Positions 1-57,334 of a stretch of 57,334 nt of DNA are shown here, piece after piece. The stretch is from Candidatus Aenigmatarchaeota archaeon. Lineage in GTDB: Archaea; Aenigmatarchaeota; Aenigmatarchaeia; GW2011-AR5. The DNA is taken from positions 1-57,334 of the forward strand of contig JAZDNV010000018.1 in assembly GCA_043799385.1 (NCBI GenBank), read 5' to 3'. How positions within the stretch are numbered: the stretch's first letter is position 1; the number at the start of each line of letters is the position of its first letter. The notes under the pieces were generated by a model. The model was not told the DNA's origin. It did no database searches and worked only from the letters and a program-made list of their open reading frames with translations. The translations under genes were made by a program, and so were the position numbers.

Positions 1-813
1 CCTGTCGAAAAAAGGGCATTTCCTGACGGCGAAGTCTGCCCGAGAATAGTGGGCGATGTGGACAACCATGCAATTGTTGCAGAGCGATTGTCATTGCCGC
101 TGGACCCGAACCGATACCTCATTGAAACGTTGTTCATAACAAGAAACCTAAGGGCCTTGGGCGTGGAAAAAATCGACGTCGTGATGCCATATTTCATTTA
201 TTCCAGGCAGGATAAGGTTTTTAGAAAAGGCGAGCCACACTCGGCAAAATACGTGCTTGAACTTTTAGAAAAAGCAGGTGCAACACGGTTCTTCACCGTC
301 TCCAGCCATGTCAACAGGAATGACGAAAAAATCTCATTGACGCCTATGCCTGCCTACAACATCAACGGTTTTGAGTCGATAGGCAACCAACTGAAAAAAT
401 TTGATTTGCACAATCCAGTTGTAGTCGGAGCGGATTTGGGCGTCAGCCATTCTACAGAGACAATCGCAAATATCCTCGGCGCCGAGAGCTTTGCGTTCCA
501 GAAAAAGCGTGACCTTAACACCGGCGAGATTATTGTAAAGGGCAACCTGAATGTCGAAGGCAGGGACATTGTTATTGTGGACGACATCATAAGTTCGGGC
601 AGAACCATGCTGAACTCGATAGAGATATGCAACAGCTCCGGCGCAGACAGGATTTTATGCACTGCCGTTCATCCGGCACTCGCAACCGGAGTCTTTGAGA
701 AGATTTCCTCCAAGGTATGGAAGTTCATCGCAACTGATACGATAAGCTCTCCGATATCCGAGATTTCCGTCACCGAGAGCATTGCTGAAAAAATAAAAAG
801 TTCTGCCGCATAA
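1..813 (+). CDS. prs: Ribose-phosphate pyrophosphokinase (5'-partial, runs off the left edge)
   Basis: Frame is open from base 1 (PVEKRAFPDGE). Contains the motifs MPYFIYSRQDK and IVIVDDIISSGRT (PRPP-binding loop). Confidence 0.93.
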   Translation, partial: PVEKRAFPDGEVCPRIVGDVDNHAIVAERLSLPLDPNRYLIETLFITRNLRALGVEKIDVVMPYFIYSRQDKVFRKGEPHSAKYVLELLEKAGATRFFTVSSHVNRNDEKISLTPMPAYNINGFESIGNQLKKFDLHNPVVVGADLGVSHSTETIANILGAESFAFQKKRDLNTGEIIVKGNLNVEGRDIVIVDDIISSGRTMLNSIEICNSSGADRILCTAVHPALATGVFEKISSKVWKFIATDTISSPISEISVTESIAEKIKSSAA

Positions 814-844
814 TTTTATAAAATTATGGTACATCATGTATTAG

Positions 845-1072
845 GTGATTCATTTGGATAAACTTAGCTGGAATGAAATGAAAAAATTATACCGTGAGGC
901 AAGTAAATACTCGCATATTATTGTTGCAGCAAGCAGTCATGTATTGCGTTACGAACCGAGGTGGGGGTTCCAAAACAGACCAATAATAGAGTATATGGCA
1001 CATGAATTTGCACATGCATACCCTAACAAAGCGTCAGATATTTTGAAAAGAGAACTTAATTTTACTTCCTGA
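845..1072 (+). CDS. Small hypothetical protein
   Basis: 75-aa ORF filling the gap, GTG start, contains HEFAH. No family recognised. Confidence 0.45.
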   Translation: MIHLDKLSWNEMKKLYREASKYSHIIVAASSHVLRYEPRWGFQNRPIIEYMAHEFAHAYPNKASDILKRELNFTS

Positions 1073-1733
1073 CCAATTTTATCTTTTTTATTTCCAGAAT
1101 ACCGCTCTTAGTATTTTCGTCCCAGATTTTCTCTGATTCGACTACCTCGATTTTCTTAGCGAATAACGGGCAGTCGAGAACAAACGTCTCGTACTCACCT
1201 CCCTCGCCGCTGACATGAATGCCGTATTTCTTGTTCAGCACTATCATCTCATCAAGGCAACTGTAGTCTATTTTCCTGCCAAGCCATTGCTCGTCCAGCG
1301 GCGGCGCGGCAACAGCTGTTATTATTATTTCAAAGCCGTCATCAATCATTTTCCTTATCAGTTCTGCAGGATTCTTGTGCCACAACGGAGTAATTGATTG
1401 CAACTTCAATTCTTTGCATATTCTCTCGATTCGCGACTTCTGGTATTCACTTGCAATCGCGCCAGATATAAGACCGTCAATCTCGTTGCTGATTTCTTTT
1501 ATCGCCGCCTTCAAGTCTTCGAGTTCCTTCTCCTTCTCGCCTTTTGTTGTCTTCTGTATTAATGGCAGATTCATTGATGATGCTTGATATTTTACAAATT
1601 CTATGTTCGGAACATGAAACATGTAGCTTTCTTGATTCTCGGATATCAAAGAAACAACGTATTTTATATTCTCTCTCATCAGATAGAGCGAATAAAGCGA
1701 GTCCTTGCCGCCGCTAACTAATGCTGCAAACAT
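1062..1733 (-). CDS. dph6: Diphthine--ammonia ligase (PP-loop ATPase)
   Basis: SGGKDS PP-loop, ESYMFH and GEGGEYETFVLDCPLF motifs. Confidence 0.92.
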   Translation of the reverse strand: MFAALVSGGKDSLYSLYLMRENIKYVVSLISENQESYMFHVPNIEFVKYQASSMNLPLIQKTTKGEKEKELEDLKAAIKEISNEIDGLISGAIASEYQKSRIERICKELKLQSITPLWHKNPAELIRKMIDDGFEIIITAVAAPPLDEQWLGRKIDYSCLDEMIVLNKKYGIHVSGEGGEYETFVLDCPLFAKKIEVVESEKIWDENTKSGILEIKKIKLVRK

Positions 1734-1756
1734 GATGAAATTTTATCTAATAAGGA

Positions 1757-1978
1757 TTAAAACGTTAATAGCAGCAATGCAGCCGCGAAGCCTATCGCAA
1801 ATGAAAGGCCAATAGAATAATACATCACTATGTCCTTCAGCTTATGCATGCCTTTGCTGAGCTTCTTCTCTTTCTTCAGGAAGTAGTAGGCTACAAGACT
1901 TAGCACCAAACTGCACAGTGCTACCATCAATGCCCACACAAACCAGAAAAATCCGACGAACATATTATCATTTTCCAA
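1757..1978 (-). CDS. Small two-TM membrane protein, hypothetical
   Basis: Two hydrophobic segments; fills the gap in a co-directional run. Confidence 0.6.
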   Translation of the reverse strand: MENDNMFVGFFWFVWALMVALCSLVLSLVAYYFLKKEKKLSKGMHKLKDIVMYYSIGLSFAIGFAAALLLLTF

Positions 1979-1999
1979 TCCTAGAATTTAAAGCTTTCA

Positions 2000-2434
2000 T
2001 TATTCTTGCTGGCTCTTGTCTTTTTTCTTATCCTTTTTCTCGTCGCCGATTAACGTAACTATCACGCTTCTTTTTCTTGGACCTGTGTCAAACTCCGCTA
2101 AAAGTATCTTCTGCAATTTTCCTAGAACAAGGTTTCCGTTCTCTACCGGCATCGTCTTCTCTGTCGCCGCAAGCAGCGCACGCATGTGAGAAAATGCATT
2201 GTCAGGATGGTTGTACATCCTCTTTTCATCCACGACACTGAAAAGTTTCTTGAAATCCTCCATCAGCATTATTTCATTTTCGTTGATGAGCAGGCCTGCT
2301 GTTGTTGCTGGAAGAAAAATACTGCACAAACCGTCCTTTATGTCAGACTTTTTCACAACAGAGACAATTTTGTCCGTTATATCGACAAAACTCATCCCGC
2401 CAAGTGTCTCGATTTCGATATTCTCCCTGAACAT
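2000..2434 (-). CDS. yjbQ: YjbQ/UPF0047 family protein (secondary thiamine-phosphate synthase-like)
   Basis: TTAGLLINEN, HPDNAFSHMRA and LVLGKLQKILLAEFDTGPRKR motifs. Confidence 0.88.
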   Translation of the reverse strand: MFRENIEIETLGGMSFVDITDKIVSVVKKSDIKDGLCSIFLPATTAGLLINENEIMLMEDFKKLFSVVDEKRMYNHPDNAFSHMRALLAATEKTMPVENGNLVLGKLQKILLAEFDTGPRKRSVIVTLIGDEKKDKKKDKSQQE

Positions 2435-2441
2435 ATTATTT

Positions 2442-2470
2442 AAATATTTATAGGTTGCATTTAAATATTC
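2442..2470. promoter_or_regulatory. Divergent TATA-box-like promoter region (yjbQ / tbp)
   Basis: AT-rich TTTAAATA boxes in the short gap between divergent genes. Confidence 0.45.
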
Positions 2471-2491
2471 ATTAAGATAATGTTGATTTTA

Positions 2492-3043
2492 ATGGCTGAA
2501 AAAATACAAAAAATAAAAATAGAAAACGTTGTTGCTTCTACCGACATCAAAAAAACTATCTCGCTTGACAAGCTTCTAACGATTCTGCCGGCAAGCGAGT
2601 ATGAGCCTGAGCAGTTTCCTGGTTTAGTTTATCGCTTGGACGAGCCGCGCGTCGCGACGCTGATATTTCGCTCCGGAAAGATAATATGTGTCGGAGCGCG
2701 AAGCACGGCAGCGGCAAAAGAAGCCCTGAGGAAAACTGTGAAAAACATAAAGAAAATCGGCATACGGATAAGCGAGGACAGCATCAAAGTCAAGATAGAG
2801 AATATCGTTGTTGCTGTAAATCTTGGAAAAGAATTGAACTTGGATCAGCTGGCTTTCCAGCTGGAGAACAGCGAATACGAGCCAGAACAATTTCCAGGTC
2901 TCGTATATCGCATCTTTGAGCCAAAAGTTGCTTTCTTGCTCTTTTCATCCGGACGCGTCGTCTGTGCCGGTGCGAAGAGCATGGACAGCGTCAAGATTGC
3001 AGTTAAGAAACTAGAGTCAAAACTGAGAAGTTTGAAGGCATAA
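2492..3043 (+). CDS. tbp: TATA-box-binding protein
   Basis: Two internal repeats of IENVVA...YEPEQFPGLVYR...LIFxSGK/R. ATG at 2492 preferred. Confidence 0.98.
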   Translation: MAEKIQKIKIENVVASTDIKKTISLDKLLTILPASEYEPEQFPGLVYRLDEPRVATLIFRSGKIICVGARSTAAAKEALRKTVKNIKKIGIRISEDSIKVKIENIVVAVNLGKELNLDQLAFQLENSEYEPEQFPGLVYRIFEPKVAFLLFSSGRVVCAGAKSMDSVKIAVKKLESKLRSLKA

Positions 3044-3133
3044 AATCGTAATTCTCGTGTAATTAGTGACATTCCATCGGAAGTAGCGGGGTAGTCTTAA
3101 AAAAGTTTCGCGTCTTCTCTATTATGGGTGTTT

Positions 3134-5107
3134 ATGGAACTCGTTGAATGCTTGGACGAATTCTTGAGAAAGCGATACTACAACGAGTTGCTTAAAGCCG
3201 TAAAAGATGAGCAACCCTTATTAGTTGACTTCAACGACCTCGATCGTTTCGATCCGATAATCGCCGACCAGCTGCTGGAAGATCCTGAAACCGTGCTTAA
3301 CGCTTTCCAGGCAGCTGTAAAAAACGTGAACGAGAAAATAAATGTAAGGATTAGGAATATTCCCGAGCGACGTGAAATAAGAATAAGGAATCTCAGAACG
3401 AAACACCTGAACAAGTTCTGGTGCATCAGCGCAACGATAAAATCAGCGTCAGAAGTTAAGCCGCAGATATTCGAAGCGATCTTTGAATGCCCGGAGTGCG
3501 GCACGCAAGTGTCTGTCCCGCAGGACGGCAACATCGTGCAGAAGCCTGATATCTGCGAGTGCGGACGCAGGGGCGATTTCAAGTTTATTGACAAGAGGAT
3601 GCTCGACGTCCGCTGGCTGACAGGAATAGAGCCGTTTGAAGTAACCACAGGTGAGCAGCCGGGCGAGATAAAGATATTCCTAAAGGGGGATTTGACAACG
3701 CCGAAGATGCAGAAGAAGACTGACCCTGGCAGCAGATTGAAAGTCATAGGAGTTCTGAAAGAACTGTCAAAACGAATCAAAGGCCGCCTTAGCACAAAAG
3801 TTGACATGTACTTTGAAGCTAATTATCTGGAGCCGTCAGATATAGAATTTGAGGACTTGGATATCACTGATGAGGACGTGTTGAAAATACTTGAACTTGC
3901 AAGGAACCCTGATATTTATGACATACTGAAAGCGTCAATTGCTCCTGAAATATACGGCTTTGATGAAATCAAGGAATCACTCGTATTGCAGTTGTTCGGC
4001 GGTGTTCCGCATGTGCTGCCTAACGGCTCGCGCATCCGCGGCAACATACACATCCTACTCACAGGCGACCCTGGTGTTGGAAAGACTGCACTACTAAAAT
4101 TGGTTTCATCAATCGTGCCGCGCGGCCGATACGTTTCCGGCTCCGGCGTCTCTGGCGCAGGCCTTACTGCAACTGTGCGAAAGGATGAGATACTTGGGAC
4201 GTGGGTACTTGAAGCAGGCGCATTGATTTTGTGCAATAAAGGATTGATCGCTATTGACGAATTTGACAAGATGAGCAAGGATGACCAGATAGCGATGCAC
4301 GAAGCAACGAGCGTCGAAACGGTGAGCATAGCAAAGGCAAGCATAATCGCTACGCTGCCTGCGCAGACGGCAGTGCTTGCCGGAGCGAACCCGAAGCTGG
4401 GACGATTCGATCCGTTCCTGCCGATACTGGAACAGATTAGTATTCCTGAAACTCTGATGACGCGATTCGATTTGAAATTCGCGCTTCGCGACATACCAGA
4501 CAAGACCGTTGATGAAAGGCTTGCAGAACATATAATAGTGGCGAGAACAACGCCTGATGCTGTAAAACCCATGATAAACGTAAATCTGTTGAGAAAGTAT
4601 ATTGCTTATTCAAAGAAGATAGAAAAGATGGAATTATTAGCAGAAACGGCACAGCTATTAAAGAATTTCTACATTGATATGAGAACAAAGTACACAAGCG
4701 AGGAAGCAAAAACCGTCAGCATAACACTGAGGCAGTACGAAGCATTGCTGCGGTTGGCAGAGGCGTCTGCAAAAATAAGATTAGAAGACCGCATAACAAT
4801 GAGTGATGCGGAGCGGGCGATACGCCTTATGAAATTTTCGCTCTCGCAGCTTGCCATGGAGCCTGGAACAGGAATAATAGACATTGACCGAATTGAATCC
4901 GGGATAACTGCAACGAAAAGAAGAAAGATTGGAATCGTCCTCGAGATAATCGAGAACCTGCAGAAAGAATCCAAGGAAGTCGCGAGAGAAGACATTAAAG
5001 CATCGTGCGAAGAGCAGGGCATTGACGACGCAGAGGATATACTTGAAAAGCTAAAGCGTGAAGGCCTTATATTCGAGCCACGAGCTGGCTTTGTGAGAAA
5101 AGTTTGA
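3134..5107 (+). CDS. mcm: MCM replicative helicase
   Basis: Zn finger CPECG...CECG, Walker A GDPGVGKT, IDEFDKM, TRFD arginine finger and C-terminal winged helix. Confidence 0.97.
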   Translation: MELVECLDEFLRKRYYNELLKAVKDEQPLLVDFNDLDRFDPIIADQLLEDPETVLNAFQAAVKNVNEKINVRIRNIPERREIRIRNLRTKHLNKFWCISATIKSASEVKPQIFEAIFECPECGTQVSVPQDGNIVQKPDICECGRRGDFKFIDKRMLDVRWLTGIEPFEVTTGEQPGEIKIFLKGDLTTPKMQKKTDPGSRLKVIGVLKELSKRIKGRLSTKVDMYFEANYLEPSDIEFEDLDITDEDVLKILELARNPDIYDILKASIAPEIYGFDEIKESLVLQLFGGVPHVLPNGSRIRGNIHILLTGDPGVGKTALLKLVSSIVPRGRYVSGSGVSGAGLTATVRKDEILGTWVLEAGALILCNKGLIAIDEFDKMSKDDQIAMHEATSVETVSIAKASIIATLPAQTAVLAGANPKLGRFDPFLPILEQISIPETLMTRFDLKFALRDIPDKTVDERLAEHIIVARTTPDAVKPMINVNLLRKYIAYSKKIEKMELLAETAQLLKNFYIDMRTKYTSEEAKTVSITLRQYEALLRLAEASAKIRLEDRITMSDAERAIRLMKFSLSQLAMEPGTGIIDIDRIESGITATKRRKIGIVLEIIENLQKESKEVAREDIKASCEEQGIDDAEDILEKLKREGLIFEPRAGFVRKV

Positions 5108-5124
5108 GAAATGAGGTGTTTTTA

Positions 5125-5865
5125 GTGGAAAAGAAAAGGTTGCCGGCAATCAAAACTAGGGTAAAGCCGATAATCGACGGCAAATTTGTGAAACAAGAAG
5201 GTTTTGAACCAAGCTACGTAATAACGAATTTTGGCCTGAAGATATCGCGTGCAAGGATTCTCGCGACTGTCGTTGATAAATTTCTTTCAGAGAGCGGCAA
5301 ATTCTCGAGCGTGACTCTAGACGATGGCAGCGGCACGATACGCGCGAAAGCATTCGGTTCCCTGATATTCGAAGATGTAAGCGTTGGTGAGATAGTCGAC
5401 GTCATTGGAAAAGTGAAGGAATACCAGGAAGAGATATACATACTGCCTGAAACCGTCAGCAAGGTCGAGCCGAACTGGGAATTGCTACGCGAACTGGAGA
5501 TAAGAAAATCCGAGGAGAACCTGAAAAAGAACAAAGAGATCATTCTTGAATATCAGAAGCAGACATCGGATCTTGAAGAATTAAAAAACATGATGGCGGC
5601 GGAATTCGGTATACCTGCCGAAGTGGTTGAAGCAATCGTCCAGTCGCAGGAAAAAGAGGAAATAGTCGACGATGACACAAACAAAAAAGCCAAGGACTCT
5701 GTTCTGAAATTGATAGAGGAATTGGACAAGGGCGACGGCTGCAACTACGCAGAGCTCATCGAAGCTTCAGGATTAGCCGAAGATATTCTTGACGGCATAA
5801 TAAACGACCTCCTGTCAGAAGGCATCTGCTTCGAGCCGAGGCCAGGTAAGATAAAGAAGTTGTAG
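5125..5865 (+). CDS. RPA2/RPA32-like OB-fold ssDNA-binding protein with C-terminal winged helix
   Basis: OB-fold signature TLDDGSGTIRAKAF...VDVIGKVKEY and C-terminal FEPRPG winged helix. GAGGTG SD precedes GTG at 5125. Confidence 0.8.
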   Translation: MEKKRLPAIKTRVKPIIDGKFVKQEGFEPSYVITNFGLKISRARILATVVDKFLSESGKFSSVTLDDGSGTIRAKAFGSLIFEDVSVGEIVDVIGKVKEYQEEIYILPETVSKVEPNWELLRELEIRKSEENLKKNKEIILEYQKQTSDLEELKNMMAAEFGIPAEVVEAIVQSQEKEEIVDDDTNKKAKDSVLKLIEELDKGDGCNYAELIEASGLAEDILDGIINDLLSEGICFEPRPGKIKKL

Positions 5866-5888
5866 TAATGGATTATTTCTCGTTAGAA

Positions 5889-6167
5889 TTATATTTTTCT
5901 GCAAATGTATCCGCGTTCGATTCCGCCACTATTTTCAAGCGGGCATTTAAAACCTTCGCCAAACAACGGTGCACAATTACTGCCGCGCGTCATAAGTTCG
6001 TAGACAACGCATGCACGTTCAGGCGCATAACCTCTGTAAGTGGCTTTTGGGTGTTCGCATTTGACGTATGATGCACCGATATCAGGAATAATTGTCTCAA
6101 CATGAGGACATTCCAAAACTATCCTAGCCTTGTTCTGCAAAGTTTTTTGTATGATGTCTTCTCCCAT
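5889..6167 (-). CDS. Cys-rich hypothetical protein
   Basis: 92-aa ORF with GGTGGAG SD and its own TATA-like box upstream. Confidence 0.6.
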   Translation of the reverse strand: MGEDIIQKTLQNKARIVLECPHVETIIPDIGASYVKCEHPKATYRGYAPERACVVYELMTRGSNCAPLFGEGFKCPLENSGGIERGYICRKI

Positions 6168-6304
6168 TCACTCCACCTTATGACTAATAGTAGTAATCAA
6201 CAGTCTTTATAAATCTTTCGGTTATTCACTACTGTTTAGTTAATATTTTTAATTGAGTGGATAAATTTTATAAACACTTCTATGGTATTGATTATTTGAT
6301 ATTC

Positions 6305-6475
6305 ATGTCAAAAATGCAGTCTTTCAGGGAAATGACGAAAACATTCTTGTGGCTTGTCGGCGAGGAATGGAACGAGATGGACCGCAAGCTCCTGAGAATA
6401 GCGACTGGCGCGATCGCCTTCATACTATCTGCACTATTCTGGTATTTCTTCTTGAGCAAGATAACGCCTTTCTAA
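6305..6475 (+). CDS. Small single-TM membrane protein
   Basis: TTTATAAA box about 25 nt upstream of ATG 6305; C-terminal hydrophobic helix. Confidence 0.6.
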   Translation: MSKMQSFREMTKTFLWLVGEEWNEMDRKLLRIATGAIAFILSALFWYFFLSKITPF

Positions 6476-6487
6476 GGTGACAATTAA

Positions 6488-6745
6488 ACGCCAAACCCAT
6501 TCAGAAAACTAGACAAAAAACGGCAAGAGTACGCTGCAATTCGTAATATAGAAATATACAGCGGAACCAAAGAAGATCTCGAGCGCAGGGATTGTAGAAG
6601 ATATGCATATATTATTGACCCGAATATCACTGTGCCGTACGGAAACGACATAGCGTTTGAGGAATTGCTCAAAATCGGAACCGAGAAATTAGTGGAATTC
6701 GACGGAAGCTATGGGAAACCTGTAAAGAGACTCAATCCGCCTTGA
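6488..6745 (+). CDS. Hypothetical protein with apparent ACG start (or start-mutated pseudogene)
   Basis: 85 open codons (xPNPFRKLDKKRQEYAAIRNIEIYSG...KPVKRLNPP) fill the gap. GGTGA SD lies 7 nt before ACG. Confidence 0.45.
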   Translation, partial: TPNPFRKLDKKRQEYAAIRNIEIYSGTKEDLERRDCRRYAYIIDPNITVPYGNDIAFEELLKIGTEKLVEFDGSYGKPVKRLNPP

Positions 6746-6965
6746 TTATCTTCTGTTCCTTTCCAATCTCTAGATATGCCCATGCCCAGATTACTGCCTC
6801 GAAAGCGCGGATCAAATCTCCGCTCTTCAGGAAATGGTATGAATCGGAAATGTATGCGTCTATGTTCTTCAAAAATTCATTGCCTGACTTTATCTTGCTT
6901 CTTTCAGCAACTATCCTCTGCAGCCACTTCTCAGTTTCTTTTCTCAGTTCTTCATCTAACGCCAT
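6732..6965 (-). CDS. DUF357 family protein
   Basis: AYISDSYHFLKSGDLIRAFEAVIWAWAYLE matches the DUF357 pattern; lies near dph5. Confidence 0.85.
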   Translation of the reverse strand: MALDEELRKETEKWLQRIVAERSKIKSGNEFLKNIDAYISDSYHFLKSGDLIRAFEAVIWAWAYLEIGKEQKIIKAD

Positions 6966-7016
6966 TTATTTACTACAAGTGTGACGCTTTAAATCATTTA
7001 TCATTTTAGTCATATC

Positions 7017-7646
7017 ATGGCGTTTGACATTGGCAAATATGAAGGGAAGGTCAGCCCAAAAAGGCTACTCTATCTGGGCAAACCAAAGATAGTAGAACAC
7101 TTCCTCTATTCAGAATTGCTGAAGAATAAGGATGCAAGAATACTCGATTGCGGTTGCGGTGCTGGCGATGATACAAGATATCTGGTCGGGAACGGATTGA
7201 AGAATACGATAGGAATCGACCATAATAGGATGAATATGGAACTCGGGTTTGATTATTATGGTGATAAGGAAAAACTATCGGGCAATTTCATTATTGGCGA
7301 TGCCTGCGCTATGCCGTTTAATAGCGGGCATTTTGACTATGTTTACTCCAACTCTTTGATACATTATTTGAGTAACAGAGAAAACGTGCATAAATTCCTT
7401 GATGAGGCGCATAGGGTTTTGAAATCAGGCGGTATTAACTTCGGGTCAACACCTGGCAGACTTGATAGAATTATTACCATAAAAGACGAATGTGATGGGC
7501 ATAATATATTGTTTCTGACAGAAGAGTCATTTAAGACCGATATGGAGGAGGTGGGTTTCAGAAACGTGTATATTACAGGCAGTGATTTCACAGACCCACT
7601 AACCAATGAAAAACTCTATATGTTCCAATTCATCTCAATGAAATGA
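7017..7646 (+). CDS. Class I SAM-dependent methyltransferase
   Basis: ILDCGCGAG motif I, GDACAMPF, FDYVYS and HRVLKSGG. Confidence 0.9.
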   Translation: MAFDIGKYEGKVSPKRLLYLGKPKIVEHFLYSELLKNKDARILDCGCGAGDDTRYLVGNGLKNTIGIDHNRMNMELGFDYYGDKEKLSGNFIIGDACAMPFNSGHFDYVYSNSLIHYLSNRENVHKFLDEAHRVLKSGGINFGSTPGRLDRIITIKDECDGHNILFLTEESFKTDMEEVGFRNVYITGSDFTDPLTNEKLYMFQFISMK

Positions 7647-7648
7647 AT

Positions 7649-8356
7649 TCATTTTAGCAGTTCTAGCGCCTCTTCTTCCTTGAAATGCATCTTGCCTGGT
7701 ATTATCAACGCAGCAGGCGTTGGGAAATCTTCTTTTGTTAGTGATAATGCAGAATCGTATTTTATTACCTGGTCGCCGCCAAGCCTGCAGCACGCAACGA
7801 TTTTATCATCCTTGCTGACGATTTTATTTTTTATCAGTAGCTCTGCTCCCTCGCGAACCGTCATTCCTATGTCCAAAAGAATAAGCGTATGAAGTCCGGC
7901 CTTCTTGTTCTCGATTATCGGCTCGTATTGACTTCTAGGGTTAAAGCCTTTCTGCGGCTTGACGAGCGTCGTCGTCCTTCCGAACTTGTATATCATCAAC
8001 CCGCTTTCAGCAACCGCCGTATAGACAGACGACGAATGGATTACCTTCACTTCTATGTTTCGTTTCTTCGCCTCTATCACCAATTCCATGTGAGTCGTTG
8101 CAGTCAATGGGTCGCCTGGAATTAGCAGTGAAACATTTCTTTTCTCCGCATCATCGACAATCATGTCGCTTTCCACATTCTCACGATTGAGCAAAGTGAT
8201 TTTTTTGCCAATCGTCTTCTCAAGCTTCTTCAGGTCGCCGAACCACTTGCCTGTGTAGAACTCGCAATAAATCGCGTCGCACTTCTTTAGCTCGTCAATC
8301 GTCCTGAACGACAAGTCGCTTTCGTCATGCAGTCCTAAACCAATCAGATAGAGCAT
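7649..8356 (-). CDS. dph5: Diphthine synthase
   Basis: MLYLIGLGL, GDPLTATTH, YKFGRTTT and GLHTLILLDI motifs. Confidence 0.96.
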   Translation of the reverse strand: MLYLIGLGLHDESDLSFRTIDELKKCDAIYCEFYTGKWFGDLKKLEKTIGKKITLLNRENVESDMIVDDAEKRNVSLLIPGDPLTATTHMELVIEAKKRNIEVKVIHSSSVYTAVAESGLMIYKFGRTTTLVKPQKGFNPRSQYEPIIENKKAGLHTLILLDIGMTVREGAELLIKNKIVSKDDKIVACCRLGGDQVIKYDSALSLTKEDFPTPAALIIPGKMHFKEEEALELLK

Positions 8357-8357
8357 A

Positions 8358-9155
8358 TCATCGCCTTGCCAGCACTCGCTTTATTATCTCTGCGGCGAGA
8401 AAACCGCTCTTGCTCGGCAACCTGTTGTCTGCTATCTCAACTATGTCAAGAGAATCGCAACTAATCTTTCCAAGAATCTTGAATATTTCTTTTGGCGTCA
8501 TCGCTCCTTCCGGCAATCCCGTTTCGACGTACTGCGGCGAAAAGACATCGACGTCGATTGTAAGATGCACCGGTCTTTGGAAAGTTAGCTTGCTTTTCAT
8601 GAATTGTTCAGGCGTGAAGTTCTGTATACGGCTTTTCTTTATGAATTCCAATTCTTCCTTGTTATGAGTGGTTACCCCAATCTGCACTAATTTCGCGATC
8701 TTGCTGGCATGGTATGCCCATGACTGATGGGAGTATTTGTTTTCCAGGTAGTCTTTTCGTATGTCTGCGTGCGCATCGAGATGAATTATTGTCTTCGGTC
8801 GCATCGCTTCCACGATAGGCAGCGTTATCGAATGCTCGCCGCCGACAAATATTGGAAATGCACTTTTATTCGCATCGAGTATGTCGCTGATCGTCTCTTT
8901 TATCCGCTTGGCTGTAAGTTCGTAAGAGCCGGGCACGACCTCCAGATCGCCCAGATCGCATACCTTTATCTTGTCGAAAAGGTTTTTTCCGTCTATGAAG
9001 TCTTCGATGAGTTTCAGCGATTCACGACCCATCACCGGTCCGTATATTGATTGCGAACTTATGCTTGTCGATGCGAAAGGTATACCTAAAAACACGACGT
9101 CTGCCTCTTTCAGCGAGTAGTTGTACGGCACAAATGTATTCGATGCGTAGAGCAT
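8358..9155 (-). CDS. speB: Agmatinase / arginase-family ureohydrolase
   Basis: GGEHSIT, DAHAD and TIDVDVF metal-binding motifs. Confidence 0.85.
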   Translation of the reverse strand: MLYASNTFVPYNYSLKEADVVFLGIPFASTSISSQSIYGPVMGRESLKLIEDFIDGKNLFDKIKVCDLGDLEVVPGSYELTAKRIKETISDILDANKSAFPIFVGGEHSITLPIVEAMRPKTIIHLDAHADIRKDYLENKYSHQSWAYHASKIAKLVQIGVTTHNKEELEFIKKSRIQNFTPEQFMKSKLTFQRPVHLTIDVDVFSPQYVETGLPEGAMTPKEIFKILGKISCDSLDIVEIADNRLPSKSGFLAAEIIKRVLARR

Positions 9156-9184
9156 AAGCAATTAATAAAAGGAGCTTTTTTAAA

Positions 9185-9862
9185 TCATTCCAGAATCGAC
9201 TTTTCGTATCCTGCTGTCAGTATCTTCTTTATCTTCTTCGCGAGTATTTTTCCTATGCCCTCAACGTTCTGCAGCTCTGCTTCGCTTGCTGCGAATATTT
9301 TGTCAGGCGAACCGAAATGCTTCAAAAGATTCCTTGCTTTTTCGTAGCTTATCAGCGGTATTCCGGAAACTAGGAATTCTTGCATCTGGTTCATTGACTT
9401 TGGTTTTCTTTTCGTCCGTATCCTTATCGCCTTCTTTTTTGGCGTCTGCTCGCGCTTCGCTATAGCGCATAGCATCTCTGCAGTTTCCAGCTGGTTTTTT
9501 GTCCATATGATTGGTAAAGACATGTCAATCGCGATTGAAGAGAGCGCGCCTCGAACCGCGTTGTGGTTGATTTTCCTGTCATTATTGAAGAGCGTGTCAC
9601 CCTCGATTACCAGCAGCGGGTTTTTGAATTCTTTTTTCATCTGGCTCAGCTGGCTGAACAGACGACCATCTATCATACTCTGCAGAAAATCGCTCGTCGT
9701 TTTTCGCTCAACGCAGACGTTGTTGCTGAGAATGTAATCGCCGACACACAGCTGCTCTTCTTTTAGCGTGCATCGCTTTGCAAGGATTTTCGTGACTTTG
9801 GAATTCATCTCCCTAGAATCAGCATATATAATAACCTTATCTACGCTCTGCATAACTACCAT
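9185..9862 (-). CDS. Short XPF/ERCC4 structure-specific endonuclease (nuclease plus HhH, no helicase)
   Basis: DSRE, GDYI, VERKTTSDF and tandem HhH (VEGIGK). Confidence 0.9.
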   Translation of the reverse strand: MVVMQSVDKVIIYADSREMNSKVTKILAKRCTLKEEQLCVGDYILSNNVCVERKTTSDFLQSMIDGRLFSQLSQMKKEFKNPLLVIEGDTLFNNDRKINHNAVRGALSSIAIDMSLPIIWTKNQLETAEMLCAIAKREQTPKKKAIRIRTKRKPKSMNQMQEFLVSGIPLISYEKARNLLKHFGSPDKIFAASEAELQNVEGIGKILAKKIKKILTAGYEKSILE

Positions 9863-9870
9863 TATTCCGC

Positions 9871-10296
9871 CTATCGTTTGCTCTGTTGCTTTGTCCTTCT
9901 CGGTCCAGCGCTGGAACGAGACGGTTTGTGCGGTTCTGTCCTTCTTGCGTCTGATATCAGCAACGAGCGGTCGTATTCAAGATAGATATTTCTTAAATCA
10001 TCACTTTTGGAAAATTCGACTAAGGCGTTGGCAATCGCGGTGCGGACTGCGTCGGCCTGGCCCCATACACCGCCGCCTGAAACGTTTACGTCTATATCAA
10101 CCTTATCCGATAATTCTCCAGCAAGAAATAGCGGCTCATTTATCCTCATCTGCTTGTATCTTGGCTCTACGAGGTCGAGTGGTCGTGAATTTATTCTTAC
10201 GTTCCCAGAACCTTCTCGAATCGTTGCGCGGGCGATTGCCTTCCTTCTTTTGCCTACTGCTACGATAACCCTCTCTTTCTTCTTTTTCTCGGTCAT
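9871..10296 (-). CDS. rps9: 30S ribosomal protein S9 (uS9)
   Basis: GKRRKAIARA, VSGGGVWGQADA and QQSKR. Confidence 0.97.
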   Translation of the reverse strand: MTEKKKKERVIVAVGKRRKAIARATIREGSGNVRINSRPLDLVEPRYKQMRINEPLFLAGELSDKVDIDVNVSGGGVWGQADAVRTAIANALVEFSKSDDLRNIYLEYDRSLLISDARRTEPHKPSRSSAGPRRTKQQSKR

Positions 10297-10697
10297 TTAT
10301 TCCACCCGATTGATTTTACAAGCTTTTCTATTGTAATGAAATTTGTCTTGATCTCTTTTTCCATATTGACTGATTCCTTGCCTTTGAATTCGTCCGGAAC
10401 AGAAACATAAACACGCAATTTCTTGAAAGCTTTCCTTCCCTTCAGTGTCTTGTACGGCATCATTCCACGAATCGCACGACGCACGAATAATTCAGGCTTT
10501 CTCGGAAAGAAAGGACCATGCTGCGGCGAACCCTTCTTTAGCCTTTCCAGGTACTTTACAACCGTATTCTTCGGGTCGCCTGTTATTATTATTTTCTCGG
10601 CGTTGATTACCGTAACTTCATCGCCGCTCAAGAGTTTCTTGGCTGCGTAACTTGCCATTCTGCCGAGAACTGCATTGTTTCCATTTACAATAATCAT
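10293..10697 (-). CDS. rpl13: 50S ribosomal protein L13 (uL13)
   Basis: LGRMAS, GPFFPRKP and RGMMPYK. Confidence 0.97.
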   Translation of the reverse strand: MIIVNGNNAVLGRMASYAAKKLLSGDEVTVINAEKIIITGDPKNTVVKYLERLKKGSPQHGPFFPRKPELFVRRAIRGMMPYKTLKGRKAFKKLRVYVSVPDEFKGKESVNMEKEIKTNFITIEKLVKSIGWNK

Positions 10698-11029
10698 ATC
10701 AATCTCGCCTTTTCATTTGTTTCCAGCAAATCATTTATTGTTAACACCTTGCCGCCAACGACTTTAATCTTTTCCGCTGCCTGCTTCGAGAACTGCCATG
10801 CGTATATCGTCACGGGCTTTGTTATCTCGCCGCTGCCAAGGACTTTGCCTGCCACGACGACTTTTTCATTGTCTTTGCAATTATTGTCTACGTCGCTCAG
10901 ATTCATGCTAATTCTGCTCCTGCTCGGCCTCGATAACCGTTTGGCTATTTCTTTGCATACATCGCTCTTTGATTTATTCAGAGCCAGTATCAACTTTTTC
11001 AGTTCTATGTTCTCTGTTCCGTGTTTCAT
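10694..11029 (-). CDS. rpl18e: 50S ribosomal protein L18e (eL18)
   Basis: VVVAGKVLGSG and FSKQAAEKI. GGTGA SD precedes ATG 11029. Confidence 0.95.
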   Translation of the reverse strand: MKHGTENIELKKLILALNKSKSDVCKEIAKRLSRPSRSRISMNLSDVDNNCKDNEKVVVAGKVLGSGEITKPVTIYAWQFSKQAAEKIKVVGGKVLTINDLLETNEKARLI

Positions 11030-11040
11030 TCTATCACCAT

Positions 11041-11131
11041 AGCTTTGCACAAAAACCTGGCTATCGTCTTTTTGACGATAGCCTAACGTCGATGGACATC
11101 ATACAGATGTCCATCACTTTTGTGCAAAGCT
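11041..11131. mobile_element. MITE-like element, family A, copy 1
   Basis: Perfect 14-bp TIR (AGCTTTGCACAAAA / TTTTGTGCAAAGCT), 9-bp direct repeat TATCACCAT at 11032-11040 and 11132-11140, and two internal hairpins. Confidence 0.8.
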
Positions 11132-11143
11132 TATCACCATGAG

Positions 11144-11355
11144 TGCCGGGGATGGGAGATTCCAGTCTTTTCTTTTCCAGGGTTTTCTTTTTTGAAAAGA
11201 AAAGCCTTTTTGAACCCACGCAGCGACTAACGCACAGGATGTCTTCTTTTTTTCTTTCGTGTTCTTTTGATAAAGCTTTTCTTTCAAGAAAAGCTTTCTT
11301 AAGTCCTGCCCCTTTGACCATTCAAGGTTCAGCAAACTGACTTGGGTACCCCGGC
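11144..11355 (-). tRNA. tRNA-Leu(UAA) with three introns (D-loop, 37/38, 59/60)
   Basis: Removing 11321-11338, 11241-11297 and 11158-11208 gives an 86-nt cloverleaf: GCCGGGG/CCCCGGC acceptor, CAGGA-CTTAAGA-TCCTG anticodon arm, long variable arm, GTGGG-TTCAAAT-CCCAT T arm. Sits at the conserved position between rpoD and rpl18e. Confidence 0.88.
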
Positions 11356-11397
11356 ATTTATAAATCTTATGAAGTCAATCTTAAAAATTTATCAGAA

Positions 11398-12183
11398 TTA
11401 CTTCACTTCTTTCCTGACTTCCTTTATGAACCCTAATGCACGTTTCTCCAGGATATCCAATGCCTTGCTCAATATGCCAACTGCGTTCATCCCTGAAATG
11501 GATTCTATCTTGAATATGAAATTATTTTCTTCGCCAGCGACCGTGACTGCTTTTTTATCGCATACTTCCATACAACGAAGGCACAAATTGCAATTCGCTG
11601 CACCAGCAAGTCCGATTTTTCCATCTTTTTTCTGGAATATGTTCTTCGGGCATACGTCAATGCAATTACCACACTCGTCGCATTTGTCGCTGTAAAACCT
11701 TACTACTGGAACGTTCCTGTAGCCAACGGTTGCTGCCTGATATTTTGCATGGTCTCTGCCAAAACCGAGTTGAGCGAATGCTCTAAACTTTATTTTATGC
11801 CCTTCTAGAAGTTCGACAATCGGAATATCAGGATCAAACGGTGTGACGTCACCATCAAATATCAGATCGCTCGCTTTTACGATGCAGGGGCCCTCTTTCT
11901 CCAACGTTGCAACGACCTCGCATCTGCTGCAGCCCTTGCCTTTGCATTTGCATTCGCTCTTCATCTCAAATATGTCTGGAAACACGAGCGGTATCAGACC
12001 TAGACGATGCGCAATTACCTCGTCGAAAAGCCCTGACGAATTATACTCAAATTCAACGTATTCTATCGCAAGCACAGGCATTTCAGAAATCATTATCCTT
12101 CGCAATGCATTCGCAAAAGCAGGGTCGCAGTCAAGAATAAATTCCATCCTTCTGTCTGATTTTTCCAGTATCTTAAGATTCAT
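11398..12183 (-). CDS. rpoD: DNA-directed RNA polymerase subunit D (Rpo3) with ferredoxin-like Fe-S domain
   Basis: FANALRRIMISE, AHRLGLIPL, HAKYQ and two CxxCxxCxxxC motifs. Confidence 0.96.
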   Translation of the reverse strand: MNLKILEKSDRRMEFILDCDPAFANALRRIMISEMPVLAIEYVEFEYNSSGLFDEVIAHRLGLIPLVFPDIFEMKSECKCKGKGCSRCEVVATLEKEGPCIVKASDLIFDGDVTPFDPDIPIVELLEGHKIKFRAFAQLGFGRDHAKYQAATVGYRNVPVVRFYSDKCDECGNCIDVCPKNIFQKKDGKIGLAGAANCNLCLRCMEVCDKKAVTVAGEENNFIFKIESISGMNAVGILSKALDILEKRALGFIKEVRKEVK

Positions 12184-12192
12184 AAAAATCAC

Positions 12193-12579
12193 TTATACTC
12201 TCCTGCCGCGACGACCTCCCTTCTTCCTGCAAGTATCATGAGAAATGGGCGTCACGTCTTCTATGCTGACTATCCTGAAACCCGAGCGGACCAGCGCACG
12301 AATAGCCGGCTGGGCACCCTGGCCTGGTATCTTTGATTTTATTCCGCCAGGCGCACGAATCCTTATATGAAGTGTTGTTATTCCCTGCGGTATTGCCTTT
12401 TCTGCTGCCTTTCTTGCAACTTTCATTGCCGTGAAAGGTTTGCCTTTGTTCATGTCCTTGTCAGAAACCATCCCGCCTGAGGCGAATGCGACAGTCTCTG
12501 CGCCAGTGAGGTCAGTTATATGCACTATAGTGTTGTTCATCGATGAATATATATTTGCTATTCCTGTTTTATCTTTCAT
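12193..12579 (-). CDS. rps11: 30S ribosomal protein S11
   Basis: [15 protein letters not shown] and [10 protein letters not shown]...GGRRGRRV. Confidence 0.98.
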
Positions 12580-13085
12580 GCACTCACCGTATCAGCGTCT
12601 TTTTCTCCCGCGATTATTTTATTTTTTATTTTCGGACTAAGCTGAATCTTTGCTTCGAGCTCGGTCGGAACCAGGAAGCTTGGCCATGATATCCTTCTAT
12701 CGTCGACAATCACATGGCCGTGAACTATCATCTGTCTTGCATGCTTGGAAGTGCTTGCAAAATTCTTCTTGAATATTATTGTCTGCAGCCTTCTGGATAA
12801 AATATTCTCTATATTTAACCCCAGTATGTCCTCGAGCTTCGAGCAGTTGAACCCGTACTTGTTAACTTTATCAAAAAGCTCTTTTTCCTTCTTATCATTC
12901 TTTTTTGCCAAGAGCTCACGCGCCCTGCGGCGAAAGTCTCTTAGTATACTCTCAGCACGCTGGATTTCATGTTTTCTTCTCAATCCGAATTCTGCGAGCA
13001 ATTTTTTTTCTCTTTCAATCCTGTCTTTATAATAAGGCTTAAACGGCGTTTCATATTTTTTTCTCTGCATCTTTGGGTGGCCCAT
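12576..13085 (-). CDS. rps4: 30S ribosomal protein S4
   Basis: MGHPK...KYETP, RRLQT and ARQMIVHGH. Confidence 0.97.
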
Positions 13086-13100
13086 ATAATCACTTCAGAA

Positions 13101-13604
13101 TTATTTCTTTTCCTCTTTTTTCGGCGCTGTCTTTGCAGCTATGGCTTTCTTCGAGACGCCTACCGTTTTCTGCGTCCTGAAACTGCTGCGTGTTCTCTGG
13201 CCGCGAACCGGCTGCCCGAGCTCGTGCCGAACGCCTTTATAAGCACGGATTCTTTTCAAAAGATTAATGTCATCCCTTTTCTTCATGTCCAGCTTGGAGC
13301 CAGTGAGGTGCATAATTTCTCCTGTCTCAAAATCGCGCCTTCTGTTGAGCAGCCAAGGCTCCAGTTTCTTATCGCCGACAGCAGTGTTTCTTATTGCATT
13401 CTCCAGCGTTTTGAGCTCGTCGCTGCTGAGAAGCCCTATCTCCTTCTTAGGGTCAACACCTGTCAATGAGCATATCGCATTTGCAAACATGAAACCGACT
13501 CCCTTTATCTTCTTGAGAGCCCTCAGCGTACTTAGCTCGCCTGTCAGGTCTGCCTCAAGTAATCGTACAATCCGCTTCCTCTCGCTCTTTTCCGTTTTTT
13601 CCAT
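13101..13604 (-). CDS. rps13: 30S ribosomal protein S13
   Basis: IKGVG, WLLNRRRDFETG and GQPVRGQRTRS. Confidence 0.97.
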   Translation of the reverse strand: MEKTEKSERKRIVRLLEADLTGELSTLRALKKIKGVGFMFANAICSLTGVDPKKEIGLLSSDELKTLENAIRNTAVGDKKLEPWLLNRRRDFETGEIMHLTGSKLDMKKRDDINLLKRIRAYKGVRHELGQPVRGQRTRSSFRTQKTVGVSKKAIAAKTAPKKEEKK

Positions 13605-13839
13605 TCATTCACCTTACTAAAACAATCTCTTCATCCTCAATCCTTAAATACGATAATTCGTATATCTTTGTATCAATCCAAACTTTTAAATCTTTAATAA
13701 AAGCATCTTTGGCACTGTAAACTTAACGAGGATTGGCATCAGCTTTGCGATGATAATCCTCAACAACGAGCTATTGACAATAGTCATAGCCCTTAAGTTT
13801 ACAGTGCATCTTTTTATTCTCCCTGAACAAGTTATTTCT

Positions 13840-14307
13840 ATGTTCGTAAGCCGGATAATGACAAAAAACCCAATATCCGTGGATCCGTGTGACTCGTTGG
13901 AAAAGGTTCTTGATATTCTTACAAAAAACCGTATTTCCGGCTGCCCTGTCGTCGATGGAAAGAGATTACTGGGCGTCATCACGGAGAGCGACATAATAAG
14001 GATAATCGACGTGCACACAAAGATACACAAGCCTGAATCTGGATTGTTCCCGCTCATCCTCGCCGTCATAAAGGATGAGAAATACGACGCATTGAAATCA
14101 GCGCTAAAGGACGTACTGAGCCTGAAGGTAAAAACATTCATGTCAAAGAAGGCGGTAACAATAGACGTGAACGACGATGTCTACAAAGCCGCGAGGCTGC
14201 TGAACAGGCATGATATTGACCGGTTGCCTGTGACTGAAAATAAAAAGCTCGTTGGCATAATCACCCGCTGGGACCTGATTCGCGCTTTGGACAAGCTGGA
14301 GAAATGA
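13840..14307 (+). CDS. CBS domain protein
   Basis: Paired CBS repeats (ISGCPVVD...GVITESD; IDRLPV...GIITRWD). ATG at 13840. Confidence 0.9.
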   Translation: MFVSRIMTKNPISVDPCDSLEKVLDILTKNRISGCPVVDGKRLLGVITESDIIRIIDVHTKIHKPESGLFPLILAVIKDEKYDALKSALKDVLSLKVKTFMSKKAVTIDVNDDVYKAARLLNRHDIDRLPVTENKKLVGIITRWDLIRALDKLEK

Positions 14308-14308
14308 T

Positions 14309-14596
14309 ATGAAATTGAAAGAGTTTCTGAAACAAAGTGGTTTGAAGGTTGTTTTGACTTTAATTTTGTTAATTGCGTCATCTGTTCCAGATATTTCAGT
14401 ACAATGTCCTGGTTGCGTACGAGAAGCGCATGGTTTTCCGCTAGACCTGTATGGGTTGCCTGGTTGTGAACCAACGCCAACGTCCAATTGCCCAGGATAT
14501 ATGATACATTATTCAGGACTTTTGGTTGACGTTATATTCTGGTATCTCATCGCTTGCCTGATAATATTCGCTTACAAAAAAATCAAGAAGAAATGA
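14309..14596 (+). CDS. Hypothetical membrane protein with Cys-containing loop
   Basis: N- and C-terminal hydrophobic helices and GFPL motif; tightly follows the CBS gene. Confidence 0.65.
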   Translation: MKLKEFLKQSGLKVVLTLILLIASSVPDISVQCPGCVREAHGFPLDLYGLPGCEPTPTSNCPGYMIHYSGLLVDVIFWYLIACLIIFAYKKIKKK

Positions 14597-14761
14597 TTAC
14601 TCGTTATTTGCCCACTTGAAACGTCTTGGATCGCGGTGCAGCTTGAATAAATTTTTTTCGCACTTCTTCGAGTCGAAGTAGAATACCTTGCCTGTCTTTT
14701 CTATGACCATCACTCCAGTGCCCTGCTCGATTGGATTTTTACAAAAACTGCATTTCGCCAT
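14597..14761 (-). CDS. rpl24e: 50S ribosomal protein L24e (not in ORF track)
   Basis: MAKCSFCKNPIEQGTGVMVIEKTGKVFYFDSKKCEKNLFKLHRDPRRFKWANNE; follows rps28e. Confidence 0.95.
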   Translation of the reverse strand: MAKCSFCKNPIEQGTGVMVIEKTGKVFYFDSKKCEKNLFKLHRDPRRFKWANNE

Positions 14762-14763
14762 TT

Positions 14764-14973
14764 TTATCGCCTGCCATACGTCTCGCTTGACTCCATCTCT
14801 GTCTCGCGCAGCATTATAACGTCGCCTAATCGCACTGGCCCGATTATGTTTCGAGTCAGGACCTTGCCCTTGTCGCGGCCATCAACGACCCTGCATTTTA
14901 TAGTCGTCACTCCTTTAGCTCCCTTTCTACCCAAAACGTTTATTACTTCAGCAGGAGTTGACTCTTCTGGCAT
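14764..14973 (-). CDS. rps28e: 30S ribosomal protein S28e
   Basis: PAEVINVLGR and RNIIGPVRLGDVIMLRETE. Confidence 0.96.
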   Translation of the reverse strand: MPEESTPAEVINVLGRKGAKGVTTIKCRVVDGRDKGKVLTRNIIGPVRLGDVIMLRETEMESSETYGRR

Positions 14974-14992
14974 TTTATCACTTAGTGCAGAA

Positions 14993-15310
14993 CTATTTCT
15001 TCACGAGCTCTTCCAATTTCTTCTTCCCTTCGCCCGCGTCGACTATTGCAACGGACGCTGTTACGACGTTGATACCGGACGCACGGCCAAGCTCTGATTT
15101 GCTCGACACAGTCACGAAAGGTATCTTCTTCTCGTCGCATAATGGCGGCAGGTGCATTGTTATCTCCGGAGGATCTACGTCTTCCGCTGCGACAACAAGC
15201 TTTGCTATCCCGCGCTCTATTGCCTTTGTAGTCTCGTTTATTCCCTTCCTTATCTTTCCTGTCTCTCTTGCTATTTCTATCAGTTCAAAAATGTCCTCAG
15301 CTTTCTTCAT
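14993..15310 (-). CDS. rpl7ae: 50S ribosomal protein L7Ae
   Basis: GKIRKGINETTKAIERG and AEDVDPPEI..HLPPLCDEK. Confidence 0.97.
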   Translation of the reverse strand: MKKAEDIFELIEIARETGKIRKGINETTKAIERGIAKLVVAAEDVDPPEITMHLPPLCDEKKIPFVTVSSKSELGRASGINVVTASVAIVDAGEGKKKLEELVKK

Positions 15311-15407
15311 AGGTATCAAGATAACCATTATTGTAAACCTATTTAAATTTTAATATGAGAAAGATATCCTTGATTAAGCTATAAACTAGTTGAAATAAGT
15401 GATTGTT

Positions 15408-15575
15408 ATGGGAAAATTTTTGAAAGTAAAATGTTTGAAATGCAAGAACGAGCAGATAGTATTCAACAAAGCGGCAACGGTCGTGAAATGCCTCGTCTGC
15501 GACAGCGTTCTAGCCGAGCCGACTGGCGGCTCTGTGAAGATAAAAGCGAAAGTACTCGAAAATCTTAGCGATTAA
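15408..15575 (+). CDS. rps27e: 30S ribosomal protein S27e (not in ORF track)
   Basis: [41 protein letters not shown]; upstream of aIF2-alpha. Confidence 0.95.
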
Positions 15576-15576
15576 G

Positions 15577-15665
15577 AACTTTGCATAAAAAGTGATGTGC
15601 ATCTGTATGATGCACATCGGCGGTAGGCTATCAGCGTGTGGACGTGCCTGTTTTTGTGCAAAGCT
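15577..15665. mobile_element. MITE-like element, family A, copy 2 (inverted relative to copy 1)
   Basis: Aligns end to end with the reverse complement of 11041-11131. TIR AACTTTGCATAAAA / TTTTGTGCAAAGCT; flanks GCGATTAAG / GCAATTAAG (8/9). Confidence 0.78.
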
Positions 15666-15684
15666 GCAATTAAGGTAGTAAATA

Positions 15685-16422
15685 ATGGTCAGAAAGCGTG
15701 GTTTGCCAAGCAACGGTGAATTGGTCGTATGCAGGATAGAGCGGTTAAATCCTAATTCTGCTTTTGCAGTTTTATTGGAATACAACAGGGAAGGCATGAT
15801 TCATATCTCCGAGGTCAGCAGCGGCTGGGTCAGAGATATCCGAAACCATGTAAGAGCCGGCCAGGAGCTTATCGCAAAGGTGATAGGCGTTGATGAGAAC
15901 CATCTGAATCTGTCGATAAAGCGCGTCGATAAAAAAGAAGAGAAGAGAAGGATGAAGGAATACAACCTGGACCAGAAAGCAGAGCGCATGCTCGAGATAG
16001 TTACAAAAGAGCTGGGCAAGGATTTGAACAAGGCGTATGATGAGGTCGGTTATCTTCTTCAGGAAAATTTCGGCTCATTGTTCGAGGGATTCAAAAAAGC
16101 AATTCAAAATCCGACCGCGCTAAGGGAGCGCGGCATTGCGGAGTTATGGATAAAACCGATTAAAGAGATAGCGGAGAAATCCATAGAGCAGAAGGAGTTC
16201 GAATTCTCTGCAAGGATTACTGTCAAGACTAGCAAGCCGGACGGCATAAGCATCGTAAAAAACATATTATCTGCCGCAGAGAAGAGCGGCCTTGAGGTGA
16301 AATACATATCCGCTCCGGAATACATGGTAAAATACAAATCAAAAGATGCGAAGAAGGGCGGAAATGAATTTCAGAAAATGCTGGACAGATTATCCGCCAA
16401 CGCTGAAGTAAAGGTCATATGA
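15685..16422 (+). CDS. eif2a: Translation initiation factor 2 alpha subunit
   Basis: S1 domain LPSNGELVV...EGMIHISEVSSGWVRDIR and YISAPEY. Confidence 0.95.
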   Translation: MVRKRGLPSNGELVVCRIERLNPNSAFAVLLEYNREGMIHISEVSSGWVRDIRNHVRAGQELIAKVIGVDENHLNLSIKRVDKKEEKRRMKEYNLDQKAERMLEIVTKELGKDLNKAYDEVGYLLQENFGSLFEGFKKAIQNPTALRERGIAELWIKPIKEIAEKSIEQKEFEFSARITVKTSKPDGISIVKNILSAAEKSGLEVKYISAPEYMVKYKSKDAKKGGNEFQKMLDRLSANAEVKVI

Positions 16423-16571
16423 TGATTCTAAGATGCCCGAAGTGCGGTAGATACACGTTAGCAGAAATATGCAAGTGCGGAACGACTGCAAGAGACGCTC
16501 ATCCGATGAAATTCTCGTCTGCGGACAGATACGGTAAGTATAGAAGAATCGCAAAACTTAAAAGCGAGTGA
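16419..16571 (+). CDS. nop10: H/ACA RNP protein Nop10 (not in ORF track)
   Basis: MILRCPKCGRYTLAEICKCG...AHPMKFSSADRYGKYRR; conserved position after aIF2-alpha. Confidence 0.93.
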   Translation: MMILRCPKCGRYTLAEICKCGTTARDAHPMKFSSADRYGKYRRIAKLKSE

Positions 16572-16597
16572 AGGCATAAGAAAGATATACGATTGCT

Positions 16598-17359
16598 ATG
16601 AAGACAGAAATAAATGTCCTTGAAAAGGTTAAGCTGAAAACCCCTATACTAATCGAAGGCTTGCCTGGCATCGGAAACGTCGGCCGTGTTGCAGCTGGCT
16701 ACCTAATCTCAAAACTAAAGATGAAAAAATTCGCAGAGCTTTATTCGCCTTATTTTTTGCCGCTGGTCATTCTGCACGAGGACAACGTCGCTCATCTTTT
16801 GAAATGCGAGTTTTATTATTACAAAGGCAAGAGGGATATCATAGTTCTTTCTGGCGACACGCAGAGCATAAGCCCTGAAGGGCATTATGAAATCTGCGAG
16901 AGCATCCTTGAATTCGCGAACAAGCTTGGAGTAAAAGAAATCATCACGCTTGGCGGATTCGCATCGCAGGAGACGGACGACCCTAAGGTGATAGGCGCTG
17001 TCAATGACAGGGAGCTTTTGAAAAAATACTCGAAATTCGGCGTCTATTTCGGCAAGGAACATCTGGTCGGCACGATAGTCGGAGCGTCCGGATTGCTGAT
17101 AGGCATTGGAAAGAAATACAGGATGGATGGATTGTGCCTGATGGGAGAAACGGTAGGACTACCTATTATAACAGACCCGAAGGCAGCTGACAAAATCCTG
17201 CAGGCCTTGATCAAGATATTGGGCATAAAACTAGACTTGGTCGATTTGGAGAAAACTATTAAAACTATGGACGAGAAGATAAAGAAGACCGAAGCGGCAT
17301 ACAAGAAAGTTTTGGATGAAACGCCGAAACCAAAGGATGATGTCCGCTATATAGGTTGA
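16598..17359 (+). CDS. Proteasome assembly chaperone (PAC2) family protein
   Basis: IEGLPGIGNVG, IITLGG, IVGASGLL, CLMGET and C-terminal YIG. Confidence 0.9.
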   Translation: MKTEINVLEKVKLKTPILIEGLPGIGNVGRVAAGYLISKLKMKKFAELYSPYFLPLVILHEDNVAHLLKCEFYYYKGKRDIIVLSGDTQSISPEGHYEICESILEFANKLGVKEIITLGGFASQETDDPKVIGAVNDRELLKKYSKFGVYFGKEHLVGTIVGASGLLIGIGKKYRMDGLCLMGETVGLPIITDPKAADKILQALIKILGIKLDLVDLEKTIKTMDEKIKKTEAAYKKVLDETPKPKDDVRYIG

Positions 17360-17373
17360 TTTTTGGCGATGAT

Positions 17374-17568
17374 ATGTTCGCATACGAAGGACTTACGAGA
17401 TTCGAAAAAACAAGGATAATGTCTGCACGTTCGCTGCAGATATCAATGGGCGCACCAATATTGATAAAAACTGATTTGGACGACCCGAAGGCGATAGCAA
17501 AATTAGAGTTCAGCCAAGGCATCTTGCCGATTACGATCAGAAGACGAATGCCAAAGAGGATGGAGTAA
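17374..17568 (+). CDS. rpoK: DNA-directed RNA polymerase subunit K (Rpo6)
   Basis: LTRFEKTRIMSARSLQISMGAP...LPITIRR. Confidence 0.96.
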   Translation: MFAYEGLTRFEKTRIMSARSLQISMGAPILIKTDLDDPKAIAKLEFSQGILPITIRRRMPKRME

Positions 17569-17620
17569 TTTATTCTTTTATACAATATAACCTTTTTTAT
17601 AGCGCCGTGCAATTAATAGC

Positions 17621-18820
17621 ATGATTGAACGCATATATGCCCGCGAAGTTCTCGATTCACGCGGCTTTCCGACTGTGGAGTGCGAAATTCTTGCCGGTCC
17701 TTACTTCGCCCGCGCGTCCGTGCCGTCAGGCGCCAGTACGGGCAGACGTGAAGCGCTCGAGCTTCGCGATGGCGAGAAGCGATTTCTGGGCAAAGGCGTG
17801 AAAAAAGCGTGCAGTAATATCAATAACATAATTGCAAAAAAGATTACCGGAATGCGAATCAACCAGGAGAATATTGACAATAAGCTAATAGAAATGGCAG
17901 GCGAAAACAAGCAAAAGCTCGGAGCGAACGCAACGCTGGCCGTGAGCATGGCTGTATGCAAACTTGCTACGTTGGATTCGGGATTGCGAATCTATGAGCA
18001 TCTTTCAAACTCTTTGAAGAGAAAGTCGAAAATGCCAATCCCTTTGTTTAATATAATAAACGGCGGGCGCCACGGCTTCGGAATTGATTTCCAGGAATAC
18101 CACATAATACCGACAAAGAAAACGTTTGCAGAGAACTTGCAATCGTCCTGCGACGTATACCATACGCTGAAAGCGATTCTAATAAAAAGGTTTGGCTCTG
18201 CCAGCGTCGGCGACGAGGCAGGATTCACGCCGCCATTGACGAACGTGAAAGAGCCATTGGAACTGATAATGAACGCTGTTGAAGAATGCGGTTATGCGAA
18301 AGAGTTCAATCTTGGATTAGACGTCGCTGCATCCACGTTCTATAAAAATGGTTATACCGTGGAAGGCAAGAAGATGGGTGGCAGCGAATTAATCGATCTC
18401 TACACGAATCTGACAAAAACCTATCCGCTGCTTTATCTAGAGGACCCGTTCCATGAAGAAGACTGGATTGCATGGACGGAACTAACAAAAAAGATTGGTG
18501 ACAGGGTAAAAATCGTCGGAGATGACCTTCTTTGCACCAATCCGCAATTGATTCGCGACGCAATAAAGAAGAAGGCATGCAATTCATTGCTATTGAAGAT
18601 AAACCAGATTGGCACGATTAGCGAAGCCTTGAACGCGGCAAAGATTGCCATTGACGCTAAATTCTCTGTCATCGTATCGAACCGCTCCGGCGAAAGCGAA
18701 GACTCGTTCATAGCTGATTTAGCCGTCGCCGTTGGCGACTACTGCAAGTTCGGCGCGCCAGCACACGAGAGAACGATAAAGTACAACCAGTTGCTAAGAA
18801 TAGAGGAAAAACTGAAATAA
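17621..18820 (+). CDS. eno: Enolase
   Basis: EVLDSRGFPTVE, VPSGASTG, VGDEAGF, EDPF, VGDDL and LLLKINQIG. Confidence 0.96.
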   Translation: MIERIYAREVLDSRGFPTVECEILAGPYFARASVPSGASTGRREALELRDGEKRFLGKGVKKACSNINNIIAKKITGMRINQENIDNKLIEMAGENKQKLGANATLAVSMAVCKLATLDSGLRIYEHLSNSLKRKSKMPIPLFNIINGGRHGFGIDFQEYHIIPTKKTFAENLQSSCDVYHTLKAILIKRFGSASVGDEAGFTPPLTNVKEPLELIMNAVEECGYAKEFNLGLDVAASTFYKNGYTVEGKKMGGSELIDLYTNLTKTYPLLYLEDPFHEEDWIAWTELTKKIGDRVKIVGDDLLCTNPQLIRDAIKKKACNSLLLKINQIGTISEALNAAKIAIDAKFSVIVSNRSGESEDSFIADLAVAVGDYCKFGAPAHERTIKYNQLLRIEEKLK

Positions 18821-18863
18821 ACTATTTTTAAAGTTTTACATAGATTAATAAAGAGCGAAAAGT

Positions 18864-19448
18864 ATGACGAAAACAAAGGAGAAACTGAACGTACCTAGGG
18901 AGAAATACCTTACAGCAGGCGTGCACATAGGCATGACTACGAAGACGGTGAACATGAAACGGTTCATATACAAAATTAGACCAACAGGATTAGCGGTGCT
19001 GAACGTCGGGACATTGGACAAGAGATTGGTTTATGCAGTTAATCTTCTGGCTGACATGAAAAAGATACTCGTTGTCTCGAAAAAGGAGAACGGCTTCGAC
19101 GCTGTAAAGAAATTCGCCGAGTCGATAGATGCAAAAGCGGTTACTGGACGTTTTATGCCAGGCTCATTAACCAATCCTTCATACAAGGAATTCTTCGAGC
19201 CTGAACTCATGATTGTTACTGACCCGCTGGCCGATAAGCAGGCAATAAAGGAAGCGATAAGCATGAGAATACCAATAATCGGTCTCGCAGACACGTTCAA
19301 CGACACGTCATATCTCGATCTTGTATTACCGTGCAACAACAAGGGCAAAAAATCGTTAGCGCTCGTCTATTGGATTCTTGCAAAGCTGATAAACGAAAAG
19401 CGCGGAAAAGAGTTCAAGCTCGTTGTTGAAGATTTCGGGTATGAATAA
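18864..19448 (+). CDS. rps2: 30S ribosomal protein S2
   Basis: YLTAGVHIG, GRFMPGSLTNP and PCNNKG. Confidence 0.97.
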   Translation: MTKTKEKLNVPREKYLTAGVHIGMTTKTVNMKRFIYKIRPTGLAVLNVGTLDKRLVYAVNLLADMKKILVVSKKENGFDAVKKFAESIDAKAVTGRFMPGSLTNPSYKEFFEPELMIVTDPLADKQAIKEAISMRIPIIGLADTFNDTSYLDLVLPCNNKGKKSLALVYWILAKLINEKRGKEFKLVVEDFGYE

Positions 19449-19472
19449 ATATTTTTCTGCCCAATTCTTATC

Positions 19473-20270
19473 ATGCGATTGCCTATTGCAGATGGCTTTT
19501 ATCCGTCTAATCCAGACGAATTAAGGAATGCTACAAACGTTTATCTGAAATCAGAAAAGCGTGTCAATGCATTAGGAGCGATTGTTCCGCACGCCGGTTA
19601 CGTATTTTCTGGCAGCGTCGCTGGTGAAACGTTCAAGTCTGCTAAAACGGATAAGAAAACATTCGTTCTATTCGGACCTAACCACACAGGCTACGGTCCG
19701 ACTATTGCAATTAGTAGCGATGACTGGAAAACGCCGCTTGGCGTGGTAAAAACAGACAAAGAACTGGTAAAAAAATTGAAGTTGGAAATCGCAGAAATTG
19801 CCCATAGATACGAGCACTCCTTGGAAGTGCAACTGCCGTTTCTGCAAACGCTGTACAAAGACTTTTCCATCGCGGCGATAGCAATGCAACAATTGCAGTT
19901 CGACAAATTGGAGGAGATTGCAAAATCATTTCCGAAAGACGCCTTCTACGTTGCGAGCAGCGACTTCACGCATTTCGGTCCGAACTACGGTTACGAGCCG
20001 ATTGGCGGCAGCGTAGAAAAACAATTAGATTGGGTAAAGAAAACGGATTCAAAATTAATAGACCTGATATGCAAACTTGATGCAAAACGGTTCTATTCTT
20101 CTGTCACAGAAAATGACTACACTGTTTGCGGTTTTGTTCCCATAACGTTGCTTATATTAATAGCGAAACGGCTAGGAGCAAAGTCCGTCAGGTTAGTTAG
20201 CTATAAAACCAGTTATGAAGTCATGCGAAACTCTTCTTTTGTTAGTTATGCAGGCATTGTTTTTGAATGA
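19473..20270 (+). CDS. MEMO1 family protein (AmmeMemoRadiSam protein B)
   Basis: PHAGYVFSG, GPNHTG, EHSLEVQLPFLQ, ASSDFTHFG and TVCG. Confidence 0.92.
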   Translation: MRLPIADGFYPSNPDELRNATNVYLKSEKRVNALGAIVPHAGYVFSGSVAGETFKSAKTDKKTFVLFGPNHTGYGPTIAISSDDWKTPLGVVKTDKELVKKLKLEIAEIAHRYEHSLEVQLPFLQTLYKDFSIAAIAMQQLQFDKLEEIAKSFPKDAFYVASSDFTHFGPNYGYEPIGGSVEKQLDWVKKTDSKLIDLICKLDAKRFYSSVTENDYTVCGFVPITLLILIAKRLGAKSVRLVSYKTSYEVMRNSSFVSYAGIVFE

Positions 20271-20277
20271 TTTTTGA

Positions 20278-20382
20278 TTATCCGCAAACTCCGTAGCCAC
20301 AATTTCGACAGAACGCGCAGCCTTCTGCAAAGACGAGCTTCGATCCGCATTCAGGACAGTTTTCATCTTGTATCATGTTCAT
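20278..20382 (-). CDS. Stand-alone zinc-ribbon peptide resembling the NrdJ C-terminal domain (not in ORF track)
   Basis: MNMIQDENCPECGSKLVFAEGCAFCRNCGYGVCG; GGAGG SD; directly downstream of cobO. Confidence 0.75.
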   Translation of the reverse strand: MNMIQDENCPECGSKLVFAEGCAFCRNCGYGVCG

Positions 20383-20399
20383 CAACCTCCTAATTTTAA

Positions 20400-20960
20400 T
20401 TAATACTGAATACCTTTAGTCATAGGTATACTTTCCGGGTGTTTTCTATCTATAACCTCATTTACAAAATCTGCTCTGTTAAAAAGTTCCTTTGGCGAAT
20501 GACGTCCGGTCAGCACGACATCCGTCCTATCTGGCAGATTATTAAGCAATTCGAGAACAGCATTAATATCCAAAAGTTTCCAGTGCAGCACGAGATTTAT
20601 CTCATCCAACACGAGGAGGTGCGGCTTTTTTCTTATTGCTTTCTTAGCGAAGTTCAATCCTTCTTCTGCAAGCTTCTTGTCAAGTTCCTTCACGTTCTCT
20701 ACGGTAAATTTCTTGTTCCCGAATTTGTAGACAACGGACCTTTTGTGATTTTTTTTGAGCCATCCTTGTCTGCCGAACTGGTATATCTCGTAATACGGTT
20801 CCATCCTTTTCGCTATCTTCCACTCGCCTGTATTTTTCCAGAACTTCAGGAACTGGATTATGACCACTTTGTGCTTGTGACCGACACTTCTCAAAGCAAG
20901 GCCAAGCGCATTCGTCGTTTTACCTCCGCCGCTGCCGGTGTACAGATAAACGTAGCCCAT
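20400..20960 (-). CDS. cobO: Cob(I)alamin adenosyltransferase (CobA/BtuR type)
   Basis: YTGSGGGKTTNALGLALR, VIIQFLK, LDEIN and VVLTGR. Confidence 0.92.
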   Translation of the reverse strand: MGYVYLYTGSGGGKTTNALGLALRSVGHKHKVVIIQFLKFWKNTGEWKIAKRMEPYYEIYQFGRQGWLKKNHKRSVVYKFGNKKFTVENVKELDKKLAEEGLNFAKKAIRKKPHLLVLDEINLVLHWKLLDINAVLELLNNLPDRTDVVLTGRHSPKELFNRADFVNEVIDRKHPESIPMTKGIQY

Positions 20961-20996
20961 AAAATCATTTTATAATAATTTACAGCGAAGTTATAA

Positions 20997-23060
20997 TCAA
21001 ACGTTGCACGTGGGGCAAACGTCCTTGTTGGCGCCGCCGTTGTCTATGTTCAATACCTGAACTTCACGGCTGCCGTAGCGATAAACGGTAAGGCCTTTGC
21101 ATTTCGTTTTCCAGGCGAGCATGAACGCCTTCTCGACGTCGTACGGCGTCGCATAGTTAGGGAAGTTAATCGTCTTGCTCACCGCGTTATCAGTATATTT
21201 CTGGAAAGCCGCCTGCATCCTAACGTGCCATTCTGGTGGTATATCCAGCGCAGTGACGAACAGTTTTCTTATCTTCTCCGGTATCTCCTGCATATTCTGA
21301 ATCGAACCGCGCCTTGCTATGCTCTTCATGAGCTCCTCGTTGTAGAGGTCGTTCTCTATTGCAACGCGCTCGAAGAATGGATTGACTTCGATTAACGCAT
21401 GACCTAAGCTTTCTGATACGTCGCGCACATAGGATATGGCGAATATCGGCTCGACGCCTGACGAGCAGTCAGCGATAACGCTCAGCGTACCTGTCGGTGC
21501 GATTGTCGTAGTTGTAGCATTTCTCATCGCCTTGTATTTCTTTTCCCATCTGCTGCCAGTGAAATTCTTGAACGAACCTTTCTCCAAGCCGAGCTCTTCG
21601 CTCATCTTCTTTGACTCATCGTCAATGAATTTCATTACCTCTTCCGCGGTCTTCGTCGCCTCGTCGCTTGAATACGGTATGCCTAGTTGAATAATGAAGT
21701 CAGCAAATCCCATCACGCCCAATCCAATCTTTCTATTGGCTTTTGTCATCTCTTCTATCTTTTTTATCGGATACTTGTTAGCGTCTATCACATTATCCAA
21801 AAATCTTGTAACGGTCCGTATCGTTTTTCTCAGTTTTTCCCAATCGACCTTGCCATCGATTACGAATTTTGTGAGATTAATGCTGCCGAGATTGCAAGAC
21901 TCGTACGGAAGCAGCGGTTGCTCGCCACACGGGTTCGTCGATTCGATAGCGCCTAACTTCGGCGTAGGATTGTATCTATTCATCTCATCGATAAAGACGA
22001 TACCGGGTTCGCCATTTTTCCAGGCGAGCATTATCATCAGGTTGAATAACGCCCGCGCGGGTAGCTTCTTCATCGCTTCCTTGTTTCGCGGATTTATCAG
22101 GTCGTATTCGCCATTTTTTTCGACTGCGTTCATGAAACTTTCTGTGACCGCAACAGAGAGATTGAAGTTAGCGAGCATGCCCTCGCGTTCTTTGCAAGTT
22201 GCGAATTCAAGAATATCTGGATGGTCGACGCGAAGTATGCCCATATTTGCACCCCTTCGTTTTCCGCCCTGCTTTATCACTTCAGTCGCCTCGTTGAAAA
22301 CGCGCATGAAGGATATCGGGCCAGAAGCAACACCGCCAGTCGATTTTACCGTATCGCCCTTCGGCCGCAAACGGGAGAAGGAAAAGCCTGTGCCACCACC
22401 GGACTGGTGAATCAACGCAGTGTTCTTCACTGCCTCAAAAATACTATCCATGTTGTCTTCGACCGGCAGAACAAAGCACGCTGACAACTGACCCAAATCC
22501 GTTCCTGCATTCATCAGCGTCGGTGAATTAGGCAGAAACTCCATGCTCGTCATAATCCTGTAAAATTCCTCTTCCAAATTGGCGATCTCTTCATCGCTTT
22601 TTCCGTAATTCTTCTCTACGCCTGCTATTGCTGCGGCGACTCGCCTGAACAATTGCGACGTCGACTCAATAATTTTCCTGTTCTCGTTTCTTTTCAGATA
22701 TCGTGAAGCCAGAACTTTTATCGCGTTTATCGATAATTTTAACTCGTCATTGACGCCAAGCAGCGCCTTAGCCTCGCGTATCGCAGTTCGCTTGTTACGG
22801 TATAAAATATACGCTTTTGCTGTCTTGTAATGGCCGCCCTCGACCAAGACTTTTTCAATCATGTCCTGGACATCCTCGACGCTAGGCACTTCATTGGCGA
22901 AATTCTTGTTCAGGTTCTCTAAAACCTTATCAGCAACGCTTTCTGCGAGCTTTTGATCGCGGCCGCCAACGGACAAAGCGGCTTTAAAAATAGCATTAAC
23001 GATTTTTTCCTTTTCGAAATCAACGATTCTACCGTCTCTCTTCTTTACTTTAGAAACCAT
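20997..23060 (-). CDS. nrdJ: Adenosylcobalamin-dependent (class II) ribonucleotide reductase with N-terminal ATP cone
   Basis: VKKRDGR ATP cone, FLPNSPTLMNAG, LSACFV, TNPCGEQ, TIAPTGT and DNAVSKT. Confidence 0.96.
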   Translation of the reverse strand: MVSKVKKRDGRIVDFEKEKIVNAIFKAALSVGGRDQKLAESVADKVLENLNKNFANEVPSVEDVQDMIEKVLVEGGHYKTAKAYILYRNKRTAIREAKALLGVNDELKLSINAIKVLASRYLKRNENRKIIESTSQLFRRVAAAIAGVEKNYGKSDEEIANLEEEFYRIMTSMEFLPNSPTLMNAGTDLGQLSACFVLPVEDNMDSIFEAVKNTALIHQSGGGTGFSFSRLRPKGDTVKSTGGVASGPISFMRVFNEATEVIKQGGKRRGANMGILRVDHPDILEFATCKEREGMLANFNLSVAVTESFMNAVEKNGEYDLINPRNKEAMKKLPARALFNLMIMLAWKNGEPGIVFIDEMNRYNPTPKLGAIESTNPCGEQPLLPYESCNLGSINLTKFVIDGKVDWEKLRKTIRTVTRFLDNVIDANKYPIKKIEEMTKANRKIGLGVMGFADFIIQLGIPYSSDEATKTAEEVMKFIDDESKKMSEELGLEKGSFKNFTGSRWEKKYKAMRNATTTTIAPTGTLSVIADCSSGVEPIFAISYVRDVSESLGHALIEVNPFFERVAIENDLYNEELMKSIARRGSIQNMQEIPEKIRKLFVTALDIPPEWHVRMQAAFQKYTDNAVSKTINFPNYATPYDVEKAFMLAWKTKCKGLTVYRYGSREVQVLNIDNGGANKDVCPTCNV

Positions 23061-23085
23061 TCTAACCCCACATCCACAGACAGAA

Positions 23086-23099
23086 TAATACTAGTATTA
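23086..23099. promoter_or_regulatory. Perfect palindrome upstream of nrdJ, candidate regulator site
   Basis: TAATACTAGTATTA lies between a TATA-like run and the nrdJ start. Confidence 0.35.
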
Positions 23100-23232
23100 C
23101 CCCTATTAAAAAAGGTTTGTGTCCTTGAAAACTGAAATGACTCATCAGTAGTTTCATTTAAAAATATGGTGGTTGTTACTTGGTTAGCACATAAAATGTA
23201 AGATTTATAAAAATTTTCATCATGTCATAAGT

Positions 23233-23967
23233 ATGTGGTACATAGATCTCAGTGTCAGTAGGATTGGAACTGCTGACGATAGATACTCCAACAATGGCGA
23301 AGATTTTGGAAATCAAGTTCCTCTTCAATGGAATATAGCTGTCCATCCAAACCAATCTGGAAGAATAGCAATAAACTATCCGGGCGTTGGTGGAAGTATC
23401 GATGGTTATGCCGACAAATACCTGAAGCTTGCTAATCTAATTCAGGAAAAAAATATTGCAGCAGTCGTCAGGACAGGCAACCATCCGTGGGCAGGCTTTC
23501 AATATGAAAAATCTTTAGTCGATGATTTGCGAACTGTTATTGATTATTCATTGGAAGCTAGTAAAGATATATGCGGTTCCAAAGAACCTGAGTTATATTT
23601 GATGGGCTTTTCTGCCGGAGCAAGCGCAGTTGCCGCGATAGCGCATGAATTCGAGAAAGTCAGCAGAATATTGCTCTTGGCTCCGTCCGGCGATGCAGGC
23701 GATTCAATCGTAAATCTAGGAAAATACAAAGGAGATGTATATATAACAGTTGGTGAGAACGATGAGATAGTCGGACAGGAAGCTGGTCTTTTCTTCTATG
23801 ATATGGCAACAGGCGCAAAATCAAGAAAACTTGTGATAGTTCCGAACTGCGACCATCAGTTCCGTGGAGAAATTAACGGAATGATAATGAGCAAAGCTCC
23901 ATTATGGGCTTTTGCTGGAGATAAGACATTCCCGAACCCGGAATGCGGGATTAAATTGTACGATTAA
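23233..23967 (+). CDS. Alpha/beta hydrolase
   Basis: GFSAG nucleophile elbow, GENDEIV (Asp) and CDHQF (His). Confidence 0.85.
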   Translation: MWYIDLSVSRIGTADDRYSNNGEDFGNQVPLQWNIAVHPNQSGRIAINYPGVGGSIDGYADKYLKLANLIQEKNIAAVVRTGNHPWAGFQYEKSLVDDLRTVIDYSLEASKDICGSKEPELYLMGFSAGASAVAAIAHEFEKVSRILLLAPSGDAGDSIVNLGKYKGDVYITVGENDEIVGQEAGLFFYDMATGAKSRKLVIVPNCDHQFRGEINGMIMSKAPLWAFAGDKTFPNPECGIKLYD

Positions 23968-24024
23968 AAAATTATTCTATTTTTATTAGAAATTGAAAAT
24001 TGTATTTGAAAAAGAAAATCAAGC

Positions 24025-25041
24025 TCAGCAGTTGCCGCTTGCTGTTCCCGCGTCGCCTGACAATACTGTTGAGCATTCAGTTGGCTCAGTTACGAATCCG
24101 CTGCAGATGGCTTTCTTGAATGATTCTGCATCCCTGCCACCGCTGTATTTCACGCCGTTTATAATCAATGTTGGCGAGCCACTTACTCCGTACTGGTTGG
24201 TCAATGCCTCGTCGGCCTTCAATAAATCAAGGCCTTCTTTGCTGAAGGCGCATGCCTCGATTTTTGTTGCGTTTATGCCCAGCTTCTTTGTGGCGTTCTT
24301 CCATGCAGCATCAAACGCAGTAGCATCGCGATAAACAGGATAACCGTTCTTGTTTATGTCCGCTACGTATTCCCAGTACTTGTCCGGGTAATACTTCATT
24401 ATGCACAGCTGGCGCAAATCTTCCTTTGCTTCAGGCGCTCCGTGCAACGACTGGACGGAATCAACCGTATCGCCGCCGACATTTGCTATGAACCTGACTT
24501 TAATATCAGCCTTGCCTTTCAAAAGATCCGCAACCGGCTTCATTGCCTCTTCCGCTTGCACGCCGTAAGGGCAGAAGGCCATCACATATAGGTTGACTTC
24601 TGCCTTTTCCTTCTTCTCTATTTCCTGAGTTTCTGGCTCGGTTGTTTCAACCGGTTTTGTCGTGTCCATTGGCTGTGATAAGAATAAATTCGTGCCGTCC
24701 TTTGTTATGAAAACAGGGATTTGCTGGCCCTGGTAAGTTGTCGTAATCTTGTACATTCCGTTCGTTTCTTCAACGCTTACAAGAGATACAGAACCTGTCG
24801 ATACGACGTTGGCGTTTATGTAGTCTATCGCCTTCTTTGCGGCGTCCTGCGCATTTATCGTGACCATGCCTGTTCCTGCGCTAGGCTTGCCTACAGTGAA
24901 TGTGAAAACTATGAAACTAGCGAGAACGACAATCATTGCAATCGTGGAAATCTTCCAGACGTTCTTTTCGCGCTTCTCTGCCTTCTTCTCTTCCTTTACC
25001 TCATTTTCAACGTCATTATCAGCGTGTTTCTCCTTTGCCAT
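24025..25041 (-). CDS. Membrane-anchored thioredoxin/DsbA-like protein
   Basis: N-terminal TM helix, YVMAFCPYG and GVSGSPTLIING. Confidence 0.82.
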   Translation of the reverse strand: MAKEKHADNDVENEVKEEKKAEKREKNVWKISTIAMIVVLASFIVFTFTVGKPSAGTGMVTINAQDAAKKAIDYINANVVSTGSVSLVSVEETNGMYKITTTYQGQQIPVFITKDGTNLFLSQPMDTTKPVETTEPETQEIEKKEKAEVNLYVMAFCPYGVQAEEAMKPVADLLKGKADIKVRFIANVGGDTVDSVQSLHGAPEAKEDLRQLCIMKYYPDKYWEYVADINKNGYPVYRDATAFDAAWKNATKKLGINATKIEACAFSKEGLDLLKADEALTNQYGVSGSPTLIINGVKYSGGRDAESFKKAICSGFVTEPTECSTVLSGDAGTASGNC

Positions 25042-25157
25042 TTTTACCCCTTAACGGTAGTATTAATCAGATAACCTTAAAAACCTTTCGTTGTGCCTTC
25101 CTCTTCCATAAGTTTAGTCCCAAAAGTATAAAAGCGTATTTTTTCAAAATAGATACC

Positions 25158-25391
25158 ATGACCGTTAAAGTATACACGACATCTGTCTGTCCTTACTGCA
25201 ACTTTGCAAAGGATTTCCTCAGGGAGAATAATGTAAAGTTCGAGGAGATTAACGTGCAACTGGACAGGAGCGCGGCAGAAGAAATGATAAAGAAAACCGG
25301 CCAGATGGCCGTGCCTGTAATCGAAATAGACGGGAAGATAATAGTCGGTTTCAACAAAGAGGCAATTAAAAAGGCGCTGAAGCTGAAATAA
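25158..25391 (+). CDS. Glutaredoxin-like / NrdH-redoxin
   Basis: VYTTSVCPYC and TGQMAVPVIEIDG..IVGF. ATG at 25158. Confidence 0.92.
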   Translation: MTVKVYTTSVCPYCNFAKDFLRENNVKFEEINVQLDRSAAEEMIKKTGQMAVPVIEIDGKIIVGFNKEAIKKALKLK

Positions 25392-25415
25392 AAATAGATA
25401 ATTCTCAAAATCTGG

Positions 25416-26222
25416 CTACTTCTTTTTCCCGCCGCCTAAAATATTATTAATATCGTCCAGTACGCCTTTAATCTTGTTATCTATATCCTCACGCTCCTTT
25501 GTCATCTGTTTTTCACGCTCATCTCTAATCCTCTCTGATTCCTTTTGCCCTCTTGTTTTTTCCGGTATCTTTTGCTCGGGCGTAACCCAACTGCCATAAT
25601 CAGGTTTTGTGGAGGAAGGCTGCGAACCTGAAGACGGAGAAGAATCGCTTGACGTAGACCTGATGAGACCTGACGCGCTTTTCTCCATCATCCATGCGCC
25701 AAGGAGATTTCCCAAAGCGCCAAAGTAATTGCCTGTCGCCGCGCTAGTCGCGGCGTTAGAAAGATATTCCCTTGTCATCGGGCTGTACACGTCCCTTATT
25801 ACCTGGAACACGATGCCGTCCCTGTCTATTCCGCTGTTTGACAGTATATCAGAACGATATTCGAACGCCTGGCCAGTAGAATACCCCATCTCAACCTCAT
25901 ATTCATGAATTTTTGCAAAATCCCTGCCTATGCCCTTTATCGCTGCTGCTGAATAGACGACTAGTACGACGCCTGCGATTGCGCCTGCGATTGCCAGTTT
26001 TCCTGGCCGTTTCTTTTTCTTTTCCTGTAGAAATATGTACTTAGGCTCTTCAGGATTAACCGATTGCTCATTCAAAGAAGCGTGTCTGTACCCATCTGGA
26101 AGATTACCGTCACCTGTGCTCGGTGTGCCTTCATTTAATATCTTGTTGAGTTCATGGAGTTTTCTTAGAAAATCATCCGAGGTAGAATTATCTTTACCGT
26201 TTGTTCCTTTCGGATACTGCAT
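25416..26222 (-). CDS. Hypothetical membrane-anchored protein with Ser-rich linker and coiled-coil tail
   Basis: 268-aa ORF with a TM helix after a basic patch. Confidence 0.65.
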   Translation of the reverse strand: MQYPKGTNGKDNSTSDDFLRKLHELNKILNEGTPSTGDGNLPDGYRHASLNEQSVNPEEPKYIFLQEKKKKRPGKLAIAGAIAGVVLVVYSAAAIKGIGRDFAKIHEYEVEMGYSTGQAFEYRSDILSNSGIDRDGIVFQVIRDVYSPMTREYLSNAATSAATGNYFGALGNLLGAWMMEKSASGLIRSTSSDSSPSSGSQPSSTKPDYGSWVTPEQKIPEKTRGQKESERIRDEREKQMTKEREDIDNKIKGVLDDINNILGGGKKK

Positions 26223-26252
26223 AATAGAACTTGCCTGAAAAGATATAAAAAA

Positions 26253-27242
26253 TTACTTCTTCCTCTCGACCAGATAATCGATGAATAAATCCAGCGTATC
26301 CCTCAGCTTGGGCGGCATTTTCGCTGTAATCGCTTTTGCCTTCTTTATAAGCCAATCTGCCTTGCGTTTGGCATAATTAACTGAGCCATATTTCTCAAAT
26401 AAAATTTTTGCATAGGTTATGTCATCGATTGACGTCTCTTTCACCTGTTTGTTCAGTATGCTCAATAATTTCTTTTCTTCTTCTTTGCTGCATTTGCTTA
26501 GGCAATGAATCACGAGTATGCTCCTTTTCCCTTCCTTGACGTCGCGACCAATCTCGCCGCGGCCTTTTCCTTCTGTTAGATCGAGCAGATCGTCTATTAT
26601 CTGGAACGCAGGGCCGATGTATTTTCCAAGCTCATCTATGCGATTAATCGTTTTTTCGTCCGCACCGGCAATCACTGCTCCGCCAATCATCGGAAGAGCG
26701 ATATAGTATGCGGTTTTGTGCAGGACCGCGTCCATGTAATCGCGTTCTTTAGGGCGGTCGTTATTCCTGAGGTTTATGTCCATCGCCTGGCCTTCGGCTG
26801 TCTTAATTGCCGTGTCGACCATCATCGCCATTAACCGCAGGGTTTTCTTCTCGTCCACGCCACGCTTTCTTGATCGCAATATTAACTCAAATGTTTTCTG
26901 CGACATGTAATCGCCGACATTTATCGCGTGTGCAATGCCGTATTTTTTCCAGACCGTTGGCTTATTCCTTCTAACCGCGTCGCCGTCTTCTATATCGTCA
27001 TGGATAAGAAGCCAGTTGTGCAGGATTTCGCAAGCAGCCATGAACGGCAATGCTTTCTTTGAGTCACCGTTCAATGCTTCGCAGACCATTATGCCCATAA
27101 CAGGGCGAATCCTTTTACCGCCTGTAGACAGGTGATACCACGCGGCGTCGTTCAGGTTATTCAGGCCTTTTTTTGGAAAAACAGCAGCTATCTCGCGGTC
27201 AATCATTTTTGATTTGGCTTCCAATATTTTCTCAACATTCAT
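26253..27242 (-). CDS. idsA: Polyprenyl synthetase (GGPP synthase-like)
   Basis: GGKRIRP, first Asp-rich motif LIHDDIED..RR, EGQAMD, KTA and FQIIDDLLD. Confidence 0.92.
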   Translation of the reverse strand: MNVEKILEAKSKMIDREIAAVFPKKGLNNLNDAAWYHLSTGGKRIRPVMGIMVCEALNGDSKKALPFMAACEILHNWLLIHDDIEDGDAVRRNKPTVWKKYGIAHAINVGDYMSQKTFELILRSRKRGVDEKKTLRLMAMMVDTAIKTAEGQAMDINLRNNDRPKERDYMDAVLHKTAYYIALPMIGGAVIAGADEKTINRIDELGKYIGPAFQIIDDLLDLTEGKGRGEIGRDVKEGKRSILVIHCLSKCSKEEEKKLLSILNKQVKETSIDDITYAKILFEKYGSVNYAKRKADWLIKKAKAITAKMPPKLRDTLDLFIDYLVERKK

Positions 27243-27290
27243 TTTATCATTTTATTAAAACAATCTTAAATATCTAGAACATATCAAATT

Positions 27291-27388
27291 GGTTGTCAAC
27301 TAATCGGGCATTGACATATGAAAGTGTCAATACCCAACAGGAAGGGATATCATCGTTATAGATGCTATCCATTAATCAATTGACAACC
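27291..27388. mobile_element. MITE-like element, family B
   Basis: 14-bp imperfect TIR (12/14; GGTTGTCAACTAAT / ATCAATTGACAACC), 10-bp flanking direct repeat ATATCAAATT / ATATCAAACT, and two internal hairpins. Confidence 0.68.
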
Positions 27389-27427
27389 ATATCAAACTTT
27401 TTATTCAGAAAGTCACATAAATTAGAC

Positions 27428-28087
27428 ATGGTTGAAGGTGTAAAAAGAATCTCAACGGGAATACGTGGCCTTGACAAGCTGACAAAAGGCTTTGTTCAGG
27501 GCGATGTCTATTTCATAACAGGCGGGACTGGGAGCGGAAAAACGATATTCTGCTGCCAGTTTATTCACGAAGGGCTCAAAAACAATGAAAAATGCATATT
27601 CTTCTCGCTGGAAGAGCGGCCGGATAGCATAATGAACGATGCCGACAGCTTCGAATGGGATTTCAGGAAATCTGAAAAGAGCGGGCGCCTGCTCATCGAA
27701 TACCGCGACCCGTTCGAAACAATAAATATCGCCTCGGCGGTGAAAAATAGGATAGAGAATTTCAATGCAACGCGAGTCGTTATAGATTCCACTTCGCTGT
27801 TCGGAATCGTGTTCAAGGACGAGAACGAAATGAGACGTCAGTTGTACGAATTGATAAAATTGCTGAAAGAGACGAACTGCGTAACGCTTCTCACGGGCGA
27901 GATTCCGTCCGGTTCGGATAAGTTATCGCGATTCGGCGTCGAGGAATTCGTTGCGGACGGAGTCATAGTCTTGCATCATTCGATAAAAGGGAGAAGCCTG
28001 TTCATAAAAAAGATGAGAAAGACAAAGCATGATGACAAAATGCATGCAATGAGGATAACCAGCAGTGGCATAGAAGTCGCCGACTAG
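27428..28087 (+). CDS. KaiC-like single-domain RecA-superfamily ATPase
   Basis: ISTGIRGLD, Walker A GGTGSGKT, SLEE, VVIDS, EEFVADGVI and KMR.T.H. Confidence 0.9.
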   Translation: MVEGVKRISTGIRGLDKLTKGFVQGDVYFITGGTGSGKTIFCCQFIHEGLKNNEKCIFFSLEERPDSIMNDADSFEWDFRKSEKSGRLLIEYRDPFETINIASAVKNRIENFNATRVVIDSTSLFGIVFKDENEMRRQLYELIKLLKETNCVTLLTGEIPSGSDKLSRFGVEEFVADGVIVLHHSIKGRSLFIKKMRKTKHDDKMHAMRITSSGIEVAD

Positions 28088-28120
28088 AAAGCATTTATCT
28101 CTTTTTTGAGTAATGTTATT

Positions 28121-29125
28121 ATGGGAATACAGCTAACAGATCTTGTAAAAGGAAATGAGATAACGATAGAGGATTTGCGCAACCGGAGAATCGCAATTGA
28201 TTCGTTCAACTGGATTTACCAATTTCTTTCAATAATAAGGCAGAGGGACGGCGAGCCGCTTAAGGATTCGAAAGGCCGCGTAACGTCTCATATATCCGGA
28301 TTGTTTTACAGGACGACAAAGCTTCTCGAAGCAAATGTAAAGCCTGTATTCGTTTTTGATGGCAAGCCGCCTGAATTCAAGGTCGTCGTGGAAAAAAGGC
28401 GCGACATACGATTAGAAGCAATGCGCGAGTGGAAAAGCGCGCTTGAGCGAAAGGACTATGAAGCAGCGAGAAAGTTTGCAATGCGCTCATCTACTGTAAC
28501 AGAAGAGATTATCAATGGCAGCAAAGAATTGCTTAGTGCTTTTGGCGTTCCTGTCATCCAGGCTCCGTCCGAAGGCGAAGCGTTGTGCTCAGTCATGACA
28601 AGGAACGGCGACGTATATGCAACCGCAACGCAGGACTATGACTCACTGCTCTTCGGATGCAATAAGCTTGTGAGGAATTTGTCCATAACCGGGAAGAGAA
28701 AGCGCGGAACTTCGTATGTGACGGTAAATCCCGAATTGCTTACGCTGGATGACTTACTAAAAAATCTTGAGATAAACCAGGATCAGCTGATAATGCTCGG
28801 CATACTTATCGGAACTGATTACAACCCTGGCGGCGTTTCAGGTTACGGGCCAAAGCGTGCGCTGGAACTAGTGAAAGCGAAGAAAACGCTGAATGAAGTA
28901 ATGAAGGAGCTCGTCTGGGATTTTGATGTATCGGCAGAGGATATATTCAACTTCTTCAAGCATCCTACCGTATCTGATTATAAAATAGAATTCACTGAAA
29001 TTGATGAAAACAAGATAAAAAAGATTCTCTGCGATGAGTATGATTTTTCAGAAGAGCGCGTAGACAATGTTCTGAAAAAGATGAAACGCGAAGAAAGCCA
29101 GGAAGGTCTTGGAAAATTCTTCTAG
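28121..29125 (+). CDS. fen: Flap endonuclease 1
   Basis: IYQFLSIIRQRDG, VFDGKPP, APSEGEA, QDYDSLLFG, GTDYN and C-terminal PIP box QEGLGKFF. Confidence 0.97.
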   Translation: MGIQLTDLVKGNEITIEDLRNRRIAIDSFNWIYQFLSIIRQRDGEPLKDSKGRVTSHISGLFYRTTKLLEANVKPVFVFDGKPPEFKVVVEKRRDIRLEAMREWKSALERKDYEAARKFAMRSSTVTEEIINGSKELLSAFGVPVIQAPSEGEALCSVMTRNGDVYATATQDYDSLLFGCNKLVRNLSITGKRKRGTSYVTVNPELLTLDDLLKNLEINQDQLIMLGILIGTDYNPGGVSGYGPKRALELVKAKKTLNEVMKELVWDFDVSAEDIFNFFKHPTVSDYKIEFTEIDENKIKKILCDEYDFSEERVDNVLKKMKREESQEGLGKFF

Positions 29126-29448
29126 GATTCAGTGCAACCGCACGTTTTGTAGCATTTGTCTTCATCGTAACTCATCAAATCACAAAGCCTGGCAAGAGAA
29201 TAATCCTTTGGGCTCGTGTCACCGATATCCTGGTGTTTAACCGTAACTGAACTCATCTTTGCCTTGTCGCAGCCATAGAGGCTCCTCAATTCCTGGCATG
29301 CCTGGTTGATTGCGCTCTGCCTTTTCATCTTAACCTCAGTGTCAGAAAACATGCCCGAGAAAAGTGCAGCAACTACAAGCAATACAAGGAACGCTATCAA
29401 AATTATCACTATCGTGTTTATCGGAAGTGACAATCCCTTTTTTCCCAT
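29122..29448 (-). CDS. Small pilin-like protein with class III signal peptide and Cys-rich C-terminus
   Basis: MGKKG|LSLPINTIVIILIAFLVLLVV followed by six Cys. Confidence 0.7.
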   Translation of the reverse strand: MGKKGLSLPINTIVIILIAFLVLLVVAALFSGMFSDTEVKMKRQSAINQACQELRSLYGCDKAKMSSVTVKHQDIGDTSPKDYSLARLCDLMSYDEDKCYKTCGCTES

Positions 29449-29487
29449 AATAATCATTTTTCTTTCCAAATATATAAAGATTATCAA

Positions 29488-29598
29488 TGCGACCGCTGGG
29501 ATTTGAACCCAGGTCATCAGCTTTCTTTTTCTTGATGGAACTTCTTTTTTAAAGAAGGTCCTTGGAAGGCTGAGGTCCTACCACTAGACTACGATCGC
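29488..29598 (-). tRNA. tRNA-Gly(UCC) with a 40-nt intron at 37/38
   Basis: Removing 29523-29562 gives a 71-nt cloverleaf: GCGATCG/CGGTCGC acceptor, TCAGC-CTTCCAA-GCTGA anticodon arm, CTGGG-TTCAAAT-CCCAG T arm. Confidence 0.92.
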
Positions 29599-29636
29599 AT
29601 CGATAAAAGAATTACTGTTGATTATCAATAAAAAGA

Positions 29637-30635
29637 TTACTTCAGCTTCTGTAAAAGCTCTCCGACTGTTTTTGCGTCAACTGCCCTCAGATGCTCAGGA
29701 ATCCCCAAAGCATTCCACGCGTTCCTGCATTCCTCAAAGAAATCATCGATATCAATAGATTCGATAAACTCGTATGTTCCCATGAATTTTTCAGGCGCCA
29801 TCTCAACGCGAACAAGGCCGTTATTTTGTATTTCACTTCCTATAATGGCGGCTTTTATAGCATTCCCGGATTTGTCTTGTACATTGACGCCACCGTTGTT
29901 CGCTGCGGCGATAATGTAGAAAATATACCTTCCGTTTGTGTAATTATCCTGCAGGTATATCTTTTCGCTGTTCTGCATCCGTATCATCCTCTCATAGTAT
30001 TTTTCAAGCTTCTCATTGAGCTCTTCTGGGTTTTTTCCATTTACTTTTGGTATACCATCAAATTTTTTCCTGAACCAAGACATATCCCTGCTCCTTATGT
30101 TCAACGACCTGCAACCATGCTCAATCGTCTCCGCGACACCGTCGAATTTCAAATCTTCTAAAGCAATCGACTGATAGGCTTCATTTAGTGAAATATTTCC
30201 TAATACTACCGCGGAATCTATCCTATCGTGAAATTTCATGATTTCTTTTCCGTTTTTTATATGCTGCATTTCATGCCTGAGATACTTGTAAAAATCAGTT
30301 TTCGGCAGGTGGTATCTTTTGTACTGCTTTCTTGAGAGCTCCTCCAAGACGCGCGGCGTACTAGATTCAACGATGTATCTTCCGTTTTCTGTCCTGTCAA
30401 AATTAACTCCCATGATGCAGTCGTATACCGATGGATCTGTACCGAATTCAAAAACGACCTCGACATCAACTCTTGGAAAAACATAGCCGTCCATTTCCTT
30501 CATCGCATCATAACATTCAAAAATCATGCCTACTACACGATCCATCCAGCATTTGTTGTTTCCATTTCCATTCGTTATGCCAATATAAATGACGTTTCCG
30601 TTCACTTTCAATTCTTTGGAATAGGACACATTCAT
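29637..30635 (-). CDS. Hypothetical protein with HExxH zincin-like motif
   Basis: 332-aa ORF with YLRHEMQH followed by FDGVAE. Confidence 0.65.
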   Translation of the reverse strand: MNVSYSKELKVNGNVIYIGITNGNGNNKCWMDRVVGMIFECYDAMKEMDGYVFPRVDVEVVFEFGTDPSVYDCIMGVNFDRTENGRYIVESSTPRVLEELSRKQYKRYHLPKTDFYKYLRHEMQHIKNGKEIMKFHDRIDSAVVLGNISLNEAYQSIALEDLKFDGVAETIEHGCRSLNIRSRDMSWFRKKFDGIPKVNGKNPEELNEKLEKYYERMIRMQNSEKIYLQDNYTNGRYIFYIIAAANNGGVNVQDKSGNAIKAAIIGSEIQNNGLVRVEMAPEKFMGTYEFIESIDIDDFFEECRNAWNALGIPEHLRAVDAKTVGELLQKLK

Positions 30636-30684
30636 GTGGCTTCAAATATTCGGAGTTTATTTAAAAGTAATTAGATTAGAAAAA

Positions 30685-30708
30685 GAGAAACCGTAGGTTT
30701 CTACTCCT
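30685..30708 (+). repeat. Small palindromic repeat (AACCGTAGGTT core)
   Basis: GAGAAACCGTAGGTTTCTACTCCT immediately after the secY stop; near-copy on the minus strand at 52014-52048. Confidence 0.5.
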
Positions 30709-30709
30709 C

Positions 30710-32224
30710 TTAGCCGAAGAACTTCTTCAATGCCGGGTGCATATCCTCCATGTAGCGCATGGATATCTGCTCGTAGAAGTTGTAAATTATCATGACGGTA
30801 AGAAGAATACCGGTTCCTGTGCCTAATGCGCCAGTGAAATCAGCTAACGATGCCAGCGCGCCAATGAATACGCCTGATATGACAGCAAGGCTCGGTATAT
30901 ATCGATCCAAAACCTGTTCGACTATACGCGGGTCACGACGGAAGCCGGGTATCTGCATTCCCATGCCCTCTATTTGCTCTGCAACGCTGTGCGAATCCAT
31001 GCCGCTGGTCGAGACCCAGAATATTGAGAATATCACTGAACCGATAACCATGACAAAGAAATAAGCTAATGCTCGTGATGAATCAGCGATTGTCGGCAAC
31101 CCCGTCAATGAACTGGTCGCAACAAGTGCCAGAACAATGCCCAGCAGCGATGATATCAGCATTATCCTTCCCGCATTCTTGTATTTCATGTAGAATGCAA
31201 GAAATCCTGCAAGAAATACGATTAGCAGGAATACGAGGAAGAATATCTGTATCGATAATGCATTTGGTGAGCGCATGAAAGAAACGATGCCTGATGTCGG
31301 ATTGCCATTGTCATCAAAACAGCCGAAAATACCGCAGCGTCCACCAGCTTCGACCGGCGTGGCCATCATGTTGCCTACCATTAGAATATTCGCAAGTAGT
31401 GCGGCAACCAAGATAACAGGTATGTTGCTCGTGTAGATTAATTTCAATGGCCATCTCCTTGAAAAACCGCGTATCGAAGTAAAAGCGAGCGGAATATCCA
31501 CTTTCATCGCCTGAACGTAAACAACTATTGCAAACACGAGCAGCGTTGCAATGATTGGCAACAACGCTACAAACGCTTGAAATATTTCGCCTAAGCCCAG
31601 CAGTGATATCGATTGCGGTATCAGGCCTGCTGCCATGCTCTCGCCCGTAGGCGGCAGCGGATTCAGTGCCCGCACAAATATGCCTTTAGTCACTCCTGCT
31701 GCGATGAACAAAGAAACGCCTGAACCAATGCCCCACTTCGACACGACCTCGTCCATGAGCAAAAGCAGGAACGAGCCTATCGCTAACTGAGCTACTAATA
31801 ATAATACTGAAGATACACTAGGAATCGTCGGCTGAACTGCACCAAACGAAACGAAGGCGAATGCTTCGAATATGCAGAAGAATATTGCCAATAACTTCTG
31901 GCTGCCCTGAAATCTCTTTCTTCCTTCTTTTGTCTTGAGGTCCCACGGTATTATCTTTGAGCCGACCAATAGTTGCAGGATTATTGACGCTGAAACTATC
32001 GGACCGATACCCAGTGTAATTATAGTTCCCATCGAAGAGCCAAGAATCATTTCATAGAATTGAAAGCGCTCCTTTGACACTGCTGCAACGCCGTATATGG
32101 TAATCTGGCCCATCACAAAGAACAATAAAAGTATCACTGCCGTCCACTTCAGCCTGGACTTGAAGCTGAGATGAGACTTTGGCTCTTCAACGCCAGGCAG
32201 CCTTGATATGATTTGATCAAGCAT
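30710..32224 (-). CDS. secY: Preprotein translocase SecY
   Basis: LGIGPIVSASIILQLL, WGIGSGVSLFIAA, YTSNIPVIL, MQIPGFRRDPR and GTGILLTV. Confidence 0.97.
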   Translation of the reverse strand: MLDQIISRLPGVEEPKSHLSFKSRLKWTAVILLLFFVMGQITIYGVAAVSKERFQFYEMILGSSMGTIITLGIGPIVSASIILQLLVGSKIIPWDLKTKEGRKRFQGSQKLLAIFFCIFEAFAFVSFGAVQPTIPSVSSVLLLVAQLAIGSFLLLLMDEVVSKWGIGSGVSLFIAAGVTKGIFVRALNPLPPTGESMAAGLIPQSISLLGLGEIFQAFVALLPIIATLLVFAIVVYVQAMKVDIPLAFTSIRGFSRRWPLKLIYTSNIPVILVAALLANILMVGNMMATPVEAGGRCGIFGCFDDNGNPTSGIVSFMRSPNALSIQIFFLVFLLIVFLAGFLAFYMKYKNAGRIMLISSLLGIVLALVATSSLTGLPTIADSSRALAYFFVMVIGSVIFSIFWVSTSGMDSHSVAEQIEGMGMQIPGFRRDPRIVEQVLDRYIPSLAVISGVFIGALASLADFTGALGTGTGILLTVMIIYNFYEQISMRYMEDMHPALKKFFG

Positions 32225-32603
32225 TTTCAACTCTCCCGCCAGCCTTTTCTATCTTTTCCTTTGCCATCTTGGAAAATTTCTTTACCCTGACTATAATCGG
32301 TTTTGAAATATCGCCCTTTGAAAGCAGTTTATCATAACCCATCGTTATCAGGTCGATTTCATTGCCGAGTTTTTCCAAATCTCCAACATTGATTATATTA
32401 TTTTTTTTCCTGAGCGAATTAAAGCCTTTGTGCCCGAAATGATTTGGCTCATAGCGAAGTATGTACGATCTTTTCTGCTGTGTCGAGCCGCCATACCCCT
32501 TTCCGCCTTTCGAGCCTTTGCCGCGATGCTTTTTCTTACTGCCGTAGCCATGCGTCTTCGAACCGCGCATCCTTTCATTTTTCTTTCTGAATCTCACTAC
32601 CAT
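32217..32603 (-). CDS. rpl15: 50S ribosomal protein L15
   Basis: RGSKTHGYG..KKHRGKG and FGHKGF. Confidence 0.96.
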   Translation of the reverse strand: MVVRFRKKNERMRGSKTHGYGSKKKHRGKGSKGGKGYGGSTQQKRSYILRYEPNHFGHKGFNSLRKKNNIINVGDLEKLGNEIDLITMGYDKLLSKGDISKPIIVRVKKFSKMAKEKIEKAGGRVENA

Positions 32604-32613
32604 ATCAACCACT

Positions 32614-32919
32614 TCATAGCATCTTTTTCAGCAATTCTTCCATGTCCTTCCTGTAACCCAACTCGCCCTTCGGATACCGTTCCTTTATAGATTTCTTCTT
32701 TAACGGCCTTGGCTTCATGCCCTTTGCCTTTTTCGACAATTCGTCAGATATCTCGCCCCACATAACATAATCGCTGGCCTTCTTTATCATGCCGATGATA
32801 GAATCTGTTCTTGGCAATATTGCCATTGAATTCAACTTCCTCAGGCCGAGCATTTTCAGCGTGTCGTTTATATCTTTCCTAACTCCGATTCTGCCGCGAA
32901 TTCTTATAACTGCTATCAT
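32614..32919 (-). CDS. rpl30: 50S ribosomal protein L30 (uL30)
   Basis: MIAVIRIRG...DTLKMLGL...YVMWGE...GELGYR; ATG 32919 overlaps the rps5 stop. Confidence 0.92.
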   Translation of the reverse strand: MIAVIRIRGRIGVRKDINDTLKMLGLRKLNSMAILPRTDSIIGMIKKASDYVMWGEISDELSKKAKGMKPRPLKKKSIKERYPKGELGYRKDMEELLKKML

Positions 32920-33563
32920 TTCCCATCCCTCACTATATTCATCTTCTTGAATGCATCGTAAATCGCAAAAACATAATTCGACCTCGTGCGCGATTCGCCG
33001 AAAGTTGTGCTCCACACATCGTTTATGCCTGCAAGGCGCATTGCCTTCTTGGCCTCGTCGTTTATGCAAAGACCGATTCCTTTTGGCGCAGGCTTCATGA
33101 CAACCTTCACTGATCCGGCCTGGCCAACCACTTCAAACGGTATCGAATGCCTCTCGCCGCACGCGCATTCCCATGAACCGCAACCGCGCTTAACAGGCAT
33201 TATGTTCAGTTTCGCGTTTACGGTTGCTTTCTCTATCGCATCACGATGCTCAATCGATGAGGCTTTGCCAACACCGAAGTAGCCGTCAGCGTTGCCCACA
33301 ATAACTATCGCAGAAACTTTGTATCTGCGACCGCTTCTGTGCATTCTTGCCGTCCTCTTCGTAGGCGTCTTCCTGTCACCGCCGCCTTTTCCCGGCGAGC
33401 CTCCTATGAAGTATACCTCATTCTGCAGGTTCGGCAGTAATTTATCCACTATCTCGGGCTCTTTTATTTTCTTTCCTAATTTGAATATCTCGTCCAATGA
33501 AGTTATCTTTCCATTAAAGACGTCATTTCCGAGTTCTGTCTTGGGTATCCAATTCTCCATCAT
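32916..33563 (-). CDS. rps5: 30S ribosomal protein S5
   Basis: WIPKTELG, RGCGSWECAC and PAPKGIGL. Confidence 0.97.
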   Translation of the reverse strand: MMENWIPKTELGNDVFNGKITSLDEIFKLGKKIKEPEIVDKLLPNLQNEVYFIGGSPGKGGGDRKTPTKRTARMHRSGRRYKVSAIVIVGNADGYFGVGKASSIEHRDAIEKATVNAKLNIMPVKRGCGSWECACGERHSIPFEVVGQAGSVKVVMKPAPKGIGLCINDEAKKAMRLAGINDVWSTTFGESRTRSNYVFAIYDAFKKMNIVRDGK

Positions 33564-33565
33564 AT

Positions 33566-34126
33566 TTACACCATTTTCTGTTCGATTATATTTTTCTTGA
33601 CATCTTCAAAATTTATTGACATATCCTCCGGTTTCGCTCCTTTTTTAATATAACCCGAAAACTGTTTCTCGTATTTTTCCTTGCCTATGCTTTTTGCATA
33701 TTCAGCTATATGCTTGCCTGAAATCCTTTCCTTGTCCGGCATGGCTTCGCCGACAGGAACTTTCATTCCCGAGTCTATGACACCTGCCACTGCTGCATAA
33801 ATCGCGCCGCCCTTTATTGACATCTGCATCCCTGTATCCAGTATTGCCTCGTCTATCCCGAGCTTTTTTGCCTTTAAGCCAGCGGCCAATCCTATTAAGT
33901 AGGCAGCCGGCAGATTGCCGCAGTGGTACTTCCAGCCGTATTTGACAAGATTTTTGGAAATTTCTTCGACAACGGTCTTGTCCCCGTTCTTCTCATAGTT
34001 TATGAACTGCACGTGTATGTTGTCGAGATTCCTTTTTACCACCAATCTTGTCTTTCTGCCCTTCAAAAGCTTCAATCTTTTCCCGTAATCTGTCTTCAGT
34101 TCCCTTCTTCTTCTCATAATCTTCAT
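33566..34126 (-). CDS. rpl18: 50S ribosomal protein L18 (uL18)
   Basis: RRRRELKTDYGKRLKLL and NLPAAYLIG. Confidence 0.96.
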   Translation of the reverse strand: MKIMRRRRELKTDYGKRLKLLKGRKTRLVVKRNLDNIHVQFINYEKNGDKTVVEEISKNLVKYGWKYHCGNLPAAYLIGLAAGLKAKKLGIDEAILDTGMQMSIKGGAIYAAVAGVIDSGMKVPVGEAMPDKERISGKHIAEYAKSIGKEKYEKQFSGYIKKGAKPEDMSINFEDVKKNIIEQKMV

Positions 34127-34131
34127 AATTA

Positions 34132-34575
34132 TCACTTCTTCAAAAGGTTGTTCTTTTCTATATACGTTAACAGGTGGTTCCTGCTGCGGAAGAACCCACT
34201 CTTCGATGTCATGTATAGCTTACGATAAGTCTTTTTATCGATTTTATTGCTATCGTGCAGACCCTTTAGAGTTTTTCTTAATACTCTTATCCTTTTTACC
34301 CACAGCATCTTCCTTGTTCCAGATGCATGGCCTTTTCTTGTTCCAGTACCCTTTCTTCTGCCTTTCTTCTTCTGTTTCATCGCAATTTTTTTCCTGTAGT
34401 TGCTGACGCCAGTCTTTGGCTTTTTTTTGATTACGCCGTCGTTTATCAGTTTTCTTATGTCAGCTGCTGTTATTGCCTGCAATATATCACTTATTCTCGA
34501 TGGGTCGAACCAGATGCGGGAAACGCCGCATTTCAAAATTCTTGCAGCAATCTTTTTTTGAGGCATCAATTCCAC
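34132..34575 (-). CDS. rpl19e: 50S ribosomal protein L19e
   Basis: QKKIAARILKCGVSRIWFDP and GRRKGTGTRKG. Confidence 0.96.
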   Translation of the reverse strand: MELMPQKKIAARILKCGVSRIWFDPSRISDILQAITAADIRKLINDGVIKKKPKTGVSNYRKKIAMKQKKKGRRKGTGTRKGHASGTRKMLWVKRIRVLRKTLKGLHDSNKIDKKTYRKLYMTSKSGFFRSRNHLLTYIEKNNLLKK

Positions 34576-34712
34576 CTATTTTCATCAACTGACGAAAAAA
34601 CATAAAACTCATTGAACATGACGTCGCATCCATGGCAGTAATACTCATCCGAAATTCTCTTGCCGAAGTTTCCGCACATCGGGCATCTCAGCTTTTCATT
34701 TATTTTTTTCAT
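34566..34712 (-). CDS. Small zinc-ribbon protein inside the ribosomal operon (not in ORF track)
   Basis: MKKINEKLRCPMCGNFGKRISDEYYCHGCDVMFNEFYVFSSVDENRWN; GAGGT SD; fills the L32e-L19e gap. Confidence 0.7.
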   Translation of the reverse strand: MKKINEKLRCPMCGNFGKRISDEYYCHGCDVMFNEFYVFSSVDENRWN

Positions 34713-35109
34713 TCTTCTCTACCTCTTTCTTGTCAACGCCTTTTGACTTATCTTTTCCGGTATCTTCTTTTTTCTTTTCCCGTTCCTTTTTTTCCCGTTC
34801 AATCTCTTTTTTCATCTTTTTTAAATTAAGATTTGTTATTTTCACTCCGAGTTTTTCAGCCTTTTCAGCGATGAGCATTCTCTTCTTTTTTCCGACTGAT
34901 GATGCTAATATACCTGACTTTATATTGTCAAGGTCTTTCAGGTTGTTTATTATCGCAACGCTTTCTCTGTTTTTCTTGTATCCTATTGATGGCGTTATGC
35001 CACTGCCGCACTTGCCAACCCTTAGTTTGCTGTGCCTGCCCTTCGGCCTTCTCCATTTTCTTTTCAATCTCTTCAACGTGGAGTAATCCTGTCTGATGAA
35101 TCTTCTCAT
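34696..35109 (-). CDS. rpl32e: 50S ribosomal protein L32e
   Basis: FIRQD...KWRRPKGRHSKLR...PSIGY. Confidence 0.95.
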   Translation of the reverse strand: MRRFIRQDYSTLKRLKRKWRRPKGRHSKLRVGKCGSGITPSIGYKKNRESVAIINNLKDLDNIKSGILASSVGKKKRMLIAEKAEKLGVKITNLNLKKMKKEIEREKKEREKKKEDTGKDKSKGVDKKEVEKNEKNK

Positions 35110-35657
35110 ATCTTTTCACCGCTTTGCAGATGCCTGCCGGAAAGGTATATTCCATCCAGAAAAGTTCTTTTGTCTCGTTTCGAAAGTTTGCACGCCTGCT
35201 CTATGTTGCTTGCCGTTTGGCCGAGCTCTTCTGAATCTATTCCCGTGAGTATTACGCTGTTTTTTTCCACATTCACTTCGGTCTTGCCGGCTATTTTTGC
35301 AACGCGCGCACCTTTTTCACCAAGGAAATTCCTTATTTCGACTTTGCCGTCTTTCACTGTTATATTCATCGGAAAGTGCGAATAGAATACTTCCATCGTA
35401 TAATTGAAGCCCACGGTAACACCGATAATCATCTTGTTTGTGTGTGCGCATATCGTGCCTGCAACCGCTTTAATGCTCCTTTTTTCATTTAATGTCTTGA
35501 TTATCACAGAATTGCCGTTTTTTTCTATTGAAATCATCTTGTTGAACCTTGGGTTGTTGAAATTTTTTTCTAATACGCCTTTTGGGCCTTTGACCCTTAT
35601 CGTTCTGCCGTCTATCTCAACAGATATGTTCTCCGGTATGTCAACTTTTTTTTCCAT
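35106..35657 (-). CDS. rpl6: 50S ribosomal protein L6
   Basis: VKGPKG, YSHFPM, NFLGEK and FLDGIY. Confidence 0.97.
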   Translation of the reverse strand: MEKKVDIPENISVEIDGRTIRVKGPKGVLEKNFNNPRFNKMISIEKNGNSVIIKTLNEKRSIKAVAGTICAHTNKMIIGVTVGFNYTMEVFYSHFPMNITVKDGKVEIRNFLGEKGARVAKIAGKTEVNVEKNSVILTGIDSEELGQTASNIEQACKLSKRDKRTFLDGIYLSGRHLQSGEKI

Positions 35658-35665
35658 TTCAATCA

Positions 35666-36052
35666 CTAATATACGTATGCAATTATTTTCCCGCCCAAGC
35701 CCATTGTAATCGCTTCTTTCTGGCTCATTGTGCCCTTTGACGTGGAAATTACGAGTATTCCAAAATCCTTTGCAGGCAGGTATCTTTTTTCTATTCTTTC
35801 ATATCCGTCCTTTTTTACGGACAATCGCGGCCTTATTGCACGCACCTTGTTAATATTGCCTGACATCTTGACTATGCATTTCATGTGCTTGCCTTCTCCC
35901 AGCAATTCATATCCCTTTATGTATCCGTGCTTCTGTATTACATCCAGGACGTTCTTTATCAGCTTTGATGCAGGTACTGTGCAATCCGTCTTGCCGTTAT
36001 CCTCTGCGTTATTCATCACAAACAGAACGTCTGACAGCAAATCATGTCTCAT
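35666..36052 (-). CDS. rps8: 30S ribosomal protein S8
   Basis: PASKLI and YLPAKDFGILVISTSKG...GGKIIAYVY. Confidence 0.97.
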   Translation of the reverse strand: MRHDLLSDVLFVMNNAEDNGKTDCTVPASKLIKNVLDVIQKHGYIKGYELLGEGKHMKCIVKMSGNINKVRAIRPRLSVKKDGYERIEKRYLPAKDFGILVISTSKGTMSQKEAITMGLGGKIIAYVY

Positions 36053-36057
36053 TTTTT

Positions 36058-36216
36058 TCACCTATATTTCTTGAAGCCTAGATCTTTTCCTATCTCCCTG
36101 AAGCAACGTCGGCAGTAAAAAAGTCTGTACTTCCTTATTATTCCATCGAAAGAACCGCAGCGTATGCACTTCCTCGATCCTTTACCGATTTTCCTTTTTA
36201 TTGCCTTGTTTCTCAT
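36058..36216 (-). CDS. rps14: 30S ribosomal protein S14 (Zn-binding; not in ORF track)
   Basis: GKGSRKCIRCG...IIRKYRLFYCRRCFRE..LGFKKY. Confidence 0.96.
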   Translation of the reverse strand: MRNKAIKRKIGKGSRKCIRCGSFDGIIRKYRLFYCRRCFREIGKDLGFKKYR

Positions 36217-36226
36217 TCATAACGCC

Positions 36227-36721
36227 TCATTCAATTACTACCCCGAACTTCTCTTTCATAAATGCGATGGCTTCTTCTTTTGTTATAACATGCTTTTTTC
36301 CGAGCTTTCTTGCAAGCCTTTTTCTTTTCACCCTGTATCCTGGTCGCTCGAGCGTAACGCATACGTCAAGACCGAGAACACCTATCTTGGGATCGTAATC
36401 CATGTCGGGTATGTCTATGTATTCATTTATTCCGAATGAAAGGTTGCCGCGAACGTCAAAGTTCTTTTCGCTTAGCTTGTAGTCCTTTGCGTCCAGAAGT
36501 CTTTTCAGCAACGCATCATCATTTCGTATAGTGACTTTGCATCCAATCTGCTTGTCCTTCGGCATGCCGAACGTGCTTCTCCTCTTCGTTTTTGTTATGA
36601 TTATCTTCAAGTTGACTATTCTTTCAAGTATTGTTTTTGCGCTCTCTATCGGCGTCTTTGCACCGCAGCCCATATTCAACACGATTTTTTCCACGGTTAT
36701 GTCACGCATCTCATTCACCAA
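36227..36721 (-). CDS. rpl5: 50S ribosomal protein L5
   Basis: EKIVLNMG, GCKVTIR, GNLSFGI and YDPKIGVLGLDV. Confidence 0.97.
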   Translation of the reverse strand: MVNEMRDITVEKIVLNMGCGAKTPIESAKTILERIVNLKIIITKTKRRSTFGMPKDKQIGCKVTIRNDDALLKRLLDAKDYKLSEKNFDVRGNLSFGINEYIDIPDMDYDPKIGVLGLDVCVTLERPGYRVKRKRLARKLGKKHVITKEEAIAFMKEKFGVVIE

Positions 36722-37391
36722 GTTCGATTACCGGTTTGTTTTCACCGATTACAAAAACATAATTCTTCGGGATTATCAGCATAACGCCGTCTGAATTTAT
36801 CGTAATCTGGGTTATCTTGCTGCCTTCCATCACTGTTATCTCCTCTATTTTTCCGACCCTGCCAACGTTGCGGCCGAATACGACAAGTGCAGTCGCACCT
36901 TTACCCATACTCATCGAATCGAACGAGCCCTTGTCCAAATCGAAGAGCAACGTATCTCCAGTTTTGTAATTGTTCTTGTCAATCAATATGTTTTTTCCGT
37001 CATGCAGATTAAGCTGCACTTTTTTACCGACGTATTTTTTGTTCTCAACCCTGAGCAGCTTTATGTTTCCGCTGTTGGTCTTCTGCAGGTAAAAGCCATG
37101 CTTATTTGGAAGTACGCGATATGAATCGTCGCCTATCGTGATTATGTCCATCAGACCTACTGGAAACTTGTGATCCTTTCTTACCCTTTTGTCTATCTTT
37201 ACGATGCAGTTGTTTAATATTTCCTTGACCTCTTCCAGCGTTTCGGCGTATTTCAGCACGTCCCGCAAAATCACTCCCAACGGCAGGCACATCTTCTTTG
37301 CATGCGGTCCCGGACTCGGGTCTATCACATACTTCTTTGTCTTCTTCTCGATTGGCCAAAATTTTGGCGCAGCGTATCTTTTCATTACCAT
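36711..37391 (-). CDS. rps4e: 30S ribosomal protein S4e
   Basis: KRYAAPKFWPI, PGPH, FPVGLMD and QLNLHDG. Confidence 0.97.
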   Translation of the reverse strand: MVMKRYAAPKFWPIEKKTKKYVIDPSPGPHAKKMCLPLGVILRDVLKYAETLEEVKEILNNCIVKIDKRVRKDHKFPVGLMDIITIGDDSYRVLPNKHGFYLQKTNSGNIKLLRVENKKYVGKKVQLNLHDGKNILIDKNNYKTGDTLLFDLDKGSFDSMSMGKGATALVVFGRNVGRVGKIEEITVMEGSKITQITINSDGVMLIIPKNYVFVIGENKPVIELGE

Positions 37392-37395
37392 TTCA

Positions 37396-37950
37396 TCAAC
37401 CCGAAATCAACTTGAAAAATTTCTGGTTCAATTTCCAGTATTTCTCTGCGAATTTCTTTCCGTTCTCGCTCTGCAGTTCGCTGTATGCAGCTTCTGATAT
37501 CTTCTTTGCTTCCTCAATGCTTGCTAAGAAACCAGCATCCTTCTTTGCAGATTTGTACATCATCTTCACTATTCCGAACGGGCTCATAAGATTTATCATG
37601 TCTGCTTCGAACAAGACCTTTGCCTCAATCGTTTGCGGCCTTAGCAGATCAGGATGAACAGTTTTCATGCTGTGTGCCTCAATGCAATGCGATACCGAAT
37701 CGATCATCGCCTGGTCAGCGCCCATCTTCTGCAACTGCTCTTTGGCTATTTCCTTGCCGGCAATATGATGGTCGCCGTCCTTTTCTCTTGCAATGTCGTG
37801 CAGCAACGCGGCTATTTCCACTACTTCAAGATTCGCGTTCTCCTTTTTCGCAAGCTTCTTGGCTATCTTTCTAACTAATTGCGAATGTTCATAATTCAAT
37901 TCGTTCAGATTCTCCTTCGCATATTTTTCTACCTTTTTTATGAGCTTCAT
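37396..37950 (-). CDS. HD-domain metal-dependent phosphohydrolase
   Basis: EHS..VR, AALLHDIAR, HH and EAKVLFEAD. Confidence 0.88.
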   Translation of the reverse strand: MKLIKKVEKYAKENLNELNYEHSQLVRKIAKKLAKKENANLEVVEIAALLHDIAREKDGDHHIAGKEIAKEQLQKMGADQAMIDSVSHCIEAHSMKTVHPDLLRPQTIEAKVLFEADMINLMSPFGIVKMMYKSAKKDAGFLASIEEAKKISEAAYSELQSENGKKFAEKYWKLNQKFFKLISG

Positions 37951-38351
37951 TTTTTCACCTCTTTCTTGGCTTCTTTTCTCAACAGAATCTTCTTCCTCAT
38001 CTTGTCATCAAGATTCAGCTTGATAATCTTGACGTTGCTAGGCTCTAACGCTGCATCGACCTCTTGACCTGAAACCTTCTTCTTCTTTATTCCATCAACG
38101 AATATCTTTAGCCGCTTTAGGTCGATTCTCGCCACGGTTCCGGTTTTTTTCCTGAACTCACCGCGCATTACCATGACCTCGTCGCCTTTCCTCAGCGAAA
38201 TCGAGCGTTTCTTGTACTCGTCGCGCAATTTTTTATCCAAGTGTGCGGATACTAATTTTTGACGTATGTGCATCGGAGCGTTATATCTGTATTTGCGCTG
38301 CTTTCGCGGCTGTGTGCTGCGAACCCAAAACTTTGAAAATTCTTTTTTCAT
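37947..38351 (-). CDS. rpl24: 50S ribosomal protein L24 (uL24)
   Basis: STQPRKQRKYRYNAP and GDEVMVMRGEF. Confidence 0.97.
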   Translation of the reverse strand: MKKEFSKFWVRSTQPRKQRKYRYNAPMHIRQKLVSAHLDKKLRDEYKKRSISLRKGDEVMVMRGEFRKKTGTVARIDLKRLKIFVDGIKKKKVSGQEVDAALEPSNVKIIKLNLDDKMRKKILLRKEAKKEVKK

Positions 38352-38356
38352 AACCA

Positions 38357-38758
38357 TCACAAAACTATGCTTGCTATTTTTCCGATAACCGAAAAGCGCT
38401 CGACAGCTTCTTTTGCAATAACGCTCCTTATCTCGGTTCCCGTCGGTTCGTATGTTTTTGGGTTAACAAGAATGGCCGCGTTATCAGTGAACTTCACGCG
38501 AGTGCCATCTATTCGCCTGAATTCCTTCTTCTGCCTCACGACGACCGCATACACTATTGTATGCCTCAGCTTTTCCTTGCCTTTTGTTACAGAGCATACG
38601 ATAACATCAGCTATGCCTGCTTTTGGTATTCTTCGCAGCCGTCCTTTATAACCGACAACTGATATGAGCTTCAGTTCCTTTGCTCCTGTGTTGTCTATGC
38701 AGTTCAGCACACCCTCTAAATTTATTGGCTTCGTTATTTTTGCCTGTAATGCCTTCAT
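38357..38758 (-). CDS. rpl14: 50S ribosomal protein L14
   Basis: CIDNTGAK and VVVRQKKEFRR..G.RVKFTDNAA. Confidence 0.97.
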   Translation of the reverse strand: MKALQAKITKPINLEGVLNCIDNTGAKELKLISVVGYKGRLRRIPKAGIADVIVCSVTKGKEKLRHTIVYAVVVRQKKEFRRIDGTRVKFTDNAAILVNPKTYEPTGTEIRSVIAKEAVERFSVIGKIASIVL

Positions 38759-38764
38759 ATTTTA

Positions 38765-39082
38765 TCACTCCATGTTTTCAACTACCACGAATTTCTTCAT
38801 CTTTGACAGAGACCGGCATTCAGCCACCTTTATCTTGTCGCCAATTTTGACCAGTATGCACTTTGGCAGATGAGCTGCAATTCGTGTCTTCCTTCTCTCG
38901 TATCTTTCGTATTTCGGGACCTTTTTGTAGTAGTTCCACTCAACGATTGCCGTATTTGTGGCTCGCGTCGAAACTGCAACGCCAACAAATATCCTTCCGC
39001 GGATTTTCAGGTGGCCGTGCCAGGGACACTTATCACTATCACAAACTCCTTTTGGTTCTTTCGCATTTATTCCGATGTTCAT
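38765..39082 (-). CDS. rps17: 30S ribosomal protein S17
   Basis: CPWHG, KYERYERR and ECRSLSKMK. Confidence 0.97.
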   Translation of the reverse strand: MNIGINAKEPKGVCDSDKCPWHGHLKIRGRIFVGVAVSTRATNTAIVEWNYYKKVPKYERYERRKTRIAAHLPKCILVKIGDKIKVAECRSLSKMKKFVVVENME

Positions 39083-39083
39083 A

Positions 39084-39356
39084 TTACCACTTCTTGAATT
39101 TTTTCTTTATCCTGTCTTCAGGCCTTGATATTATGAAATTGCCGTTCACGTCAACCCTCTGCTTTCCAAGGATGAGCCTGAATACCGTACCCTTTTTCGG
39201 TATCCTCAACTTCTTTTCATCCTTGATCATTACCGTCTTCAGCGTTTCATCAACAATCCTGCCCTTTAATCCGATTTGGCTTTTGTTGCATGCATCGATT
39301 ATCTCGCATTGCAATCCTATCAGTTCATGTCTCAATATGTTCTTTGGATTTCTCAT
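39084..39356 (-). CDS. rnp1: RNase P protein component 1 (Rpp29)
   Basis: RHELIGL, GRIVDET, IPK and RPEDRIK; conserved operon position. Confidence 0.94.
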   Translation of the reverse strand: MRNPKNILRHELIGLQCEIIDACNKSQIGLKGRIVDETLKTVMIKDEKKLRIPKKGTVFRLILGKQRVDVNGNFIISRPEDRIKKKFKKW

Positions 39357-39361
39357 TGATT

Positions 39362-39670
39362 TCACTCAATTTCGATTATCTCTCTTGGAAATCCTTCTTT
39401 CACCAGTATCTCCTTTATCCTATACTTATGGTTTCCCTGAAGCTCTATTTCGTCTTCCTTGTACGTCCCACCGCACGCAAGCTTTGACTTGAGCTTTTTC
39501 ATCAGCTCCTTGATGTCTATCTTTGTTTTGTCTATCCCGCGAATCACTGTGACGTATTTCTGGAATCTTTTCTTGGCGACCGATATCCTTATCTTCTGCG
39601 CCTCCTTTGCGATTGTCTCGCAAACACAGAGCTCTTTTGGCAAACCACACTTTTGGCAGACTATCCTCAA
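39362..39670 (-). CDS. sui1: Translation initiation factor aIF1 (SUI1)
   Basis: CGLPKELCVCE and LKSKLACGGT...IELQGNH. Confidence 0.95.
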   Translation of the reverse strand: MRIVCQKCGLPKELCVCETIAKEAQKIRISVAKKRFQKYVTVIRGIDKTKIDIKELMKKLKSKLACGGTYKEDEIELQGNHKYRIKEILVKEGFPREIIEIE

Positions 39671-39921
39671 TCACCTCTTTTGGACAAGACGCCTTTGGCG
39701 CCCGTTTGTTTCTTCTTCGCTTGAGTATTATTCTTTTCGCTTTTGATTGTCAATATTCTTGCAATCGTCTTCCTGATCTCTTTTATCCTTCCGGGATTCT
39801 TTATGGTGCCGACGTTGCTTGATGCACGTTCTTTCGATAATTCCAATTTAAGTTCCATCAGCTTCTCGTCATTATCCTTTTCATTCATCTCCCTTAGCTT
39901 TTTCATTTTCAGTATTGCCAT
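39667..39921 (-). CDS. rpl29: 50S ribosomal protein L29
   Basis: NPGRIKEIRKTIARILT. Confidence 0.95.
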   Translation of the reverse strand: MAILKMKKLREMNEKDNDEKLMELKLELSKERASSNVGTIKNPGRIKEIRKTIARILTIKSEKNNTQAKKKQTGAKGVLSKRGD

Positions 39922-39926
39922 TATCA

Positions 39927-40634
39927 TCATTCCTTTGCATCTTCGACTTTCGGTTCTTCAACGGGCAGGTCGGTTTTGATTTCTTCGGGCTTTGTTTCTT
40001 CAATTATCATCTCGCTCTTAACTGGTTCTTTTTTGGTTTCTTCGATTATCGTCTCGCTCTTCACTATTTTATGCATTTTATCAGACGGCAGCATTATCTT
40101 GACCGTAATGCCGACGTTGCCAAGCTTCGGGGTTGCGACCGCAAAACCCTTGAGCACATACTGTGCAGGCTCTCCGCATTTTTTCAGGTATCCAGCCGTG
40201 AAACGTTCTCTTCTTGACCGTTCACCTGACAATTTGCCTGCAAATATTATCTCGCATCCCATTGCGCCTGCAGACATTATTCGCGAGATATAAACATTTC
40301 CTAATTTTTTATAATTCACGCTGTTTTCGATTGACAGCGCGAGCGTCTTTGCAACTATCGTCGGGTCCATGTCAGGGTTGTTGATTTTCTGGACGTCTAT
40401 CTGCGGATTCTCTATCTTCAGGTTTTTCTTAAGTACCTCTACAAGTTCTCTTATCCTGTCGCCACTTGAACCTATCACAAGACCGGGCGTAGACGTGTAT
40501 ATGATTATTCTGGTTACTATTGGAGTATGCTGGACTTCGATGTTGCTGCATTTCGTATCAGCAAGATGTTTCCTGATAAATTCCTCCACGGTGACCCGCT
40601 CTTTTGCCTTCTGTATGAATATCCTCTCTTTCAT
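39927..40634 (-). CDS. rps3: 30S ribosomal protein S3
   Basis: PGLVIG, GAMGCEI..GKL and GYLKKCG. Confidence 0.97.
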   Translation of the reverse strand: MKERIFIQKAKERVTVEEFIRKHLADTKCSNIEVQHTPIVTRIIIYTSTPGLVIGSSGDRIRELVEVLKKNLKIENPQIDVQKINNPDMDPTIVAKTLALSIENSVNYKKLGNVYISRIMSAGAMGCEIIFAGKLSGERSRRERFTAGYLKKCGEPAQYVLKGFAVATPKLGNVGITVKIMLPSDKMHKIVKSETIIEETKKEPVKSEMIIEETKPEEIKTDLPVEEPKVEDAKE

Positions 40635-40639
40635 CGCAA

Positions 40640-41122
40640 TCACTTCTCTGCTTTTTTCTTTATCGCTTCTGCCAATTCCTTTTTGATTTTCTCCAAATCC
40701 TCCATTTTCTTGATTGTCTTTACCTTTGCCAGCTTCTTTTCCTTTCCCTTTTCGATTAACATTATCTCCACGTTCGCCGATTTCATTCTCGAGCCGAATG
40801 CGGCCTTTCTCCTGCGCCTTCGGAATATTCCACCCTGATGCGCGGACGCATGAACCATTAATTTTCCTGAATCAAGATTTTTTGCAACCGCGTTCTTTTC
40901 GCAGCTGTCCAAGAGCATCTTTATCTCATTCACTGCGCTCGTGTAATATTTTCCGCGCAAATCCCTCTTCTTTGCTATCAGGTCGTCGAGCAATCGCCTT
41001 GCGCGAGTCAGTGGCTTGTTGCGGATGACGCGGCATATCTTCACCGCGGCTTTTCTGCTTATTCGCATGTTATTCCCGCATGCCTTCGCGTGCTTATCCT
41101 TTGGCTCGAACGTATATGACAT
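40640..41122 (-). CDS. rpl22: 50S ribosomal protein L22
   Basis: RISRKAAVKICRVIR and NAVAKNLD; operon position. Confidence 0.95.
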   Translation of the reverse strand: MSYTFEPKDKHAKACGNNMRISRKAAVKICRVIRNKPLTRARRLLDDLIAKKRDLRGKYYTSAVNEIKMLLDSCEKNAVAKNLDSGKLMVHASAHQGGIFRRRRRKAAFGSRMKSANVEIMLIEKGKEKKLAKVKTIKKMEDLEKIKKELAEAIKKKAEK

Positions 41123-41140
41123 TTTAATCAAACCTCAAAA

Positions 41141-41530
41141 TTACTTCATCGGAACGAACTTGCTTGAGCGCGTTGCACCGAGTCCAGGCGCAGAGTGCTT
41201 TACGCGGCCGCGCGTTTGTGCAAATTCTCCAAGATAGTGGCCAAGCTTGCTTGCGTCTATATCTACTGGCACGAACTCTTTGCCGTTGTAAACGCCTATC
41301 TTTGTCCCAAGCATCTCCGGAATTATTATCATGTCCCTCGATTGGGTCCTTATCAGCTTATCCTTTCCCTTGAACCTTCTCACATTATCTAAAAGTTTCT
41401 TTTCCTGCCTTGTAAACCCTCTTTTTAGTGACCTTCTCTGCCTTGCGTTGAGCATTGCAGAAAATTCTTCTATACTCATTTTTTCTATTTCCTCAACGGA
41501 CTTACCGCGGAAAGTAATTTTTTTTGCCAT
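41141..41530 (-). CDS. rps19: 30S ribosomal protein S19
   Basis: FRGK, RDMIIIPEM, GHYLGEF and GATRSSKFVP. Confidence 0.97.
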   Translation of the reverse strand: MAKKITFRGKSVEEIEKMSIEEFSAMLNARQRRSLKRGFTRQEKKLLDNVRRFKGKDKLIRTQSRDMIIIPEMLGTKIGVYNGKEFVPVDIDASKLGHYLGEFAQTRGRVKHSAPGLGATRSSKFVPMK

Positions 41531-41539
41531 AAAATCACA

Positions 41540-42244
41540 CTATGCTTTTCTTTTTTTCTTACCCATTCTTCTTGCTGATATGCTTCCAACCTTCTTTCCG
41601 GGCGGCATGTTCCTCGAAACGGTTTTGTGCTTTCCAGGTTTTGCCTTTCCGCCGAACGGATGGTCAACAGCGTTCATTGAAACGCCTGAAACATGAGGAT
41701 AATATCTGTTAACAGCACGCATTGCATACCACTTTGTGCCTGCTTTCATGAAAGGCTTCTCTGTTCTTCCAGCGCCAGAGACAACGCCTATCGTCGCCCT
41801 GCATCGCAAAGGCAGGATCTTCTTCTGTTTTGAAGGTAGGAGTATCGTGCATTTATTTTTTTCCTTCCCAGTAATTGTTGCAAAGCATCCAGATGAGCGG
41901 CATATCTTTCCGCCGTCACCAGGGTGCAGTTCAATATTATATATTTTTGTTCCTTCCGGGACGTTCCTTAACTCAAGAATATTTCCATTGTTTGGCGCTT
42001 CGAAATCTATTTTCTGTCCGACTGATGCTCCCTCGTGCGCAATCTGCAGAATCCTTTTTCCTGAAAAATCTATCACCGATACTGGTGATGTTCTTCCAGG
42101 AGCGTCAAGTATGTCGACTATCATTCCGCTAGAAGCACCGTCAGGTATCTGACTGTAATTAACTTCGCCCAAAAATCTGTGAGCAGGTGACCTATATCTC
42201 GGCGACCCTGTTCCCCTCGCCTGCTGTCTAAGATTTTTTCCCAT
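41540..42244 (-). CDS. rpl2: 50S ribosomal protein L2
   Basis: MGKNL..QARG, NIELHPGDGG and MNAVDHPFGG. Confidence 0.98.
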   Translation of the reverse strand: MGKNLRQQARGTGSPRYRSPAHRFLGEVNYSQIPDGASSGMIVDILDAPGRTSPVSVIDFSGKRILQIAHEGASVGQKIDFEAPNNGNILELRNVPEGTKIYNIELHPGDGGKICRSSGCFATITGKEKNKCTILLPSKQKKILPLRCRATIGVVSGAGRTEKPFMKAGTKWYAMRAVNRYYPHVSGVSMNAVDHPFGGKAKPGKHKTVSRNMPPGKKVGSISARRMGKKKRKA

Positions 42245-42258
42245 TCATTGCACCTTAT

Positions 42259-42489
42259 TTAACCCATGCAGCTTTTTGGAGGCTTGATGAATAAATCAAA
42301 CCTTATTTTTTTATCATACACCGACCTTGAAACATACCTGCATTCCAATGGCAATCCATTCCTGTCATGAATTGCGCATTGCATGGGCAACCCGGATGAT
42401 ATCGGACAGTATGACTGAACTCTGTATGGCTCCACAACTATGAGATCTGGACAGAGTTCTATTATCTCGTCTTGTGTTACATTTATCAT
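42259..42489 (-). CDS. Cys-rich hypothetical protein between L23 and L2
   Basis: MINVTQDEIIELCPDL...; ATG overlaps the L23 stop (ATGA) and the ORF fills the gap. Confidence 0.6.
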   Translation of the reverse strand: MINVTQDEIIELCPDLIVVEPYRVQSYCPISSGLPMQCAIHDRNGLPLECRYVSRSVYDKKIRFDLFIKPPKSCMG

Positions 42490-42905
42490 ATTATTCCCAG
42501 CCTTATTGCTATATCGCCAGCTGCGCCCGGGTCTTTGAACCTTATCGCCGCTTTTTTTCGGCCTTTCTGGTCTATTATCGTCTGCACGCCTGCAACAGGC
42601 GATTTGAACGCGGCTTCGGCCGCGACTTTTATTTCGCTTTTGCATGATTTCCTGTTGACTATGAATATGAGCTTGTTCTGTTTTTCTATCGTTTGTATCG
42701 CCTTTTCCGTCATGAGCACGAATTTCAGAACATCGAATGCATCGACCACTGATTTTTCATCTGATTTTTCTGTCACAATTTTTGCAGTTACTTTTTCCTT
42801 AGGCTCTTTCTTCTTAAGTATGCTCGGAAGCTTAATCTTGCTCTCTGTTTTCTCAGATTTCTTTTCAGTCTTCGTTTCAGTTTTTGCCTTAGCTTTTGCT
42901 TCCAT
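42486..42905 (-). CDS. rpl23: 50S ribosomal protein L23 with Lys/Glu-rich N-terminal extension
   Basis: TEKA...NKLIFIV...KKAAIR..AGDIAIRLGI. Confidence 0.95.
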   Translation of the reverse strand: MEAKAKAKTETKTEKKSEKTESKIKLPSILKKKEPKEKVTAKIVTEKSDEKSVVDAFDVLKFVLMTEKAIQTIEKQNKLIFIVNRKSCKSEIKVAAEAAFKSPVAGVQTIIDQKGRKKAAIRFKDPGAAGDIAIRLGII

Positions 42906-42908
42906 TCA

Positions 42909-43691
42909 TCATTCACCGAACTTTTCATTGAGCTTTTCTATCGCTGACTCGGTCATTATCGTCAATCTTGCCAGACAACCAGGCGCCAGCAATTCGGCGT
43001 CCAGACCATCGAATTTTGCAACGTCAATGCCGGCTATGCTTCTCGCTGATTTCAACAGATTACAATCCTTTGAAACTATTATCAGCGGACCGATTTTCTT
43101 CTTGTACTTCCTGCCGCGATTTTTTCCTTTGCCTGCGCGAACTTTCTTTTTCTCGCATCTCTTCATCTCTTGGTAGATTATTTTGTCCAGAAGAGTTTTG
43201 ACTTCTTTTGTCTTCTTCATATCCTCGAAATCATTCGTGAATATTAACGGTGCTTCATCAACATTATGGCGCTCCTTGACCAGTTCCTGATTAGTTGACG
43301 CAGCAAGAGCAGACTTTATCGCCAAACGTTTTTCTTTTTCGTTTATGCGCTGGGTCCAGACTCTTTCTGCTTTAGGCGGGTGCGCTTTTCTGCCCTTCAC
43401 TGCTTGCGGCACGAAACGTGCGCGTAGATTCAGGTAACCGACCTTACCGTGGATTCGCGATATCCTTGCCATCTCCTTGTTCATCATCGTAAACCGATAT
43501 TTTCTTCGTCCGTGATAATGTGCACTCGTCCTTTTTCCGGCTAATGGATTCGCTCCATACGGTTGTCGTTTCATTGACTGTATCGATAGGATAGCGCGAT
43601 TTATCACGTCAGGGCGATAAGCGACGCTGAATACTTTCGGTAATTTCATTTCCTTTTTTACGTTTCCGTTCAAATCATAAACCTTTGTCAT
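42909..43691 (-). CDS. rpl4: 50S ribosomal protein L4
   Basis: RPDVINRA, GRKAHPPK, RAGKGKNRGR and LAPG..ARLT. Confidence 0.97.
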   Translation of the reverse strand: MTKVYDLNGNVKKEMKLPKVFSVAYRPDVINRAILSIQSMKRQPYGANPLAGKRTSAHYHGRRKYRFTMMNKEMARISRIHGKVGYLNLRARFVPQAVKGRKAHPPKAERVWTQRINEKEKRLAIKSALAASTNQELVKERHNVDEAPLIFTNDFEDMKKTKEVKTLLDKIIYQEMKRCEKKKVRAGKGKNRGRKYKKKIGPLIIVSKDCNLLKSARSIAGIDVAKFDGLDAELLAPGCLARLTIMTESAIEKLNEKFGE

Positions 43692-43696
43692 ATCAA

Positions 43697-44599
43697 TCAC
43701 TTACCCTGCTTGCTCTCTGTTGAGATGAATTTTACGTCAACTGGTTCAAATCTCTTCGTTCTGGTCGCTTTCTTCAGCATCATCAGTCTCTTTCTCGGGC
43801 CTGGTATTGAACCTTTTATGAGTATGAAATCCTTTACAGGACCGTAACCGAGAAATCCGCCATCCGGTGTTATCTTTTTTGAATCATCGCCTATCATTAC
43901 AATATTCTTGTTGAGTTCGGTTCTCGTGAAGAATCCGTACTGGCCTGGGAGAGGGACACGCCAGTCTACCTTTCTTGGCGTAGTCGTGCCTATCGAGCCT
44001 GCGTGACGGTGGTGTTGCTGGTCTTTTCTTCTCTGGATTCTGATGTGGAATCTTTTTACAGGACCTGTGAATCCATGCCCTTTCGTAACACCGGAAACAT
44101 CAACATATTCGCCGACCTTGAAAACGTCTTTTGCAAAAATCTCTTTGCCGAGCATTTGCTTCGCATCTGCGCTCCACTGCATTTCAAATACTTCTGGTTT
44201 TTTCTTTGCCATCCCGCCTTTTTCTGGCTGGGTCGAGATTATGAGCCGAATCTCATCGTAGTCATCTACCATCGCACCAACTTGATTTCCAACTTTTCTT
44301 TTCAAGCCTTCAGGAATATTATCGATCCATTTCTCGCCAACTGTAAAAAGGGTATGATTCTTCTTCTTGTAAAACCTCAAACCGCATACGAGCAAAGGCG
44401 GCGAGTCTATTATTGTTGCCGCCATTATCAGCGTCTTGCCGTGTGTAGGCGACTTCGCATTAACATCCGCATAACTGACGTGCGTCATGCCGGCCTTCCA
44501 TCCGGCAAAGCCGACGCTATTCAACTGCGGGTAAATCCTCTTCGCCCGCTTTCTTGGCCAAAATTGCAGCGAACCGCGCCTTGGTCTTCTCCTTTTCAT
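43697..44599 (-). CDS. rpl3: 50S ribosomal protein L3
   Basis: PRRGSLQFWPRKRA, KAGMTH, TKGHGFTGPVKR and KGSIPGP. Confidence 0.98.
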   Translation of the reverse strand: MKRRRPRRGSLQFWPRKRAKRIYPQLNSVGFAGWKAGMTHVSYADVNAKSPTHGKTLIMAATIIDSPPLLVCGLRFYKKKNHTLFTVGEKWIDNIPEGLKRKVGNQVGAMVDDYDEIRLIISTQPEKGGMAKKKPEVFEMQWSADAKQMLGKEIFAKDVFKVGEYVDVSGVTKGHGFTGPVKRFHIRIQRRKDQQHHRHAGSIGTTTPRKVDWRVPLPGQYGFFTRTELNKNIVMIGDDSKKITPDGGFLGYGPVKDFILIKGSIPGPRKRLMMLKKATRTKRFEPVDVKFISTESKQGK

Positions 44600-44768
44600 C
44601 TCATCAGTCCTTCGCTCTATTTCTTAGCGTATGTTTTAAAAGCTACTTGTAGTCAACCTAAGAATAGGTACATGAGAGCAATAATACATTAATGGAAAAG
44701 ATATTTAAACCAAATTATACGGTGAAAGCAAAGTTTTAAGCCTTTCAGGCGAAAATATACCTGAGATT

Positions 44769-46316
44769 ATGATGGAGATAGAGAAAACGCAGTCGCTATG
44801 CCCAAGATGCATGAAAATATTGCCCGCTACTATTTTCGAGCGAGACGGCAAAGTATGGATAACGCGAACCTGCAAGAGGCATGGGAAAACTGAGGAGTTG
44901 TACTGGGGCTCATATGAGATTTACAAAAAGGCAAAACGATTTGCTAGGGACGGGCGCGGCGTCTACAATCCTGAAATAAAAAAAGAGCGGATAGTGTGCC
45001 CGTTCGACTGCGGGCTCTGCAACGTGCACAAGAGCCACACTGCTCTTGCTAATATTGTTTTAACGAATCGCTGCGACTTGCGTTGCTGGTACTGTTTCTT
45101 CTTTGCGCAAAAAGCCGGTTACGTTTACGAACCGAACTTGGAACAGGTAAGGTTGATGCTAAAAAAATTGCGAAGCGAAAAGCCGGTTCCATGCAACGCC
45201 GTGCAGTTTACAGGCGGCGAGCCTTTGCTGAGAAACGATATAATCGAAATAATAAAAATCGCCCGGCAGGAAGGATTCAAGCATATTCAGTTGAATACGG
45301 ACGGAATAAGGCTACGGGACGCCGCATTGGCAAAAAATATTAGAAAAGCCGGCGTCAACACGATATACCTTAGCTTTGATGGGGTAAGCGCAAAAACCAA
45401 TCCGAAGAACCACTGGGAGATACCTGAGATACTGGAAAGCTGCCGCTATGCAGAAATAGGTGTTGTTCTCGTCCCGACAATAATAAAAGGAGTGAATGAC
45501 CACGAACTTGGAGATATTATAAGATTTGCTGTTCGCAACATAGACGTTGTCCGCGGAATCAACTTCCAGCCGGTATCGATGGTCGGCCGCATGTCGAAAA
45601 ATGAGAGAAAAAAGTACCGTATAACGATACCTGACGTCATGCAACGTATAGAAGAACAGACCAAAGGCGAAATAAGCAAAAACGATTTCTACACCGTGCC
45701 ATTCGTGATGCCAATAAGCAATTTCGTCGAATCAATTACAAAGAAAAGCGAATACCAGTTTTCATCGCATTTCGCGTGCGGGGCGGCAACTTATGTTTTC
45801 AAAGAAGATGAAAAAACAATACCAATAACACGATTTGTCGACGTTGAAGGATTGATGAAATATCTAGATGATATGGCAACTAAGATCAAGCCTGGCCATA
45901 TAAAATACATTACTGGACTAAAGCTATTGTTTGGTTTAAGAAAATTCGTCCATGGGAAAACGCCTAAGGGACTTAATATAAATAAGGTGTTCTTCGACGC
46001 CTTCGTTAAGAAGAATTACAAAACATTGAGCGTGTTCCACCACAAATCATTGTTCATAGGGCTCATGCATTTTCAGGACCTCTACAACTATGACATCGAA
46101 CGCGTAAAACGGTGCTGCATACATTACGCAACGCCTGACGGAAACATAATACCGTTCTGCACCTTCAACGTGCTGCCTTCGTTGTATCGCGATAAGATAC
46201 AAAAGAAGTTTGGCATGAAGATAGGCGAATGGGAAAAGAAGAATAAGCGGAAATTGGACGATGATTTATACAGAAGAAGCCCTGAACTGATTAAAAACGC
46301 GCCAAAAACCTTCTAG
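44769..46316 (+). CDS. tes: Radical SAM enzyme of the tetraether lipid synthase (Tes / GDGT-MAS, MJ0619) family
   Basis: N-terminal CPRC..CKRHG, CPFDCGLCNVHKSH, radical SAM CDLRCWYC, QFTGGEP, NFQPVS, HFACG and RCCIHY..IPFC; 515 aa. Confidence 0.8.
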   Translation: MMEIEKTQSLCPRCMKILPATIFERDGKVWITRTCKRHGKTEELYWGSYEIYKKAKRFARDGRGVYNPEIKKERIVCPFDCGLCNVHKSHTALANIVLTNRCDLRCWYCFFFAQKAGYVYEPNLEQVRLMLKKLRSEKPVPCNAVQFTGGEPLLRNDIIEIIKIARQEGFKHIQLNTDGIRLRDAALAKNIRKAGVNTIYLSFDGVSAKTNPKNHWEIPEILESCRYAEIGVVLVPTIIKGVNDHELGDIIRFAVRNIDVVRGINFQPVSMVGRMSKNERKKYRITIPDVMQRIEEQTKGEISKNDFYTVPFVMPISNFVESITKKSEYQFSSHFACGAATYVFKEDEKTIPITRFVDVEGLMKYLDDMATKIKPGHIKYITGLKLLFGLRKFVHGKTPKGLNINKVFFDAFVKKNYKTLSVFHHKSLFIGLMHFQDLYNYDIERVKRCCIHYATPDGNIIPFCTFNVLPSLYRDKIQKKFGMKIGEWEKKNKRKLDDDLYRRSPELIKNAPKTF

Positions 46317-46318
46317 AA

Positions 46319-46582
46319 TTAAAGTAATGTAATATCTCCTGCTTCGACACTCTCCACGCCATCTATTTCTGCAATCGCGCTCTCTATTTCGCTGAATCCC
46401 GAGGAGTCAGGCACTATGAAAAGCACTTCGACTGCACTGAGCCCGAATGCTATCGGCTTTTCTTCCAGCGATTTCAGCCGAGCTTTTTCTTCGACGATTG
46501 CCCGTATTTCTTTCTTTATTCGTTCCAGATTAACGTCCGTACCGGACGGCATTACCCTCAAGCTAACAGCAACATCTCCCAT
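46319..46582 (-). CDS. ef1b: Elongation factor 1-beta
   Basis: MGDVAVSLRVMP, PIAFGL and IDGVESVE. Confidence 0.95.
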   Translation of the reverse strand: MGDVAVSLRVMPSGTDVNLERIKKEIRAIVEEKARLKSLEEKPIAFGLSAVEVLFIVPDSSGFSEIESAIAEIDGVESVEAGDITLL

Positions 46583-46607
46583 AAAATCACCAATATATAA
46601 TTAAGAA

Positions 46608-46766
46608 TTACGGCCCCTCGAACTTGCATTCAGGGCAGACGTATACGTTGCTCTTTCTCCTGCACTTCTCGCACCTGACTATCTCAACCTTTAAGCAGGA
46701 CGGACACTTAAACTTAGTAAAATTCTCTTCTGACAGAAGATTCTGGTTACAGGATATGCATTTCAT
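46608..46766 (-). CDS. Small zinc-finger protein, DUF1610/HVO_2753-like (not in ORF track)
   Basis: MKCISCN...FKCPSC..EIVRCEKCR..SNVYVCPECKFEGP; conserved position upstream of EF-1beta. Confidence 0.9.
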   Translation of the reverse strand: MKCISCNQNLLSEENFTKFKCPSCLKVEIVRCEKCRRKSNVYVCPECKFEGP

Positions 46767-46821
46767 AGTCACACAATTCTATGGTAATCTTTTTAAAATT
46801 ATAAAAGGCATCAGTGTTTAT

Positions 46822-46895
46822 GCCCTCATGGTCTAGCCTGGATAGGACGAGAGGTTGCGGACCTTTCAGCTCGGGTTCGAATCCCGATGGGGGCG
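46822..46895 (+). tRNA. tRNA-Arg(GCG), intronless
   Basis: GCCCTCA/TGGGGGC acceptor, AGAGG-TTGCGGA-CCTTT anticodon arm, TCGGG-TTCGAAT-CCCGA T arm; TATA-like box upstream. Confidence 0.93.
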
Positions 46896-46940
46896 TTTTC
46901 CACTTAACCTATAAATAGCGAAATTCACAATAATTTTCAT

Positions 46941-47675
46941 ATGGCTAAAAAGAAAAAACAAAAGAATCGCGACATACGCGTGTCGGTTATAATCCCGACC
47001 CTCAATGAAGATAAGTACATAGAGCCGACGTTGTTTCATATAAAGCGCCAGAATCCTTACGAGATAATACTCGGCGACTCGTACTCGGACGACGGAACGG
47101 TAAAAATAGCGAAGAAATATGGAGCGAAAGTCGCATACGCTCCGCGCGGCGCCGCCTCTATCGGCAGGAACGCTGCGGCAAAGAAGGCCAAGGGCGACGT
47201 TTTGCTCTTTCTCGATGCCGACACTATTGCCTATCCGAACATGCTGGAAACGATAAAAAAGGATTTTAAAGACAGGAGAATTGCCGGCTGGACATGCACA
47301 TTTTATGCGTTCTCTCCTTATCTGAAAGACCATGTGATGTACACGGCCACAAGCGACCTGATAAAATTTTTAGTCGAGCACGTGAAACCGCACGCTGCCG
47401 GATTCAACATCGCTGTAAGAAGAAGCGTATTTGAAAAAATTAATGGATTTGACGAGTCATTGAAGGTTATGGAGGACCACGACCTTACGTGGCGTGTATC
47501 AAAGCACGGCAAGTTCAAGTTCTCGACCGAGACATGCGTATTCACGTCTGTGAGAAGGTTGAGCAACTGGGGACGATGGGGACTATTCAAGAAATATTCG
47601 AAGATATATCTCGGCTATATCCTGAAAAACAAAAAATATGACACGAAAAATGTCAGGTATGAACCGATAAGATGA
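46941..47675 (+). CDS. Glycosyltransferase family 2
   Basis: SVIIPTLNE, DSYSDDGT, FLDAD and GFDE...EDHDL. Confidence 0.92.
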   Translation: MAKKKKQKNRDIRVSVIIPTLNEDKYIEPTLFHIKRQNPYEIILGDSYSDDGTVKIAKKYGAKVAYAPRGAASIGRNAAAKKAKGDVLLFLDADTIAYPNMLETIKKDFKDRRIAGWTCTFYAFSPYLKDHVMYTATSDLIKFLVEHVKPHAAGFNIAVRRSVFEKINGFDESLKVMEDHDLTWRVSKHGKFKFSTETCVFTSVRRLSNWGRWGLFKKYSKIYLGYILKNKKYDTKNVRYEPIR

Positions 47676-47690
47676 ATAATATTTTATTTA

Positions 47691-49625
47691 TTAATATATT
47701 GATGAAATAAGCGGTCCAAGTATCATCATCGTCACTGAGAACGTTATTATGAATATTATGAAGCCCAGCGCAAGCGTAGCCGCGGTGATGCTTTTTCTGC
47801 CGATATCATCCCTGCCATTCTCTATGCCGTTGATGAAATAAGACAGGATGAAGCATGTCTCTATGAGGTAGACTGCAACTATAATAATAAACTGGGCGTT
47901 GGTTATGCCTATGCCGGCGAAATTCTCGAACATGTCAAAAAAGGCTGCATCGCTGGACTTCGCGCCCAGCGTTGCCAGTATTTTCAGTATCACGATTGTC
48001 ATGGTTATAACGATACCCGAGACTAGTGGCGATAAAAAGAAAGCCTGGAATTTCATTGAGCTGACAGGATCGCTTAGCTCTTCACGTATATCCTCCTGCG
48101 TTTCGTGCAATCCTTTGAGATATTTGGATATCGAAAGCATCGCCAATGAAGCAGAACGCGAGCCGCGCTCGGCAGAGTTGACGACGATTTTCATCGACGT
48201 TTTTATCAATTTTGATGGGTAATACCGTATTGCGCCGCGAGTGCTGTCGAACAACGATTGTTTGAAAGTCATGCCAAATGTTTTCATGTTCCGCAGCGTC
48301 TTTATGAACAACTCCTTGACCTTCAGGTTCTGCGTGCGTTTTATGCTCTTCTCTATCGATGCTTCTATCGGCGTTCCACCATAAACGCTGTTTCCGAGCT
48401 GGAACATCGTTGACGTGAATTCATTCTCGATTTCCCTCGTCTCTTCCCTCAGTTTCAGGCGCTGATACGTTAGCAGATAATAATATGTCGCAAACCCGAA
48501 TGCGATTCCGCCTGTGATTAGAATAGGCGCGATTATGTCACTAGGCGAATAAAGAGCAACGCCAGGTATAATCATCGCCACAGCGACGAGCAGTGCAAAA
48601 GGCCAGGCCGGTATCAACTTGCCGCCGAAACGGAATTTTCCTTCTTGCGGTATATCTGGGTTCTCTGAAACATCTATTTTGCTGAATGTCGCCGGCCTTC
48701 CCTCAAGTATGTTGGTTATTATGAAGAACAGCACGAACGGCAGGATTACGTCATAGCCTATGAACAGGACTTCTGCGCCGATACCCAAGAACACTGCAAC
48801 CAGCGGAAACATCACTAAGCCGAGAACAGGTAGTATTATGCCCATTGCATGAACAGCCATCACAGGCATCTTCAACTGCTGGTTGAAATGTTTTGCAATC
48901 TCGCGGTTTCCGTCGAGTATTATTTCCATGGTCTCGTTGAGCATCGCCACGCGCCTTTCTTCTGTCTGGCTCAACGACGCAATCAACATTTCGATTGCCT
49001 GGATGAATTCCTTGTTGTTGGACCATTTTTTTGTATAGTCAACAAGCGCGTTCTCAATTGTCGTATAATTGCCGACTTCAACGTCCCACATGAGCTTTCT
49101 TATCTCGCCTGCCAGCGGCTCTGAAAGATTCTGCGAGGCAAATTTTACCGCGCGCTCCATATTCGGAGAGTTGCGCATGTGCATCGCCATGTAAAGTATC
49201 AGCGTCACTATATCGGAACCTGCCTCCATCTCATATCTCTTCCTGAGCCGCAACGGATAGGTGTACAGATAGTATATGAAGAAAAGCGCCAGTACTAGCG
49301 CGAGTGCAGAATAACCCCATGGAGGACCGAACTGGATTATTTTGCCATTCTCTTCTGTTGAAAGAAATAAGTTGAGCGGTATCATGATTAGCAGCGGAAT
49401 GCAGACAAAAATCATCAACACGACAGGCAGCGAAGCCGCGTCCTTTGGGGAAATCTGCATCTTTGAAAAATCTATGGCATCCTGTATCTTCTTCTTCATG
49501 TTTTTGTCCGGCTCTATGCCAATAATCCTGGAAGAAAATCTGCATGCCCTTTCATACAAGCTTTTTTTCCTTGTCTCATCTGCCTTGAAAACCTTGTAAT
49601 CCGCTGACTCATACCGCATAAACAT
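47691..49625 (-). CDS. Type II/IV secretion system F-family platform protein (TadC/ArlJ-like)
   Basis: Multi-TM protein with two cytoplasmic T2SSF-like domains (NMERAVKFA..PLAGE; GTPIEAS); adjacent to pilins. Confidence 0.75.
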   Translation of the reverse strand: MFMRYESADYKVFKADETRKKSLYERACRFSSRIIGIEPDKNMKKKIQDAIDFSKMQISPKDAASLPVVLMIFVCIPLLIMIPLNLFLSTEENGKIIQFGPPWGYSALALVLALFFIYYLYTYPLRLRKRYEMEAGSDIVTLILYMAMHMRNSPNMERAVKFASQNLSEPLAGEIRKLMWDVEVGNYTTIENALVDYTKKWSNNKEFIQAIEMLIASLSQTEERRVAMLNETMEIILDGNREIAKHFNQQLKMPVMAVHAMGIILPVLGLVMFPLVAVFLGIGAEVLFIGYDVILPFVLFFIITNILEGRPATFSKIDVSENPDIPQEGKFRFGGKLIPAWPFALLVAVAMIIPGVALYSPSDIIAPILITGGIAFGFATYYYLLTYQRLKLREETREIENEFTSTMFQLGNSVYGGTPIEASIEKSIKRTQNLKVKELFIKTLRNMKTFGMTFKQSLFDSTRGAIRYYPSKLIKTSMKIVVNSAERGSRSASLAMLSISKYLKGLHETQEDIREELSDPVSSMKFQAFFLSPLVSGIVITMTIVILKILATLGAKSSDAAFFDMFENFAGIGITNAQFIIIVAVYLIETCFILSYFINGIENGRDDIGRKSITAATLALGFIIFIITFSVTMMILGPLISSIY

Positions 49626-49703
49626 ATCTTGTCATTTTTAGTATAAAAATCCCGATACAATACCTATACAATTAATAATAGAGAATATAATAAAAAACCA
49701 AAA

Positions 49704-50192
49704 TTATGCAGTAGCAATCTTTGGGGTACCAGAAAATGTGTCTGATATTCCACCGCAGTTTGTTGTTACAATGACTTTTGAGAAGTTACCCTGACTGTTA
49801 AATACACTGTTAGATAAAGTGTTATTAACAATTCCAAACTTAACCCTTTCAAGTTGACCTTTATCGAAGTCTTGGGACATAACTGTTAGATTTGGGAAAC
49901 TGCTACCATTGTTCAGGAAAACTACAGCTGAAACTAATTGCAGACTGTCTGTTTGGCCTGAGTTTCTGACAATCGCTGTTACGTTAAAACCACCGTACGT
50001 TGCGTTTGCAACGTAAACGTCATCAATGCTTATTCCTGCGGTTGAGCATTCTGTTGCTTGTATTGTCTTGTTGGTCACAGAAGTCTGTGTAGAACGCATC
50101 GTAGTTGACATCCAGCCCATCACTAATGTTGCTATCGCCACGGTCACTGCTATCAGAAGCACACTAGCCAATAACGGAGATATTCCTTTCAT
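49704..50192 (-). CDS. Archaeal type IV pilin-like protein
   Basis: MKG|ISPLLASVLLIAVTVAIA class III signal peptide; VRNSGQ. Confidence 0.88.
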   Translation of the reverse strand: MKGISPLLASVLLIAVTVAIATLVMGWMSTTMRSTQTSVTNKTIQATECSTAGISIDDVYVANATYGGFNVTAIVRNSGQTDSLQLVSAVVFLNNGSSFPNLTVMSQDFDKGQLERVKFGIVNNTLSNSVFNSQGNFSKVIVTTNCGGISDTFSGTPKIATA

Positions 50193-50197
50193 GCCAA

Positions 50198-50662
50198 TCA
50201 CGCACACTTAGGGGTTCCTTCAAAGGTATCCTTTATTCCACCGCAGTTTGTTGTCACAATGACCTTTGAGAAATCCGTCGGGCACGTATCAACGATGGGG
50301 AACGTGTTTGAACCGACACTTATTGCAAATGTTGTAACCTCTCCCTTGTCAAAGTCTGTTTCTGCTGTGGACGTCGTGAAGTTTCCTCCTGTTACGTTGT
50401 AAAGCTGCACGGACGTTATCTGCAGGTTATCAGTCTGACCTGAATTTCTGACGATTACATTCGCTGAATATAATCCTGAAAGGTATACATCATCTATGCT
50501 TATTGCTGCTGCTGAACATTCGGTTGCCTGTGTTGTCTTGTTTGATACCGTGGTCTGCGTGGAACGCATTGTAGTTGACATCCAGCCCATAACCAAGGTC
50601 GCTATTGCCACTGTCACTGCTATCAAGAGCACACTAGCCAATAACGGGGATATTCCTTTCAT
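50198..50662 (-). CDS. Archaeal type IV pilin-like protein (paralog)
   Basis: N-terminus identical to the adjacent pilin; shared FDKG and FSKVIVTTNCGG. Confidence 0.88.
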   Translation of the reverse strand: MKGISPLLASVLLIAVTVAIATLVMGWMSTTMRSTQTTVSNKTTQATECSAAAISIDDVYLSGLYSANVIVRNSGQTDNLQITSVQLYNVTGGNFTTSTAETDFDKGEVTTFAISVGSNTFPIVDTCPTDFSKVIVTTNCGGIKDTFEGTPKCA

Positions 50663-50741
50663 TCTATCACTTATTGATAATTGTAATAAGCGGTATATAA
50701 AGTTTTTTATTACAGAGGCTTTGTTTAGACAATAAATAACT

Positions 50742-51428
50742 TCAGCTTATATTCCTCACGTCAACGACAAGAAAGTCAGCGCCTGCATATAATGTATAAA
50801 ACACGTCATAACTGCTGCTAGCGTTGACGTAGATATGAACGATGCACAGCGGCAGGTTTTTCCCTTTCTTCAGTATCTCGCTGTAGCCGTTGCCGGCAGA
50901 AACGTTGCCATCGATAACGACAGATGAATTCACAGGATATACAGTTCTGCCAAAGGTCTTTTCAGTTATATTAAGTATGTTGCTCTTCGTGTCGATTGGC
51001 GATAAAGGAATAACATTAGCTACTTTCTGGAATTCCACGTGTAGAAAAGTATTGTCCATTGCAAGGTTTCCAGCATCATCGCAGGAAACGTCATTTCCTG
51101 ATATGTAAGTGAGGTCGCCGCTGATTTTTCGTGACAGATATTCAAACAATTCAACGCCTGACGACAAGCGATACTGGATTGCATTTTCCTCTGCAGAAAC
51201 TTCCATGTCCGGCGACGTAAGCTTGAGAACTCTTTTGGCGCCGTCGCCCTCCTCTACAACGTCCCTTATATAATTATTTAACATTCGCATCGCGTCCTCT
51301 GCCTCGTTCACGCTTGCCGTTTCCTTGGACAGCTCGATTGTCGACTGGCCGCTTGTAAAGACTATTGTGATTGCCATTATTGCTGCCAGGAATACTATCA
51401 TAGTTGCGAATAACGGATTCATACCCAT
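50742..51428 (-). CDS. Minor pilin-like protein
   Basis: MG|MNPLFATMIVFLAAI hydrophobic N-terminus; paralog of 54384-55094. Confidence 0.65.
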   Translation of the reverse strand: MGMNPLFATMIVFLAAIMAITIVFTSGQSTIELSKETASVNEAEDAMRMLNNYIRDVVEEGDGAKRVLKLTSPDMEVSAEENAIQYRLSSGVELFEYLSRKISGDLTYISGNDVSCDDAGNLAMDNTFLHVEFQKVANVIPLSPIDTKSNILNITEKTFGRTVYPVNSSVVIDGNVSAGNGYSEILKKGKNLPLCIVHIYVNASSSYDVFYTLYAGADFLVVDVRNIS

Positions 51429-52018
51429 GACCAGTTGTATATATCCTTTGAACGAACGAGCGCCCTGCTGTCTTCTAGCTGCACATCGAAGAATGCAAAT
51501 ACAAGATTCTTGTCCGTCGTTATTCTGAACGCTTCAGTGACGTTCTCTCCGCGAATCTCGTAAATGAACGTGAGATTAACCGTTCCGTTTATTGTAGACT
51601 GGAATATCTTCGTAATGTTCTTTTCGTCATCGACAACAAAATTATAGCCGAGCCCGGAATCCGTTGCGTTCAGCGTCACGTTTATCTTGTCGTTCAGGAA
51701 ATTTCCAATCGTAGCCGCAAATCGCTGGCTCGTTGCGTTGTTGAAAACAAAGACATAAAGTAATTTCGCATCGCTCTTGATTAAATTCGAAAAGTTGTAC
51801 AGGTGATTTATTCCGCTCACGTTTGCATCGTTTTGCAGTGCGGCGACGCCCACCACTGCTCTAAACTCGTTCTTCAGGTTCTTCATCTGCTTGTCGAGCA
51901 GCGATGATTCGCCGAATCGCTTCTCCTCTGTCGTAGCATATATTCCGAACAGGTTCTTCAGCGCAACCAGCGCTATAACAACTAGTATCGCAGCAACCAG
52001 GAACATCTGACCTTTCAA
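51419..52018 (-). CDS. Minor pilin-like protein (class III signal)
   Basis: KG|QMFLVAAILVVIAL; probable TTG start at 52018. Confidence 0.65.
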   Translation of the reverse strand: MKGQMFLVAAILVVIALVALKNLFGIYATTEEKRFGESSLLDKQMKNLKNEFRAVVGVAALQNDANVSGINHLYNFSNLIKSDAKLLYVFVFNNATSQRFAATIGNFLNDKINVTLNATDSGLGYNFVVDDEKNITKIFQSTINGTVNLTFIYEIRGENVTEAFRITTDKNLVFAFFDVQLEDSRALVRSKDIYNWSWV

Positions 52019-52077
52019 GGAGCAGAACCTACGGTTCTCTCCTTTGAACCTCGTTCCCTCATTAAATGTATTTATAT

Positions 52078-52467
52078 TTAGAACTTTCTCCATAGCCATA
52101 ACCTTACCTTTTTGCCGAAGTAATTGCTCTTGTGCGCAGAAATGTAGTAATCTATTCCAACGACCGTCTCATTGTCCGGCACGTTAGTTTTTGTGCAATC
52201 ATTTATGCATATCTCTGTTTCAAAATTTAGATTGTTTGATATTACTGCTCTTAGCTGCTCCTCCACCCCTGTTTCATTCGCGTTGCTGACAAGAGTTCTC
52301 AAACTGCCCTTGCCATCAACATATTCCATTGCCTCAAAGCCCTGCGCCTTTATCAGGCTCAATTCCATCTCCGGTTTCGTTGGCGTGTAGCTGTTTATGT
52401 AGACCAGCGAGATGAATATCAACGAAACTGCGATTAGCATCTCCATTGTATAAATATATCCTTTCAT
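52078..52467 (-). CDS. Minor pilin-like protein (class III signal)
   Basis: MKG|YIYTMEMLIAVSLI; C-terminal VRLWLW. Confidence 0.7.
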   Translation of the reverse strand: MKGYIYTMEMLIAVSLIFISLVYINSYTPTKPEMELSLIKAQGFEAMEYVDGKGSLRTLVSNANETGVEEQLRAVISNNLNFETEICINDCTKTNVPDNETVVGIDYYISAHKSNYFGKKVRLWLWRKF

Positions 52468-52474
52468 ATCATAC

Positions 52475-53281
52475 TCACCATACCTTAACCGTCAATTTGC
52501 CGTTATTTATCGACGCACTAGCATTTTGGAAAACGACGTATCTGCTTAGCGCGACAATGTTGCCAGCTCTTGAAGACGCTCCGCCATAACTGACGTACGT
52601 CTGATTTCGGTCAGTATCGTAAATCTGTATGTTGAAATCATTCTCGATGTCGCAGTTGCCTTTCACAGTCGCATAAGTCGAAGCGTTCAGCTTCAATATC
52701 TTTCTGTACTGCAGTAGCGAGAATCTCTCAACTGGATAAATTGTTTCTGTTATGTTGTTGCTGCCGCTCACTGCCGCAGACGAAGAAGTGAAATTGCTGT
52801 CGTCATCGAAATATACGACAAAGAATATCGACTGGCTTGCGTTGATGCTAACTGCAAAAGTTATATTATCTCCGTTCCTCTGATAACCGATTGGATTCTT
52901 GTATTCGTCGTATATCGCGATTGAATTTAGATCAATCGTATAGCCGAGCGACGATAGGTTAAATCTCACCAGCTCATCCTCGATATTGTTTATTCCTTCG
53001 CTCGCGTTTATGCGGTAACCAGCTGAATTGTTCACGAGTATATAGAAGCGATAAGCGTATGACTGCAGACCTAGTCGCTCTGGCGCATTGGTCCAATTCT
53101 CTGGCTCAGGGCCACGGTCAGCGATGCTCAAAAGCCCCAGCGCTTCGCTCCTCAACGTCATTATCTCGGCAACGTCCTTCACGGTTGAATAATAACTCGT
53201 CGTGTAATTGATAATATAAGCAAACAGCACAAGGAATATTCCTGCTGCAAGTATGTAATCGATTGGCACCATCGCTTTCAT
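52475..53281 (-). CDS. Minor pilin-like protein (class III signal)
   Basis: MKA|MVPIDYILAAGIFLVLF; G.PENW motif; C-terminal LTVKVW. Confidence 0.68.
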   Translation of the reverse strand: MKAMVPIDYILAAGIFLVLFAYIINYTTSYYSTVKDVAEIMTLRSEALGLLSIADRGPEPENWTNAPERLGLQSYAYRFYILVNNSAGYRINASEGINNIEDELVRFNLSSLGYTIDLNSIAIYDEYKNPIGYQRNGDNITFAVSINASQSIFFVVYFDDDSNFTSSSAAVSGSNNITETIYPVERFSLLQYRKILKLNASTYATVKGNCDIENDFNIQIYDTDRNQTYVSYGGASSRAGNIVALSRYVVFQNASASINNGKLTVKVW

Positions 53282-53766
53282 ATTTTCCTCATCTCGATTC
53301 TGCTTTCATTCGTATAGCGTATCCAGCTCATCTCAGTCCTGCCGCCAACCGTGGAGCCCGAGTAGCTTATATTAAAACCAATTTTGCACGTGTCGTTTAT
53401 GCGATTGCTGCCTGTTGTTTCTATCAGCAAACTCGTGTTCGCGAATTTCGCCCGATAGTTCATGTCGCCAATGCGCGTTGGCAGGTCAAGAAGTATTTTT
53501 CCCATTGTCGCATTTGTCGATGAATTGTAGTCGCCAGGAGAATATATCTTCTCCACGCCTGACTTAACGATTGCGCAGACCTGGCGTATCTCGTGGCGGC
53601 CGACAAAATCCTGATAATCGTTTCGAACGCTGTTCAGGGTCGTCACCACAGCCAGCAGAAGCACTAAACTAAACGCTACCATCAACGTCTGGCTCAGCAA
53701 CGGATTCTGACCCTTAGAGTGATATGATGATACATTGACGCCTATGGCGTCTGTTTGTTTCTTCAT
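53278..53766 (-). CDS. Minor pilin-like protein (class III signal)
   Basis: SKG|QNPLLSQTLMVAFSLVLL; LPTRIGD.NY motif. Confidence 0.62.
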   Translation of the reverse strand: MKKQTDAIGVNVSSYHSKGQNPLLSQTLMVAFSLVLLLAVVTTLNSVRNDYQDFVGRHEIRQVCAIVKSGVEKIYSPGDYNSSTNATMGKILLDLPTRIGDMNYRAKFANTSLLIETTGSNRINDTCKIGFNISYSGSTVGGRTEMSWIRYTNESRIEMRKI

Positions 53767-54308
53767 TTGCTCACCGTTATGCCTATTTTTGGCAGGCCTT
53801 GCGCGTTCTTTCCTTCATTCTTTATTATTATCTCTCTAGCGCCAGAAGGCCAGTGCAACTTCGATATTATGTCAACATCGCTGTAATCCAGCCGCAAATA
53901 CAAAGGAAAGCTGGAAGGCGAATAATAGCTAAGATTACCGAGCGTTTTGGCAGGAATTTTCTTCTCTCCTATAAGATTCAGTTTGCTTAATATCGTCTGA
54001 TTATTTCCACTGGTAAAGACAAGCAGAAAACGGTTATCTAAACTTTGCTTTGCTTCAAATAGATTTTCAGAAGCGTTGTAGCTGGTGTTCCTGGTGCCGA
54101 AAACCGTGCCAGAAGAGAGCAGCGCCAGAACAGTTCCGTTATCTTCAGCCAGAACGTAGCTATCATTGATGAGGATTATGTCATCGCTCTTGTTGTCTGC
54201 AATGTGAAAGGCAAGATTCATCGTAACGCTCCGTCCGAACGTGCTAAAGCCGGCGATAGCAACACTACTCAATAAAATCAGAACAATCAAAACAAAAACC
54301 CTATCCAT
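53763..54308 (-). CDS. Secreted hypothetical protein, similar to the C-terminal domain of the large surface protein
   Basis: Sec-type signal peptide; FPLYLRLDYSDVDI vs YPIEVALTYDDIDI. Confidence 0.62.
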   Translation of the reverse strand: MDRVFVLIVLILLSSVAIAGFSTFGRSVTMNLAFHIADNKSDDIILINDSYVLAEDNGTVLALLSSGTVFGTRNTSYNASENLFEAKQSLDNRFLLVFTSGNNQTILSKLNLIGEKKIPAKTLGNLSYYSPSSFPLYLRLDYSDVDIISKLHWPSGAREIIIKNEGKNAQGLPKIGITVSK

Positions 54309-54383
54309 AAAAAACTTTTATCCTGATTTGATATAAAGGTTATTCCAAGATAGTAATAGAGTGACCTTAAAGTTATTGAGGAA

Positions 54384-55094
54384 TCAATCGATTTGCTTGA
54401 CTTCCATCTCAAGGAAGTCGTTTCCTGCGCCCAGCGTGAACAACGCCTCGTATCTAGCCGTTGTCGTATTTATGTAAAGCTTTATTCCTGATGACGTTAG
54501 GAAGGAGCCAAGTTTTGTCAGCTCGCTATAACCGTTGCCTGCAGAAACATCCGTTTCGTCGACGAATATCCACGCCTTTGGCTTGGATATGTTGATATTC
54601 GCCTGCTTGTTGTTTACTCTTGTTATGATATCGGTCATGTTCATGCTCATCCAATTTCCTGAATTTCCGAGCTTCTTCACTGCGAAAAGGACCACGCCGT
54701 TCTCCAGCACAAGGTCAGTCGTGTTGTCGTTGTCTATATCCTGCTCGTACGCCTTCATCATCGGGCCAGAAGAAATCAGGAGGTTGCCCTCTCTTGTTAT
54801 TCCCGGCTCCAATAGTTTGAGTGATTCAAGCCTGAACTCCAGCTTGTCCTCTCTTCCAGCGACATGGAACGTACCGAAATCTGACGCTACGTCTATTGTC
54901 CTGGTTGCGCCGACTGATTCCTGGCTCAGCTCTTTTATGACTGAATCAAGAACCGACATCGTCTCCTTGGCCTTGTTCATATCCTGATATGCTTTCCCTT
55001 CATCCATCAGCGGCGTAATCATGCTTATGACCATCACTGATGACGCCACTATTATTGCAACCACGACAACGCTCGATATCAGAGTTCCTTTCAT
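54384..55094 (-). CDS. Minor pilin-like protein (class III signal)
   Basis: MKG|TLISSVVVVAIIV; shares SAGNGYSE with 50742-51428. Confidence 0.68.
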   Translation of the reverse strand: MKGTLISSVVVVAIIVASSVMVISMITPLMDEGKAYQDMNKAKETMSVLDSVIKELSQESVGATRTIDVASDFGTFHVAGREDKLEFRLESLKLLEPGITREGNLLISSGPMMKAYEQDIDNDNTTDLVLENGVVLFAVKKLGNSGNWMSMNMTDIITRVNNKQANINISKPKAWIFVDETDVSAGNGYSELTKLGSFLTSSGIKLYINTTTARYEALFTLGAGNDFLEMEVKQID

Positions 55095-55099
55095 TTTTA

Positions 55100-57334
55100 T
55101 CACCTTATAACAATCTGCGTTTTGTTTCCAGTTTCATTCCTCTCAAAGGTCAGCATGAATCTGCCGCTCTTTGAGAAATCGCCCACTATGTCGATATCAT
55201 CATACGTCAGTGCCACTTCTATCGGATACTCTGCTTGCGCTATAAAGCTAGAGAACGGCTTTGAAGTTCCATATGTCTTGACGTTAGGCATCTTCTCCCT
55301 TATGTTGTTGCAGCCGCCCTTTATCACAGGTATTATGAATTTATTTCCAGGCTGCTTCTGCGACAGCTTCATCTTGTATGAATTGCCTGTAGTGAGATTT
55401 ATGTAATCGAAAGTATTGCCGGCAAATACTATGCCGAACGTCGGCACATCTGTTAGAGATGAATCGTTCATGCACACGTAGTAATTATCCAATGCTGCGC
55501 CAGCGTAATACCCTGCTCCATTACGGTCGACTTCTGCAGCGTCATTCGAATTGCCGGATATGTTGAACTCGAACATTAATCCGATGCTGTTCATGCAACT
55601 GGCGGTGCGGTCGATGGTAATTGTTCCTTGCGATGAGTTCGTGTCAGCATAATATGTGTCAAGATGCGGACCGCCCAGGAATGTTCTCGTTCCGCCTTCG
55701 TATGTGCAGTCAGGCGTGAACACTATTGCACAATTGCCTTGCGAAGTGGAATTGCAGGCGAACTCTCCATAGATTCCTGATGATTTTTCGACCCATATCT
55801 TTCCGATGACGCCCTGCGGATAGATTCTCTTGCCCAAATCGTAGAACGTCAGCGTTATATTGATCGCATTACCTGTGCCGACTGCGGTGCCGTTGCCCTC
55901 TGTTATGTTTATTTGCAGCGTCCGATTAGCGAATATCTGCTTTGATACAGTGCTCACCGACGCATTGTAGTAAAGTGTTCCGTTGTGCGTTATAGTGCAG
56001 TTGAACGTGTAAGTTCCTGTAGGTATGCTATCTGTAACCCATGTATAATTCACAACACCGCTTGCATCTGTCGGACCTTCGTAAACTAGCGCTGTTTCAT
56101 TGTGTATCTTAACCTGGTAGTTTGCTATGCCAGTCGTCGAGTTCGCGTCGTTGACCAAGCAGTTTATTGATATGTTCTGCCCGACATTAACCGCGCTCGG
56201 CGCAATAATCGAAACATTCGACCAGCCATAAACGACTACGTTTCTCGCAGCCGCTGCGGAGTAGTGATATTGCTTTGAGACATTCGCGTATATCGTCTGC
56301 GTTCCTAATGGGTAATCACTTTGCACTAACCACGAACAGTCCTCGCTCGTGCACAGAGTATGCGTTGCATTGTGCCATCTCACTATCTCGAAGTCATCGC
56401 GCAGATTCGATATCCTTAGTTCATCAATGGTTGCGTTTGCCCTTGAATCAGATGAATCGCTATCATAACCGATCTCTAATAGATTAATTGTAGAAATTGG
56501 CGTGAATACCGTGCCGTTGGTCGAGTTCATCACCCTGTCTGCATACAGGCGAACATCATCGCTTGCTGAATCGTTCCAGTAAGCAGCAACGTGGTGCCAT
56601 TCATTTGCTTTCCAATCCACTTTCAGCTGCGTGTAGTTCGAGCCGACAAAGAAGACAATCGCATCTTCATCGGATGAATATATTATCTCGTACTTGTTGC
56701 TGCTTGGGTCTCTTGCAGTGAAGAACGTTTTGTTTGCAGTCGTGTCGTTAGTGTTCCACGTCAGGTTTACCCAGAATTCGACAACGCCGTGCGTCAGATT
56801 AATATTGCCGCTAGCCGAATAGCTCAACGTATCACCATGGTTCACTGTTATTCCACTGCCGTATTTTCCTGCAGAATAGCCTGTTCCTGAGCTGGCCGTA
56901 GGCGTCTCTGCCTCGTCGCATGTAGTCGAGTCGTTGAGGTGGCACAGCAATAATGTCTTTGCATCGCCTTTGTACTGGCTCATCGCTAATGACTGTGATG
57001 AATTTCCTATGGTGCTTGTAAGGCTTGCAATCGTTCCTTTGTGCACTATCTGGTTTTCAACCGGCGCGTTAATCGATATTGAAAGATTATCGTACACATC
57101 CAGATTGCGGCAATTGCTCCAGCTGCCATCGTTGCCATATCTATCTTTTCCGCGAACGCGCCAGTAATAGACGCCATTTGACAGGTTGACTGTGTAATTG
57201 CTTGCTGTTTGGTTTGATTCGTATAGCAATCCAGTGCAATCAGATTTGTTCGCTATCTGTATCGTATAATTGCTAAATCCTGCACAGCCGCTGTCGCTTG
57301 CAGATGACCAGTTGAACACAACAGTCTTGTTCGT
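55100..57334 (-). CDS. Large surface glycoprotein/adhesin with FN3-like and LamG (ConA-like) domains, 5'-partial
   Basis: YYWRVRGKD..GN (FN3-like), GVVEFWV...WHHVAAYW...IDELRIS (LamG) and many NxS/T sequons. Frame stays open to the window end. Confidence 0.8.
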   Translation of the reverse strand, partial: TNKTVVFNWSSASDSGCAGFSNYTIQIANKSDCTGLLYESNQTASNYTVNLSNGVYYWRVRGKDRYGNDGSWSNCRNLDVYDNLSISINAPVENQIVHKGTIASLTSTIGNSSQSLAMSQYKGDAKTLLLCHLNDSTTCDEAETPTASSGTGYSAGKYGSGITVNHGDTLSYSASGNINLTHGVVEFWVNLTWNTNDTTANKTFFTARDPSSNKYEIIYSSDEDAIVFFVGSNYTQLKVDWKANEWHHVAAYWNDSASDDVRLYADRVMNSTNGTVFTPISTINLLEIGYDSDSSDSRANATIDELRISNLRDDFEIVRWHNATHTLCTSEDCSWLVQSDYPLGTQTIYANVSKQYHYSAAAARNVVVYGWSNVSIIAPSAVNVGQNISINCLVNDANSTTGIANYQVKIHNETALVYEGPTDASGVVNYTWVTDSIPTGTYTFNCTITHNGTLYYNASVSTVSKQIFANRTLQINITEGNGTAVGTGNAINITLTFYDLGKRIYPQGVIGKIWVEKSSGIYGEFACNSTSQGNCAIVFTPDCTYEGGTRTFLGGPHLDTYYADTNSSQGTITIDRTASCMNSIGLMFEFNISGNSNDAAEVDRNGAGYYAGAALDNYYVCMNDSSLTDVPTFGIVFAGNTFDYINLTTGNSYKMKLSQKQPGNKFIIPVIKGGCNNIREKMPNVKTYGTSKPFSSFIAQAEYPIEVALTYDDIDIVGDFSKSGRFMLTFERNETGNKTQIVIR

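What the first reader, a model, noticed from the sequence alone, without database searches (positions are those of the whole stretch)
11032..11140. MITE-like element that duplicated the rpl18e ribosome-binding site
A 91-bp element has a perfect 14-bp TIR and sits between two copies of TATCACCAT. On the coding strand that is ATGGTGATA, which contains the GGTGA Shine-Dalgarno of rpl18e, so the insertion preserves translation. The transcript would fold into a three-way junction: the TIR stem plus hairpins GGCTATCGTC/GACGATAGCC and GATGGACATC/GATGTCCATC. It lies between the tRNA-Leu 3' end and rpl18e, in one of the most conserved operons.
Basis: seen in the sequence. Interest (0 to 1): 0.72.

Follow-up and report, generated by a model that had tools for sequence, protein, structure and literature searches.

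The report
Archaeal mini-transposon duplicating a ribosome-binding site
This 91-base hairpin is one of 28 copies of a small non-coding element, likely moved by an IS903-type transposase, that sits between a leucine tRNA gene and a ribosomal protein gene of a tiny archaeon, flanked by two copies of the gene's likely ribosome-binding site; it is an ordinary kind of element, though its sister copies lie at a fixed distance from predicted promoters.

Summary
Observation confirmed. Window 11041-11131 has a perfect 14-bp terminal inverted repeat, two 10-bp hairpins and a perfect 9-bp flanking repeat that holds GGTGA 4 nt before the rpl18e start, this genome's usual Shine-Dalgarno spacing. It is one of 28 dispersed copies (9-bp flank identity 77%, other lengths 23-37%). 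The family occurs in 13 of 69 other genomes of the order but at none of 29 orthologous rpl18e loci, so it is a MITE, not an ancient regulatory RNA. Its ends resemble IS903-group (IS5) ends; no such transposase was found in this genome, and relatives' elements gave 8-bp, not 9-bp, duplications. Keeping the ribosome-binding site is most likely survivorship, and the fold is predicted to hide it partly. Less ordinary: copies with GTT-type ends lie 16-17 nt from a predicted TATA box (9 of 13; 10 of 23 in relatives), whereas the GCA-type ends to which this copy belongs do not (1 of 15) and lie at gene or tRNA 3' ends (9 of 15). The scan noted IS903-type, promoter-edge MITEs before in other DPANN genomes.

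The parts
11041..11131 (+). MITE copy, GCA-type ends (91 bp)
   Evidence: 28 full copies in the genome, 0 in the reversed-genome decoy
11041..11054 (+). left terminal inverted repeat
   Evidence: I4, 100% complementary
11118..11131 (-). right terminal inverted repeat
   Evidence: I4
11059..11083 (.). internal hairpin 1 (10 bp, 5-nt loop)
11091..11115 (.). internal hairpin 2 (10 bp, 5-nt loop)
11032..11040 (-). target duplication, gene-side copy; holds GGTGA (11038-11034), 4 nt before the rpl18e ATG: likely Shine-Dalgarno
11132..11140 (-). target duplication, tRNA-side copy, 3 nt after the tRNA 3' end
10694..11029 (-). rpl18e (50S ribosomal protein L18e), 111 aa
11144..11355 (-). tRNA-Leu(TAA) gene with three inserts (about 11321-11340, 11240-11296, 11160-11208), likely introns
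   Evidence: relatives' loci
15577..15665 (-). second, more decayed copy of the family in the window (GCA-type ends, flanks 8 of 9 alike)

Best explanation
The element is one of 28 dispersed copies of a non-coding, inverted-repeat-bounded family with 9-bp flanking duplications (a MITE), likely inserted by an IS5-family, IS903-group DDE transposase acting in trans, into the 14-nt spacer between tRNA-Leu and rpl18e. Shown: copy number, ends, 9-bp duplication, absence at orthologous loci, position of GGTGA. Inferred: a 9-bp staggered cut and fill-in copied the 9-mer, so the gene-side copy still holds GGTGA at the right spacing; the allele survived because nearly any other site in this operon would cut a gene or the ribosome-binding site. 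The perfect duplication makes it one of the youngest copies (6 of 28 are perfect). The element would be co-transcribed and, after tRNA 3' cleavage, form a 5' stem-loop on the rpl18e mRNA that is predicted to lower, not abolish, ribosome access. The strictly Watson-Crick hairpins are most likely kept at DNA level (arm-to-arm copying and exchange between copies), not by a host RNA function at this site.
For: 28 full copies, decoy 0. Flank identity peaks at 9 bp: 0.77 against 0.23-0.37 for 2-8 and 10-13 bp; 6.9 of 9 against 2.5 in shuffled pairings, maximum 3.8 in 10,000; 0.85 in 23 copies of relatives. 19 of 28 touch no crude ORF call in a genome 91% covered by such calls; 7 sense and 8 antisense among 15 copies between co-directional genes (counted by eye). 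No hit at 29 of 29 orthologous loci, six of them from genomes that hold the family elsewhere. The family's GTTG-type end matches the annotated IS903B end at 13 of 15 letters, this copy's end at 10 of 15; IS903-group elements make 9-bp duplications (tables in PMC3281130, and PMC2577343). NF033579 transposases with related ends exist in the order and phylum. Stems: 1169 Watson-Crick, 12 G-U, 10 A-C and 24 other cells of 1215; this copy's two halves have different nearest relatives.
Against: No IS903-type transposase was found in this 91%-complete assembly (PF13737, PF01609, NF033579, tblastn). The four relatives' IS5 elements with an intact duplication give 8 bp, none of eight gives 9, so the exact partner is unidentified; only 1 of the 14 genomes with the MITE (G005) matched the L103 transposase. 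No empty allele was seen in a close relative: no genome of the same genus is held and the four runs laid cover the place thinly. Terminal arms are better matched than the duplications (12 of 322 against 27 of 207 mismatches, p = 1e-4), which neutral decay alone does not explain.
Confidence: 0.8

Rival explanations
1. The copy has been, or is being, adopted as a cis-regulatory RNA: the stem-loop between tRNA-Leu and rpl18e protects the processed mRNA's 5' end or tunes translation or read-through of the ribosomal operon.
For: Very stable fold on the transcribed strand; 30 of 35 pairs show double changes across 36 copies; arms decay more slowly than duplications; a hairpin followed by five T's lies on each strand; GCA-type copies lie at 3' ends of genes or tRNAs in 9 of 15 cases against 10.7% of non-coding sites, where they would be transcribed.
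Against: Absent from 29 of 29 orthologous loci; perfect duplication suggests a young insertion; both orientations occur; G-U and A-C cells are equally rare (12 and 10); many GTT-type copies lie upstream of predicted promoters; no Rfam family above threshold.
Confidence: 0.12
2. The family is mobilised by another DDE family that makes 9-bp duplications (for example IS256/Mutator-like or IS4), and the likeness to IS903 ends is convergent.
For: IS5-type elements of this phylum gave 8-bp duplications; a weak IS256-type fragment lies on contig C18 (E 5e-4, under the cut-off); no full-length element with the exact ends was found.
Against: The end next to the C18 fragment does not resemble the MITE end (by eye) and no solo MITE-type end lies there; the best end matches seen are IS903B, ISAha2 and the NF033579 elements.
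Confidence: 0.15
3. An ancient conserved RNA element of the rpl18e operon, or a chance or assembly artefact.
For: Position in a conserved operon only.
Against: 28 copies in unrelated contexts with site-specific 9-bp duplications; absent from orthologous loci; junctions present in a public run.
Confidence: 0.01

Closest known systems
IS903 group of the IS5 family (IS903B, ISAha2; NCBIfam NF033579) and MITEs mobilised by it
   Same: Short terminal inverted repeats starting NGCTTTG, 9-bp duplication (ends read; duplication length from tables in PMC3281130 and PMC2577343, passages seen).
   Different: No transposase and no interior likeness to the IS ends examined; the IS903 target motif WTTYA-N9-TRAAW (PMC2577343 table) is not kept: TRAAW follows 4 of 56 own and 2 of 66 relatives' flanks; relatives' full-length elements give 8-bp duplications.
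Sulfolobus SM3/SM3A MITEs with ISC1058
   Same: Archaeal MITE of tens of copies that depends on an IS transposase in trans and persists where no functional partner is left (PMC3718332 and PMC10969869, passages seen; that ISC1058 is IS5-family with a 9-bp duplication is recalled).
   Different: Shorter (83-99 bp against 164 bp for SM3A); sequence relatedness not tested; two co-varying internal hairpins.
Bacillus cereus bcr1 repeat
   Same: Dispersed, direct-repeat-flanked element whose cruciform fold is kept by compensatory changes (PMC3184786, passage seen).
   Different: bcr1 is about 155 bp with 5-bp repeats and is shown to be transcribed; here transcription is untested.
Polymerase III-targeted retrotransposons (TRE5-A, Ty3, Ty1) as an analogy for the GTT-type sister copies
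   Same: Insertion at a narrow distance from a promoter in a gene-dense genome (search listing and abstract starts of PMC5391098, PMC5006619, PMC6101501, PMC5911963).
   Different: Those are eukaryotic retroelements; tethering through TFIIIB is recalled; here a DNA element, an archaeal BRE-TATA promoter, and no protein contact shown.

Membership tests
MITE (prokaryotic) | short, non-coding | tested here: met
   83-99 bp in 28 copies; no ORF of its own
MITE (prokaryotic) | terminal inverted repeats | tested here: met
   13-15 of 15 letters matched in all 28 copies
MITE (prokaryotic) | target-site duplication of fixed length | tested here: met
   9 bp; 23 of 28 copies at 6 or more of 9, 6 perfect; 0.85 identity in 23 relatives' copies
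MITE (prokaryotic) | dispersed copies and empty orthologous sites | tested here: met
   28 copies; 0 of 29 orthologous loci, all from other genera; no same-genus or same-species empty allele available
MITE (prokaryotic) | moves when the cognate transposase is supplied | not testable with these tools
   needs a transposition assay
IS903-group (IS5) dependent element | ends like IS903-group ends | tested here: met
   GTTG-type 13 of 15, this copy 10 of 15 against IS903B
IS903-group (IS5) dependent element | 9-bp duplication | tested here: met
   group value from PMC3281130 table
IS903-group (IS5) dependent element | a cognate full-length element with the same ends and duplication length | tested here: inconclusive
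   related ends found, but 8-bp duplications in 4 of 8 two-ended elements and no 9-bp case; none found in this genome
IS903-group (IS5) dependent element | palindromic target preference WTTYA-N9-TRAAW (shown for IS903 itself) | tested here: not met
   4 of 56 and 2 of 66 flanks; flanks have aged, and the motif may not hold for the whole group
IS1595-dependent element | IS1595 transposase in the genome; 8-bp duplication (recalled) | tested here: not met
   PF12762 0 hits; duplication is 9 bp
Known structured RNA family (Rfam) | score above a family's gathering threshold | tested here: not met

The most novel reading that the evidence does not exclude
The family has two insertion modes that go with the three variable letters of its ends. 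GT-type ends are delivered to the DNA just upstream of the BRE of archaeal promoters (9-bp target ending where the BRE begins, TATA 16-17 nt from the element edge, either orientation), by tethering of the transpososome to promoter-bound TFB/TBP; these ends themselves carry an outward-reading TATA-like 14-mer. GCA-type ends, as in this copy, have lost that and land at gene and tRNA 3' ends. That would be a prokaryotic DNA-transposon counterpart of Ty3/TRE5 safe-harbour targeting, with a natural three-letter control inside one genome.
Probability: 0.3. Interest if true: 0.72.

Novelty: new member of a known kind. Interest (0 to 1): 0.38.

Why it matters
The copy itself is ordinary: it shows how a target duplication lets a MITE survive inside an essential ribosomal operon, and it gives a lineage marker for a family confined, among the genomes searched, almost wholly to one family of small archaea. 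The family matters more than the copy. Its 28 copies split by end type into promoter-edge and 3'-end insertions, with strong statistics and an independent set in relatives. If host initiation factors guide the transposase, that is a way for DNA transposons to avoid genes in 90%-coding archaeal genomes that I did not find in print (searches, 85 of an open-access library only), and it is directly testable in vitro.

Tried and rejected
Transposase searches in this genome: PF12762, PF01609, PF13737, NF033579, tblastn/phmmer with two relatives' transposases found nothing; PF00872 gave one sub-threshold fragment on a 2.1-kb contig whose end is unlike the MITE end. A solo end-like 14-mer at C23:2237 is followed by no transposase-like ORF by eye. 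Search for a full-length element with the exact ends: 16 stretches from 4 bacterial genomes gave only short elements or no partner end; three viral scans gave 0, 69 and 15 single matches with no paired end and no transposase match. Empty allele in reads: four runs laid, no joint skipping the element, but cover was patchy, so this shows nothing; no RNA holder listed. Metagenome scan with rpl18e gave one distant locus (L046, 53%), which lacks the element by eye. The 16S rRNA 3' end was not found in the assembly, so Shine-Dalgarno pairing could not be computed; the folding script stopped before the window -18..+12 of the empty allele and before the tRNA-containing precursor. Rfam: nothing above threshold. 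IS903's palindromic target motif does not explain the promoter-edge signal. Survivorship alone does not explain it either: offsets 7-15 would also leave the promoter intact but hold 4 own and 2 relatives' best sites against 10 and 12 at offsets 16-17. Full-length IS5 elements of relatives show no clear peak at that offset (16 flanks). The Filee 2007 review was not held, so archaeal IS5 subgroup tables were not seen; supplements of PMC11602168 (18,091 archaeal MITE sequences) were not opened and may already list this family.

Full report
Observation. The minus strand folds as a three-way junction, z = -9.85 against 200 shuffles. The downstream gene is rpl18e. The upstream tRNA-Leu(TAA), 11144-11355, carries three inserts and is recognised only after their removal. 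A contig of public run X2 spans both junctions without a difference.

A family, not a single site. Iterated nhmmer on the 786-kb assembly converged on 29 hits, 28 full copies and one partial at a contig end whose flank equals that of another copy; the reversed genome gave 0. Copies are 83-99 bp, mean pairwise identity 67%. Left and right flanks agree only at 9 bp: 0.77 against 0.23-0.37 at other lengths, 6.9 of 9 against 2.5 in shuffled pairings; 23 of 28 have at least 6 of 9, 6 are perfect, this copy among them. With crude ORF calls covering 91% of the genome, 19 copies touch none, 3 overlap a stop codon by 1-2 nt, 4 hold the called start of an ORF and 2 lie inside ORF calls of doubtful start or reality; orientation between co-directional genes is 7 sense, 8 antisense (by eye).

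Relatives. A covariance model found the family in 13 of 69 other genomes of the order, 12 of them in the same family, and in 4 of 150 of a class-wide sample, all same family. Their duplications are again 9 bp (0.85 in 23 of 24 copies with both flanks). Public records that score as members are titled Candidatus Aenigmatarchaeota or 'archaeon' (the middle's output was cut). None of 29 orthologous rpl18e loci carries the element, including six from genomes that hold it elsewhere; L043 has the same 14-nt tRNA-to-ATG spacer with one copy of the 9-mer. These are other genera; no close empty allele was available.

The ribosome-binding site. GGTGA stands 4 nt before ATG in 26 of 512 long ORFs and at most twice at any other gap; rpl18e has exactly this spacing, so the gene-side 9-mer holds the likely Shine-Dalgarno. 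A target duplication always leaves the downstream side as it was, so this is what a surviving insertion in a 14-nt spacer must look like. Two other GCA-type copies have a GGTGA or GTGATAAGG-like stretch in or next to the gene-side repeat (C26:16651, C2:15913, by eye). Against 'preserves translation' taken literally: the tRNA-side copy is predicted to extend the terminal stem over the site (unpaired 0.38 against 0.78; opening energy 2.7 against 0.4 kcal/mol), and a hairpin followed by five T's lies on the transcribed strand. The effect is predicted to be modest and is untested.

The likely mover. Annotated IS903B and ISAha2 ends begin GGCTTTGTTGAATAAA and GGCTTTGTTGCACAAA; the family's ends are NGCTTTG, three variable letters, then A-rich, 13 of 15 letters like IS903B for the GTTG type and 10 of 15 for this copy. 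IS903-group elements make 9-bp duplications (tables in PMC3281130 and PMC2577343). NF033579 matches occur in 100 of 371 genomes of the phylum, 19 above the cut-off, and eight two-ended elements have related ends; but four have intact 8-bp duplications and none a 9-bp one, and none was found in this genome. So the ends are a widespread type and the exact partner remains unidentified.

The hairpins. On 36 copies (16 of 28 own, leaving out 12 with shortened or decayed hairpins; 20 of 24 relatives', leaving out two long, one cut and one weak) 96.7% of cells pair and 30 of 35 pairs show double changes, far above shuffled and slid controls (relatedness inflates such counts, and the structure was drawn from one member). 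Pairs are almost all Watson-Crick: 12 G-U and 10 A-C of 1215 cells. Terminal arms differ at 12 of 322 sites, duplications at 27 of 207, in the 23 copies with a recognisable duplication (p = 1e-4). This copy's first half is closest to C2:22692 and its second hairpin identical to three other copies, two of them GTT-type. This fits arm-to-arm copying and exchange between copies; selection for a fold that works on either strand is not excluded. Bacillus bcr1 is a published parallel (PMC3184786, passage).

Two insertion modes. Prompted by earlier notes of this scan, I trained a BRE-TATA matrix on 205 promoters without elements (TATA-to-ATG peak 27-31 nt; consensus like that in PMC6640164). Of 13 copies with GTT-type ends, 9 have a site scoring over 5 bits with its first T 16-17 nt from the element edge; of 15 GCA-type copies, 1 (Fisher p = 0.001; expected 1.4% per site). 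Six of these ten sites lie 29-32 nt before a start codon, two 41-48 nt, two have no ORF of 60 aa behind them. In 33 relatives' copies 12 flanks in 11 copies have their best site there: 10 of 23 GT-type, 0 of 5 GC-type, 1 of 5 with a third end type. The signal is one-sided, holds among flanks that already look BRE-like (6 of 12 against 1.6%; 4 of 17 in relatives), and is not IS903's palindromic motif. GCA-type copies, including this one, have their target on or within 7 nt of a gene or tRNA 3' end in 9 of 15 cases against 10.7% of non-coding sites (p = 5e-6; 3e-4 at a cautious 18%; GTT-type 3 of 13; cases counted by eye). Limits: crude gene calls dilute both nulls, the end-type split was noticed after seeing the data, copies are related, and one matrix was used for all genomes. 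Tethering to TFB/TBP is one reading; a DNA-shape preference next to bent promoter DNA, or selection linked to the TATA-like 14-mer inside GTT ends, are others.

Comparison and verdict. It works like, and passes the sequence tests for, a prokaryotic MITE (review PMC10969869, passages); dependence on an IS903-group enzyme is likely but unproven. MITEs are already reported at high density in DPANN genomes (PMC11602168, passages; its supplements not seen). I found no paper on this family or on TATA-anchored insertion in archaea (open-access library only). The scan has met IS903-type, promoter-edge MITEs in other DPANN genomes and no look-alike of this sequence. The copy is a new member of a known kind, interest 0.38; the end-type-dependent promoter targeting is the part worth an experiment.

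Noticed in passing
window 11144-11355 (-): tRNA-Leu(TAA) with three inserts (D loop about 20 nt, anticodon 37/38 57 nt, T loop 49 nt), missed by ARAGORN. The two longer inserts are A/T-rich hairpins with look-alikes elsewhere in this genome (3 and 1 places) and at several places in relatives (up to 11 matches of the region in G014). Orthologous tRNA-Leu genes carry none to several inserts, and G014 and L046 have a near-identical T-loop insert, which suggests mobile repeats that became tRNA introns.
   Followed up: partly
L086, L095, L301, L306 (G010): The same two-hairpin interior sits between quite different 15-bp ends (starting GACACCG/GATACCG/AATACCG), with 8-9 of 9 duplications in three of four; TATA-like sites lie about 17-24 nt away.
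   Followed up: partly
G000 C2:918, C13:20921, C14:38108, C21:24521: The element's first letters complete the stop codon of the neighbouring ORF call.
   Followed up: no
L082, L100 (G043); G013 copies of 150-153 bp: Long variants of the family hold further small palindromes nested in the loop of hairpin 2.
   Followed up: no
L074 (G000:C18, 2.1 kb): Small contig with an IS256-type fragment and what looks like a split IS630-type transposase (label by eye); may not belong to this genome.
   Followed up: partly
L033, L035, L036: In three relatives the tRNA-Leu gene upstream of rpl18e is inverted relative to the usual order.
   Followed up: no
L102-L105, L107-L113: Relatives' IS5 elements have 300-400 bases between the left end and the transposase gene, with open sequence on the opposite strand that may be a small second gene.
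   Followed up: no
L171 and 60 or more loci of the same Acidobacteria record set: A 106-bp element with the same GCA-type ends and 9-bp duplications but an unrelated two-hairpin interior is very abundant in one soil bacterial genome.
   Followed up: partly

Follow-up and report, generated by a model that had tools for sequence, protein, structure and literature searches.

In the Thermoproteales, single tRNA genes can carry up to three introns bounded by bulge-helix-bulge (BHB) motifs, located at the 37/38 site and at non-canonical sites (Sugahara 2008 and Fujishima 2010, as given by Fujishima & Kanai 2014, PMC4033280). The available portion of that 2014 review gives three introns as the archaeal maximum per tRNA gene and treats related introns at different positions and in different genes as the mark of intron transposition in this order. 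For several DPANN lineages, the accessible part of Kaneta et al. 2018 (PMC5829648) describes alpha4-type EndAs with an L3 (Nanoarchaea/ARMAN-2-specific) loop in the C-terminal region, and associates L3-loop DPANN with a larger number of disrupted tRNA genes and with predicted tRNA sets that are incomplete. The same part of that text contains no Aenigmatarchaeota tRNA gene or intron, the name appearing only where 'DPANN' is expanded, and our literature search, which was limited in coverage, returned no description of tRNA introns from Aenigmatarchaeota. The locus reported here, from an archaeon of that group, is a tRNA-Leu(UAA) gene with multiple BHB introns, of a kind known, as far as the accessible portions of the sources go, from Thermoproteales, Nanoarchaeum equitans, ARMAN and Asgard archaea.

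The stretch of DNA that we analysed, hereafter the window, is 57,334 nt long and corresponds to contig C4 of assembly G000 (786,014 bp, 31 contigs, 42.9% G+C, 91% complete). It contains a 212-nt tRNA gene divided into four exons by introns in the D-loop, the anticodon loop and the T-loop (Table 1). The original prediction had given the correct coordinates and had left the strand unstated; the gene lies on the minus strand, and reading 11144-11355 on the plus strand yielded nothing tRNA-like. The 7-nt 5' strand of the acceptor stem begins at 11355, and its exact complement ends at 11145 on the minus strand, followed by an A at 11144. Scripted excision of 18, 57 and 51 nt leaves an 86-nt product that ARAGORN identifies as tRNA-Leu(taa) and for which the minimum free energy (MFE) structure (ViennaRNA, -35.0 kcal/mol) is a complete class II cloverleaf, with an acceptor stem of 7 bp, a D stem of 3 bp, an anticodon stem of 5 bp plus one, a variable stem-loop and a T stem of 5 bp. 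Isotype and anticodon are as claimed, and the intron sizes, intron positions and product length put forward in the original prediction are exact to the base. Class II tRNA-Leu features of the spliced product include the variable stem-loop (3 bp with a 5-nt loop), the anticodon TAA and A73; a long variable arm together with A73 constitutes the archaeal identity elements for leucine.

Table 1 Features of the tRNA-Leu(UAA) locus and of other loci discussed in the text. Plain coordinates refer to the window; those with a contig prefix refer to other contigs of the same assembly.
Feature	Location	Strand	Description
tRNA-Leu(UAA) gene, 212 nt	11144..11355	-	G1 = 11355; discriminator A73 = 11144; CCA not encoded
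Exon 1, 17 nt	11339..11355	-	Acceptor 5' strand, positions 8-9, D-stem 5' strand, D-loop to ~position 17
Intron 1, 18 nt	11321..11338	-	D-loop, directly 5' of G18G19 (after ~position 17); strict hBHBh'
Exon 2, 23 nt	11298..11320	-	Remaining D-arm, anticodon-stem 5' strand, loop to position 37
Anticodon TAA	11301-11299	-	Within exon 2
Intron 2, 57 nt	11241..11297	-	Canonical 37/38 site; relaxed BHB
Exon 3, 32 nt	11209..11240	-	Position 38, anticodon-stem 3' strand, long variable arm, T-stem 5' strand, T-loop 54-59
Intron 3, 51 nt	11158..11208	-	T-loop 59/60; near-canonical BHB with one purine-purine mismatch
Exon 4, 14 nt	11144..11157	-	Position 60, T-stem 3' strand, acceptor 3' strand, A73
rpoD	11398..12192	-	Rpb3-like RNA polymerase subunit with 4Fe-4S motifs; upstream neighbour, synteny anchor
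rpl18e	10694..11050	-	Ribosomal protein L18e; downstream neighbour
tRNA-Gly(UCC)	29488-29598	-	40-nt 37/38 intron
tRNA-Gly(GCC)	C10:35857-35987		37/38 and T-loop introns
tRNA-Ile(GAU)	C21:10237-10437		D-loop and T-loop introns
tRNA-Gln(CUG)	C25:33007-33167		37/38 and T-loop introns
tRNA-Ser(GCU)	C25:72318-72450		T-loop intron
tRNA-Ser(GGA)	C2:4008-4207		D-arm and T-loop introns
tRNA-Asp(GUC)	C14:20220-20371		37/38 and T-loop introns
EndA	C11:18471-18962 (L001:1474-2133, minus)		Single ORF
RtcB	C23:29642-30274		Truncated by contig end

Standard BHB geometry has a 4-bp helix (H) between two 3-nt bulges, each of which is cut after its second base. The D-loop intron, which had been called a clean BHB, follows this geometry strictly, with an h of 3 bp, all four H pairs (CAAG/CTTG), an h' of 4 bp and the bulges TCA and AAT. 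The claim of three central pairs plus a purine mismatch for the 37/38 and 59/60 introns was also borne out, the mismatch being A.G in both. At intron 2, h is the anticodon stem (6 bp), H has three of four pairs together with the A35.G mismatch, and h' has 0 bp; in the predicted fold, no inner helix closes the 5' bulge; an 11-bp hairpin opens the intron, and the next 26 bases are unpaired. At intron 3, the T stem (5 bp) acts as h, while U54-A, U55-A and C56-G make up H together with the A57.G mismatch, and h' consists of 2 bp, one mismatch and then 11 bp (the last counted by eye). Motifs are in register at all six exon-intron boundaries (strict for intron 1, relaxed for introns 2 and 3), and the MFE structure of the 212-nt precursor retains the acceptor, anticodon, variable and T helices.

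The imperfect motifs of introns 2 and 3, the former lacking an inner closing helix, speak against a functional, spliced gene, and a plain alpha4 EndA is reported, in the accessible text of Kaneta et al. (PMC5829648), to be unable to cut substrates of this kind. They are also one argument for regarding the locus as a pseudogene, that is, a former tRNA-Leu(UAA) broken by three insertions and no longer giving rise to a tRNA. Another is that a look-up of sequence records containing the locus returned no RNA run, just DNA contigs with a word share of 0.22 or less. Against this stand exons that are intact and fold perfectly, and splice motifs that are in register at all three insertions, two of them imperfect.

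That standard scanners would miss this gene, as anticipated, holds for ARAGORN in both modes and for the Rfam tRNA model. With default settings, ARAGORN found a single tRNA in the window, Arg(GCG), and with introns allowed it found 30 genes genome-wide, none at this locus. The Rfam tRNA model at its gathering score detected two genes in the window, neither being tRNA-Leu(UAA); it gave no match to positions 10900-11600 at E<=10, and its 28 whole-genome matches at E<=1 did not include the locus. Across other Rfam families, the same region at E<=10 gave nine weak matches (Plastid-rpoB, U7 and others), all to unrelated families far below the gathering score, which we took to be chance.

We used a custom finder that parses cloverleaves de novo, permits jumps solely at BHB-like sites and demands pairing in four stems (acceptor, D, anticodon and T), leaving the variable arm unconstrained. 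Applied to the intergenic region, it recovered exactly the same three introns. Applied to 374 intergenic regions (102,286 nt with margins), it produced 238,377 raw parses, among which 3,626 passed exact-span ARAGORN, at 27 loci; this census is a lower bound, with 17 region-strands searched in part. Reversed but uncomplemented sequence served as the control (365 of the 374 regions) and yielded 78,535 raw parses, 17 of which, at 3 loci, passed ARAGORN. All 17 had four or five 'introns' and 6/7 acceptor pairs. We dropped five finder loci that resemble these false positives: four low-scoring ones with 4-5 introns and 6/7 acceptor pairs (C16:2134-2443, C10:3657-4072, C4:46379-46895 and C25:52415-53016) and one with three introns and 6/7 acceptor pairs (C30:19226-19366).

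These figures bear on whether a cloverleaf might have arisen by chance in A/T-rich intergenic DNA. The multi-intron search space is very large, as the number of raw parses indicates, but not one control parse combined three or fewer introns with 7/7 acceptor pairs, which is what the tRNA-Leu(UAA) parse has (three introns, 7/7). Moreover, synteny is conserved at the locus and the spliced exons share 76-90% identity with those of orthologues, and we attach practically no weight to a chance origin. It is likewise extremely unlikely that the gene is real and spliced in some other way. The finder did return two four-intron parses of the locus, with 91-nt products and the anticodon AAG or GAG, and both passed ARAGORN; however, they involve one extra intron and weaker motifs, score lower (31.4 versus 33.7) and destroy an anticodon arm shared unchanged by 14 of 15 orthologues, the remaining one differing by one compensated stem pair.

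The gene lies between rpoD and rpl18e within the minus-strand order S4, S11, RpoD, [tRNA], L18e, L13, S9, and the nearest named relatives of its RpoD are from Candidatus Aenigmatarchaeota genomes (45-58% identity). Between the tRNA 3' end and rpl18e (window 11059-11115) are two 10-bp inverted repeats, one of them followed on the minus strand by a T run, which may represent a terminator or processing signal. The repeats are the single result retained from a sigma-70 promoter and terminator scan, a model unsuited to archaea.

No second tRNA-Leu(UAA) was found in the 91%-complete assembly by ARAGORN with introns, Rfam or the finder, nor by a search with the anticodon-arm word of the gene, which occurs once in G000; the check for another copy suggested with the original prediction thus came back empty. 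With the genome 91% complete, the missing part could possibly hold another Leu(UAA) gene poor in introns, and an unassembled copy of this kind is a further argument for a pseudogene. It is set against the demand for the tRNA: the 595 ORFs of 150 aa or longer contain 2,454 TTA codons (11.9 per 1000 codons).

In records from Aenigmatarchaeota, Iainarchaeum and Diapherotrites, rpoD is likewise closely followed by this tRNA. Orthologous tRNA-Leu(UAA) genes of relatives (Aenigmatarchaeota and other DPANN) contain 0 to 4 introns, based on finder parses and, where marked, on reading by eye. One locus has no intron (L056). A single intron is present at 37/38 in L041, L004 (= L042), L043, L008 (= L047), L051, L007 (= L057) and L016, and by eye in L044, L045, L052 and L053, and in the T-loop only in L055. 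Two introns occur as D-loop plus 37/38 in L003 (= L046) and, by eye and with the D-loop site as in the G000 gene, in L048; as 37/38 plus T-loop in L049; and as anticodon stem plus 37/38 in L017 and L018. The three-intron arrangement of D-loop, 37/38 and T-loop is found in the G000 gene and, by eye, in L040. Four introns, in the D-arm, at 37/38, in the variable arm and in the T-loop, are carried by L009 (= L054, genome G028) and, by eye, four are also present in L006 and probably in L015 and L005; the fourth site in such relatives, besides D-arm, 37/38 and T-loop, is the variable arm or the anticodon stem. Separately, the 3' flank of the Diapherotrites tRNA-Leu at L018 (~3385-3440) contains, by eye, a hairpin and purine run like those of the T-loop introns, located outside any intron.

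Covariation was assessed in 15 distinct spliced orthologues, leaving out the duplicates L042, L046, L047, L054 and L057 and excluding L040, L048 and L005, whose finder parses were wrong or doubtful by eye. All stem cells form standard pairs (360/360), a figure that is partly circular because the finder selected parses paired in the four stems on which it insists. Compensatory two-sided changes are found at 11 of 24 stem pairs, and the variable arm, which the finder leaves unconstrained, covaries at pairs 49:57 and 50:56. Stems maintained through compensatory change, in orthologues with anywhere from no intron to four, are not how a pseudogene behaves.

Interrupted tRNA genes are common in this genome. 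ARAGORN with introns allowed reports an intron in 24 of its 30 genes. Forcing of anticodon-loop introns makes its isotype and anticodon calls in G000 unreliable, and at three loci it disagrees with a BHB-aware parse: Leu(caa) versus Pro(cgg) at C30:10851-10979, Asp(gtc) versus Ile(tat) at C11:34089-34200 and Ser(tga) versus Ser(aga) at C10:34885-35048. The finder adds tRNA genes that are missed by, or below threshold in, ARAGORN and Rfam, including six with a 59/60 intron: Gly(GCC), Ile(GAU), Gln(CUG), Ser(GCU), Ser(GGA) and Asp(GUC) (Table 1). For several of the six, no other gene with that anticodon was found.

Together with that of tRNA-Leu(UAA), the seven T-loop introns have a common design. 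In each of them h is provided by the T stem. Pairs 54-56 form in 7/7, purine 57 faces a purine and is unpaired in 7/7, and six to seven of the seven introns have the first five pairs of h', which covary, with two to three pair types each. This recurrence of one design in six other genes, several apparently without a substitute, is further evidence against three inactivating insertions, and with no second Leu(UAA) found, UUA in use and the orthologues conserved through compensatory change, the pseudogene alternative that accompanied the original prediction is not supported; we rate it very unlikely. Two features of the T-loop introns were noted by eye. Their 5' pyrimidine arm (for example in 11158-11208, and in the relatives L006 and L040) can pair in two ways: it forms a local hairpin with a nearby purine run, or it forms h' with another, similar run of purines beside the 3' splice site. 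In addition, their 3' half seems internally duplicated.

Introns of this genome are also related in sequence to one another. Among 91 pairwise local alignments of 14 introns, none of 200 mononucleotide shuffles equalled the score of any of the best 22 pairs (z up to 22), and blastn searches of the genome with the 12 introns of at least 30 nt gave matches almost exclusively at tRNA loci. The T-loop introns of Gly and Gln are 92.5% identical over 40 nt and those of Ile and Ser(GGA) 92.9% over 42 nt (blastn). Relatedness extends across positions: the 37/38 intron of Leu(UAA) matches the D-arm intron of Ser(GGA) (90.6% over 32 nt; blastn), the D-loop intron of Ile(GAU) on C21 has a 32-nt match of 90.6% identity at window 29526-29557, inside the 37/38 intron of tRNA-Gly(UCC), and the 37/38 intron of Asp aligns with the T-loop introns of Gly, Ser and Gln (local alignment).

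The pattern GTTCRAA-N4-8-YTTTCTT, which links the T-loop with the pyrimidine arm of these introns, is noisy in most genomes (controls give ~0-6 per genome), and we cite only genomes of the class with a large excess over the backwards control: 7 versus 1 in G000, 14 versus 1 in G030, 15 versus 1 in G148 and 23 versus 1 in G132. In G000, related introns occupy more than one tRNA gene and more than one position, the observation read as transposition in Thermoproteales, from which we infer that introns have moved among tRNA genes and positions here as well.

Both splicing enzymes are encoded in G000. EndA, of 207 aa, is a single ORF with an N- and a C-terminal EndA domain; PF01974 and PF02778 have one match each in the genome, both in this ORF. 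RtcB is present as well, its gene being cut by the contig end. The original prediction had envisaged an EndA of alpha-beta or epsilon type. Neither PF01974/PF02778 nor a whole-genome protein search revealed a beta or epsilon (three-unit) EndA in the 91%-complete genome; a single alpha-type EndA with an L3 insertion was found instead. An NEQ261-like beta subunit is detectable from the EndA query (3iey_B, E 2.2e-5), yet no second copy was found in G000, where the protein search matched this EndA to itself and to nothing else.

Among solved structures, this EndA is closest to the M. jannaschii alpha4 enzyme 1a79 (E 8e-37) and to 3iey_A, the catalytic subunit from N. equitans (E 7.7e-30). Its Tyr-His interval is 15 residues, 6 more than in 1a79 and gap-free against 3iey_A, and the insertion, kept in 20/20 relatives' loci, matches by its alignment the 'L3' loop of DPANN. 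Among the 31 genomes of the order, G000 included, 28 have the EndA gene, usually with a single match. Besides the usual ORF, the relatives G024 (C2:63976-64830) and G030 (C16:11661-12464), both of family f7, carry another EndA-like ORF that is longer; these ORFs (398 and 485 aa) have two matched stretches each and may be a two-unit form.

The catalytic triad of the G000 EndA is incomplete. Tyr and His are present, and the position of M. jannaschii Lys156 is Ala, within the motif R-A-R; the same Ala is found in 20/20 relatives' loci. A regex search of 120 close homologues returned Ala in 112 and Thr in 1, followed by R, K or H, the other 7 having matched at an earlier site. Lys is the rule in 147 representatives of the wider family, nearly without exception where the Tyr-His spacing is shorter, and the non-Lys cases cluster in proteins with spacings of 15-16 residues, of which 6 have Ala, 2 Ser and 5 Lys. 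Because Ala replaces the catalytic Lys156, the activity of this EndA should not be taken for granted. An endonuclease of relaxed specificity that cuts relaxed BHBs outside the anticodon loop is plausible, and the enzyme may be a homotetramer of broad specificity.

Overall, we consider it very probable, on sequence evidence, that the locus is a functional, single-copy tRNA-Leu(UAA) gene with three introns. Minus-strand transcription between rpoD and rpl18e would give a pre-tRNA of ~212 nt, in which each intron would fold with flanking exon into a BHB motif. The single alpha-type EndA, probably an L3-loop homotetramer, would cut in the 3-nt bulges at the predicted sites and RtcB would ligate the four exons, with CCA added later, to give an 86-nt class II tRNA expected to read UUA and UUG. 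The introns themselves are members of genome-wide BHB families that would have spread among tRNA genes and positions (D-arm, 37/38 and T-loop).

A broader scenario is conceivable but rather doubtful as a whole. Aenigmatarchaeota as a class may harbour mobile, sequence-conserved BHB introns that favour the T-loop 59/60 site and move to the D-arm and 37/38, reaching up to four per gene, and that are tolerated because the single-subunit EndA has a rewired active site, in which the lost Lys has been replaced in its role by a neighbouring Arg/Lys or by an L3 Lys; the internal hairpin, which is conserved and has a duplicated 3' half, may have a role besides splicing. If true, the rewired active site would constitute a new functional variant of the splicing endonuclease.

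For this genome, the gene would supply the missing decoder of UUA/UUG in a tRNA set that looks incomplete to standard tools. More generally, tRNA counts, completeness values and codon-reading inferences obtained for DPANN with ARAGORN or plain Rfam will be wrong unless BHB-aware searches are used. The T-loop intron design and the intron sequences common to several genes offer a concrete system for studying the spread of archaeal tRNA introns, and an L3-loop EndA lacking the canonical Lys provides a concrete enzyme for the question of broad specificity.

With these genes, Aenigmatarchaeota can be placed beside Thermoproteales, ARMAN and some lineages of Asgard archaea, all of them rich in tRNA introns. 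The likeness to Thermoproteales, as those are covered in the accessible sources, lies in several BHB introns per gene, non-canonical sites and similar introns in different genes. Unlike them, G000 belongs to the DPANN and has a genome below 1 Mb, it has a recurrent 59/60 intron of one design in at least seven genes, and its relatives reach four introns in the same tRNA; the Thermoproteales EndA is described, in the source text available, as (alpha-beta)2 with a Crenarchaea-specific loop, whereas G000 has one alpha-type EndA with an L3 loop. Small DPANN genomes with non-canonical introns are likewise seen in ARMAN-1/2 (epsilon2 EndA) and N. equitans ((alpha-beta)2 EndA), known for multi-intron and split tRNAs, and the L3-type Tyr-His insertion aligns with the N. 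equitans catalytic subunit 3iey_A; in contrast to both, no three-unit or beta-subunit gene was found in G000. Disrupted Asgard tRNAs, to the extent that the available source describes them, resemble those of G000 in having many introns per gene, BHB sites and a large share missed by standard annotators, and beside them G000 has intron sequences clearly common to different genes and positions. Finally, G000 fits the picture of an L3-loop EndA combined with disrupted tRNA genes drawn in the accessible part of Kaneta et al. 2018 (PMC5829648), and differs from the L3 EndAs described there in that its own has no canonical catalytic Lys.

What the first reader, a model, noticed from the sequence alone, without database searches (positions are those of the whole stretch)
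11158..29562. tRNA introns share one palindromic module, suggesting mobile or selfish introns
Three introns begin with the same hairpin type, a pyrimidine arm followed by a purine arm and an A-rich tail. Leu 37/38 reads AAAGCTTTTCTTGAAAGAAAAGCTTT-ATCAAAAG. Gly 37/38 reads AGGACCTTCTTTAAAAAAGAAGTTCC-ATCAAGAA. Leu 59/60 reads AAGGCTTTTCTTTTCAAAAAAGAAAACCCT-GGAAAAG. All three also form the same relaxed 3-bp central helix. This suggests one repeat family that spreads among tRNAs and positions, disguised as endonuclease substrates.
Basis: partly seen in the sequence, partly recalled or inferred. Interest (0 to 1): 0.72.

Follow-up and report, generated by a model that had tools for sequence, protein, structure and literature searches.

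The report
Triplex-type repeat seeds archaeal tRNA introns
Three tRNA introns of this tiny archaeon begin with copies of one short hairpin repeat whose tail mirrors its stem, a repeat that also sits outside introns in related archaea; it likely folds into a three-stranded DNA structure and likely spreads as DNA, which would offer a route for how new tRNA introns arrive.

Summary
Observation confirmed. The three strings start real tRNA introns. 22 of 48 introns in the genome carry the module or a remnant, at D-loop, 37/38 and 59/60 sites, far above hairpin-preserving shuffles (24.2 vs 12.2±0.3). The 3-bp helix is not module-specific.

In 70 genomes, stem/tail run lengths matched 180+65 times and mismatched 4+4 times. 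This is the sequence signature of a class II intrastrand triplex, the BoxC/TM architecture.

The module is patchy at orthologous tRNA sites. It also lies behind stop codons and stable-RNA ends, in SRP-RNA introns and antisense inside introns, and occurs in other archaeal phyla and viral contigs. So the spreading unit is a dispersed repeat, not the whole intron.

Best reading (0.55): a DNA-level triplex repeat that survives in tRNAs where EndA can splice it out. No mobilising enzyme was found; triplex and splicing are untested. I found no description in nine literature searches. This scan found the element before, on this genome and others. New variant of a known kind; interest 0.6.

The parts
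11144..11355 (-). tRNA-Leu(TAA) gene with three introns; spliced length 86 nt
   Evidence: hand annotation, mature cloverleaf printed; missed by ARAGORN and Rfam
11321..11338 (-). 18-nt D-loop intron (about 17/17a), full 4-bp BHB, no module
11241..11297 (-). 57-nt intron at 37/38, 3-bp central helix, no distal inner helix
11272..11297 (-). module hairpin of the 37/38 intron (pyrimidine arm, short loop, purine arm), intron nt 1-26
11262..11271 (-). ATC linker and purine tail mirroring the purine arm (four-A type)
11158..11208 (-). 51-nt intron at 59/60, 3-bp central helix; the pyrimidine arm can pair with the near or the far purine run
11179..11207 (-). module hairpin of the 59/60 intron, intron nt 2-30
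11168..11177 (-). mirror tail of the 59/60 module (GG-linker subtype, found in several archaeal phyla)
29488..29598 (-). tRNA-Gly(TCC) gene
29523..29562 (-). 40-nt intron at 37/38 made of the module alone
29537..29561 (-). module hairpin of the Gly intron, intron nt 2-26
29528..29536 (-). ATC linker and mirror tail (two-A type); the purine run continues into the strand that pairs with the anticodon loop

Best explanation
The three introns begin with copies of a dispersed repeat of about 35 nt (pyrimidine arm, loop, purine arm, linker, mirror-image purine tail) that likely folds into an intramolecular DNA triple helix, likely spreads as DNA, and likely persists in tRNA genes only where the splicing endonuclease can cut it out. 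SHOWN: it is one family; the tail co-varies with the stem as a mirror; the hairpin starts at intron nt 1-4; copies occur outside introns and in both orientations; orthologous sites are filled or empty even within a genus. INFERRED: (1) The strand drawn here would form a purine-motif (class II) triplex and its complement a pyrimidine-motif (class IV) triplex. (2) New copies arise at the DNA level in transcribed regions, through an unidentified trans-acting nuclease or through repair at the structure. Copies at the same tRNA position, such as the five 59/60 introns, spread further by gene conversion between tRNA paralogues. (3) An insertion at 37/38 is at once a splicable relaxed (hBH) intron: the hairpin stacks where the inner helix belongs and the purine tail supplies the strand pairing with the pyrimidine-rich anticodon loop. 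At D- and T-loop sites a distal complement is needed to close a full BHB. (4) The single EndA with a Nanoarchaeum-type basic loop, plus RtcB, removes them.
For: Mirror covariation. In the genome's own intron census the T-run and tail A-run lengths match in 16 of 18 parsed introns (permutation mean 6.0, p=4e-5; the 2 misses look like parsing errors by eye). In 55 tail-blind hairpins 47 match vs null mean 23.8, max 34; mirror beats direct repeat in 38 of 44 asymmetric arms, the reverse in 3. Exact patterns over 70 genomes of the order: T4 stem with A4 tail 180, with A2 tail 4; T2 stem with A2 tail 65, with A4 tail 4. My re-implementation of the ITxF class II rules passes all 3 window introns and 15 of 48 introns; 14 of 17 genome-wide hits with stem of 8 or more lie in tRNA introns, which are 0.27% of the genome (3 of the 14 are opposite-strand readings of one hairpin). 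Holder et al. state that purine-motif triplexes cannot form in RNA. Context of 63 sampled copies in relatives, classed by hand: 26 sense at an intron start, 5 antisense near an intron 3' end, 11 just behind a stop codon, 8 just behind a stable-RNA end, 13 other. Four non-intron copies lie beside stable-RNA genes in the own genome. Recent gain: a D-loop module intron in Leu-TAA of G046 is absent in its close sister G045 and in G016. Copy number runs from 0 to 18 within genus g17. A distal inner helix (4 or more of 6 pairs) is present in 10 of 11 non-canonical module introns vs 1 of 11 at 37/38, Fisher p=0.0003. EndA and RtcB are present.
Against: No mobiliser was found. Y1 transposase is absent from the own genome (91% complete) and present in 19 of 44 family genomes; the 6 loci inspected have their own IS ends and no module at those ends. 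No reverse transcriptase. DUF559 occurs in 5 of 70 genomes, only in long open frames, none framed by modules. The strong sense bias and the exact start at intron nt 1-2 (17 of 21) fit an RNA-level process or an RNA function as well. In the own genome most copies are in introns (22 vs 4). Kin and subfamilies are not independent, so the p-values overstate. The loci were found with tail-bearing queries. The FEN1 tree is poorly resolved (4 of 18 branches starred), so gain versus loss is decided for only one sister pair. No triplex or splicing has been measured.
Confidence: 0.55

Rival explanations
1. Whole introns move through RNA. An excised module-bearing intron is ligated into another cut pre-RNA by RtcB or reverse-spliced, and is then copied back into DNA.
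For: The hairpin starts at intron nt 1-2 in 17 of 21. Three module-only introns are exactly 40 nt (Gly-TCC, iMet, Arg-TCT). In G013 the module sits in front of the older Leu-TAA intron like a stacked mini-intron. Sense orientation dominates.
Against: Copies behind stop codons and stable-RNA ends have no evident splice motif, and 5 intron copies are antisense. Only 5 of 48 whole introns reach 80% across tRNA types, all at one position. No reverse transcriptase was found in the own genome. The mirror tail is unexplained.
Confidence: 0.2
2. The module is a host-serving element kept by selection: an RNA 3'-end stabiliser, a terminator or processing signal, or a protein-binding site. It is duplicated occasionally and the streamlined genome trims DNA up to it.
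For: Sense bias and abutment to stop codons and RNA ends. Stems and tail are conserved while the loop bases vary freely. One subtype is letter-identical over 29 specified bases in several archaeal phyla.
Against: Presence is patchy, and close relatives, including the best-assembled ones (G041, G016), have 0-1 copies of the two exact patterns while congeners have up to 18. Different subtypes replace each other at one site. Tandem mosaic arrays occur (G031). The sense-strand triplex class is reported not to form in RNA.
Confidence: 0.2
3. Convergent low-complexity A/T hairpins that arise independently wherever an inner helix is needed.
For: The three window introns alone are only weakly above hairpin shuffles, and the sequence is of low complexity.
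Against: Family-wide score 24.2 vs maximum 13.1; the 180/4/4/65 covariation table with reversed-pattern controls of 0, 0, 3 and 0; identical long copies across phyla.
Confidence: 0.05

Closest known systems
BoxC / PIT / TM-ECO intrastrand triplex repeats of bacteria (Holder et al. 2015, PMC4666352; read: abstract, introduction part 1, sections 10 and 16, passages)
   Same: Same order of parts (pyrimidine stem, loop, purine stem, loop, mirror purine strand = class II); about 35 nt; linker subtypes; inverted pairs; copy number differs sharply among close relatives; no mobility gene known.
   Different: A/T-rich rather than G/C-rich, with no TM-ECO consensus; archaeal; inside tRNA, SRP and rRNA genes rather than always intergenic; strongly sense-biased, whereas TM-ECO has no strand bias.
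Transposed tRNA-intron families of Thermoproteales (Fujishima et al. 2010; paper not held; seen only through passages of PMC4090602 and PMC3239211 and sections of preprint 10.64898/2026.10.13.758758)
   Same: [quoted passage not shown]
   Different: Here the shared part is a 5' module, not the whole intron; it has free-standing copies outside introns, a mirror tail, and antisense copies.
Multi-intron tRNA genes of Asgard archaea (preprint 10.64898/2026.10.13.758758; read: abstract, introduction, section 2.5, discussion)
   Same: Most tRNA genes interrupted (36 of 41 here), many non-canonical introns, repeated gains, missed by standard finders.
   Different: There only 1.5% of introns fall in cross-tRNA families and no route of arrival was found. 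Here 18 of 48 share a 5' module at 80% (my own identity measure, so not directly comparable) and a donor repeat exists outside introns.
REP/BIME repeats with RAYT (REP and BIME as described in PMC4666352; RAYT and the 5' tetranucleotide recalled)
   Same: Short palindromes behind stop codons and stable-RNA genes; mosaic arrays in alternating orientation (G031).
   Different: No conserved 5' tetranucleotide seen; no Y1 gene framed by the repeats; obligatory mirror tail.

Membership tests
EndA-spliced (BHB/hBH) archaeal tRNA intron | Removal restores a canonical tRNA | tested here: met
   all three
EndA-spliced (BHB/hBH) archaeal tRNA intron | Strict 3-4-3 motif with a 4-bp central helix | tested here: not met
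   3 bp plus a mismatch in all three; relaxed forms are known; 21 of 48 introns in the genome have fewer than 4 pairs
EndA-spliced (BHB/hBH) archaeal tRNA intron | Host encodes EndA and RtcB | tested here: met
   (RtcB partial, at a contig end)
EndA-spliced (BHB/hBH) archaeal tRNA intron | Excision shown in RNA | not testable with these tools
   needs RNA reads or an in vitro assay
Class II intrastrand triplex motif (ITxF definition) | Y stem, loop 1-6, R stem, loop 1-6, antiparallel third stem, at most one mismatch for stems of 7 or more | tested here: met
   own re-implementation: stems of 8, 10 and 7 with one mismatch each; 15 of 48 introns
Class II intrastrand triplex motif (ITxF definition) | Physical triplex formation | not testable with these tools
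   needs CD, NMR or footprinting
BoxC / TM-ECO | G/C-rich consensus sequence | tested here: not met
   consensus vs the A/T-rich arms
BoxC / TM-ECO | Always intergenic, no strand bias | tested here: not met
Thermoproteales-type transposed introns | Near-identical whole introns across tRNA types and positions | tested here: inconclusive
   whole introns at 80%: 5 of 48, all 59/60; first 36 nt: 18 of 48 across positions; 0 in 10 dinucleotide shuffles
REP/RAYT system | Y1 (HUH) transposase gene flanked by the repeats | tested here: not met
   none in the own genome; 6 of 38 family matches inspected, none with modules at the element ends
REP/RAYT system | Short palindromes behind genes, singly or in mosaics | tested here: met
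Known Rfam family | Match at gathering score | tested here: not met
   only tRNA matches in the window and in 5 module loci

The most novel reading that the evidence does not exclude
A triplex-forming DNA repeat, mobilised in trans by a still unidentified nuclease, is an intron factory. One insertion of the 35-40-nt hairpin-plus-mirror-tail unit makes a ready EndA substrate, so the repeat creates new introns in tRNA, SRP and rRNA genes across DPANN archaea in a single step. This would be the first identified donor for archaeal BHB introns and would tie bacterial BoxC-type repeats to intron birth.
Probability: 0.3. Interest if true: 0.85.

Novelty: new variant of a known kind. Interest (0 to 1): 0.6.

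Why it matters
How intron DNA enters archaeal tRNA genes is called 'the central open problem' in a 2026 preprint that tested copying, mobile elements and reverse transcription and found no general route. Here a defined short donor exists both inside and outside introns, with filled and empty sites in sister genomes and a structure-level signature that gives sharp bench tests. It would also give BoxC-type triplex repeats, which have no assigned function, a visible evolutionary consequence. In practice, such genes are missed by ARAGORN and Rfam (the Leu-TAA gene here).

Tried and rejected
RNA evidence: no RNA holder was listed for window 11000-11500, so no reads were laid; this says nothing on expression.

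Mobiliser candidates. Y1 transposase: none in the own genome. Family genomes with a match average 6.8 modules vs 3.3 without (19 vs 25, Mann-Whitney p=0.016), but this is confounded by genus g17, and module-rich near-complete genomes (G003, G012) lack it; kept as a weak hint only. The modules near the Y1 match in L103 follow stop codons of neighbouring genes, not the element ends. Reverse transcriptase: none. DUF559, a lead from earlier notes: not supported here. Genes between the G031 arrays were not identified by a family scan; by their N-terminal translations they look like ordinary genes.

The 3-bp helix as a family mark was rejected. The tail as a direct repeat was rejected. A covariance model was not built because the MAFFT alignment was out of register; exact patterns were used instead. 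The FEN1 tree (21 of 44 genomes) was too weak for counting gains. Three of 21 Leu-TAA stretches (G019, G011, G004) gave no anchor match and were left out.

Literature: searches found no description of this element (listings seen; two searches returned nothing; one search listed 20 of 50, none relevant by title). A Nanobdellota genome preprint has no hairpin, palindrome or triplex mention (passages). Fujishima 2010 is not held. Supplements were not read; the ITxF database includes archaeal genomes to 2014 and the Asgard supplement lists intron families, and either may bear on novelty.
Full report
Setting. The window is contig C4 of a 786-kb, 31-contig, 91% complete genome. The label Aenigmatarchaeota (DPANN) comes from earlier scan notes, not from a test of mine. 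It fits the small size and the Nanoarchaeum-like EndA.

Observation. The three strings are exact and each starts an intron: Leu(TAA) 37/38 at 11241-11297, Leu(TAA) 59/60 at 11158-11208, Gly(TCC) 37/38 at 29523-29562, all on the minus strand. The Leu gene has a third, non-module D-loop intron (11321-11338). All three show a 3-bp central helix, but so do 10 of 26 non-module introns (11 of 22 module introns; p=0.56). Pairwise, the three are only modestly above hairpin-preserving shuffles (p=0.075, 0.018, 0.008).

Genome census. ARAGORN, Rfam and two gapped template scans gave 41 tRNA genes, 36 of them with 48 introns (boundaries by hand; Lys-CTT and Arg-CCT fit poorly). By eye 22 introns carry the module or a remnant: 11 at 37/38, 6 at 59/60 and 5 in the D-loop. 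By an unsupervised measure, 18 of 48 introns share their first 36 nt at 80% with an intron of another tRNA type, against 0 in 10 dinucleotide shuffles. For whole introns it is 5 of 48, all at 59/60. Seventeen module introns score 24.2 against a hairpin-preserving null of 12.2 (max 13.1 of 500), and 23.7 for cross-position pairs. The hairpin starts at intron nt 1-2 in 17 of 21 folded and at nt 3-4 in the other 4. Four non-intron copies exist, all beside stable-RNA genes: behind 5S rRNA, before tRNA-Asp, and antisense before two tRNA-Leu genes.

The mirror tail. The tail is the purine arm read backwards: when the stem has two, three or four T-A pairs before its C-G pair, the tail has two, three or four A before its G. 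I noted this before reading earlier findings. In the census the match is 16 of 18 (p=4e-5). Among tail-blind hairpins in fetched loci it is 47 of 55 against a null maximum of 34, and mirror beats direct repeat 38 to 3 among 44 asymmetric arms (these loci were found with tail-bearing queries, and 19 of 74 hairpins were set aside as lacking a purine-rich tail or an internal C). An unbiased exact-pattern test on all 70 genomes of the order gave 180 and 65 matched against 4 and 4 mismatched, with reversed-pattern controls of 0, 0, 3 and 0. Kin are not independent, but the covariation recurs within several linker subtypes. Watson-Crick pairing cannot explain a mirror; a third strand can. All three window introns pass my re-implementation of the ITxF class II rules, as do 15 of 48 introns. 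Holder et al. state that purine-motif triplexes cannot form in RNA while pyrimidine-motif ones can. So the sense strand points to DNA. The complementary strand would form the pyrimidine-motif class IV, and sequence alone cannot say which strand matters (inference).

Relatives. At Gly-TCC 37/38, 19 genomes show 9 module introns of at least two subtypes, 2 unrelated introns and 8 empty sites. At Leu-TAA (17 genomes) every gene has a 37/38 intron. Ten carry an older sequence with an antisense to the anticodon loop; in G013 the module sits in front of that sequence; in G000 and three g17 genomes the module stands alone. The 59/60 site is filled in 5 of 17, four of them with modules of three subtypes. 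G046 has a D-loop module intron that its close sister G045 (0.05 changes per site in FEN1) and G016 lack, which by parsimony is a recent gain. Counts of the two exact patterns run from 0 to 18 within genus g17. Of 63 sampled copies (58 loci, mostly the first match per genome, classed by hand), 26 start an intron in sense (one in SRP RNA), 5 lie antisense near an intron's 3' end, 11 follow a stop codon, 8 follow a tRNA, 5S or SRP end, and 13 are other intergenic or unclear. In most of these the hairpin foot faces the nearest functional boundary, with exceptions such as the copy before tRNA-Asp. G031 has mosaic arrays in alternating orientation, and G003 has copies in what look like rRNA regions. 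The exact Leu-59/60 subtype was found in 24 stretches among 185,579 species, all titled archaeal (Aenigmatarchaeota, Micrarchaeota, Woesearchaeota, Iainarchaeota, Thermoplasmata, Methanosarcinales, unclassified), in introns of different tRNAs and behind genes. The looser four-A pattern also hit 57 stretches of IMG/VR. Many have an outer stem and some lie in 54-62% G+C DNA, none evidently in a tRNA. The repeat type is therefore probably not confined to DPANN; hosts were not determined and some hits may be chance.

Fit to splicing. One EndA gene was found. It is closest to the M. jannaschii homotetramer but has the basic loop of N. equitans EndA, which was proposed to give broad specificity. RtcB is present. 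Module introns at non-canonical sites nearly always close a distal inner helix (10 of 11); those at 37/38 rarely do (1 of 11). Folding agrees: the Leu T-loop intron prefers the distal pairing, while the 37/38 introns keep the local hairpin. Three 37/38 introns are 40 nt and consist of the module alone, with the purine tail running into the strand that pairs with the anticodon loop. That the bare module is a ready substrate is inferred, not shown.

Mechanism and rivals. I commit to a DNA-level triplex-type repeat that survives in tRNA genes where it can be spliced (0.55). Rivals are RNA-mediated whole-intron transposition (0.2), a host-serving element (0.2) and convergence (0.05). The main weakness is that no mobiliser was found, and the sense bias and exact 5' placement are equally expected of an RNA process.

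Comparison and novelty. It works like a BoxC/TM repeat in architecture and like Thermoproteales intron families in outcome. It is a member of neither: it meets the generic class II sequence rule but not the TM-ECO consensus or its intergenic, unbiased placement, and whole introns are not shared across positions. Nine searches of the held library found no description; most subscription papers are not held, and supplements were not read. This scan has noted the element repeatedly on this and other genomes. Those notes are not independent support, but one gave me the Holder paper. Verdict: real, new variant of a known kind, interest 0.6.

Noticed in passing
window 11321-11338 (-): Third intron of tRNA-Leu(TAA), in the D-loop, with a full BHB and no module; G006 has a similar intron at the same site.
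   Followed up: yes
window 11040-11135 and 15575-15670: A second, unrelated compound palindromic repeat family; the first copy lies right behind tRNA-Leu and has BLAST hits on 15 contigs.
   Followed up: partly
window 30673-30706: Small hairpin behind secY that is 97% identical over 34 nt to a piece nested in the tRNA-Trp intron (C21:39530-39563), so introns take up further repeat types; similar hairpins follow modules in G014 and G055.
   Followed up: partly
L001:1474-2133 (-) = G000 C11:18447-19103: The only EndA has Ala where M. jannaschii EndA has the lysine I take (by alignment and recalled numbering) to be the catalytic one, plus a basic Nanoarchaeum-type loop. The same Ala occurs in 18 of 18 parsed orthologues (25 loci examined).
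   Followed up: partly
L034, L036, L041, L042, L048, L054, L056, L062, L063, L064 (Leu-TAA 37/38 introns): Ten relatives keep in this intron a 6-nt antisense to the anticodon loop followed by box C/D-like motifs (judged by eye); the window's gene lacks it and has the module instead.
   Followed up: no
L073:60-160, L077:437-490, L179:1140-1190: SRP RNA genes of G014, G013 and G003 carry a module-headed insertion at the same site, with a BHB-like boundary in the first two; the own genome's SRP gene (L108) has none.
   Followed up: partly
L080:427-480 and L076:380-460: Module copies that appear to lie in frame at the 3' end of protein genes (G015, G014).
   Followed up: no
G000 C13:3879-3976 and C11:34090-34199: Unusual anticodons for archaea: tRNA-Pro(AGG), with no Pro(GGG) found, and tRNA-Ile(TAT).
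   Followed up: no
G000 C10:36626-36802 and C11:50353-50557: Two near-identical tRNA-Leu(CAA) genes with different variable-arm introns. Not found in the census: Leu-CAG, elongator Met, Ala-TGC, Ala-CGC, Glu-CTC, Arg-CCG (genome 91% complete).
   Followed up: no
G000 C10:34925-35000, C14:20112-20196, C25:33092-33129: Ser-TGA and Lys-TTT modules carry a second hairpin repeat nested in their loop; the Gln-CTG 37/38 intron is a truncated 5' half of the same unit.
   Followed up: partly
L205-L261: 57 IMG/VR stretches match the four-A module pattern, several in high-G+C, bacterial-looking DNA; hosts not determined.
   Followed up: partly
G000 C10:35893-35902: A 10-nt intron at 37/38 of tRNA-Gly(GCC) with a full 4-bp central helix.
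   Followed up: no
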